40,294 nucleotides of DNA from Protoeuglena noctilucae (lineage: Eukaryota), in NCBI GenBank assembly GCA_958009085.1, contig OY253668.1, positions 2,108,001-2,148,294 of the forward strand, written 5' to 3'. This document shows positions 1-40,294 of the stretch, piece by piece; the first letter of the stretch is position 1, and the number at the start of each line of letters is the position of its first letter. Both the position numbers and the translations under genes were made by a program. A model generated the notes under the pieces. The model ran no database searches, was not told the origin of the DNA, and saw nothing but the letters and a program-made list of their open reading frames with translations.

Positions 1-48
1 CGAGAGCCCGCATCTGCATGCTTGCGTATCTGCAAAAAAACGCGCGGC

Positions 49-1934
49 ATGTCCGGCGGGCACTGCGACGCGACAGCGGCGCCATGGTTTGAGTGCTGCG
101 ACCCGCAGACCTCGCGCGAGACGAGGCCCGCGACGGAGCGAGCGCGCACGAGTCCGGCACCCTCGATACCTCAGACATGCTGCAGGCGAGCTGCTTAGCG
201 GCATTCCGAGGCGGGACGCAGGCGGCTGGAGCTGGGCTGTGCTCCCGCTAGGGCACAGCGCACCTATGACGGCGAGCGCGGATCTTGGGGCGCGCAGGAC
301 CCACCGCTGCGCTCGGAGGATACTGTCGGGGGTGGTGGACCCAGCGACGTGAGGGCTGCTGCTCGGAACAGAGGTGAGGTGCAGCGTGCTGTGCAGCGGT
401 GGTTGGAAGTGCCGCCCGGCCCGCGACTTCACCCGACGCTGCTCCCGGCTTTGCTTGCAGGCATCCCACCGTGGGATGCGTTGCCGCAGGACCTGCAGCG
501 GGAAATCTTGGACATGCTGCCGAGCCGGCATGCATGCGTGGTGCGGGCGGTGCGCAAGGACTGGTGTGAGATGGTCGACGAGTTGTGGGCGGACCGCGAC
601 GACGACGACGACGACGACTGGCCGGAGGAGCGGATAGACCAGCAGCAAATGGGCATGCAGACTGCGTGCGGCTGCTGCTGCAGAGTGGTGCCTGTCTAGA
701 TGGGCCTCGTGGGATGGATGCAGCCTTGCAACTCGCTGCTCAGGGTGGGCATGCGGATGTCACCCGGCTGTTGCTCGAGGCAGGTGCTGATGCGAGTGGT
801 GATGGGGGCAGCGATACAGCGCCATTGCAGGCAGCAGTAGGGGCAGGGCGCGGGAGCTGCGCGAAGCTGCTGGGAGCTTATGACGTGGATTTTGATGTTG
901 CGCTGGGAGAAGAGGCCAGGGTGGCGGGGGTGCCGTGTTCTCATGGCAGTGGGCACGTCGCGTGCATCACACACTTGCTGGAGCATGGAGCAAGCTGCAG
1001 CCTGGAGATGGCGCAGGAGGTGTTGCGCATCGCAGCGTGCACTGGTCATGGCGAGCTTGTGCGCCTCGCTTTGGAGCGGGGGGCTAGCGCGCAGGACAAA
1101 ATGGCATTGCTCCGCGCTGCTGCCGGTGGCCATGCAGCGTGCCTGGGGCTGCTGCTGTCGCTGGGCTGTGACCCGGATGCGCGCGACGGGGTCGGGAGGA
1201 CTGCGCTGCATCACGCAGCGCATGGAGGGCACGCAGAGTGCGCGAGCGTGCTGATCAACCACGGGGCGGATGTGCGAGCAGTGGACGGCGCTGGCGAGAC
1301 AGCGCTGCATCTGGCGGCAGAGGGAGGGCACGGGGCTTGCGTGAGGGTGCTGCTGGACGTGGGAGCGAGCCCGGCTGCCACTGCCGAGGACGGCGTCACG
1401 CCGCTGCAGCTGGCCGTCCGCTGCGGCTTTGCAGACTGCGTTCGGCTGATGATGCGAGTCGAGCGAGGGACATATGCGATGGTGGAAGGGATGCTGGCCA
1501 GGGCTGGCGCAGCGCAAGCGCACTACGAGAAATGCTGTGTGGTCCTTCGGAGGGAGGGGGCGCGCCACAGTTTCACGAGGAATAAGCTCGTTGCAGCAGC
1601 GAGACAGGGTCACGTGCGGTGTGCCAGGATGCTACTGGCTAACGGAGTACCATGGGGTTGGACGTCCCCTTATAACTGGTACCGTATGCCGCCGCTGCAC
1701 GTGGCGGCCTCTGAGGGGCACGCGCGGGTGGTCAGGATGCTGCTGAGCCGCGGTGCAGACTGGCAGAGGCACGATGGGAAGGGCAAGACTGCCCTGCAGG
1801 TCGCGAAGGGAGACGCGTGCCGAAAGCTGCTGCGAGAGCACCAGGCCAGAATGGAGGCCAAGGCTTCGAGTCGCCCGGCCACTGCGGCCATGCCTGGCCC
1901 CACCACCCGTGACGGCCAGCGCGGCCCTGCCTAG
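49..1934 (+). CDS. F-box + ankyrin-repeat protein, with an apparent frameshift near 640
   Basis: Exon from 461 encodes an F-box-like motif (IPPWDALPQDLQREILDMLPSRHACVVRAVRKDWCEMVDELW). A second frame from ~642 to TAG 1934 encodes many ankyrin repeats (GRTALHHAAHGGHAECASVLINHGADV, GETALHLAAEGGHGACVRVLLDVGA, PPLHVAASEGHARVVRMLLSRGAD). Tentative 5' model: ATG 49, GC-AG intron 186-251, GT-AG intron 374-460. Confidence 0.75.
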
Positions 1935-2009
1935 CCCCAGCCAGTGGCCCTGCTTGTCCCCTGCTTGTCCACAGCACTCATGCCAGCCAGCGCGGCCCTG
2001 CCTAGCCCC
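1915..2009 (+). repeat. 24-bp direct repeat GCCAGCGCGGCCCTGCCTAGCCCC (1915-1938 and 1986-2009)
   Basis: Two identical copies read directly; the first spans the ankyrin stop codon. Confidence 0.85.
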
Positions 2010-2464
2010 GCAGCGCGGTGTCTTTGAAGCCGAAGCGAGCACAGCTTGCCTGGGCGAGTTGACAAAGGGCGTGGAGCCCAGCATGCCTCTACACATTGCT
2101 GCGCCATCGCCCTTCAACTGCCGTTCTGTGCCCGCCTGCCCTAGGCTGCCGCGGACACACCACCCCGGGCGGCCCCCCGACCGCCCGAGACGAGGTGTCC
2201 CTACCCATGGCACCCACACAGCGCTGGTCGCCGCCACCAGCCCCCCGACTGGCACGGCGCCCACACCCACGCACGCATCGCCCTCGCAGGTCAAGCACTT
2301 CCCCCACAGAGAGGGCGCCTCCCTTGCCCGGCCGCCCCCACGGCCACATACGGAGGCGCCCTCCTGGCGTACTCAGGCAACGACGGCCCAGCGTCACACA
2401 TGCAGCCCCTATACCGGCACCTCTGCTATCGCATGGCAACGCTCACATCTCTCGCGGCCCCGCG

Positions 2465-5400
2465 TCACTTGGCCGCCGGGTACGGCCCCCTCTCCGCCAG
2501 CGCCAGGTGCAGCACCCGCAGGCCGACGGCTGCCACGGCCGCCACGCCCGTCAGCGCCAGCGACAGGGCCCCCAGCGACCGCGCCTCTCCCTTGCGCGCC
2601 GCCCTCCGCGCCGCGTCCGCCACCGCCCGCCGCACCTGCCCCACCGGCAGCGCCTCTGCCGCGTCACGCAGCGCCCGCAGCTCCGCGCGCAGGGCCACCA
2701 CGTCCCGGTCACGCTGGCGGAGCGCCTGCAGGGGGAAGGACAACGCAGGGTATGCGTGACGTGACATGTGTAACAAGCAACGGCGCACAGGCCCCCCCAG
2801 GTACCGCCACCCTTGTCTCGACCCCCACGCACCCGCCGCAGCTTCTCGTCGGCTCCCGTGGCTGCTCCCGCGTTGGCCACGTGCTCGTCCCCCAGCTGGG
2901 CCCGCAGCTCCTCGATCTGGCGGATGAGGTCGGCGCGCTCCCGCTGCGGGCGGGGACGCGAGACGCAGGTTTGAATACATGGGGGTTGCAAGGCAGATGC
3001 TGAGGCAGGCACCCTGGCAGGTAGCCGTGACACACAGTGCCGCCAGCGCAGGTCGTCATCACTGCCCACGCACTCCTCGACCCTCTCACCTCAACCACGG
3101 TCTGCTGTGCCCGCAGCCGCTCGGCCAGGCGGCCGTTCGCGTACCGCAGCGCCACCACCTCCTTCTCGAGGCACTGCGCGCGCAGCTCGGCGTCTGCAGG
3201 GGCAAAAGAGGTGCAGCGTTGTGCGCAATCGCCGGCCACTGCCGCGCGCATGCCACCCCAGCCGCTGACTGCCAGGGGCCACGCTCACCGACGATGCGCG
3301 TCCGCACCGCCACCCGCTCCCTCCACGCCGCATCCAGGGCCTTCCCGTCGCCCTCCTCCTCGCTGTTCTCCGCCGTCGCGTCCGCCTCCTCCCGCACCCG
3401 CCCCAGCTCCTCCCGCACCGCGTCCAGGTCCCGCTGCCGCGCCTCCAGCGTCGCCAGTGCCGATGCACGCGCGCGCGCCGCCTCTTCGGCACGGGAGGCC
3501 AGCAGCGAGGCCTGCGGGGATGTGCGGCGATCCACGATGAGCGAAGAAGAGGCACACAGGAGGAGGACAAGGCTGGGATGGGGGCGCAAGGCACGGCAGG
3601 CGTGCGGGTGCCGTAAGCCGTCGCAGCCCCGCCCCCTCTTTCCTGCGCCTCTGCCGCCTTAGCGCGGGTCTCGAGGTCCTCGGCGCGCCGCTCCGCCTCC
3701 TGCCCCTCCCTCTCCGCCTCGGCAACCCGTGCCTCCCACGCCGCGCGGTTGCGGGCGTGATCGGCACCCGCCGCATCCAGGGCCAGACGCAGCGCGGCAA
3801 CCTGGGCGCAAGGACAGAGGTCGTTGGAGCGGGTGACGACGAACCGACCACGCCAGCCAGGCGCCGAGGCCGTGCTGCCTGCTCATCCTGCTCCTCCCGC
3901 TCGTGACCCTGTCACAGCCCCTCACCTCGTCGCGCAGGGCGTCCCGCACCGTCACCACGTCGCCCGCCTCGCGCCGCGCCTCGTCCGCCGCCCGCGCCGC
4001 CCGCGCCCCCTCGGCCTCCGCGTCCGCCGCGCGCCGCTCGGCTGCCTCAGCGCGTGACGCGTGCAGCGTCACCTCGGCCTGCACCTCGGCCAGGCGCGAC
4101 AGGGCCGCGGACAGGCGCTGCTCCAGCGCACCTGCGGGCACCGGCGGGGTGCTGGTCCTGCACCATTGCAGCGCGTGGCATCCACGCTGACGGGCGGGGC
4201 CCCGACCCCACTCGCAAGACCGCTTTTACGCTCACATGACCACCCCTAACCCTCGCCCAGTCAAATCATCACTCACNNNNNNNNNNNNNNNNNNNNNNNN
4301 NNNNNNNNNNNNNNNNNNNNNNNNNNNNNNNNNNNNNNNNNNNNNNNNNNNNNNNNNNNNNNNNNNNNNNNNNNNNNNNNNNNNNNNNNNNNNNNNNNNN
4401 NNNNNNNNNNNNNNNNNNNNNNNNNNNNNNNNNNNNNNNNNNNNNNNNNNNNNNNNNNNNNNNNNNNNNNNNNNNNCTTGGCCATCCGCGCCTGCGACAA
4501 GGATGTCGACGTCCCTTCCCCCAGCGCCGCCGTGTCCACTGCCATGGGTGTCGGCCGCGACTGGCACAACAACAGTCAACCCCTCGCTCACCTCCAGCCT
4601 CGCCACCTCGGCCGCTGCGTCCCTCGCGCGCCCCTCGGCCTCCTCCGCGCGCGCCACGGCCCCCTTCGTGGCCTCGGACGCAGCGGCCATGTCCGCCTCG
4701 GCAGCCGCCGCCTTGGCACGGGCAGACTGGGCCTCCATGCGCATCTCGAAGGCCCTTGTCTCCGCCTCTTGGGCCCGGTCCGCCGCACGGATGGCCTCGG
4801 ACCGCGCCGCTGCCATCGCCAGCTGCGCCACCACCGCCGACCGCCGCGCCTTCGCGTCGCCCGCCTGCGCCGCCTCCCTCTCCGCCGCCAGCTCCCGGGC
4901 CAGCGACGCCTCCCGCGCCGCCGACGCCTCCCCCGCCGCCCGCGCCTGCGACAGGAGACCCTCCAGGGACGCACACCGCGCCTCGGCCTCCTTGGCCCTG
5001 CAACGGCGATGCGAGACCTCGAGTTGATACACGCACAGCGCCAGATAGTCAGCGGAATGCTCGGCGACCGTGCCAGGACACTCGCCTCTGGTTGCACGCC
5101 GCCACCAGCCCCCGGGCCGCCTCAAGACCCCGCGTCGCGCGCCCAGCCTCGATCTCCGCCGCCGCAGCGCGCGCCTCCGCGTCTGTCGCCGCCGCCTTGG
5201 CGCGCTCGGCCTCCTCCCTCAGCTCCTCCGCATCCCGGGACGCCTTGCGGGCCTGCAGGTGTGACGGGGCTCTTGCCATGGGTCGCAAGAGCACCAGGCG
5301 AGGCGACAGATGCGTCTAAGCGCGGACCCTCCGCCCTCACCGCCTCCGCCGCGCGTGCCGCCCGCTTCCCCGCGTCCTTCTGCGTGCGCTCCGCCTCGCC

Positions 5401-8400
5401 CGCCCGCGCCGCTTCGCCCTCTGCCGCCCGGGCGCGCTCCTCCGCACCCGCGACGTCCGAGCGCGCCGCCTCCAGAGCCGCAGCAAGCGACCGCGCCTCC
5501 TGCGGCCAGGGGCAGACGCATGGGTCACCTGAGGATGACATTCGATTCCCTGCACAGCCGAGAACGCATCTCTGCCAAAGGGCCCTCGCCTGCTCAGCCT
5601 CCTTCAGGGCCTCCTCCGCCCTCTCCGCGCGCCGCGCCGCCTCCCCCGCCCCCTCCTCCGCCGCTGCCAGACGCGCCCGCAGCGCCTCGGCCCCGGTCCG
5701 CGCCATCTCAGCTGCCTCGGCCGCCGCCGCCCGCAGCCGCGCCGCCTTCTCTGCGTGCGCCTCCTGCGCCTCCGCGAGCCTGCAAAAGCAACTCCCACAG
5801 CTGGATGACCGCTTGCCAGTCCACTCGTGTGAGACCGGCCATAAACATGGGGCTGCCCGTGCCCTGGCAATTGCACATCGCTCCCTCTGCGACGTCGCCA
5901 CGCACCTCTCCCGCAGCTCCTGCGCCTCCTCCTTCGCCGCCTCGAGCATCGCCCGGGCGCCCTCCTCCGCCGCCGCCAGCCGCCCCCCCTCGGCCCGCGC
6001 CCGCTCCAGGGCCTCCTGCAGCTCCCGCACCCGCACCAGCGCGCGACGCATCACCTCCCGCGTCCCCGCGGAACGCTCGTCGCTCGCCTTCGCCGCCTCG
6101 TGCGCCGCGCGGAGGGACGCCTCCACCTGCGCCTTCTCCTCCGCCAGCGCCGCCTGCGCCTTGGCCGTCCGCGCGTCCGCCGCCGCCCTCGCCGCCTCGA
6201 GCTCCTCGCAGGCCGCGCGGAGAGAGACCACCTGGGGAGAGACAGCGGCGGGGTGTCGCGCGCAGGGGCGGCCATGGGACGGGACGGGTGGAACCTGCTG
6301 CGCCTCCTCTCGCCTGCCCCTCCAGCTCCCGCACGGCCAGCCCCGCGCGCTCCCGCTCCCCCTCCACCCTCCGCCGCAGCTCCGCGGCCTCGCCCTCCGC
6401 GTCCGCCGCGCGCCCCGCCATCGACTCGAGCTCCTTCATCAGCTCCCCCACCCGGCCGACCAGGCCCGCCCCCTCCGCACGCGCCGCGGCCAGCTCCGAC
6501 GCCACCTGGGCCCCTGCAGCGCCGACGCAGCCGGGTGCAACAGTCATGAGCACATCCACAGTCACGACTGGCTCAGGCACGCGAGCATAACAGCTGAGCA
6601 GAGTCCCCCGCCCTCACCCTGCTCCCGCGCCCGCTGGGCCTCAGCCCTGGCCTCTTCCACCGCCGCCTTGCATTTGGCCACCTCGTGCTGGTGCGCGTGC
6701 ACCAGGGCCTCCAGGCGGGCGTGGAGCGTGCGGGCCGCCGCCTGGGCCTCGGACAGCTGCAGGGAGCGGGGGGAGCGACATGAGGCGTCGCAGCCATGCA
6801 CGCCCAGACCAACGCGGAGACGCAACGACGGGCACCCGACGGACACGGGCAGCATAGCAAGCGGAACGGTCATTTCCATCGTCGCAGCCAGCCCGCCGCC
6901 CCCACCTGCGCCTCCGCGCTGGCCTTGTCGGCCTTGAGCTCCGCGTGCCGCCCCGCCAGCACCTGAAGCTCGGACTGGCGGCGGCGCAGCTGCGGCCAAG
7001 GATAGCAGGTGGGTTTGTGTTGAACAACGGTTGACGCAACCAGGCAAGGCTCACCCACCAAGGCCCTGCTACCCCTCGCAAGTTCCCCACCTGCTCCGCC
7101 TCCTCGTCCTTCGCCTCCCCCTGCCGCTGCAGGTCCTCCACCAGTCGCTGCAGGCCCAGCACCTGCGGGGAGCAACCCGGACCACGGTCGACAACGTGGC
7201 TGACCCCAGCCTGGCCGACAAACCACCCCGACGCCCGCAGTCGACCCTGTCTACCCCCAGCCCCTCACCTCCTGCTCCAGCGAATCCCTCTCCGCCTGCG
7301 TCTCCTGTACCTCGGCACACAGCGCCCCGTCCCGCGCCTCCAGCTCCGCCACCCGCGCCATGGCCTCCGCCAGGCTCGCCGCCAGCGCCCCGCTCCGGGC
7401 CCCGAGCACGGCCGCCTCCTCCGCCGCACGCTCGGCGCGGGCCCGCGACTGCGACTCGCGCTCGTCCGCGGCCGCAGCGCGCGCCTCGGCCGCCTCCAGG
7501 CGCGACACCGCCTCGGCATGCGCGGCAGACACTGGGAGTGGGGGCGAGGAGCGAGACACCGTGACCCAGACGGCAGACGTAAGCCAGGCAGGCAAATCGC
7601 CTCCCCGCGGCCCGTGCGAGTCTGCCCTCACCGTGCTGCCTGGCTGCCTTGGCCTCCTCGACCGCCTCCTGCAGATCCGCGACCCGGGACTCCAGGACCG
7701 CCACGTCCGACTCCGTCACGCCGGGGCGCACGCTCTGGGGGTGTGACACAGACAGGGGGTGTGGCAAGGGAGGGACGCGGGGCGCGCCATGCAGGTGTAA
7801 CTGTGTGATCGGGTTGCATGGCTCTGCGTCGCAAGGCATAAGGCTGCACCTGCAGTCGGTGGGCCTCCACCTCCCGGGCCAGCGCGGCTGCCCGCGCCTC
7901 CAGGGCCTCGTTGCAGGACTGCAGCGCCTCCCTCTGCGCGGCCAGGTCCGCCAGGGCCGCGTCCACCTCCTCCCGCTGACGGGCTGCGGGGAGGGCGACA
8001 GGCTGTCGCGGGGCGCAGGCTGGGGCATGGCGCAACCGAGTGCGCGTCCTGCAACCACGTTGTGTCTCCTCGCCTGCCTCCCCGGTCCACTCCTCCATGG
8101 CCTTCTGCAGCCGCGCCACCTGCGCCCGCGCCTCGTCCCGCTCCCGGAGCGCGGCGTCCAGCAGGGCCGACGCCCGAGCCGCCTCGTCCCGCGCGTCCTG
8201 AAGTCGGACAAGGAGCGCCAGGGTGTGTGCTGCTCTCCACGTGCAGGGCGATCGCATCACCCCGCTGCCCTCCCACCCCGGCCCTCACCTCCGCCCGGTC
8301 CGCCGCCGCCTCCGCTCCCGCCAGGCACCCCTCGGCACCCTCGGCCTGCCCCCGCGCCGCGTCAATCTGCGCCTGCAGGGCCTTGATCTTCTCGAATGCC

Positions 8401-9656
8401 AGGCGCACCACGCGCTGGGCACCCTCGCCCTTGCTCTGCTGCGCGCGGCTCTGGGACAGCGCTGCCTCCAGCTGGGACGCCTGGGGGTGCAAGGAGAGGC
8501 TCGTGTTGACGATCGACGGCGGCCAGCGATGCGCGGCCAAGAGCCCATTCCCCCACCCCTCCCCACCTTGTCCCTCTCCTCCGTCAGCTGCCTCTCCAGG
8601 TCCGCCACCCTCGCCCGGTGCGCGTCCCGTGCCACACGCTCCCGCTCCAGCGCCGCCGCCAGCCCCGCCAGACGCGCCGCCTCTCCGCGCGCCACATCCG
8701 CCTGGGCCTGCGGATGGCAGATACTCAGGATGGCACATGAGGGGAGTAAACATGCCTTGATAACCTATGAAATGCGCGGGTCCCTGCGCCCAGAACTCCA
8801 ACCTGTCCCCCTCCCCATCTCACCATCAGCTCCCGCGCCCGCACCGTCCCATCCGCGTTCTCCTGCCCCTCCTGCGCCCTCCTCCGCAGCTCCGCCTCCT
8901 TCCCGCGCTCCGCCTCCGCCCGCGCGAGCAGCTGGGTGTGCAGTTCGCGAAGCTGCAGGGGGACAGCACTGCTGCATGATGACGCTCACCCCCGCTGCCG
9001 GCCATCGTCACCGGCGTGACATCGGAATGAGCCCTGCCCCGTCCATTCGCAGTCCTGTCACTGCCAGCCAGTCCTCACCTGCTCGTCGGACCGCCTGGGG
9101 GTGGCGGGGGTGTCCTCGAACAGCTGGTTGCGCTGCACCCGGAACGCCAGGCTGGGGGAGGCCGGGGTTCGGGGGACGGAGCGGGGGGTCGCGGCCAGGC
9201 GGGGGGTCCCGGCGTTGACGGCGCGGCCGCCCAGGGGGGAGAGGGGGCTGCGGCTGACGGGGGTCTTGCCGGACATGCCCAGGGGGGACCTGTGGGGCGG
9301 ACGGACGGGGTGGCTTGGCGCGTGGCTGGGTGAGGGCGGCATAAGCGCATGCGGGGGCAGCAAAAGTCCCTGGCAAAAAACTCACTTGGGCGTGTGCAGC
9401 ACGAGGGGGGTTAGGGCGCGGGGCCCCGGGGTGTTGGTGGCCTCCTGCAGCGGAGTGGCTGCAGGGGCGACAACGGGCGGGGATGGGGTGCCGGCGCTCT
9501 CAGGGACAGCCCATCTGGCAGTGAACGGTCGCGCACATGCAAACTCATTGATTCGATAGCAGCGGCGCGGATGCCGGAGGCGGGAACGGCGGCGCCTGTT
9601 TTGAAAGGCTGTCCACCAGCCGTCGGATCTACCCGCTCAGAAACCGACTCACCCAT
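2465..9656 (-). CDS. Large multi-exon Ala/Glu/Arg-rich coiled-coil protein with an S/T-P-rich N-terminal head
   Basis: A chain of minus-strand exons encodes heptad-like segments (e.g. LQEALERARAEGGRLAAAEEGARAMLEAAKEEAQELRE; RERADLIRQIEELRAQL), flanked by GT/GC donors and C-rich AG acceptors. Start modelled as ATGG (9656-9653), intron 9652-9459, then MATPLQEATNTP. Stop TGA at 2465. Family not identified; interrupted by the assembly gap. Confidence 0.7.
4277..4476. other. Assembly gap (200 N)
   Basis: Run of N bases inside the coiled-coil gene. Confidence 0.99.
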
Positions 9657-10415
9657 GGCTTTGAGATCAGGTCACCGACGCCGAAGCGCAAGTGATCGTG
9701 CGGGCAAACCGCCTGTGTCGGTCGCCTCGCCTGCGTGCGCGGGTTGGGCACTCACGATCAGCATGCTGGGGTCGCCCCCGCGATCCAACCTTGCGCGGGT
9801 GACATTCCAGCTGATGCCCACTGAATCTAAGGCAGCACAGGAGCGCACCGCGGCGTGCGCGGTGCGCGTTGGGGGACGTCGTACGTAGAAAACCGGGCAG
9901 GAGGATCACACACTACACGCGGCCCTCTTCGAAACTGGGGGCTCGACAGCCGGCGCCCCCATGCCGGTCAGCAAGAAATCAGTAGCGAAAATGCAACGCG
10001 ATGCAATGCCAATGCCGAAAGGCCCCAGGCTGCTGGAGAGACCAGCCGAGGGACGATGGCGAGCAAATGCGGGCGTGACCGCAAGCTCCCCGGCACAAAC
10101 AAAGATTGATTAGATCTGTCCCCCTGAGAGTGCCGAAGGCAGAGGTCGACACTCACCACAGCGAGAGCACACTTTCGCGAAGTGCGCTCAGATGCAGCTC
10201 TTCGCCGAACCAAGATGGCGATCTGTTCCGTGAAGTGCCACGCGCCGGCTGGAGAGTTGAGGGGCGGAACGGACGTCAGGGGCGGCGTTCTGGCAGGTTG
10301 TTGTCGGCATCGCCTGTTCACCCGGGCAGCCACTGCCAACCTCCCCGCCATTGCACCGTACGGTCATCGACCTCTCGCTCTTACGAATCCTGCGCCGCAC
10401 TTCTCCATCGCCACC

Positions 10416-11642
10416 ATGTCCGTCCTTCGCGAGGCTGCCCGCACCGCGGCGCCTTCGCTCGCGCGCCACGCGCGGTGCATGACGTCGCTGACCACCTTCA
10501 CGCCCCCCACACTCCCGGACCTCCCTTACGACTACAACGCGCTGGAGCCCGTCATCAGCGCCGAGATCATGACGCTGCACCACAAGAAGCACCACCAGGC
10601 GAGCCCCCGAGGCGCGATGCGGTATTCGCCCCGCGCTTTCTCCCTAGCGCACCTTGTCTACTTGCACGCATCTCCTGGTGCGCACGGGGAAGCGAGAGAT
10701 GCCCCCCCGGCCGACCCCTTGCTGCGGACGTTGGCATAGCGGGACTGGCCCTCCCCTCGACGCGATGCCGTGCGTATCGGGGCCCTCGTGACCAATCCAG
10801 CGAGCTCCGATACACTCTTGCGCCCTGCACGAGCCGCACCGGGCAGCAGCTCCCCGGGAGCGCGCCCGCAGTCGTAATGCAGTGGGCGCACCATGCTTAC
10901 ATGCCACTGCCCCCGCTCGCAGGCCTACATCAACAGCTTCAACGCCGCGATGGACAAGTTCCTGACGGCGGAGGCCAGGGGCGATGTCTCCACGATGATC
11001 TCTCTGGAGGCGGCGCTGCGGGTGAGGTCCCACGCTTCGCCACACGGCCTGGCACGGGCTGTGGCATAGCACCCCTCTCGCTGGCTGCCTTGACAGGGAT
11101 GCACCTAGTGCCTTCCTGTTTCCGTTCCAGTTCAACGGCGGCGGCCACGTCAACCACTCCATCTTCTGGACCAACCTCACGCCCCCCAGCAACTACAAGG
11201 AGCCGTCGGGGGAGGTGGCCCAGATGATCGGTAAGCACTGGGGGTCCGTGGACAAGTTCGTGCAGGACTTCAACGCGCGCGCCGCGGGCGTCCAGGGGTC
11301 CGGGTGGTGCTGGCTGGGGTACGACAAGGCCATGGGGCGGCTGGTGATCGAGACGACGCCCAACCAGGACCCCCTGGTCACCAAGGCGAGAGGAGTGGAC
11401 GGCATTCACAATGCCAGGCTGGCTGCTCTCATCAGCTCCGTGGCGCCTCCACCACCCACCCCTTCCCTCACCGCCCCTCGTGCCTCGGCTCGCAGGGCCT
11501 GATCCCCCTGCTGGGCGTGGATGTGTGGGAGCACGCGTACTACCTGCAGTACCGCAACGTCCGCCCCGACTACCTGAAGGAGATCTGGAAGGTGGTGAAC
11601 TGGGCCAACGTCAACGAGCGCCTGGCTGCGGCCACCAAGTGA
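10416..11642 (+). CDS. SOD2: Mitochondrial Mn superoxide dismutase, 4 exons (10416-10598, 10923-11021, 11131-11385, 11496-11642)
   Basis: Motifs [47 protein letters not shown] and [11 protein letters not shown], plus an Arg/Ala/Ser-rich presequence. Introns 1 and 3 have GC donors. Confidence 0.96.
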
Positions 11643-11782
11643 AGACTAGACGCTGCCTGCGCTCGCATCCCACGAGGCGCAACTAGGAAGCGCGCCGCTC
11701 CCGCCGTTTTTCCGAATGACACCCTCGATCGTTTGAACCTGTCGATGGGCTCGGTTGTGACACCATGGTACCCCCGCCCCAC

Positions 11783-13236
11783 TCATCCCTGCCCCCGCGC
11801 CCTCTTGGCCAATGGCCCAGGGCTCCCTCCGCCCTCTGCCCCCTCGTCTCCCCTCCCGCGCCTCGTGGCCCCACTGCCACGCGCCCCCGGACCGGACACC
11901 ACCACCACCACGTCATCATCATCCTCCGTCTGCCCCCTGCCCGCCACCCCTCCCTCGTCCTTCTGCATCCCCCGCTCTCCTCCTCCCACGTCTAACACCC
12001 CGCTCTGCCCCCCTTCTCCCTTAACTGCCTTGCCCGCTTCCCTTACGCCCTCCTCCTCCTTCACTGCCCCACCCACATCCCTCACGCCCCCCTCCTCCTT
12101 CACTGCCTCACCCGCCTCTCCCCGCAACGTGGCAACCGGCGATGCCTCCCCCGCCGCCCCACCCTTCCTCGCATGCGCCGCGAACATGGCCGCCACCGTC
12201 TTGTTCTTGCTCTTGAGTGGCGACACGCACTGCGGCCCCTCCAGCTCCCCCTGCTTGTTCAGCTGGGTCGTCACCCGGTGCCACGCCAGCCGCGGCGCTG
12301 CCTCGGGCGCCGACAGACGCCCCAGGGCCTTGGGGTCCAGGCGTGACGCCAGCCACGCATCGCAGTCACCCGGCCTGGCCAGCATCACCGGCATGCGGTC
12401 GTGCAGGAACGCGACGTGCTTGCTGGCCTCCGTCGTCAAGACTGCGCGAAGGGCAAAGGTGCCAGGTGCTGCTGCCGTGCCACTGCCGCCCATGCACAGC
12501 GCACGCAACCACCCATGCACCCCCGCGCCTCCCCTCACTCGTGCATGTGCACAGGGGCTCCCCTCCCTCGCCCGTCCAAGTGTCCCACAGCCCCGCGAGC
12601 CACAGCACGGGCGCCTTGCCCCCCTCGACCGACGCGCCCTCGGGGTAGATGTAGTACGGCTGGCGGACCCTCTTGCTCCCCAGCTCTGCCTCGGACCTCC
12701 ACTCGTAGAAGCCATTGCTGAGGACAATGCAGCGGTGCGTGGACAGCAGCCGACCGAAGACGGGCTTGGCGTCTACCGTCTCGGAGCGGGCGTTGAACAT
12801 GCGGTAGAAGTCGGGGCGCTCCCCTGGCTTGGTGAAGCTGCGGCAGAGGGCAGGGGTTGGTGGGGCATGCAGTGCTGGCAGTGCTCGTCGCCATGAGGGG
12901 GCAGGCTACTGTTGTTCTGGTGCTGCTCACACCTGGGCACCAGACCCCATCGCATGGACTGGAGGCATCGCTGGCCGTCCTCAACCCTCACGACGGGCAC
13001 CCAGCCCCCCGGGCCCACGTTGTAACTCTCTGCGCTTCCACAGAGGTGGAACAAGAACGGATGGAGCCACACGAGTTGCATGGATGAGAGGAAAACCAGC
13101 TTGTACACTCAACGGGAAAACTCGTCTCATCAGCTTTACCTCGATATCGTTCCGAGTCTCGCCACCTCGACGGATCGACGCCAGCGGCCTCGCAGGCCTC
13201 GGCGTGGCTCAGCGACACGCGCATACGCCCGCACAT
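11783..13236 (-). CDS. HMCES: SRAP-domain abasic-site processing protein (HMCES/YedK family)
   Basis: N-terminal MCGR (catalytic Cys2), SYNVGPG, MRWGLVP, MFNARSET, GFYEW, AGLWD and LHDRMP across 4 exons, followed by a low-complexity C-terminal tail. Confidence 0.93.
11995..12110 (-). repeat. ~3 copies of a 39-bp (13-aa) coding tandem repeat in the HMCES tail
   Basis: ACTGCC recurs at 12024, 12063 and 12102 (period 39); peptide AVKEEGGVRDVGG / AVKEEEGVREAGK / AVKGEGG. Confidence 0.7.
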
Positions 13237-13559
13237 GCTCCGAGAGGGTTTCTCGCACACTGCCGACGGCCCATCAAGGTACTTGACCCTCACGGGCAGC
13301 ACCTGCTCGATGGAGGCGGGGCAAAGACGCGATTCAGAAGCAATCGTTCAGCGCCAGCCCAAGAGCTTCGATGTCAGCCGCCCCATGCGTCCTCCAAAAG
13401 ACGCTTGCGTCTGCCCTGACCACCTTCACGTTCTGCTCGACTGAGCCTTAGCCTTGCTTGTCCGGCTGCCTGTGGCATCGCCCATCGAGGAGGCAACGGG
13501 CCTGCAACCGGCCCCCGCATCCCCGCCGCTGTCGTGGCCGCCCTGCATCTTGGCTGTTC

Positions 13560-14714
13560 ATGTCTCAAAACACGATCGGCATGGCCAACTACTTGCGCAG
13601 GGTGTTCCCGGGGTTCCTCAGGAAGCTGGAAGTGAGGCGCGCCTTGCCCGGCGGCCATGTCGACTGCGTCGCGTCCTATCGTAACGTTTTCATGAGTATA
13701 TCGTCTCCCTCTTTCTGCCTGTGTGGCTCTTTTGAGATGGCGGCCGCTGTCCGTCGAGCACGCGGCAGCGAACGTGGCGGGCTCCATCGCAAGGCCCCCC
13801 TGCCCGGTTAGAGCATCATGGGCCGTCCCGGGGCGCATCACGCAACTCTATTTTGACTCTCTTCTGACTCTACGCTTTCCAGCGCTGGTTTGCGGGTGGA
13901 TCGCGGCGCGGCGAGCTTGTGCATCATTCCCCACCCCCTCCTCCTCGCCCAGGTCACCAAGCTCGGCGAGGTGACGGCGGAGGTCAAGTCGCCGGAGATG
14001 TTCCCGGCCTTCCTGACGGCCCTGCGCGACGACGCCAACCTGCAGTTCCGGACCTTCATCGACATGACGGGCGTGGACTGGCCGCACCGGGAGCGGCGCT
14101 TCGACGTCGTCGTCCACCTCCTTTCCACCTTTAACTCGCAGCGCATCTGGGTCAAGACCGACGCGGGCGAGTGGGCGCCCGGGGGCACGCACTCGGGAGT
14201 CCCTCCGGCGCCCCGTTCGCGCCCGCGACGCGTGCGCCTCCCTCCCCCGCAGACGAGGTCAGCCCCGTCCCTAGCGTCACTTCCATTTTCCCCGCCGCAT
14301 TGTGGGCAGAGCGCGAGACCTACGACATGTTTGGCGTACGCTTCACGGGCAACCCCGACCTGCGCCGCATCCTGACGGACTACGGCTTCTCCGGGCATCC
14401 CCTTCGCAAGGACTTCCCTCTCTCGGGCTACACCGAGGTGAGGAGCGGCGGAGCAGACGCGGGCGTGGGTCCAGGGTCCCGCACTGTGCCGATCGACGGC
14501 GTGCCCCATCCGTTCCCGGCCCTCCCAGGTCCGCTATGACGACAGTGAGAAGCGCGTGGTCATCGAGCCGCTGGAGCTGACGCAGGCCTACCGCCAGTTC
14601 ATGCTCTCGTCGCCGTGGGAAACGCGCATGGACGACAAGGTCCGCGTGGAGGCGGAGCCGGGGGCAGCGGGGGGAGCGGCCGCGCCGGCGGCGGAGGGGG
14701 CGAAGAAACCTTGA
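13560..14714 (+). CDS. NDUFS3: NADH:ubiquinone oxidoreductase 30 kDa subunit (Nad9/NDUFS3), 4 exons (13560-13631, 13953-14166, 14253-14437, 14529-14714)
   Basis: Motifs [78 protein letters not shown] and SPWE. Intron 2 is GC-AG. Start codon less certain. Confidence 0.93.
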
Positions 14715-15123
14715 TGGAAGGGCCGTGGGTGTGCTTTGCATCAGGGCATCAGTGTGTATGCCACTCGACAGCGAGCCCTGGCGACGCAGCAGGGGCGTAG
14801 TGCGGCGCCATGAGTATGCCGCGACTTCAAGACTGCATAGAGACTGCGCATGAATGATGAAAATGCCATTGTGACTTGCTTGCACCCCTGCGACGCATGT
14901 TTCGTTGCACTGGCACCGAACCCGTCGCATGGAGGTGGCTGCAAGCTCAATCCCCCCTCGCATCTGCCCTTCCGCCACATCATTGCGCTGTTGTCCGCTT
15001 TGTCACGGCGCACGCGAGGCTCTGTCCCACGGTGTCACCACGTGGCACCGGGCTGAAGCTTGTGGCGCCTGGCATGGTCGAGCGGCGTGCGCCGTAGCAC
15101 GGCTGAGGCTTTTAATAGTTGCC

Positions 15124-18100
15124 ATGCTGTCGCCGCTGCTCACAACCTTGCTTCTGGCCTTGGTGGGATGCGGTTTTGCATGGGGCCTCTCTGCCACCAC
15201 TGCAGCTGGCGGGGAGACTGGCCAGGGTCCCTACGATGTTGTTGGAAGAGCACTGTCGTCCTGTGAGTCTCGGATACGTGGCCCCCTTTCTTCTCGTGCC
15301 GCGGCTCGCGCCTTTCAGTGCCATTGCCCTTCGTGCGCGCTGCGACGCTTCGCGGCCCTCCTGCGGTTACGGTGCGCTGCGTTCGAGTGTAATTATGCGA
15401 GTATCGCTTATTATTGCGGATGTCGACTTCCGAAAACGCTGGCGTGCCCCGCAGCGCTTGATGAGATGTCGCCCATCACGCCTACTCTTACCGCCGAGTA
15501 CTCCGCGGCCTTCGCGTGGGGCGAGGAATGGCGCGTGATGCTAGACTTCCACCAAGTCGTGACAGGCAAGGGTCGAAAACAAGATGTGCTGTGCCTTTCA
15601 GGGATGCGCCTCGCGGCAGAGTCGCCATTCCCCGCTGTACCATGTCCGCAGCCACTGCCGAGAATCTGCCGAGCTTCCTGCACGCCCCCTCCGCCGGCGC
15701 CACCCCTGCCGACACCTCGACACCGACCTCCCACTACGTGGTGCCCGACGAGGTGCCCAGCGCGGTCCCCTCCCGCCGCTTGGCCGATGCCCAGGACCCT
15801 CAGACGACGAACGTGGCCTACGTCCGCGTGGTGTCGTACGACCCTTCGACGGGCGTGGCGCGGCTGGCCGTGGGCATCGCCTCGCCCGGCGACGTCGTGC
15901 TGCACCTCAGCAACCTGACGCAGGTCAAGATGGGGCAGATGCCGATCCCGCTGATGGACTCGCAGTGGAGGCGCGTGCCGACCGCCACCATCTGGGGCAA
16001 CGCGGCGGGCGCGACGGGGATGATGAGCCAGCTGCAGCCGGCCGTGTCGGGGATGGCCATGACCAGCGCGGGCATGGCGGCGGGGGGACTGGCGGCCGGC
16101 GCGGTCGGGGCGGCGTCGGCGGGGTCCGTGATGGGAACCCTGTCGATGCTGTACGTGGTGCAGGTGAGGGCGACTTGTTCCGTCGCACCGCTGCATGCAC
16201 CACTGCGTCAACTCTCTCTATCAACAATCGCCTCCCCTGCCCGCAGCGACTCGGCGCGCTGGCCAACCTCACCCCACCCACGCTCGACTGGCGCGTCCGT
16301 GACGCCACCATGGCCCTGTCCGGCGTCTTCGACATGGGAAAGTGGCACACGCCCTTTGACGACCAGGTCTTCCGCCAGGCCATCGAGCGCGGCCTGGATC
16401 CGGGACTGACCGCCCAGGCCATGCCTGGCAACAGCGACCCCCAGATGCGCGCCACGCACGGCGCCATGACGGACGGCGACTGGGGCGATCTCATCGACTC
16501 CTCCATGCTCGTCCAGACCGTCCGCCGTGTCTTCTGGTCAGCCATCGTCCTCGCCGCCGTCGCCCTCGCCCGCCCCGCCCTCCGCGCCTCCTGGGTCGCT
16601 CTCATGAGGCGCCGCGCCTCGGCTCCACCCGGCAAGACCCACCGCGCCCGGGCCGCCGCGCACGTGCCGGCGTTCCTGGAGGTGAGTGAGCATGCAGAGG
16701 AGAGTGAGAGCAAGAGAGTCGCTGTCTCGTGCGCCCCCTCAACCACACCGGCACTCGCACCGTGCGCAGTTTCCCACTCCTGAGGTGTTCACGGCCCTGG
16801 CGCTGCTCCCCTGCGTGGCGGGCGCGGCCGGGTACCTGACGCAGGGCGCGAGGGGGGAAGTGGCGGCGGCGGCGGTGCTGGAGCTGGCCCTCCTCGTCCT
16901 CCTCCTCCTCGCCGGCGTGTGGACCGTCCGGGGGCAGCTCCTCCTCTTCCCCGCCGAGCGCCACCTGGCCTTCGTGGTCGAACAACGCGACCTCTGCAGG
17001 CGAGAGGGACACCGTCGCTACTGGGACCCAGATGTGCTTTGATGAACCATCGCTTGATCCAACCATGCGACTTGCGCCGTGCTCCCCAGGTGGCTCCGGC
17101 GGCAGGAGGAGCGCTCGGCCTCGCGCCTCTCGTGGCTCACGGCCTGGCTCGGCGTGGGCCGCGTGCGCCCACCCGGCGAGTGGCGCCCGCAGACGGACCG
17201 GGGACGCGCGGCCCTGGAGCACATGGGGGCGCTCTTCGACGGCATCGCGGGGCCACTGGCCGTGCGCCTGGGCGCCTCCTACGACGTCATCGGCTTCTGC
17301 CCCGTACCGGACGATTCCACTCATGCGGACCCCAAGCCCAGCACGGACGCCCTCTCCGACCGCACCGCACCCACCGCCCCCGTCCTCGGCCACGCACGCC
17401 CTCCCTCGGACCCCGAGGCACCCCCGCCCCGCACGCGCCGCCAGGTCTTCATCCCCCGCCTCAACCGCGGCGTCCTCGTCCCTGTCGCGGCCGTCGTGGG
17501 CACCAAGCTCCCCGCCCTGTCTCGGGCCAGGCGAGTTATCAGGGTGGATGGGCAGGGGACGGGGCATGGCATCTGTGTTACTCGCCGCGCTAGGTCGCAA
17601 AGCATCGCGTGTATGCACATGTCATACCAGGCAGTCAAACAGTCCATCCGCTGCCCTTCCCGCTCTCCCAGATGGCTCGTGTCTCAGTACCTGTCCGTGG
17701 CCGTCCCCACGACTCGCACGCTCCTCCTCGCGGCCATCATGTCGCTCACGGCCGCGCTCCCCATGGGCGCCGGCACGCGCACCAAGCTTGCCGTGACGGG
17801 CGCCGCCGCCTCCCTCCAGGCCCTGTCCTTCCTGACCGTCGTCGTCCTTGCGCCCTTCGCGTCACCCGCGCAGCAGGCCGTGGAAGCCCTCACCTCCCTC
17901 GGGGAGACCCTGTCCTACACGGTGAGGTCGCGCCCCAGGCGTCCTCATTGCACCCCGCCCCGCCGACGAGGCGGCTCGCGCCAGGCGGTGACGCCCACCG
18001 CCGTGACTCCCACCCATGGCGTCCCCGCAGGTCATGTTCGGTGGCTACCTGACGACGTGGCACGCCGAGCGCATGGGCGGCACGGCCCACGCCATGCAGG

Positions 18101-18831
18101 CCATGAGCACCGGCCAGACCCTGGGATTCGTGTTCTCCGCCGCCCTCCTCTTCGCGCTGCTCGCCAACGGCGTCGGCCAGATCTACTCCCTCGTGTCCAG
18201 CTACCGCACCGCCCGCGAGCTCATTGCCCGCGCCCTCGAGCGCACCAAGTGAGAGGCGCCGCTGCACAGGTGGAGTGGCAGGCCCTGGAGAGCACCATGC
18301 GTGGGGCTGAATGCACCTTGCTCTGCCGCACGCAGGCTGGCGGACCGTCTCTGGGCAGCAGCCAAAGGCGAGAGCCGCCGGAAGGCGCGGTGCCAGGGCG
18401 ACACGACCCTGCTGGCCAAGAAGTACGCGAACCGGTGGCTGGGGCGTGCGCTGCGGAGGGAGCTCCCGGGGTGGCCGGGCATGTACGAGCTGGACGGAGA
18501 GCAGGAGTCGGCCCTGCGCCTCTGGCACCTGACGCGAGCGGTGCAGGAGGCGGGGCTGGGGGCCGAGGGGACGCTGCTGCAGCGCCTGCGGATGGGGCGC
18601 AACGCGGACGACGGTGCTGCGGAGGGCACGGCGGTCGGGAAGGGGAGCTTCCTGCAGAGGGTCGTGCAGCGGGGGACCTCGCGACGGGTGGCAGACTCGG
18701 GGAGCGAGGGCGTCCCAGATGCCTCCCGCCCACGGCGTGGGCCGAGCAAGGGTAATGGCATCCCCTCACGCGTGCGGTCCCAGGTACTGCTGATGGCCAA
18801 CAGCACGCGCGTGATGCGTGGAGATGAGTAG
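15124..18831 (+). CDS. Multi-pass membrane protein with signal peptide and extracellular domain (possibly TRP/PKD2-like transmembrane module)
   Basis: Signal-peptide-like MLSPLLTTLLLALVGCGFAWG, about 9 exons joined in frame, and several hydrophobic segments (VFWSAIVLAAVALA, VLELALLVLLLLAGVW, LSFLTVVVLAPF, LGFVFSAALLFALLA). TAG at 18829-18831. The family assignment is weak. Confidence 0.65.
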
Positions 18832-19820
18832 GTATTTTAGCGAGCTCCATCCATTCAGTATCCAGGCTTTGAGCAGGCTTCGAGCAGTGCAGTGAGCAGG
18901 AATAGCAGTACAGAACTAGTCATCGGGCTTCTGGCCTGCCAGTGACAGACGCCAGTGCGCCTTGTCCGTTGCGGAATGCTTGAATCCGGTTACAGATTGA
19001 GGTCTCTAGCATCTTGCAAAGCGTCGGCGCCTTAGGCAGGGGCATATCTGCTTTTCGGAGTCGCGGCGCGGCGGTTTTGGGGATCGGCGGGACGCTATGA
19101 TGGGCGCTTCGTGCCTTGCGCACGCAAAATCGAGCGTAAGCTATCGGCTGGGATCGGCGGATTCGGCGCAGCCCAGGCGGGCGGGTGCGCGGCAAGGTGG
19201 GTCATGCCGCAGAGGGCCCGGCGCAGCGAGGAGCGAAATGGTGGCCCAAGCCTTCGTACGGCTGCTATCGGCGCGGCGCATCGCGACCCTCCGCTCGCCG
19301 CCATCGCTCTCGGCGGGTCCGCCAGGGGATGCTGAGGTGGAGTCCCTTCGGCAAAACGTGTCTTTCAGAATCGCTCCAGCGCCCAGGCCGCGTCCATGCT
19401 CTATATGTAATGCCGTTTTATCCGCCCGTTGCTCTCCTTGCGCCAACGGCTGGTCCAGCGCGCCCGTGGCAGCGAGGGTGTTGCCACAGCCATCAAGCTT
19501 TCCACGGCCCGTGCGCCTGTTTCCTTGGCTTTTCTCGCGCACCGTTGTTTTCCATCCATGCGTTGTCGGACCCTGACCTCGCCACCATCGACTTGCAGAG
19601 GTCAGGGAGGCCGCCGGCGCCGCGGGCACTTGCGCTCAGCATTGCGCGGCTTAAATCCATGCCACGGGCGCCCCGCACGCGTCCGCGGGGCGTGTTTATG
19701 GCTGCAGCCGCTCCTGTTATTCGCTAATTCGGCATTGCACTCGCCGTTGCGCCCTCCGGCGACGCAGCGCGGCGCGACGGCCCGCGTGACGCGCTGCCGC
19801 AACCCCCTCCGCGCCTGCAG

Positions 19821-22635
19821 TGTCCGCCGCGGCCGTGGCATCTCCGTCCAAGCGCGCGACGGCCCAAGATGTGGCGGACGTGGGTCTGAAGGACGTGCCC
19901 CTGCGGTCCCTGTTCCCGGATGAGCCCCCGCGCCCGGCCCCGGGATCCCCCAAGCTCCGGGTGGCCATCGTGGGCGGCGGCCTCGCAGGGCTGTCCACGG
20001 CCGTCGAGCTGCTCGACCAGGTGATCACTGACTCGCAGCTGCAGCGGCTGGACAGCACTAAATGGCCGTGCAGCACCAACCGCACTCGGCTCGCCCCCCC
20101 TCTGCCGCCCAGGGTCACGAGGTGGAGGTCTTTGAGCAGCGCCCCTTCCTGGGCGGCAAGGTGGCGTCGTACGTGGACAGGGACGGCAACCACGTGGAGA
20201 TGGGCCTGCACGTCTTCTTTGGCTGCTACTTCAACCTCTTCCGGCTGATGGCCAAGGCGAGCCGCGACGGGACGCGTCGAGCGATGCAGGGACTCGCCCG
20301 CGCGATGTCACCAGTAGCCTGCTCGTGGGGACACCGGCACTCCGGCTAGATGTTCGCCCCGCGACTTCTGCCCCGCGCAGTGTGGGGTGCTGGAGAACCT
20401 GCTTCTCAAGGAGCACGTCCACACCTTCTGCAACAACAACGGCGACGTGCGGCCCCTCGACTTCCGCCTCTTCGTGGGCGGCACCAAGATCGGGGCGCCT
20501 CTGCACGGCATCAACGCCTTCCTCACCACGCCCCAGGTGTGAGATGGGGCAGAGACCTGGACTGGACTGGATGCATGCGTGCCTCCCCAGCTGACCGCAT
20601 CCCCTGCCCTGCCCCCTGTCGCAGCTCGAGCCCGTGGACAAGCTGGCCAACTCGGTGGCCCTGGCCACGTCCCCCATCGTGCGGGCGCTGGTGGACCCCG
20701 AGGGCGGCATGCGCGACATCCGTGCCCTCGACAACATCTCCTTCACCGAGTGGTTCCTCAAGCAGGGGGGCACGCGGCAGTCCATCAAGTAAGCATGTAA
20801 CTATTCGTTCACCTGTGCCCACGACACGGCGCGTGCCACCCACGCCTCTGTCAAGAGCTCTCCAAACATCCACCCACCGTGACACTTCCCCCCAGGCGCA
20901 TGTGGGACCCGATCGCCTACGCCCTGGGCTTCCTCAACTGCGACCAGATCTCCGCCCGGTGCATGCTCACCATCTTCCAGTTCTTCGCCACCAAGACGGA
21001 CGCCTCCGTCCTGCGCATGCTGAACGGCGCGCCGGCCGAGAGGCTCGTCAAGCCCATCCTCGAGTACATCCAGGCGAGTCAGCGAGCAGTGCACAGTGCA
21101 CCCACGCTCAGCCATGTGAAGCCCTGCCTGACTGCCTCGTCTGCCATCTCGTGCAACTGCATGCTTCCACCGCTGCCCTGCAGTCCAAGGGTGGCAAGGT
21201 GCACACGCAGTGGGGCTGCAGGGAGGTGCTCTACCAGGACGGCCCCGAGGGGACGCCCGTGGTGACGGGGTTGCGGATGGGCAAGGGGTCGCAGGAGAAG
21301 GCGAGCGGGGAGCGGGGGTGCAAGGGCAACCAAGCCGCTCCTCGTCGCCCGCTGTCCTCCCTCATCCCCCGCGCCTCACTATTCTCAGATGGTCACTGCC
21401 GACGCCTACGTGGCGGCCCTGGACGTGCCCGGCGCCAAGAAGCTCATCCCCCAGCCCTGGCGCCGCTTCCGGCAGTTCGACGACATCCACAAGCTCAAGG
21501 GGGTGCCCGTCATCACCGTCCAGCTGCGTTATGACGGATGGGTCACAGAGCTTCAGGCGAGAACAGCCACAGTCGTGCTGAAGCCATGCGCATGACCCCA
21601 CCACCCCACTCCGGCACCGCCCCTGCACCACCCTTGCCAAGCCGCCCTCCCCGCCCTCCCCGCAGGATTCTGCGGCCATGCGCAAGGTGGGCAAACGCTC
21701 CGAGGCCCCCGCCCGTGGCCTGGACAACCTGCTCTACTCCGCCGACGTCGACTTCTCCTGCTTTGCCGACCTCGCCCTGGTGAGGCGGCGCAGCGCATGC
21801 CGCTACGATCGCAAAGGGCCACCGCGCCATCCACGAATCCATTCTTGAGTCCATCCAGGGTAATATGCTGTAGCACCCTTTGCAGTAACCTCTCTGTGTT
21901 CCATCAGACGCCTAAATACTGGACACTTCCCATCCCGGTCCCTTGGCAATCTCGCTCTCGATCCTCTGCCCCCCTCAGACGTCCCCCGAGGAGTACTACC
22001 GCGACGGCCAGGGCTCCCTGCTCCAGTGCGTCATCACCCCCGCGGACGCCTACTTCCCCATGACAAACGAGGCCATTGCCGCCAAGATCCACGAGCAGGC
22101 CATGCGCCTGTTCCCCTCCGCGCGGGGGCTCAAGCTCACCTGGCACTCGGTCGTCAAGATCGCACAGTCGCTGTACGAGGAGGCGAGGGACGCGGGAGGG
22201 GCGCAAGAGGGGCACAGCGGCACGAGTGCGTGTCGTCGTGGCCCTTGCCTCTCACCCGCCTGCGTCTGCCATTCCCCCAGGCACCGGGCATGGACCCCTA
22301 CCGCCCCGACCAGCGCACGGTGGTTCCGAACTTCTACCTGGCCGGGTCGTACACCAAGCAGGACTACATCGACTCCATGGAGGGGGCCACGCTGTCGGGT
22401 GAGAGTTTGGAGTCGGCAGTTCCACACTGCTCTCACTGCCAGCAGTCATATCCAGGCCAGGCATAGCGCAATCCTCAACTCTTGCTGGTCTCTTTGCATC
22501 GCATCCCAGTGAGGCGCCCTGCCACCCACCCACCCCCTCCCTTCTCCCCTCCCAGGCCGCCAGTGCGCCTACTCCATCATCGAGGACGTCGCGCGGATCC
22601 AGGCCGCTGCCACCACTGCCACCGCCAAGGCCTGA
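19821..22635 (+). CDS. ZDS: Zeta-carotene desaturase (plastid); first transit-peptide exon upstream of 19821 not resolved
   Basis: Motifs [82 protein letters not shown] and [23 protein letters not shown]. Eleven exons placed; 5 of the 10 introns between them have GC donors. Confidence 0.96.
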
Positions 22636-22850
22636 GCCGTGACTCTGATGCTGCCGCCAGCGCACCGCGCATTCAAGGGCTGGCGCGGCAACGCAACGCC
22701 GTGGCAGTTGAGGGTTGAAGTGCAGCGAGCTAGCCGATCCCGCAAGGCTGCTTTCGATCCGCGACGCGTCTAGAGACAGGCACGCTCCCGCTTTCACGCG
22801 GCCCGCCCCTCCCTCGCGGCTGTAGGCAGCCAGCTCCCGTCGCCGCCCCA

Positions 22851-25800
22851 TCACCTGCCCCCACGCCCGCCCCTCTTGGTCCGCCGCCTCACCATGCCCC
22901 CGCGCCCCGCACCCGCCTGCACCCCGCCCTCCCCGCTGGGGGCAATCTCCCCCTCCTCCTCCCCCGCCCCGGCCACCGTGAACCCCACCCCTGCCCCCGC
23001 CCCCTTGTCCTGTGCCTCCTCTCCCCCCTCCGACTCCGAATACTCCTCGTAAGGGTCCTGGTCCTCGTCCTCAAACATTTCCTCCTGCTCCTTGCGGAGG
23101 GCCTCCTGGGGAAGGAGAGGGCGAGAGGGTGGCACGGGGCACGCGGAGTGGGTGAGGATGGTACACAACACAGCGCACGCGGCAACCCCCTCGCCTGCAG
23201 CTTCTCCATGACTTCGGGCGAGTTCTGCTGCACCTCCATGACGATGGGCACGGCCACGTCGCACCCCAGCCACGACTGGGACAGCACGCGCACCGTGACA
23301 CGCATGCGCCCCGCCTGCGCGATGGTGGGGGGACAAGGATGAGCGCGGACAAGGCGTGGAATGGATGCTTGTTCATGACCCCATCCTCGCCCCTCGCCTG
23401 GGGAGGCGCGAAAAACCTCAGGATGACCACCTCCCCGGGGATGTCGGCCACGTCCCCACCGCCCTCAGCCGCGTCCCGCGCCTTGTCCGCCACCAGCGAC
23501 TGCGCCCGCGCCAGGAGGGGCGTCAGGGGGCCGTCCTCGGGGGGCACGTACCCGGGGGCGCTCTGCAGGAGGGGCGGGTGGGGAGACGAGAGGATGGGGT
23601 AGCGAGCAACAAGAGCGTGTGATGGGGTCGGGGTGTACAGTCACGTGTCTACGGCCATGCCCCAGTTGACAACCACTCGCCTTGTCCCCCGCCGCCTCCG
23701 TCGCCTCCGCCAGTGCCGTGGCGGCCAGCCTGGCCCCCGCGCGCTCCGCCCCTGCCCACGCCTTGGAGGGCAGGAAGTCCAGGCGCGCCATGCACACGTT
23801 CGCGTCGTCCAGGGACACGAGGGCCGTCCAGCGCTCCTCACGGTCGCCCAGGGGCCAGTGGGGGATCTGGGCCATGATCTGAGGGGCAGGAAGGGAGGGG
23901 CGTCGTGGCACCACCCACGGCCGCCCGCACTGGGACGAGCCATCGCCCTACCCCGACCACCCCGCTCGCCTTCTCGGGAGGTGACGCCGCTGCCGCCGCG
24001 CGCGTCCCCGGCGCCGGTGCCTCGACGGGCGCCGTCTGCCGGAAGTGCCTGGGCCGCACGATGGAGACGCGGATCTCGCAGGAGGTCATGTAGGTGGCCA
24101 CGACGCCCACGGCGCGGTTAAGGGGCTCCAGGCGCGCATCCACCACCACGCGCGGCAGCCACTCGAGCATGTCCAGGGCCAGAGAGGCGTCCTCTGCGGG
24201 GTGCAGCGACAGCGATGGGGCGCGCACAGGCGGTGTGCTGAGCACGCATCGAGGGGCGCCGCGTGCGACAGAGCATCGCACACGCGTCGCTCCTCCTGCT
24301 GCCTCACCTTGGCTGACCCCCGCGGCCACCAGCGCCGGCGCGCGCCTGTCCCTGGGCAGGGCGAGGAGGTCGCTGGCGCTGAGGATCTTGGCAGCTTCGA
24401 GTCCCTTGATGACCGCGGGGTCCAGGCACCCGGGGAGCTGCAGGAGGTCCTGGGAGACGCGGACCTTGCACTCCACGGGCTGCACAGACCAGAAGGGGAG
24501 GGCAGGGTCGGTGGCGGCAGTCGTAGCCCTGTAAGCCTCGGTCCCTACAGAAGCCCCGCCTGTGTCGCACATCTTGCGCCGCCCTCACCTTGCCGGTGAG
24601 CTTGACGGAGGTCAGCTGTCGGAACATGGGGTGCACGGCTGCGTAGAGGGACTGGCTGAACTCGGCCGCCGCGATGAGGGAGGTGTTGAAGGAGTATTTG
24701 AAGGGCATGATGCGCTGCAGGGCCGCGACCTCGAACGCCGCGTCGAGGAGCGGGGGCATGCGGGAGAGCGTCTGGCGGAGCGTCTGGGGCAGGGGAAGGG
24801 AGAGCGACGCATGGCAAGAGTGGCACTGCTGGCATAGGCACGTCTCTGTCCAGGCCATCACGCGCGCTGCCTCGCCTCCGTGTAGGCCTTGGGAACGAGG
24901 TCGGTGCGGCGGAGGAGGAAGGCCGCGAGGAGGGCCACGGCGCGGTGGGCGGGGATGGGGCGGTTGGAGCGGTCGCGGAGCTCCGGGGTGAAGGGCGCCA
25001 GGGCCTTCATCAGCTCCGAGACCAAAGCCACCTCTGCGTGCAAGGGAGGACGCGAGCAGTGCCGCGGACAGGGCCGCATGCGTGTGCCAGGCAATGCACG
25101 GACGCATCACCCGCATATGGGGACCGGGTCAGCCAGGTCCACCCTGGCTGCGGCTCACCCTGGCTGCGGTCCTTGCCCGGCCCGCGGAGGGCGAGCAGCT
25201 CGGGCGACATGGCCAGCAGGTCGAGCATCTCCGCCGCGGTGGTCTGACTCTGGATGCCGCCCTGCTGCCCCTGGCCGGGCGCGGGGGCCGGCGCCTGCCC
25301 CTGCCCCTGCGGCTGGGGGGGGGGGCCCAGCAGCGCCTTGACCGTGTCAGGCGACACTGCGGAAAAGGCGAGGAGGGCAGGGATGGTGCAGGCCCCTGCT
25401 CCCCATGCCGCCCCTGGCACTCCGTGCACCGTCCCATCCCACGCCTCGCGTCCCATCCCACGCCTCGCCCCCTCACCCCGCTCCTCCTTGGGCGCCACGG
25501 GGTCTGCCGCGCGGTGGATGAGGTAGATGAGGAAGGCGAGGGGCGCCGTGATGCCCCCCAGCAGCAGCGCCGCCAGCACCAGGGGCTTGCGGGAGCGGTC
25601 CTTGGTCAGGAACCACTCGGGCAGGGCGATGCCCATGCGGAAGGCGCCGGGGCCGTCGGGGTGCCCGTACTTGTCCCAGTTGGCACGCGCGTCCGGGTCT
25701 GCGGGGCAGGGAGCGATAGGGGCCGTCCGTCGGTCACGCCCCAGCCGGCCAGAGCTATGACGAGGCAGGGACACGCGCCGCCCGCCCGCTGCCACCCGCG

Positions 25801-27024
25801 CGTGCCCCACACCTGTGAGTGCGTTGAAGGCGCTCTGGATGCGGATCATCTGCGCGGCCGCCTCCTCGCGGCTGTCCGGGTTGCGGTCCGGGTGGTGCCT
25901 GAGCGCCAGGACGCGGAAGACGCGCTTGATGTCTGCCTCGGTGGCGGACCGGTCCACGCCGAGGATCTCGTAGGGGTCGAATCCGACGTGGACGGCCGTG
26001 TGGGCGTAGACGAAGTAGACCAGGAAGGCCAGGAGGCACCACCCGGCCACCAGGGCCACGTTTCCCAGGGAAAACAGAGAGGGACGGCGGGCGGCCTCTG
26101 CGCAGAGCGGGGTGGGGGGTCCCGGGGTTCGTGAGGCGGATGGGCGGGCAGAGACACTGCGCCGGCGCTCGCGAGAAGGCCAGCGGGACGAGGCGCAGAG
26201 CATCCCCTCCATGCTCCTTGCTGCCATGCGCCTCACCCTTCCCCTGCGCGTCGGCCTTGTCCGTCTCGAAGGCCCTCATGTCGACCCCACGCAGCGCCTT
26301 CTTGGGGGCGGCGCGGCTGGGCCTCTCCGGCTCATCCATGTCCCACGGGGCGCGCCATCCCATGACGCGGAAGAGCGTCACCGGCACGAGCGCGCATCCC
26401 AGCACCGTCAGCAGGAAGGTCGCGAATTGGGTCGTCGACCCCTGCGCGGGCGAGGGGGGCGGTCCTCCGCGGTCGCCGCCGCAGCAGGGCGATCGCGGCA
26501 ATGGCGAACGCGATCGTGGAGGAACCGATCACGGCGTCAGGGAACGGCACCGTGGCCGGCGCGGCGCGGCTAAAGCCAGTTGCACTTCCCGAGGGTACCG
26601 GCACAGCCATGGGTGGTAAGCGCGCGAAGGGCGGTTGCACAGCTCGGAGAAAGGTGCGCTGGACTACGGGCTGTGCATCCGCGGGCAAGGGAGGCACAGG
26701 CCGGCCTAGAAGGTGCGGGCCGCGGGTGCAGGGCGTCGCAGCGGACCAGCGGGAACGCAAGGGCCCCGCGGGCGCGCGGCCACTCCATGCAAGTTGTAAG
26801 CCCGTCATCTCGAACAACGAGGGGCAAGAGATTCGCAAAACAGGCCGCGATGGCGGATCCGAAACGCAGAACGCGGCCTTTGGCGCCGCGCTTGTCGCAA
26901 GGTGAACGGTCGCCCCCGCAGCTGGGAAGCCCAATCTGCCCGCCCCCGTGCAAAGCCCATGGACGCCAACGGCATCAACGATGCGCCTGCGGTCAGCGCG
27001 CACCTCCATATCCACGTCCGGCAT
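22851..27024 (-). CDS. SEC63: ER translocon J-domain protein Sec63/ERdj2
   Basis: N-terminus [27 protein letters not shown] (intron 27003-26442), J-domain FDPYEILGV...[28 protein letters not shown], Sec63/Brl-like region ([14 protein letters not shown]) and an acidic C-terminal tail. Confidence 0.92.
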
Positions 27025-27469
27025 CTTAGATCAAGGCGTTGCGCGAGCGACAGAGTCGCGAGGTTCCCGCGGCAGAGCCGCCGTTCCAGAGGCCCGGGAG
27101 GCAACCCCTGCTGCAATTCTCCAAGCAACGTGGCTGGACAGGATCTGCGAGACGCTCAAGCGGACGCTCCCTAAGATCTCGGGACCCAACAGGCGATGCG
27201 GTCGACGTCGCTGCGCCAGAGCTCCTTCACGCATCTGGCTCTGTGTGCTGGAGAAGGCCGTCAACTGCGTTGTCGCAGACGCGGCCTGTTGCACCGACAC
27301 GATTTCACTGGCGCGGCCGTCCTTCGTCAAACGCCGAGACAAACACGGTTCCAGCGCTGTCTCGGTGCAGAGTAAGCATCGGCGCTGGCGTGTTGTCCAT
27401 CGCTGGACTGTCAAGAGATTTCTTAACCGAGGCGTGCACACTCGCCTGTTGAGCGGCGCGCAGGTCGCC

Positions 27470-29766
27470 ATGACGCTCGCGAAATTGTTGGCGGAGCAGC
27501 GCGGGATGCGCTTGGTGCCCATCCACGCTGGCGCCTGCCTGCGAGCCCTGCCGCATCATCCGTTCGGCGCGCGCTTTGCCAGCCGCGTCGCCCCGCGCGC
27601 GGGGCCTGACAGCGGCGTGCTGGAAAAGTACGAGGCTGTCATTGGAATCGAGACGCACGTCCAGCTCCAGACAGCGACGAAGGCATTCTGCTCCTGTCCC
27701 AACGAGGTGTGTTCCGACAGGAGACCTTCTCGACCCGCCGCGCGCCTCGCCGCTCTGCCAGGGCCACGCCTCGTTCTTCCCGCAGTACGGTGCGGAGGTC
27801 AACCGGCACGTCTGCCCCGTCTGCATGGGCCTCCCGGGCGCGCTCCCGGTGCTCAACCGTGCCGCCACCACCCTCGCCGTGCGTCTGGGCCTGGCGCTGG
27901 GCAGCTCCATCGCTTCGTCCTCCAAGTTCGACCGCAAGCACTACTTCTACCCCGACCTGCCCAAGGGGTACCAGATCAGCCAGTACGACGAGCCCGTGTG
28001 CTCGGGGGGGCGCGTGGAGGTGCTGCTGCCGGGGGGAGGGCGCAAACGGGTCGGCATCACGCGGGCGCACCTGGAGGAGGACGCGGGCAAGATAGTCCAC
28101 GGGGGAGCGGACTCTCTGAGCGGGTCCAAGCATTCCAACGCCGACTACAACCGAGCGGGGGTGCCGCTGCTGGAGGCGAGGGGCGGGGTGGGGCGCGTGG
28201 ATGGGAGCGTAGAGTGAGATGCAGCGTTGCGTCTGATGCGTTGGGACCCTTGACTGGCGCAGATCGTGTCGGAGCCGGACTTGCGTTCCGGCCAGGAGGC
28301 GGCAGAATACGGGGCGGAGCTGCGCCGCATCGTGAGGGCGCTGGGGATCAGCAACGGCAACATGCAGGAGGGGTCCATGCGATGCGACGTCAACGTCTCG
28401 GGTGAGCCCTGGACAGGATGCATGACAGCGGGGTGCGCGTGGCCCGCGTGACGTGGGGGCCGAGGCCACCTCGTCCGGCTCTCGCCCGCAGTGCGCCCGC
28501 GGGGTCAGTCGGCCTTCGGGACCAAGGTGGAGATCAAGAACATGAACTCGTTCAGCGCCATGCAGAAGGCCATTGAGTTTGAGGTGGCACGGCAGGTGGG
28601 GCTGATTGAGGGGGGGCGCGGGGAGGAGATTGTGCAGGAGACGCGACTGTGGGACGAGGGGAGGCTCGAAACGTACACGATGAGGAAGAAGGAGGGGCTG
28701 GCGGACTACAGGTGACGGCGCACGCAGGGGATGCATGGGGGTTGACCGTCGATGGCAGTCGCGGCGTGGCAGTGGATGACGCCCTGCCCTCCCATCCCTT
28801 GTGTGGTGCCCTGTCACATTCTCACGGCCACCAGCACGCCGCGTCGCCCCAGGTACTTCCCCGAGCCAGACCTGCCGCCCCTGACCATCACCGCGGAGGA
28901 GATCAAAGCGGTCCAGGCCTCCATGGGGGAGCTGCCCGACGCACAGCGCGAGCGGTACGTGGCCATGGGTGAGTGCCGCACGGCCAGAGGCGGGGCAGCC
29001 AGGCATGCAGTCGGGGCTCAGAGGCGGCAACAATGCGCCCCCCTGGTCCTGTCCCCACTCGCCCTGCGCGCCATCTGGACCCCAGGGCTCGCTCCCGGCG
29101 ACGTGGCCTTCCTGGTGGACGACATGGACGCCGCCGCCTACCTGGACGCGTCGGTCGCGGCGGGGGCGGCCCCCAAGGCCGCCGCCAACTGGGTGATGGG
29201 GGACCTCGCCGCCCACTGCAAAGCCAGCAAGGTCGCTTTCGCTGACCTCGCGCTGACGCCGCCGCAGCTGGCGGAGCTGGTGACTCTGATCGAGCAGGAC
29301 GTCATTTCGGGGAAGATCGCGAAGCAGGTGGGCGCCGAGGGGGGTCAAGTGCCACGGGACGATGCCCGGTGGGTGCCCAGAACCTCACTCCTTGCATACC
29401 CGCAGATCCTGCCCTCCCTGCTGACGGGCGCTGCGGGAAGCGCGGGGGGTGTGCGGAAGCTGGTGGAGGCGTCGGGGCTGGTGCAGCAGAGCGACCCGGA
29501 GGCGATCCGCGCGCTGGTGCGCAAAGTCCTCCTCGACAGCCCCAAGGAGGTGGAGCAGTACAGGGGGGGAAAGACCAAGCTTATGGTGAGTCAGTGTAGA
29601 GCACAGCATGCAGCGTGCTGCAGCCGCACGCGTCACGTTAGGGCATGCGGCTCGCCGGTCGCAGGGCTTCTTCCAAGGCCAGTGCATGAAGGCGTCGGGC
29701 GGCAAGGTGAACCCGAAGATGCTCGCCGAGATCCTCAAGCCCATGCTGGATGGAACGGAGGAGTAG
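27470..29766 (+). CDS. gatB: Glutamyl-tRNA(Gln) amidotransferase subunit B, organelle-targeted, 8 exons
   Basis: Motifs [90 protein letters not shown] and [14 protein letters not shown], with an N-terminal transit-peptide-like extension. Confidence 0.96.
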
Positions 29767-29909
29767 AGGAACTGGCGTGCACGTCGTGCGGCACACCCTG
29801 CCTCCTAGTCCCTGGGGCACCGCGCCGTCCCTCCTTCGCTCTATAGCAGGCGTGCTCGGTCGGCGTGGCACTTTTGAATCCTGTGACGGCCGCGGCGCTC
29901 CCTGCGCAC

Positions 29910-29914
29910 TGTAA
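29910..29914 (+). terminator. Putative chlorophyte-type polyadenylation signal TGTAA for gatB
   Basis: TGTAA ~145 nt after the gatB stop; UGUAA is the established Chlamydomonas/chlorophyte poly(A) signal. Confidence 0.5.
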
Positions 29915-29953
29915 TTTTGCTTCCGGCTCTGCGGTCGCGCCTCGGGGGAGGGG

Positions 29954-31142
29954 ATGGAGCAAGGGGGGGAGGAAGCCACGCGGCTTTTTCGCGTGCGGAG
30001 GACGATCTGGCAGGCGCGCACTGGAGCGGGGGGCGTGGGCTGTGCAGACGCTTTGACGAAGTTTACGGGGTCTCGCGTCGCGCGCCGGCACCGTGCTGCA
30101 GCCCCCTTTCAGCGGACGCGCTGTCCTTGCATGAAGACAGCAGCGCAGTTGTCCGCCGCCGCTGGCAGTGGCCTCACTTGCCGCAGTCGGGGCTCGCCAT
30201 GCGCCCCGCGGCACGACACGCCCGCACCGTCGCGCGCGTGCAGATGCTCCGTGACCGTGGGTACTTGGTGGGCCAGAAGGACCTCAACACGACGTTGGAG
30301 GAGTTTCGGGCGACGTTCGGGGACCATCCGGACCGCGCGCTGTTGTCGATCCAGACGAGCCTCCTGTCGAACGAGGAGGAGCAGGCGAGGGCGCCCGCGG
30401 CCCCAGCGAGGACCAATTCGTGCCATGAATGTCTGCGGGGCGCGTGGTAGCGTGGGGCACTTCGATGACGTCCCCCTGCATCCTGCATCATGCGCAGGTG
30501 CTGGTCTACTTCCCTTCCGAGGCCAAAGTGACGTTTCCGACGCTTCAAAGGGTTGTCCAGCTCATGAGGCAGCACAGCATCAGCCTCGCCATTCTGGTGA
30601 GCAGTGCGGAGGCCTGCGCGCGACCACCATGGGATGGTGTTGCTTGCCGATTCGGCAGACCTTCGTGCGCGTCGCCCACAGCGAGATGGCTCGAAAGCGT
30701 CTCGCGCCCTCAGGTGGCCGCTGAGCCCCTCTCGGGCCACACGGCACGTGCGGTGCAGGAGGGCCTGGTGGAGGGGTTTCGTTTCGAGTTCTTCTTGGAG
30801 AAGGAGCTGTTGGTGAACATCACCGAGCACGACCTGGTGCCCAAGCACACTCCCATGACGGAGGAGGAAAAGGAGGCGCTGTTGGAGCGGTACAAGGTGG
30901 GGTGACGCCCGCGCTGGGTGTTGGGTGCAGATAGGCCGTGCTGTTCCCACCCGTGCCTGCCCTGCGGACGCGAGGAGCAGCAAGGGAACGGCGCGCCGCA
31001 GGTCAAGGAGTCCCAGCTGCCGCGCATTCGCAAGGACGACCCGGTCGCCCGCTACCTGGGGCTGCGGCGTGGCCAGGTGGTGCGCATCGTGCGCAAGTCG
31101 GAGACGGCGGGGAGGTATGTGACGTACCGCATATGCCTGTGA
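29954..31142 (+). CDS. RPB5: DNA-directed RNA polymerases I/II/III shared subunit RPB5, 5 exons
   Basis: [34 protein letters not shown] and [41 protein letters not shown]. Introns 1 and 2 have GC donors. Confidence 0.96.
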
Positions 31143-31313
31143 CGGGTGCGGGGCAAGACGTGCGCTCTGGGCGTGCAGGGGGGGGGGGGGGGAAGCACCT
31201 AGCAAGAGCCCGCAGCCAGCGCGGGACGCGCGGGAGAGTGGCATTAAATTTTAAACGGGTGTCTTTGCGCTGCCTCGTCACCCCTTCTGGCGCAGACGCG
31301 ACCTCGCCCGGCC

Positions 31314-31318
31314 TGTAA
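31314..31318 (+). terminator. Putative polyadenylation signal TGTAA for RPB5
   Basis: TGTAA ~170 nt after the RPB5 stop. Confidence 0.5.
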
Positions 31319-31548
31319 CCGCCTGGCACCTCTGGCACCGTTTTTCGGCCCCGTCTCGACATCTGGGGCCCCGCGCGCCCGTTCGCGGATACATGGACGC
31401 GCAAAAAAGTAGGAGCGTTGGTCGCGAACGATGCGCGACGCTCCAGTGCATCGCCAAGCCTGGGCCCTGAGAGGATCGTTCCGAGATGGCCGCGTCGCCG
31501 CAGTCGCCACCCTGGTGCGAAGATAATACCAATTCTGTTCATCCCACC

Positions 31549-34217
31549 ATGTCGGACGAGACGGATGCGCCGCGGTTCTCGCTGGGCAAGAGGTGAGGCC
31601 TCCCCGCGCCGTGGGTGCTCCACGGGCCGCGCTAGCTGGACCTCGATCCTAAATTGCTCGTTCCGAAACGCCGGCGAGGACTGCGCCCGGCGCGCCATGC
31701 CTGGAACGCGGCTCGGGCCCGCCCCAAACGCGGCGCACGCTCCTGGCCCGTGAGCTATCGGGGCCGGCGTGATGCGGGCGCAGCGTATCGAATGATGATC
31801 GTGGCGGCCATTTGCGTCCCGGCGCGTGATCGCTGGCCCCTCGCGACACTTTTGGGGACTCGGGGCTCGTTGGGGCCCACTTGTTCGCTATCCGCCGGGA
31901 ATTCGGCACTTGTCGTTCCGACTTTCAAATCCTGGCTGCATGGCGCCTGTTTGACCCCCACGCGGCTGTTCTCCGGGCCTGGTCAACCCACACTGTCCTA
32001 CCGAAGTGTGAGGGGGCATCGACGCGTTCCGAGCACGTTTCGGCGCCATAGACCGCCGCTGCGTGCTGTTGGGAGGGAATTATATTGTCGGGGGGATGGC
32101 GGGCCGGGCATCGCTTGCGAATTGGCAGGAATATCCACCATCTGTCGCACGAGCATGGGGGCACCCTCCTCGCACCCACCCAGGGACCTTAATTCCGCCG
32201 CATGCTGCTCCTGTGTGTTCACCGTCTGCGCCCGTCCATCCTGCCTGCAGGATATGGCAGGGCGAGTCGTGCCAGGTCTTCTTGGGGGCGGACGCGGCGA
32301 CGGGCGCCCCCGTGGCCGTCAAACACTACCCCCGCGACCGCCTCGACCCGACCACGGAAGAGTACGTGCTGCAAGAAATCTCCCTCCACGCGTCGCTCGG
32401 TGAGGCCCCGGGGGGACCGCGGCGGGAAAGAGGGGCTGCCCTCGCGTGCCGCGTGGGCCCTCTGACCAGACCCCTCCTGCCCCGCCCAGACCACCCTCAC
32501 ATTCTCCCCGTCCTGGCCGCCATGCGCAACGACTCGGGCATCTCCGTGGTGCTCCCCTTCGCCTCCAACGGCGACCTCTACGAGCGCTTCGCGGACCTCG
32601 ACCACTCGGAGCGCACCATCGCGCGCCATGTCCTGGCGCCCCTCCTCAGCGCCCTCGCCTACGTCCACGCCCGCGGCATCGTGCACCGCGACATCAAGCT
32701 CGAGAACGTCCTCCTCGACGGCCGCGGGCGTGTCCTCCTCGCCGACTTTGGGTTCGCCCTCGACCTGCAACGCCGCCGGGCACTCACGCACGTCGGCACC
32801 CGCGTCGCCATGGCGCCCGAGGTGCTCCTGGGAGACCCGGCCGCGGGGCCCGACGCGCCCCTCCGCTGCGAGGTGCCCCGGGACGCGCGGCCCTCCTACG
32901 GAACGGCCGCCGACATCTGGGCCCTCGGGGTCCTCGCCTTCGAGCTTCTCACCGGCCGGGTACCCTTCGCCGGCAGCGACGACCGCGGCATCGCGCGCGC
33001 CATCTTCGCCAGCCACGCCGGCCTCCGCGCCGGCGTCTCCCCCCTGGCGCTCGACTTTCTCCGCCGGTGCCTCACCTTCGACGCCAGGGAACGCCCCACC
33101 GGTGAGCAGCGATGCCCTGCGACCACGTGGCTGCTGCCCGCCTGCCCGCCCGTCTCATGCGCAAGCCCCCCCTCCCGCGCCCAGCTCGCGATCTCCTGTC
33201 CCACCCCCTCCTCGTGGCGCACTGCGACCCCACGCGCCTGGCAGCCCTCGTGGATGCCGTCGCCGACAGCCGCCCCCTCGTCGACAACCGTCTCTTGACG
33301 ACTCGCCTCGAGTCCCGCTCCCAAGCCGCCGAGGGCCCGTCCGAATCGGGCAAGACCTTCAGCCCCGCTGCGAGGCGAGACATGCCAGTTGTTCGGCCTC
33401 GCGAGCTCGACCCTGCCCTGAGCCCGGCCCCATCATCATGTTACCCATCCCTGCCCCTCCCCTCCCCCGCAGCATCATGGGCGGGACCGGGTTCCCCTCC
33501 CCCACGCGCCCCCGGCACCTGGCCGTGCAGGCCCCCAGCCTCGCCGGCGACCCCACCGGCGCTGCCCGGCCCGGGGTTCGGGTCCCTCGCCTCGACCTCC
33601 CCCCGGTCGTCCCCGTCGGCAACAAGCCCACGCGCCACAGCTTCGATGGCCCTGCCCCAGCCACCCGCGGAAGATGTCCGCCGACTGCGCACGCGCCGCT
33701 GCGGGGGCGTGCGTGCCGCCCCCCGACCCCTCGGACGGCCAGGCAAGCCTCGCCTGCCCCTGCGCGCGTGCCGGCGGTCGATCTGCGACGATGCGTGACG
33801 GTAGAGCGCGCTGAGCGTGACGTGCCCTGCCCCGTCCCCGGAACTCTGCAGGGCCTCGGCACCGTGGTCAGCCTCGCCTACGCGGGCGCAGAGACCAACG
33901 ACAGGCGGGGCAGTCGCTGGGGCGGGATGCCGGGGGGCATGTCGGCCGCTTGCGGCGTCAAGGGCAGCGCCGACAACCTCGCCACGTGCCGCCCAGAGGG
34001 TGAGGCCGGTGCATGGTGCCACCACCACATGGATGGCCTGCCCTGGCCTCAGCCGCTGACTGACTCCCCTGGACCGTCAATCCCTGCAACAGTCGCAGGC
34101 CTACCGGCGCTCTCGTTGACTCGGCCCACGGAGTCGGGCCGCGCCTCCCGCACAAACAAGCACGACCCCCCTGGCCGGGTACGGGGGAGGGCCGCGCGCC
34201 TCCTCCACTGGTGGTGA
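31549..34217 (+). CDS. Aurora-like Ser/Thr protein kinase with a Pro/Arg-rich C-terminal tail
   Basis: Exon 1 31549-31592 (MSDETDAPRFSLGKR), intron 31593-32250, then VAVK, QEISLHASLDHPHI, HRDIKLENVLL, LADFG, MAPE and DIWALGVLAFELLTGRVPF. The 3' end is uncertain (34217 or a further small exon near 34320). Confidence 0.88.
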
Positions 34218-35296
34218 GGGGCGCACCCAGGCTCGAGTTTGACTGCAGAGCTGACCCCAGCGCCGATGCCTCGCGTCGACGCATGTTGCAGACCGCCTGC
34301 GCTGTGCTGTCTCCGCAGGTGCGGCCTGACCCCCCCTCACGTCGCCCCTGAGGGCGCCTGACAGTCTCAGCCCTGCCCTGGCGGCACTGCCCGCGCATCT
34401 ACGCCTGCCTGTCTGACACTCCTCCTGCATGCTTCCTTGCCTCTCCGCCTCTCCGGGTGCAGTTCCCTCTAGCCATGCGGGCCCTGCCCGTGGTGGATCT
34501 CGTCTCCATCCTCTATGCCAGCGAGAGCGGTGCTAGTCTCGCTCCCTTTACACCCTTTCTCCCGGGACTCTGCTGTGAGGGTCACGCACGACGCAGACGC
34601 TGACCTGGGCCACTCCCGCATCCTCGGCAGAGTCCCTCCCTTCCCTACAGCGCCCCCGGCGCCCCGCTCCGTTCCCTGGCGTAGTCTAGCACCTTTCGTC
34701 GACGCAGCACTCCGTGCAAGCACTCTCTCGCGTCTAGAAGCGCGGCCCCAGCTGGAGCCGCGCTGCCCTGCCCGTGCATGGCCGGCCCGTGGCTGCGCTC
34801 CCTTGCCCCCACGGATGGAGGCATGCACGCAGCCAGAGTTTTATGCCCAGACTGTGTGGGCGTGATCCCATTTAGCGGACCTAGTATCTAGGCGACGCCA
34901 GCGCTTTGGCCTTCGACCGTCTTGCGGCTGGTCTTCGCTGCTCGCCTCTTTCGGCGTGTTTGTTCCTACCAGCTCCTTGGTGTCATTGATTGCGGGCCGT
35001 TTCCCCCTAGCACGCTCCCGTGCCTCACCTCAGCTTCCTTGACTTCCCAAGTGCGCTGCCTTGCCCTGCTGTTTGCTCTGATCAGCCAGCTGCCCGGTGC
35101 CATGTCTGTGTTCCTAGGAGAAGCCGCAGCCTGTTCTCATGACATGTGTAGGCACCCGCGCCTCGCGCAAAGGCGCAGACGGTGTCGTTTCTATGCCTGG
35201 TTTGCCTGGGCAAGTGGCGCACAGTACCGACTGCTTTGAACTGCGCAGAAGTGGCCAGCACTAGCCCCGCTCCCATGCAGCACAGCCCCCCCCCCG

Positions 35297-36206
35297 TCAC
35301 TCGCGGATCCTCGTCTCCGCCTTGGTCACCTCCCTCTGGACCGTCTGCGGGGGCGCACGGACCACGTTGTCTCTGCCCCCTCTCTCGGCGACCCCTGGCC
35401 CGACAGTCGCGCTGTTTGGCAGCTGAATTGACAGGGTCTGAGAGGCAGCGTCTCGTACGTGAATTCCAGCTCACCTTCTCCCCCTCGGCCTTCTTCTCCG
35501 CCTTCCCCTTCGGCTTGAAGTTGGGGTCGAATGGCAGGTCCTTGGACCTGCAGAGGCGATGACCGGAGGGTCGGGGTCTCCAGCCCAGCCCAGTGACGAC
35601 GCTGAGCAGGACGACCGCTGCCCCGATCACGTCGCCGCATGTGGGCCCCCCTGGCCCTGCTCACCGGAAGATGACGATGTGAACTTGGCCTACGAGGAGG
35701 TGGATGTAGGAGCGCGTGTCGTGCGTGATGCAGCAGGCGAAGTGGTACCCCGCAATGCAGTGGTACACGCCCTCGAGCGCCGTCTGCGTCGGAAAGCGGT
35801 CGTCGAAAGCCTTCTTCACGTGCTCTGCGGGGAGGGCAGAGTGAATGTGGGTCAGTGCGCTTCGGGGAGGAGCGCGGCGAGTCTCTGCCCCTGCGCAACC
35901 ACCAAGATGGGGTCCCAGGCCCACCTGCAATGGCTTTCAGCTGCTTGTGCTTCGTCACGGCCTCCTCCGCAATCTGGATTGCCGCCTCCTGGACCTCCTG
36001 CGCCATGTACGACTGCAGGACCTGCGCAGAGATGGCACCGCGGACGGTTCGGGCCAGCACATGCGACGCTGAGGGAGCCGGGCAAGCTCCAGGCTGCGGC
36101 TGCGGGTCCCGTCGCCAACTGCCCGCTTCCAGCGCTGTCTTGCCTTTGCCTCCACCTCCTTCGGCACCGCCTCCTGCGTTCCCGGCTCGGGATCCGCGGA
36201 CATCAT
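35297..36206 (-). CDS. Dynein light chain type 1 (LC8-family) protein with N- and C-terminal extensions
   Basis: EVEAK|VLQSYMAQEVQEAAIQIAEEAVTKHKQLKAIAEHVKKAFDDRF...VYHCIAGYHFACCITHDTRSYIHLLVGQVHIVIFRS follows the LC8 pattern. The last exon is tentative. Confidence 0.8.
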
Positions 36207-36891
36207 CGTGCCCGCTCTCCTCCTGCAGAAAGCGGCCGCACGTGCTGTCTCTACGCCGCGCGCGGTCAGCGGGGCTCACAGGGCGAGTACTGATACAAAA
36301 AGCCAGCGCTTCTCAGCGCAGCACACCTTGTCGGTGTCCGCACCCTCCGAGGCCCTCGATGCCGAGGCTAGATCCAATCCGGGGGCGTTAGAGATGCCTG
36401 CCGAACGGGCGCGCCCAGGTTGTTCTGCAATGAGGGGAAAAGGCAAGGAAAGGAGCACTTTGCCCGAGCAGGGCTGGCCAAGACACACTAGTGCCTTGCA
36501 TGTCGTGACCTTCGCATGCATCCGGGGGCGTCCTCGTCGAGAAAGGAACCCGGAGAGCGTCAAACATAGCAGATACATTCACGGACAGCAGGAAAGGCAT
36601 CATTGTCGTCACCTCAATGCGAGGAAGCTCCAGCGCAAGCAAAGAAAGGGCGAATTCCTCCTGCGCAACACAGCGTGTCAGCGAGTAGTCACAGAATGAT
36701 CCTCAGACCATTGACAGGCTGTGAATGCGAGGGGCCTCAAGCAGATGCGTGTTCCCTGGAGGCTTGCACGCGAACTGGCAGCTGCAAAACAGGCTGGCGG
36801 GGCTTCCTGCGGCAGTGGCGAGGCTTGGACTCTGCAAATCTCAAACTTCAAAACCTAAAAGCGTCACACTCCTTGGCTCAAGCCCCCGTTG

Positions 36892-38573
36892 ATGACGGGA
36901 GCGTCCCCATCCGCCCTCCTCGCCGCCTTCCCGGGCGGAGTGTACACGGCGAGGATCGCGAATGCAGCCCAAACTCGGCCTGTCGAGGCCATAACTCCTT
37001 CACGACCACGAAGTTCGCGAAATGTTGCTTACTCCCGCAGGCGGGCGTCGTGGAGCGCCCCATTCCCGGCGTCACCCTGCAGTTGCGGCACGAAGCCCTC
37101 CACGTGGCGCGATTGGCGCAGGGCGTCGCTCTCCACGCCGCTGCGTTTCAACAGCTGCTGGCGGCCGCGGTCCTGGATTGCGATGGCGGCGATGCCTCGC
37201 TCACGGGGCTCCTGTGCCCGGGGGAGGAGGCGGTTATGGACGGGGCCGTGACGCGGGCGCTGGAAGAAGCAAGGGTGGGAGAAGGCTCTGAGTGGACGGC
37301 ACGGGCGCTGGCTGCGACGGGGGCGGCTCTGCGGGCGGAGGTGCTTGCGGCGCTGTCGGAGGCGGTGCAAGCGTCTGAGGGCTCTGCCGCGTGGGAGACG
37401 GGGGCAGAGGCCATGGCGGTGGTGGTGGTGGGGCCGGAGGGGACCTCGAGGCCGTGCTCGTGTCCCTGCCGCGTCAGGGAGGGGGCGGTCGTGTGTGCGC
37501 TCGTCTGCCCGCTCCCCGCACCCTCTGCTGGGCTGGGGCAGCCGCCCTGGGCCGCGGTCCGCGAGGGCCGGCGCAGGGACGGGCCGCCGCTCTCCAAGGT
37601 GGGCTGCGACGCGCGCCTGGCCCCGGGCTGCTCCCTGCCTCGGTCCTGGTTGGGGGGGTTGCCCCCGCGACCACCGACCCAGCTCCTTGCTCTGTTGCCA
37701 CCGCGCAGTACTGCGCATGGGTGACCGAGCGCGCCGCGATCACCACGGGCTTGGGACCGGGGTGCGTGGATGTGGTGATGGCGGCGCGGGACGGGGAGGA
37801 TGGGGCGCGGGTGCTGGTTGAGGGAGCGGTCACATCGCTGTTTGTGGTGGCGGACGCACGAGCCGCGAGGGTGCAGGCGAGAGGGATGGGGCAGGGATGC
37901 GGCAGCGGCGTGGACGGCGTCGGGCGAGCTGAATTATTGCAGCCTGTGTCCGCGCTGTGTGCAGGCAGAGTCCGTGGCAGAGAGGGGTGCAGAGCCGGAC
38001 AGGGTGCGAAGAGCGCGGGCATGGGCGAGGGCGCTGGAGGCGGCGCTGCCAGTCTCACCGACAGACTGGTCGGATGCGGTAAGTGGGGTCGCTGCGGCTG
38101 CGACACAGCCAGCGGTGCTCTTTGGCACAGCCGTGTGCCAGCACAGGACACCGATGCAATCGTCCAACAATGTGTCCTCCTCCACAGGGTGACCCTCCCG
38201 TAGTGCTGTGCACGGCCCCTCTTTCATTGGGAGCACTGCCCGGCATTGCGCGTGTTCGGGCGCTTCACGCTGCGGCAGACGTGGCCCTGCCAGTCCTGCT
38301 GGCCGCCCCGCCTGCCGAGCTGTGGGGTTGCCGGGAGGTGTTCCTGTGCAACGCCGTCCGGTGGGTGCGCCGGCTCCTCTACCTGGTCATGTCAGGCATG
38401 GCACGTCCCCTTCACTGACGCCCCTTGTTCCCAGCCCACCCGCGTGCAGGGGCATGCTTCCGTTGGCCGCGTTGCGGGACGGTGGCGAGGGCGGGGCTCT
38501 GCTCTGGGCCGCCCGCGCAGAGGATGGCTGCCCCGGCCCCGTCACCCGGGCCCTGGCCGCAAGGCTGGTGTGA
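36892..38573 (+). CDS. Class IV PLP-dependent aminotransferase-like protein (D-amino-acid aminotransferase / ADC-lyase fold), 6 exons
   Basis: GGVYT, HVARL, SK|YCAWVTER, EGAVTSLFVV, ALPGIAR, EVFLCNAVRG and PGPVT match the fold-type IV motif order. GC donors at 36949 and 37877. Confidence 0.78.
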
Positions 38574-38851
38574 TGCCTTCAAGTGCTAGCCCGCGTCGAC
38601 GGCATCCGCGGTCGCTAGCAACGTGTCGAAGATCCCTCTGCTAACGCTAAGGTTCGGAGAGACCTGGGGAGCCCAGGGCTGCTAGGGAGGCTGAGACTGG
38701 CCAAAGCTTCCCAACGCTAGTGTCATCTCGGCAGTCGAACTGGGCTCACTGTCTCGTTGCTATGATAGGAACAGTGGAAACGCGGTCACCATCAGTCGTT
38801 GGAAGCGGATCGAGAGTCAGTCACGCAGGGTCACCCGGGCAGCGAGGCCCA

Positions 38852-39901
38852 TCACAAAAGCGGGCGCACCGCGGCCGGCTTGGGCTGCGGAGCGGGCTTC
38901 GCCGGTGCCGCATGGGGCTGCAGGGCGGCTGCGGCGGCTGCGGCCGCGACGGTGGGGTGAGCCGCGGCCTCCTCCCCTTGAACCGTGCGCACGGTGACGA
39001 CGCCCACTGCGGGGCGGGCATGGCGATGCGCGGCGGTGGGTGGGGGTCGAACAGAGCAGGCCACCGTTCCACGACCGTCGCGCGGGGTGCCTACCCAGCC
39101 ACTCACCGTTCTGTGTGGGCTTGACGCCCCACTCCGATAGCCTCGCCATGACGAACCCCACCAGCTTGTCCCGCGCGGCGCTCCCCATGCCCTTGACGTG
39201 CTCGTTGAAGGCCCACTCATAGTACACGGCTAGCCGCATTTTGAGGCCGTTCTCCGGGCACTGCTGCTTGCGCACCGACACGCCGCCCCCGAAGCTGGAG
39301 GGGTCCTGGGGGCGCGGGCAGAGGAGGCGATGGGCGAGACCTGCCTGGCCGGGGCACCACCCGCCCCTCCCCGCCCCCACCTGCGCCATTGCCCTGGCAG
39401 GACCGCATCTGCGCCCCGAAGCCCCCCTCACTGACCCCCCTCGCTGCCCGCACCTTGGCAGTGAATTCCTGCAGCGCCGCGAGCAGTCGGTCGAAGATGG
39501 CCGGGGGCGTGTCCACGTCCACCCAGATGGCGAACTCGTCCCACTTGTTGCCGCTGATGCTGCAGTTGATGACCACCTCCGAGAAGAGCACCACGTTGGG
39601 CCAGAAGTAGAGCTGCTGCTGGGAGTCCTGGAGCACTTGGGACGAGAGGAGTGGCGCGCGGTGAGCGGGGGGCACGCATCGGGCGGGCGAACCCACCCAC
39701 CGATGCCGTCCATGGGCCCAGGCATTGCAGTCGTGGCACGTGCACGCGCGTCCCACCGGTGCTGAAGAGCCGCATCTCCTTGACCTTAAACCACTGGCCT
39801 CTCACGATGATCGAGTCCTCAACGTCGAAGGGGTGGACCGTGAAGTGGACCAGCATGATCTCGAAGATGCGCTGTAAGGTGCCACCAAAGACGAACGTGA
39901 A
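38852..39901 (-). CDS. MscS-like (MSL) mechanosensitive channel, 3' half only; 5' part cut off by the telomere
   Basis: FTFVFGGTLQRIFEIMLVHFTVHPFDVED, VKEMRLFSTVL, WPNVVLFSEVVINCSIS and the C-terminal cage region, over 4 intact exons. Immediately upstream in frame is telomere-derived TAA CCC. Confidence 0.85.
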
Positions 39902-40294
39902 GGGTTAGGGTAAGGTAAGGTTAGGTTTTAGGTAGGGTTAGGCAGGTTTAGGTAGTTTTTTTTTGGGTAGGTTTTAGGTTTAGGGTTAGGTAGTTTTTTT
40001 GGTAGGGTCAGGCAGTTTTAGGGTTAGGGTCAGGCTCAGGGGTTAGGGTTAGATTAGTTTTTGGTTAGGTTAGGGTTAGGTTAGGGTTAGGGTAGGGTTA
40101 GGGTTAGGGTTAGGGTAAGGGTTAGGGTTAGGGTTAGGGTAGGGTTAGGGTAGGGTTAGGGTTAGGGTTAGGGTTAGGGTTAGGGTTAGGGTTAGGGTTA
40201 GGGTTAGGGTTAGGGTTAGGGTTAGGGTTAGGGTTAGGGTTAGGGTTAGGGTTAGGGTTAGGGTTAGGGTTAGGGTTAGGGTTAGGGTTAGGGT
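39901..40294 (+). repeat. Telomeric array (TTAGGG)n; degenerate 39901-~40155, perfect to the end of the window
   Basis: The G-rich strand runs 5'->3' toward the end of the sequence, as expected for a chromosome terminus. Confidence 0.96.

Follow-up and report, generated by a model that had tools for sequence, protein, structure and literature searches.

Does the 40,294-nucleotide stretch of Protoeuglena noctilucae DNA analyzed here (the window) carry GC-AG introns as a major splice class, amounting to about a third of all introns as a preliminary description had proposed, or have exon junctions been misplaced beside ordinary GT donors? The window has a GC content of 0.66-0.74, and its host had been taken for a green alga. 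The gatB gene agrees: among its 120 best hits the closest matches are chlorophytes sharing 73% identity at most, none of the 120 is a mamiellophyte, and in a gatB tree the source organism falls within the Chlorophyta clade (SH-aLRT 98). Judged by this gene, the organism is a chlorophyte and not a mamiellophyte.

Splice junctions were sought with assembled metatranscriptome contigs along window positions 10500-30499. Fifteen of the 53 RNA joints were listed, 8 GT-AG and 7 GC-AG, with joint evidence from runs X8 and X9, which are two samples of one study. Every listed joint was slid within its stated ambiguity to look for alternative borders, and all 15 came down to one canonical form each. The seven GC introns with RNA joints start at 10599, 14167, 20257, 21074, 21301, 21557 and 22183; all have the same coordinates as in the preliminary description, and all were found in both runs. 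The genes concerned are as follows (a slash marks the exon-intron border).

10416..11642, + strand: SOD (Mn/Fe superoxide dismutase) gene, 3 introns, 2 GC
10599..10922, + strand: SOD GC-AG intron 1, CAG/GCGAGC; RNA joint in X8 and X9, only GC..AG possible
11022-11130, + strand: SOD GT-AG intron
11386..11495, + strand: SOD GC-AG intron 3, AAG/GCGAGA; Sod_Fe_C unbroken between positions 60 and 61
13560..14714, + strand: NDUFS3 (Complex1_30kDa) gene, 3 introns, 1 GC; RNA joints and Pfam
14167..14252, + strand: NDUFS3 GC-AG intron, CGG/GCGAGT; RNA joint in X8 and X9
13632-13952 and 14438-14528, + strand: NDUFS3 GT-AG introns
19097..22732, + strand: ZDS (zeta-carotene desaturase) gene including poly(A) site, CDS 19097-22635; 11 introns, 5 GC
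20257..20380, + strand: ZDS GC-AG intron, AAG/GCGAGC; RNA joint in X8 and X9; TIGR02732 positions 69 and 70 meet
21074..21183, + strand: ZDS GC-AG intron, CAG/GCGAGT; RNA joint; TIGR02732 230 and 231 meet
21301..21388, + strand: ZDS GC-AG intron, AAG/GCGAGC; RNA joint; TIGR02732 269 and 270 meet
21557..21665, + strand: ZDS GC-AG intron, CAG/GCGAGA; RNA joint
22183..22280, + strand: ZDS GC-AG intron, GAG/GCGAGG; RNA joint in X8, X9 and X11; TIGR02732 426 and 427 meet
19197-19820, 20021-20112, 20537-20624, 20789-20895, 21780-21978 and 22399-22555, + strand: ZDS GT-AG introns

Protein profiles run through the same junctions. The ZDS exons cover TIGR02732 positions 22-465 with no gap at the five GC donors; at the 21557 junction the profile extends to position 325 before and resumes from 331 after a 10-residue insert. 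Sod_Fe_N is carried across SOD exons 1-3 (ending at 32, then 33-65, then from 66), and Pfam PF00329 matches both exons flanking the NDUFS3 intron at 14167..14252. The SOD donor at 11386 is supported by its profile rather than by one of the 15 listed joints, and in-frame GT alternatives within 45 nt of it score poorly as sites. In addition, an X11 contig carries the ZDS joints at 22183 (GC) and 22399 (GT) and then a tail of 22 A residues at 22732. GC..AG-bordered introns are spliced out of mature, polyadenylated RNA.

Support of other kinds, from contig pieces, loose contig ends and profile continuity, extends the class to three further genes.

15466..18831, + strand: membrane-protein gene, 7 introns, 3 GC; X8 record 15
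15566..15651, + strand: membrane-protein first intron, likely GC-AG, CAG/GCAAGG
17000..17089, + strand: membrane-protein GC-AG intron, CAG/GCGAGA; GC..AG is the only canonical form within the slide
17531..17671, + strand: membrane-protein GC-AG intron, CAG/GCGAGT; X8 record 15
16164-16246, 16682-16769, 17922-18030 and 18249-18335, + strand: membrane-protein GT-AG introns
27506..29766, + strand: gatB gene, 7 introns, 1 GC; alignment with 13 homologs and Pfam continuity
28176..28262, + strand: gatB GC-AG intron, GAG/GCGAGG; GatB_N unbroken between 148 and 149
27707-27785, 28402-28491, 28712-28852, 28969-29085, 29328-29405 and 29586-29664, + strand: gatB GT-AG introns
29954..31142, + strand: RPB5 gene, 4 introns, 2 GC
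30014..30243, + strand: RPB5 GC-AG intron 1, CAG/GCGCGC; RNA_pol_Rpb5_N unbroken between 16 and 17
30385..30497, + strand: RPB5 GC-AG intron 2, CAG/GCGAGG; loose ends in X8 and X9
30597-30713 and 30897-31001, + strand: RPB5 GT-AG introns

None of the eight exons of the membrane-protein gene matched a Pfam family. The piece and record lengths of X8 record 15 match six of its introns (16164 to 18335; 4 GT and 2 GC) to the base, which bears out the GC donors proposed at 17000 and 17531; at the latter, a piece stops at 17526 with a 4-base slide, and the intron lengths add up to the 337 bases needed. The third proposed donor, at 15566, fared less fully. Record 15 departs from the genome at the acceptor of the 15566-15651 intron and continues for 27 further letters upstream, such that the acceptor is seen, while the donor is likely, judged by the ATG at 15466 together with the reading frame. 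In gatB, X8 record 16 parts from the genome sequence at 28173 with a 2-base slide (28173-28175), at the GC donor, and the residues LLE and IVSEPD that meet across the 28176 junction align gap-free with 13 homologs. Contig loose ends from X8 and X9 at RPB5 30385 continue into the exon beginning at 30498.

A reading in which the GC donors are artifacts, either junctions placed beside true GT donors or sequencing or assembly errors at +2, has specific points in its favor. The ab initio gene finder placed two GC donors in the HMCES gene, and two of the 13 donors placed by hand in the preliminary description, both in an aminotransferase-like gene, have in-frame GT alternatives nearby.

12041..13236, - strand: HMCES/SRAP gene, 3 introns, 0 GC; the 3' limit of the span is provisional
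13030-13139, 12838-12932 and 12442-12538, - strand: HMCES GT-AG introns
36949..37040, + strand: aminotransferase class IV-like gene, GC-AG candidate, ACG/GCGAGG; ab initio model
37877..38187, + strand: another GC-AG candidate in that gene, CAG/GCGAGA; ab initio model

The two HMCES calls are false: the SRAP profile (positions 32-64, 74-150 and 152-213 over exons 2-4) fits three GT-AG introns, as the hand placement of none in three had it. In the aminotransferase-like gene the GT alternatives lie 9 nt upstream of 36949 and 6 bases upstream of 37877, each with a poor site score. The exons flanking 36949..37040 gave no Pfam match, the exon downstream of 37877..38187 matches Aminotran_4 positions 162-218, and for the 37877 intron an end at 37963 is an alternative, followed by a cassette exon closed by a GTAAGT donor at 38079. 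Both donors remain candidates. At the +2 positions T occurs in no contig, although assembled contigs lose rare variants; X2 record 7, the only DNA-like contig spanning the stretch, has no differing letter, but it may be the source of the window itself. Against the artifact reading, all seven listed non-GT joints allow only GC..AG within their slide and recur in two runs, and at 11 of the 13 proposed donors the profile coordinates continue with no gap. RNA joints and profile continuity refute it for those 11, and overall we regard it as close to untenable.

Taking RNA joints, contig pieces, loose ends and single-exon profile continuity together, 39 introns in seven genes of this one 40-kb locus are validated, and 14 of them are GC-AG (36%, exact CI 21-53%), in keeping with the proposed one-third. 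In the six genes where the earlier count could be checked, it was reproduced at 11 of 31. No U12-type donor occurs among the 39. The GC share is 12 of 24 among RNA-supported introns vs. 2 of 15 among those with profile support only, a difference that may reflect gene-to-gene scatter. The overall share far exceeds 1% (p = 1e-18). In animals and plants, U2-type GC-AG introns make up ~0.8-1.5% of introns (PMC3033335, PMC7242645); as described there, they are alike in their borders, in the U1 mismatch at +2, and in being spliced beside GT-AG introns in the same transcripts, but are far rarer than the approximately one-third observed here.

Abundant GC donors have already been described in other GC-rich marine algae. 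The precedents listed in the preliminary description, Emiliania and dinoflagellates, leave out the closest cases: Micromonas pusilla CCMP1545, Aureococcus and Pelagomonas. The first is likewise a GC-rich marine green alga (65.9% GC) with a large GC-donor class, overlooked by GT-only gene finders, that is put at 25.6% with RNA-seq-based models (PMC4815162) and at 22.2% in an earlier survey (PMC3033335, Iwata and Gotoh 2011). According to van Baren et al. 2016 (PMC4815162), introns containing D-IE1 hold 79% of its GC donors; the GC-donor share of its regular introns is 9.7%, a value that the share found here also exceeds (p = 9e-6). Introner elements are known to have produced the large share of GC donors in the one other green alga that has such a share, and a mobile intron family might have brought the GC donors here as well. 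Our introns argue otherwise. Nineteen of them (9 GC) compared by blastn with the whole window gave no matches besides themselves, their lengths vary from 78 to 624 nt, and their interiors have no common motif; they are unique sequences and not copies of a mobile intron, and we consider an introner origin very improbable. The two algae differ accordingly: unique introns with a local GC share of 36% (14 of 39) here, GC donors mostly in repetitive introner elements there. The genes here are also far more intron-rich (11 introns in ZDS), and the organism is, by gatB, not a mamiellophyte.

Emiliania huxleyi, with 50% GC donors as cited in PMC4815162, is by that account also a GC-rich marine alga whose ordinary introns have GC donors near parity with GT, but it is a haptophyte rather than a green alga. 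Aureococcus anophagefferens and Pelagomonas calceolata (~63-70% GC, 14-40% GC-AG) are stramenopiles with a reported 0.1-0.9 introns per gene, compared with 3-11 here; the authors ascribe their GC-AG share to GC content (PMC3033335; bioRxiv 10.1101/2024.10.30.620910).

We think it probable that a similar account holds here: these would be ordinary U2-type introns, one-third to one-half of them with a GC donor, in which GC pressure makes GC donors and flanking pairing compensates, with no need for a special U1. With the U1 of the organism assumed to be standard, AT-to-GC pressure would keep turning the donor +2 T into C, and the resulting C-A mismatch with U1 snRNA, a mismatch stated for GC-AG introns in PMC7242645, would be borne only when the remaining donor positions pair nearly perfectly (AG/GCGAG). 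Because such pairing would be required beside the mismatch, GC donors would last as a large but mildly disfavored class. Signs that point to GC pressure are a third-position GC of 94% (GC3 of ZDS, 0.94), a C at acceptor -3 in 39 of 39 validated introns, and a C-rich pyrimidine tract (C/(C+T) = 0.71); the GC-AG share is also reported to increase with genomic GC (PMC3033335).

The donors themselves speak to compensation. The proposed consensus AG/GCGAG, mirroring GTGAG at canonical donors, is borne out, with G/GCGAG in 12 of 14 GC donors. The combination of G at -1 and GAG at +3 to +5 is found in those 12 of 14 vs. 11 of 25 GT donors (Fisher p = 0.017), a modest test given that n = 39 and that single positions are individually non-significant. 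In 13.7 kb of sense strand from the seven genes, AGGCGAG occurs 11 times at donors, once elsewhere in exons and never within introns. Moreover, C/(C+T) reaches 0.65 over 3,872 bases of intron interior but 0.36 at +2 (binomial p = 0.0002). Since the context of GC donors is stricter and C at +2 is less frequent than inside introns, C appears to be tolerated there at a cost.

A spliceosome changed in its reading of +2 (U1 G7, a modified base, or changes in U1C, U6 or Prp8), which would recognize GC like GT, is unlikely on these data, although composition alone has a counterexample: Micromonas commoda RCC299 has 64% GC, yet 1.5-2.7% GC donors (PMC3033335, PMC4815162), far below 14 of 39. High GC being insufficient there, an additional lineage-specific factor is likely, and RNA modifications or U1 snRNP proteins have been proposed as a cause by Iwata and Gotoh (PMC3033335). 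A C-pairing U1, however, predicts the reverse of both the stricter context of GC donors and the deficit of C at +2, and in Aureococcus and Micromonas pusilla, both rich in GC-AG, the putative U1 5' end is given as the canonical AUACUUACCUG (PMC3033335). Rfam found no snRNA in the window. The donor data lean toward GC pressure with compensation over a C-pairing U1 variant.

GC donors might also be selected as weak sites that permit intron retention or splicing that is regulated or alternative, rather than arising as a by-product of base composition. Mammalian GC-AG introns are described as associated with weaker sites and alternative splicing (PMC7242645), and X11 contigs run unspliced through the donors at 17531 and 30014, the latter also absent from the 15 listed joints. 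Yet these contigs also span intergenic sequence and may derive from DNA carried into the library, GC donors occur in housekeeping genes (SOD, NDUFS3, ZDS and RPB5), and GC introns are removed from the same transcripts as GT introns, with contigs giving no measure of splicing efficiency. We give this reading little credence.

The RPB5 donor at 30014 (GCGCGC) is the one GC donor that lacks GAG at +3 to +5 and, having no compensating GAG, counts against the compensation view.

Further GC-AG introns are predicted elsewhere in the window, beyond positions 10500-30499 or outside the 15 listed joints; those proposed for a coiled-coil gene are likewise candidates.

33375..33472, + strand: candidate GC-AG intron of a protein-kinase gene, GAG/GCGAGA; ab initio model only
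36022..36143, - strand: candidate GC-AG first intron of a dynein light chain gene, AAG/GCAAGA
23106..24875, - strand: SEC63-like (DnaJ) gene, five predicted GC-AG introns; ab initio model
24784-24875, 23879-23969, 23563-23680, 23315-23397 and 23106-23194, - strand: predicted SEC63-like introns

The kinase candidate sits behind the Pkinase domain, outside the profile. In the dynein light chain gene, exon 2 has no upstream in-frame ATG, and an intron is therefore needed; 12 nt upstream of 36143 there is an in-frame GT that could serve instead. The SEC63-like introns were predicted by the gene finder that made the two false calls in HMCES, and all five predicted donors read AG/GCGAG, the sense-strand heptamer AGGCGAG.

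Thirty-nine introns in the window could be validated, 14 of them GC-AG and 25 GT-AG, giving a GC-AG share of 36% (exact 95% confidence interval 21-53%). This share differs both from 1% (p=1e-18) and from the 9.7% found among regular Micromonas pusilla introns (p=9e-6). The preliminary description, made by reading the sequence by eye, had put GC-AG introns at about a third of the total, and that observation is correct for this window. Its count in the six conserved genes open to checking was reproduced (11 of 31), and 11 of the 13 GC donors it regarded as forced are supported. The other two, 36949 and 37877, are top-scoring sites in an aminotransferase class IV-like gene but are not forced, since each has an in-frame GT close by, 9 and 6 bases upstream, respectively. 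By type of evidence, GC-AG introns account for 7 of the 15 listed RNA joints, 5 of the 9 introns placed by contig pieces or loose ends, and 2 of the 15 placed by profile continuity only. The 39th validated intron is one GT-AG intron of the dynein light chain gene; the others are distributed as follows.

GC-AG introns among validated introns, by gene
SOD: GC-AG in 2 of 3 introns
NDUFS3: GC-AG in 1 of 3 introns
Membrane protein, 15466-18831 (+): GC-AG in 3 of 7 introns
ZDS: GC-AG in 5 of 11 introns
gatB: GC-AG in 1 of 7 introns
RPB5: GC-AG in 2 of 4 introns
HMCES (-): GC-AG in 0 of 3 introns

Transcript evidence comes from contigs of three metatranscriptome runs (X8, X9 and X11) and one DNA-like run (X2) placed on window positions 10500-30499, where we examined the 15 joints listed of 53 and the contig pieces likewise among those listed (202 further). 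When slid within its ambiguity, each of the 15 joints takes exactly one canonical form, GT-AG in eight cases and GC-AG in seven. The GC-AG joints start at 10599 (SOD), 14167 (NDUFS3), and 20257, 21074, 21301, 21557 and 22183 (ZDS), the very positions at which GC donors had been called from sequence, and all seven are present in both X8 and X9, two samples from one study. Single contigs of X8 and X9 join across all 11 ZDS introns (five GC and six GT). Moreover, an X11 contig from which the introns at 22183 (GC) and 22399 (GT) have been removed has 22 A's as its 3' end at 22732, indicating that the spliced ZDS form is a polyadenylated mRNA of the plus strand. GC-AG introns leave the mature mRNA alongside neighboring GT-AG introns. 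The ZDS poly(A) site lies 97 nt past the stop codon (22635); the convergent SEC63-like gene has its predicted stop approximately 185 nt away.

Contig pieces and loose ends extend this evidence to additional donors. At 30385 (RPB5), loose ends from X8 and X9 read into the exon that follows the acceptor at 30497, and at the gatB donor 28176 an X8 contig departs from the genome at 28173, two ambiguous bases short of the donor. In the membrane-protein gene, which is spanned by one X8 contig (record 15), the letters missing between listed pieces (229 and 472) agree exactly with the exon lengths expected once introns 16682-16769, 17000-17089, 17531-17671, 17922-18030 and 18249-18335 are removed; the same contig departs from the genome at the acceptor of intron 15566-15651. 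This plus-strand gene has seven introns and is predicted to encode a multi-pass protein of 893 residues. Its expression is seen in an X8 contig of 2,770 nt, and none of its eight exons matched a Pfam family.

Some X11 contigs behave differently. Low-depth contigs are collinear with the genome at 13123-13459, 17453-17793, 23695-24276 and 29664-30049, crossing donors 17531 and 30014, an intron predicted for SEC63 and stretches between genes; they may represent pre-mRNA or genomic DNA present in that library. At SOD intron 2 (11022, 11129), X11 contigs agree with the window as far as each border, beyond which their sequence belongs neither to the intron seen here nor to the following exon. A related strain carrying another intron at this site may be their source, or the contigs may be chimeric.

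Conserved protein families provide a second line of evidence. We scanned single exons against profiles and asked if profile coordinates carry on across each junction. Donors 11386 (SOD) and 30014 (RPB5) are placed in this way: Sod_Fe_C stops at position 60 where exon 3 ends and picks up at 61 in exon 4, and Rpb5_N runs from 2-16 to 17-65 over the GC intron 30014-30243. Elsewhere in SOD, Sod_Fe_N positions 3-32 are followed by a 33-residue exon and then by 66-81, and in RPB5, Rpb5_C runs from 1-28 to 29-73 over a GT intron. GatB_N passes from 148 to 149 over the intron at 28176, the remaining gatB junctions are also continuous, and alignment to 13 homologs is without a gap at every junction. 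Nine ZDS exons tile positions 22-465 of the zeta-carotene desaturase profile TIGR02732; continuity is interrupted once, between profile positions 325 and 331, where 10 inserted residues follow the intron at 21557, and the other junctions are gap-free. The N-terminus of ZDS resembles a simple transit peptide. In HMCES, SRAP positions 32-64, 74-150 and 152-213 succeed one another over three GT donors, bearing out the earlier count of no GC donors there.

The sequence around the GC donors is nearly uniform. All 14 carry G at -1 and at +5, and 13 carry A at -2, G at +3 and A at +4. Apart from +2, they fit AG/GYRAG (slash, exon-intron border), the complement of the U1 5' sequence as known from other species (PMC3033335). 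The consensus AG/GCGAG proposed in the preliminary description holds, with -1G and GAG at +3 to +5 together in 12 of 14 GC donors, versus 11 of 25 GT donors (Fisher p=0.017). Judged by their borders, their removal together with GT-AG introns and this donor consensus, the introns are probably U2-type GC-AG introns of the major spliceosome. A minor-spliceosome (U12-type) identity was considered and rejected, as none of the 39 validated introns has a donor of the form RTATCC ([AG]TATCC). The validated introns have a median length of 105 nt (range 78-624). All 39 acceptors are CAG and none is TAG (e.g., 10922, 14252 and 20380); the last 15 nt ahead of the acceptor CAG are 52% C and 21% T, and the classic branch motif CTRAY occurs in just four of the 39.

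Of the copies of the heptamer AGGCGAG in seven genes (13.7 kb of sense strand), 11 are donors and one lies at another place in an exon, with none in intron interiors, making the heptamer almost diagnostic for a GC donor in these genes. Across the window it occurs 37 times, versus 11.3 +/- 2.8 in shuffles. We prefer the per-gene count because codon usage also makes the motif. Inside the kinase gene, six antisense copies lie within 32654-33873 (-), and their reading on the sense strand is CTCGCCT (Leu-Ala codons), showing that codon usage alone can generate AGGCGAG on the opposite strand.

Abundant GC donors can also arise through introner elements, repeated intron copies of the Micromonas D-IE type. 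When 19 introns were compared by blastn with the whole 40-kb window, none had a match beyond itself. High-identity intron copies were thus not found within the window, which argues that these introns are not introner elements.

The genomic setting is gene-dense and strongly GC-biased. GC content ranges from 0.655 to 0.740 in 2-kb bins across the whole window, in keeping with the at least ~64% GC characteristic of GC-donor-rich algae; in ZDS, GC stands at 94% in third codon positions and at 66% in introns. The stretch was found in marine metagenomes, in metatranscriptomes and in runs of a coded "organism A." A 130-residue gatB exon has its best matches in chlorophyte green algae, at no more than 73% identity and with none near-identical, and no mamiellophyte appears among the 120 matches listed. 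A metagenome scan with the gatB exon listed 80 loci at no more than 62% identity, which we take, from the identity level, to be bacterial gatB. In a quick tree of this one gene, the window falls inside Chlorophyta (SH-aLRT 98), next to Pedinophyceae sp. YPF-701 (95), whose genome, reported at 27.9 Mb and 70% GC, resembles the window in GC content (10.1101/2021.10.04.463119). Since both the window and YPF-701 have long branches and the tree is of a single gene, we accept only "chlorophyte," judged from these sequence comparisons, as the settled placement of the source organism. A SEC63-like exon, 25478-25696 (-), has three database matches: two fragments at 100% from other assemblies, probably from the same organism, and one 146-residue protein at 66%, indicating that a moderately distant relative is present in public assemblies.

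U1 snRNA ordinarily base-pairs with donor +2, where C forms a mismatch (PMC7242645). The explanation we consider most likely, on the indirect evidence of 39 introns, is GC pressure with donor compensation under a standard spliceosome. AT-to-GC pressure, by mutation bias or biased gene conversion, would supply T-to-C changes at +2; a standard spliceosome would tolerate +2 C in strong contexts; and once C is present, the rest of the U1 duplex would be held near-perfect. C/(C+T) is 0.36 at +2 versus 0.65 in intron interiors (p=0.0002), 0.71 in the pyrimidine tract and 1.00 at acceptor -3, indicating that T at +2 is still favored over compositional equilibrium. Together with the strictness of the donor context, this deficit of C indicates that the +2 mismatch is still costly here.

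The preliminary description had suggested a different mechanism, an altered recognition step at donor +2 involving U1, U6 or Prp8. A U1 that pairs with C predicts a weaker need for context at GC donors than at GT donors, the opposite of what we observed, and this mechanism is probably not the right one. However, in M. commoda RCC299 (64% GC), GC content alone does not bring about such a share (1.5-2.7% GC donors), and we therefore retain altered recognition as a live, though unlikely, rival. In its most specific form, which we also regard as improbable, a possibly pedinophyte-allied chlorophyte (one gene tree) would carry the highest GC-donor share of the green lineage, in ordinary non-repetitive introns, owing to a lineage-specific change in how +2 is read (a modified or variant U1 5' end, U1C, U6 or Prp8). 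If true, this lineage would be a natural model for studying how abundant GC-AG introns arise, which is still unexplained. A U1 with AUACUUACCUG at positions 3-11 would favor GC pressure with compensation, and a C-pairing base at position 7 would favor altered recognition; a search of the window for snRNAs gave no Rfam matches.

Abundant GC donors are a known phenomenon. Reported shares are 39.6% in Aureococcus, 22.2% in M. pusilla and 7.7% in Chlorella sp., in a 2011 account that found putative U1 5' ends canonical and termed the origin of abundant GC-AG introns an enigma (PMC3033335). RNA-seq of M. pusilla CCMP1545 gave 25.6%, with 43.5% in introner-containing and 9.7% in regular introns (van Baren et al. 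2016, PMC4815162); the same paper cites 50% for Emiliania huxleyi. For a pelagophyte, 14-17% is reported and ascribed to GC content (10.1101/2024.10.30.620910). In such GC-donor-rich algae (M. pusilla CCMP1545, E. huxleyi and A. anophagefferens), GC donors make up at least a tenth of introns genome-wide, whereas our 14 of 39 come from one 40-kb locus. In the literature that we searched, no comparable share is described for another chlorophyte, nor are GC-AG introns described in Prasinoderma; the word "splice" does not occur in the preprint version of the YPF701 paper. What is new here is the lineage and the placement in ordinary unique introns, above the share of the green-algal precedent. In M. 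pusilla, the only green precedent, introner elements carry most GC donors and the cause is entangled with these elements. In the window, by contrast, GC donors of housekeeping genes lie in unique ordinary introns and bear both the compensation signature (G/GCGAG) and residual selection for T, allowing a cleaner test of GC pressure with compensation versus an altered spliceosome.

There are also practical consequences, as gene finders restricted to GT would mis-model about one-third of introns in the source organism. Annotating its genome, or similar metagenome bins, calls for RNA-guided, GC-aware splice models. Our own ab initio finder, which combines codon log-odds with splice matrices and weights GT and GC alike, correctly placed the introns of SOD and NDUFS3 and, in ZDS, 10 of 11. 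Its errors included a fusion of the membrane-protein and ZDS genes, antisense shadow genes and retention of an in-frame gatB intron, and two GC donors it called in HMCES are false according to SRAP profile continuity. Because it over-calls GC, candidate donors at 33375 and 36143 (-), five in SEC63 and those in the coiled-coil genes were left uncounted, and the finder's SEC63 predictions (5 GC of 12) were excluded from the tally along with those for the coiled-coil genes, kinase, dynein light chain and aminotransferase. The large minus-strand coiled-coil gene region contains a 200-N assembly gap (4277-4476), and gene models crossing it are unreliable. The retained gatB intron, 28969-29085 (+), is a GT-AG intron of 117 nt, in frame and stop-free, whose read-through adds 39 residues; simple ORF-based or ab initio calling keeps it, and homolog alignment exposed it. 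In the aminotransferase-like gene, a profile matches the last exon only, and a homolog search with its exons gave no matches. Inside its candidate intron 37877-38187, an open stretch of 114 nt at 37964-38078 (+) lies between a CAG acceptor and, at 38079, a strong GTAAGT donor and could be a cassette exon.

Follow-up and report, generated by a model that had tools for sequence, protein, structure and literature searches.

The right-hand end of the window, the whole stretch of 40,294 bp that was analysed (about 62-75% GC), is probably a genuine chromosome terminus, formed when a break in the pore-helix codons of an MSL10/FLYC1-type channel gene copy left a centromere-side stump that was then capped with a telomere. 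A (TTAGGG)n array occupies positions 39902..40294 of the plus strand and reaches the window end. Its G-rich strand points 5′ to 3′ towards that end, the orientation of a right-hand chromosome terminus. Directly beside it, on the minus strand, lies the 3′ part of a gene that is cut off where the repeats begin.

The telomere is fused directly to an MscS-like coding exon, as a sequence-only reading of this DNA had claimed. Across the join, the minus strand reads ...CCCTAACCC|TTCACGTTCGTCTTTGGT... and then TTC ACG TTC GTC TTT GGT from 39901. Zero bases separate the last certainly gene-derived base (39901) from the first base in telomere register (39902), and because there is no base to hold them, a splice acceptor, promoter or start codon cannot lie between the two, a point that the same reading had made. 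The GG at 39902-39903 can be assigned to the gene or the telomere side alike, and the plus-strand string GTGAAGGGTTAGGG is located at 39897-39910. The AGG(G) microhomology to the telomerase template that the sequence-only reading suggested would depend on the codon lost at the break. The residue preceding the break is Ala in eight of the 10 aligned relatives. If the lost codon was GCC, the GG at 39902-39903 would be gene-derived and AGG would be common to gene and repeat; the bases shared with the telomere repeat beyond A39901 would be two with GCC and none with GCG (range 0-2). The unique sequence is error-free, in frame and conserved up to the very join, and the repeats are joined directly to unique sequence with the G-strand outward, as would be expected of a neotelomere.

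The truncated exon 1 (39757..39901, minus strand) encodes a peptide of 48 residues (39901-39758), in which the pore helix reaches its C-terminal end and the beta-domain begins. A search of PDB with this peptide matched only MSL10/FLYC1 chains (five of five, E 2.1e-6 to 7.7e-4), and the alignments cover residues 571-617 of 762 in FLYC1 and 552-598 of 734 in AtMSL10, with F3 of the remnant at F553 and G6 at G556. The location of the break in the MSL pore helix, also proposed earlier, is confirmed by these alignments. In AtMSL10, the hydrophobic gate is made up of V549 and F553, and the pore helix TM6 has its kink at G556 (PMC10560256). Combined with the exon 1 alignment, the gate and kink positions given in that source place the break between the equivalents of V549 and F553, so that just two residues of the remnant precede the gate phenylalanine. 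Telomere stands in place of the V549 equivalent and all else of TM6a, and the pore helix is reduced to its C-terminal end.

Broader searches agree on the family. With exon 1 as the HMMER query, 46 of 1.84 billion representatives, which are clustered at 50% identity, were hit at E<=1e-3 and none at E<=1e-10, the best identity being 56%. When 11 relatives of at least 600 aa were compared with the window by tblastn, exon 1 was matched by 10 (E 2e-12 to 7e-6), and five of the 11 also matched exon 2 collinearly; the remaining protein (P0046) gave no exon 1 match (E 0.77). PF00924 is present in all six relatives scanned and starts about 7 residues past the break column, and the spliced remnant aligns gap-free through this stretch. 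The four exons scanned singly gave no Pfam hit at E<=1 (0/4), since intron 1 splits the beta-domain (PF00924, MS_channel_2nd). The cytoplasmic C-terminal domain that follows the beta-domain is present, and the remnant is collinear with nine full-length relatives.

Several further searches returned no close relative. The sole PDB hit of exon 2 was unrelated (E 0.57), and a word-based homologue search with exon 1 among proteins of 85-2000 aa gave one candidate, which was not significant. Three versions of the exon 1 ORF, looked up exactly, were absent from the protein collection. A scan of JGI metagenomes with exon 1 peptides produced 232 pattern matches, none of which was confirmed, and a second metagenome scan with an alignment as query recovered 80 loci, the best with 53-59% identity over exon 1 and none a close relative. 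No homologue of a neighbouring ORF was found at these 80 MSL loci at E<=1e-4, and none is syntenic.

The remnant resembles AtMSL10 and DmMSL10 (FLYC1) (PDB 8jwe, 8tdj, 7n5d) in having the gate Phe, kink Gly, TM6b, beta-domain and C-terminal domain in the same order and in keeping the conserved FVFG...HPFDV motifs. It differs from them in what precedes the break. Upstream of the break column, 10 full-length relatives have a further 446-782 residues, of which the window contains nothing: the N-terminal parts of 11 full-length relatives had no tblastn match anywhere in the 40 kb (other hits E>=0.12). The N-terminal helices TM1-TM5 are absent from the window. Unlike AtMSL10 and FLYC1, the remnant lacks the N-terminal domain, TM1-TM5 and TM6a; without these and a promoter it cannot make a channel.

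In the splice model, the remnant comprises 681 nt (226 codons plus TGA), and all three introns are of the GT...AG type. Intron 1 (39636..39756, minus strand throughout, 121 nt) leads to exon 2 (39454..39635), which completes the beta-domain and opens the C-terminal domain. Intron 2 (39306..39453, 148 nt) is followed by exon 3 (39107..39305), part of the C-terminal cytoplasmic domain. The closest sequence found (L001) is an intronless full-length MSL homologue at 3249-5243 of a metagenome contig of 71.5% GC. Residues 3-171 of the remnant, the last of them in exon 3, align to it with 44% identity (E 4e-44), gap-free at the first two exon junctions, and this collinearity with an intronless gene verifies introns 1 and 2. 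The two sequences also share the unusual motifs HF..HPFDVED, DEFA[IL]WVD and ENGLK[MI]RLAVY. Putative intron 3 (39007..39106, 100 nt, GTGAGT..CAG) comes from the splice model, and putative exon 4 (38852..39006), an Ala/Pro-rich unconserved tail with TGA at 38854-38852, is a plausible model only. The earlier statement that the rest of the gene is intact is supported, with two junctions verified by L001 and with intron 3 and exon 4 as putative parts. An in-frame ATG had also been pointed out, and it is found at 39856-39854 (39854..39856, minus strand), as codon 16 and the first ATG of the remnant. The product predicted from it has 211 aa and no complete transmembrane helix.

Judged by its sequence, the remnant looks free of visible decay. 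It keeps 23 of the 24 columns that are invariant or nearly so in the family, where the relatives themselves depart at 0-7. The sole departure is an Arg to Ile replacement in the N-x-S-R-S motif of exon 2 (39511-39525, minus strand). All 10 relatives have Arg at this position, which sets the remnant apart from the MSL10/FLYC1 family, and the Ile codon is at least two base changes away from any Arg codon. The remnant has a GC3 of 0.894, compared with 0.75-0.945 in neighbouring genes with Pfam support, while its own introns have a GC content of 0.73-0.78. Open frames are weak evidence of recency, because they come cheaply at such a GC content: the window, at 68% GC, contains 229 stop-free stretches of at least 110 aa.

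The telomere array gives a different impression of age. Tandem Repeats Finder reports a period-6 TTAGGG repeat at 40018-40294 (47.2 copies, 91% matches, score 440), and degenerate telomere-like units, split by eye at G-runs, extend back from 40018 to 39902. Canonical TTAGGG accounts for 36 of the 68 G-terminated units in the whole array. Its proximal part (39902..40150, plus strand) consists of TTAGG, TAGGG, TAAGG, TCAGG, TTTAGG(G) and TTTTAGG(G) units, interrupted by runs of T (T9 at 39956-39964, T7 at 39994-40000, T5 at 40058-40062). These units vary mainly in the number of T and G, as if through template slippage or as relic repeat types. In 40-nt bins counted from the junction, the coverage by perfect units is 0.15, 0.05 and 0.2, then 0.35, 0.55, 0.8 and 0.8, and it equals 1.0 only from about 40182. 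Repeat quality rises outward: T(n)AGG(G) variants fill approximately the 250 bp nearest the junction and give way gradually to perfect repeats. The suffix at 40151..40294 is perfectly periodic TTAGGG over 144 nt. An assembler of short reads with k=141 was considered as the source of this length, but the figures are near and not exact, and nothing was concluded from them.

Repeats newly added by telomerase should be canonical, but in this array canonical repeats do not set in at the junction. The cut had been called recent in the sequence-only reading; the array argues against this, since its roughly 250 proximal bp are degenerate, with a coverage of 0.05-0.2 in the first 120 bp, like the base of an established telomere. 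The degenerate array sits oddly beside the undecayed remnant. Because the base of the array is degenerate, an event within recent culture generations is unlikely, and the breaking and capping were probably not very recent. Degeneracy that begins at the junction is easier to reconcile with an old event, or with capture of a telomere, than with simple healing in recent times. The end may be old enough for the array base to have diversified, the telomerase or telomere replication of this organism may be sloppy and give variant repeats, or the cap may be a copy of another end.

The most probable course of events would begin with a double-strand break within the pore-helix codons of an MSL10/FLYC1-type gene. 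About three quarters of the gene, comprising the N-terminus, TM1-TM5 and the first half of TM6, would have been lost with the distal fragment, and the centromere-proximal stump would then have acquired a telomere. The plus-strand 3′ end at the break, ...GTGAAGG, is G-rich, and telomerase may have primed on it. Such an event would leave behind a promoter-less 3′ remnant with the last quarter of the gene, namely TM6b, the beta-domain and the C-terminal cytoplasmic domain. This remnant is presumably silent and is most likely a non-functional relic.

Comparable events have been described in other organisms. In mutation-accumulation lines of Chlamydomonas reinhardtii, two terminal deletions were healed by de novo telomere addition (PMC9977147), and chromosome healing has also been reported after terminal deletions in Plasmodium falciparum, yeast and humans (PMC5550746, PMC10055226, PMC3136441). 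As at the Chlamydomonas ends described in that account, the repeats here join unique, in this case genic, sequence directly and without a subtelomere, and, as at healed ends in the accounts cited, a truncated gene stands at the new end with a G-rich 3′ end at the join. In contrast to the Chlamydomonas ends, the array is degenerate from the first repeat on, and the event is read from an assembly and not from a tracked lineage, with no intact ancestral allele for comparison. Chromosome healing, as proposed in the first reading, is plausible and partly supported: the direct join in a conserved exon and a second assembly speak for it, while the degenerate array speaks against its recency.

Variant repeats at the base of an array also have parallels. 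The Arabidopsis telomere atlas describes variant zones adjoining canonical arrays (PMC11406999), and mixed TTTAGGG/TTAGGG telomeres are reported from Dunaliellinia and Stephanosphaeria, both of them chlamydomonadalean clades (PMC3318450). The proximal T(n)AGG(G) zone, which includes TTTAGGG and TTTTAGGG and grades into a canonical array, resembles the established telomeres with variant bases described in these sources. Unlike the Arabidopsis-type zones as the atlas presents them, it begins at a break in coding sequence and not in a non-coding subtelomere. If compared among the ends of this genome, the variant zone could tell healing by telomerase from capture of a telomere and give a rough age. 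Healed or re-capped terminal truncations are well known, and the end described here adds one more without revealing a new mechanism; it provides such a truncation at nucleotide resolution in a GC-rich, intron-bearing microbial eukaryote, with housekeeping genes nearby and no subtelomere.

Telomere capture, in which the broken end would have invaded or joined another end and copied its old, variant-rich base by break-induced replication or end joining, is unlikely, although its outcome would be an array that looks old beside a freshly cut gene. Degenerate repeats begin at the junction itself and improve to perfect ones, yet the remnant keeps its 23 conserved residues, splice sites and codon bias, as this explanation would have it, and the GGG/TTAGGG at the junction could act as microhomology. 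Variant bases, however, can also arise in place by slippage and mutation; variation of this kind beside canonical arrays is reported for Arabidopsis (PMC11406999).

It is rather improbable that the remnant is a telomere-capped partial duplicate, with an intact MSL copy, and possibly copies of the neighbouring genes, elsewhere in the genome and nothing lost. A recent duplication or gene conversion would explain the lack of decay. Three negative results tell weakly against it. A word search with exon 3 among proteins of 117-2000 aa found only the cluster of read-through ORFs from the window itself (one of 25 candidates), none of the 46 HMMER hits of exon 1 exceeds 56% identity, and no subtelomeric or segmental repeats occur in the window. 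The searches carry little weight because the organism is apparently unannotated and the representatives were clustered at 50% identity.

Contig ends are error-prone, and a chimeric read or false join could have placed telomere repeats on an internal gene. Such an assembly artefact is very unlikely, since a deposited protein records the join from a contig other than the one studied here. On the plus strand, an antisense ORF of 85 aa with a GTG start (39651..39908) crosses the junction with its last codons, GTG AAG GGT TAG. BLASTP recovered the same 85-aa protein (P0052) with 99% identity, the sole mismatch being the GTG start, recorded as M. P0052 ends in ...NVKG on the stop codon that the junction creates; its one contig measures 2,382 bp and is necessarily different from that of the window. 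The join is thus reproduced in a second assembly, which may share raw data with the first, and the chimeric-read alternative is weakened accordingly. The correct terminal orientation of the array and the error-free, in-frame sequence adjoining it also argue against an artefact. Gene calling has left other traces at this locus: P0001-P0005 (38820-39725, minus strand) are ORFs in the style of prokaryotic gene callers, which run exons and introns together in one frame. The remnant read-through ORF P0001 and its four variants in start or one residue have 13 contig occurrences in ENA assemblies, and one of the variants carries a single His to Pro difference.

That the array is interstitial, an internalised old end or fusion scar within which the contig merely stops, is highly improbable: the window does end inside repeats, the perfect suffix is only 144 nt long and short-read assemblers halt in perfect repeats after about one k-mer, but the quality improves outward to perfect, the signature of a terminus maintained by telomerase, whereas interstitial tracts usually decay throughout. 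The array is probably terminal.

A role for the remnant itself has a comparably slight chance. It could be transcribed inward from the variant telomere base and translated from ATG 39856 as a soluble 211-aa protein of the MscS cytoplasmic domain, kept by selection. Such selection would explain the old-looking telomere base beside 23 of 24 conserved residues, intact splice sites and codon bias, and seems hardly likely.

The probable chromosome end lies among ordinary genes. Pfam was run on 150 of the 154 stop-free stretches of at least 150 aa (251-739, 7254-7715, 10191-10643 and 12538-12987, all on the minus strand, were omitted), and 71 shorter stretches were scanned between 33.3 and 38.9 kb. 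Matches in the window include ankyrin, Fe/Mn SOD, SRAP, the complex I 30-kDa subunit, amine oxidase and DnaJ, followed towards the end by GatB (27.0-29.8 kb), Rpb5 (29.9-30.9 kb) and a protein kinase (32.0-33.3 kb). The relevant matches among the shorter stretches are a dynein light chain (LC8; 35664-35936, minus strand, E 7e-12) and the last neighbouring gene (38083-38415, plus strand), which is convergent with the remnant and is represented by one exon-sized ORF with a weak match to class IV aminotransferases (E 4.3e-4; its 20.6 bits fall short of the 28.5 that Pfam sets as cut-off). Ordinary genes (GatB, Rpb5, the kinase and dynein LC8) thus come within 10 kb of the end. A repeat search over the 40 kb found seven direct families, made up of the telomere array and of GC-rich repeats of low complexity at 1.9-11.9 kb; it found no inverted pairs, no repeat involving the terminal unique DNA and no subtelomeric families. 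The lack of repeats in the terminal unique DNA, together with the ordinary genes near the end, indicates that a subtelomeric repeat zone is absent.

Other features of the window deserve mention. Single-copy-type housekeeping genes (GatB and Rpb5), with the protein kinase, lie at 26906-33295, approximately 7-13 kb from the telomere. The region 2600-8700, read mainly on the minus strand, is of GC-rich low complexity with many imperfect direct repeats of 47-62 nt (D2-D6) and no Pfam hit, and is possibly a long Ala/Glu/Arg-rich coiled-coil gene. At 13857-14372 (plus strand) there is an exon for the complex I 30-kDa subunit (NDUFS3/nad9-type), whose surroundings look nuclear and contain introns. 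It may be a taxonomic hint, although a chlorophycean would be no more than a guess from a nuclear NDUFS3 and from TTAGGG-type algae. Many algae and plants carry this gene in the mitochondrion, but it is nuclear in Chlamydomonadales, animals and fungi.
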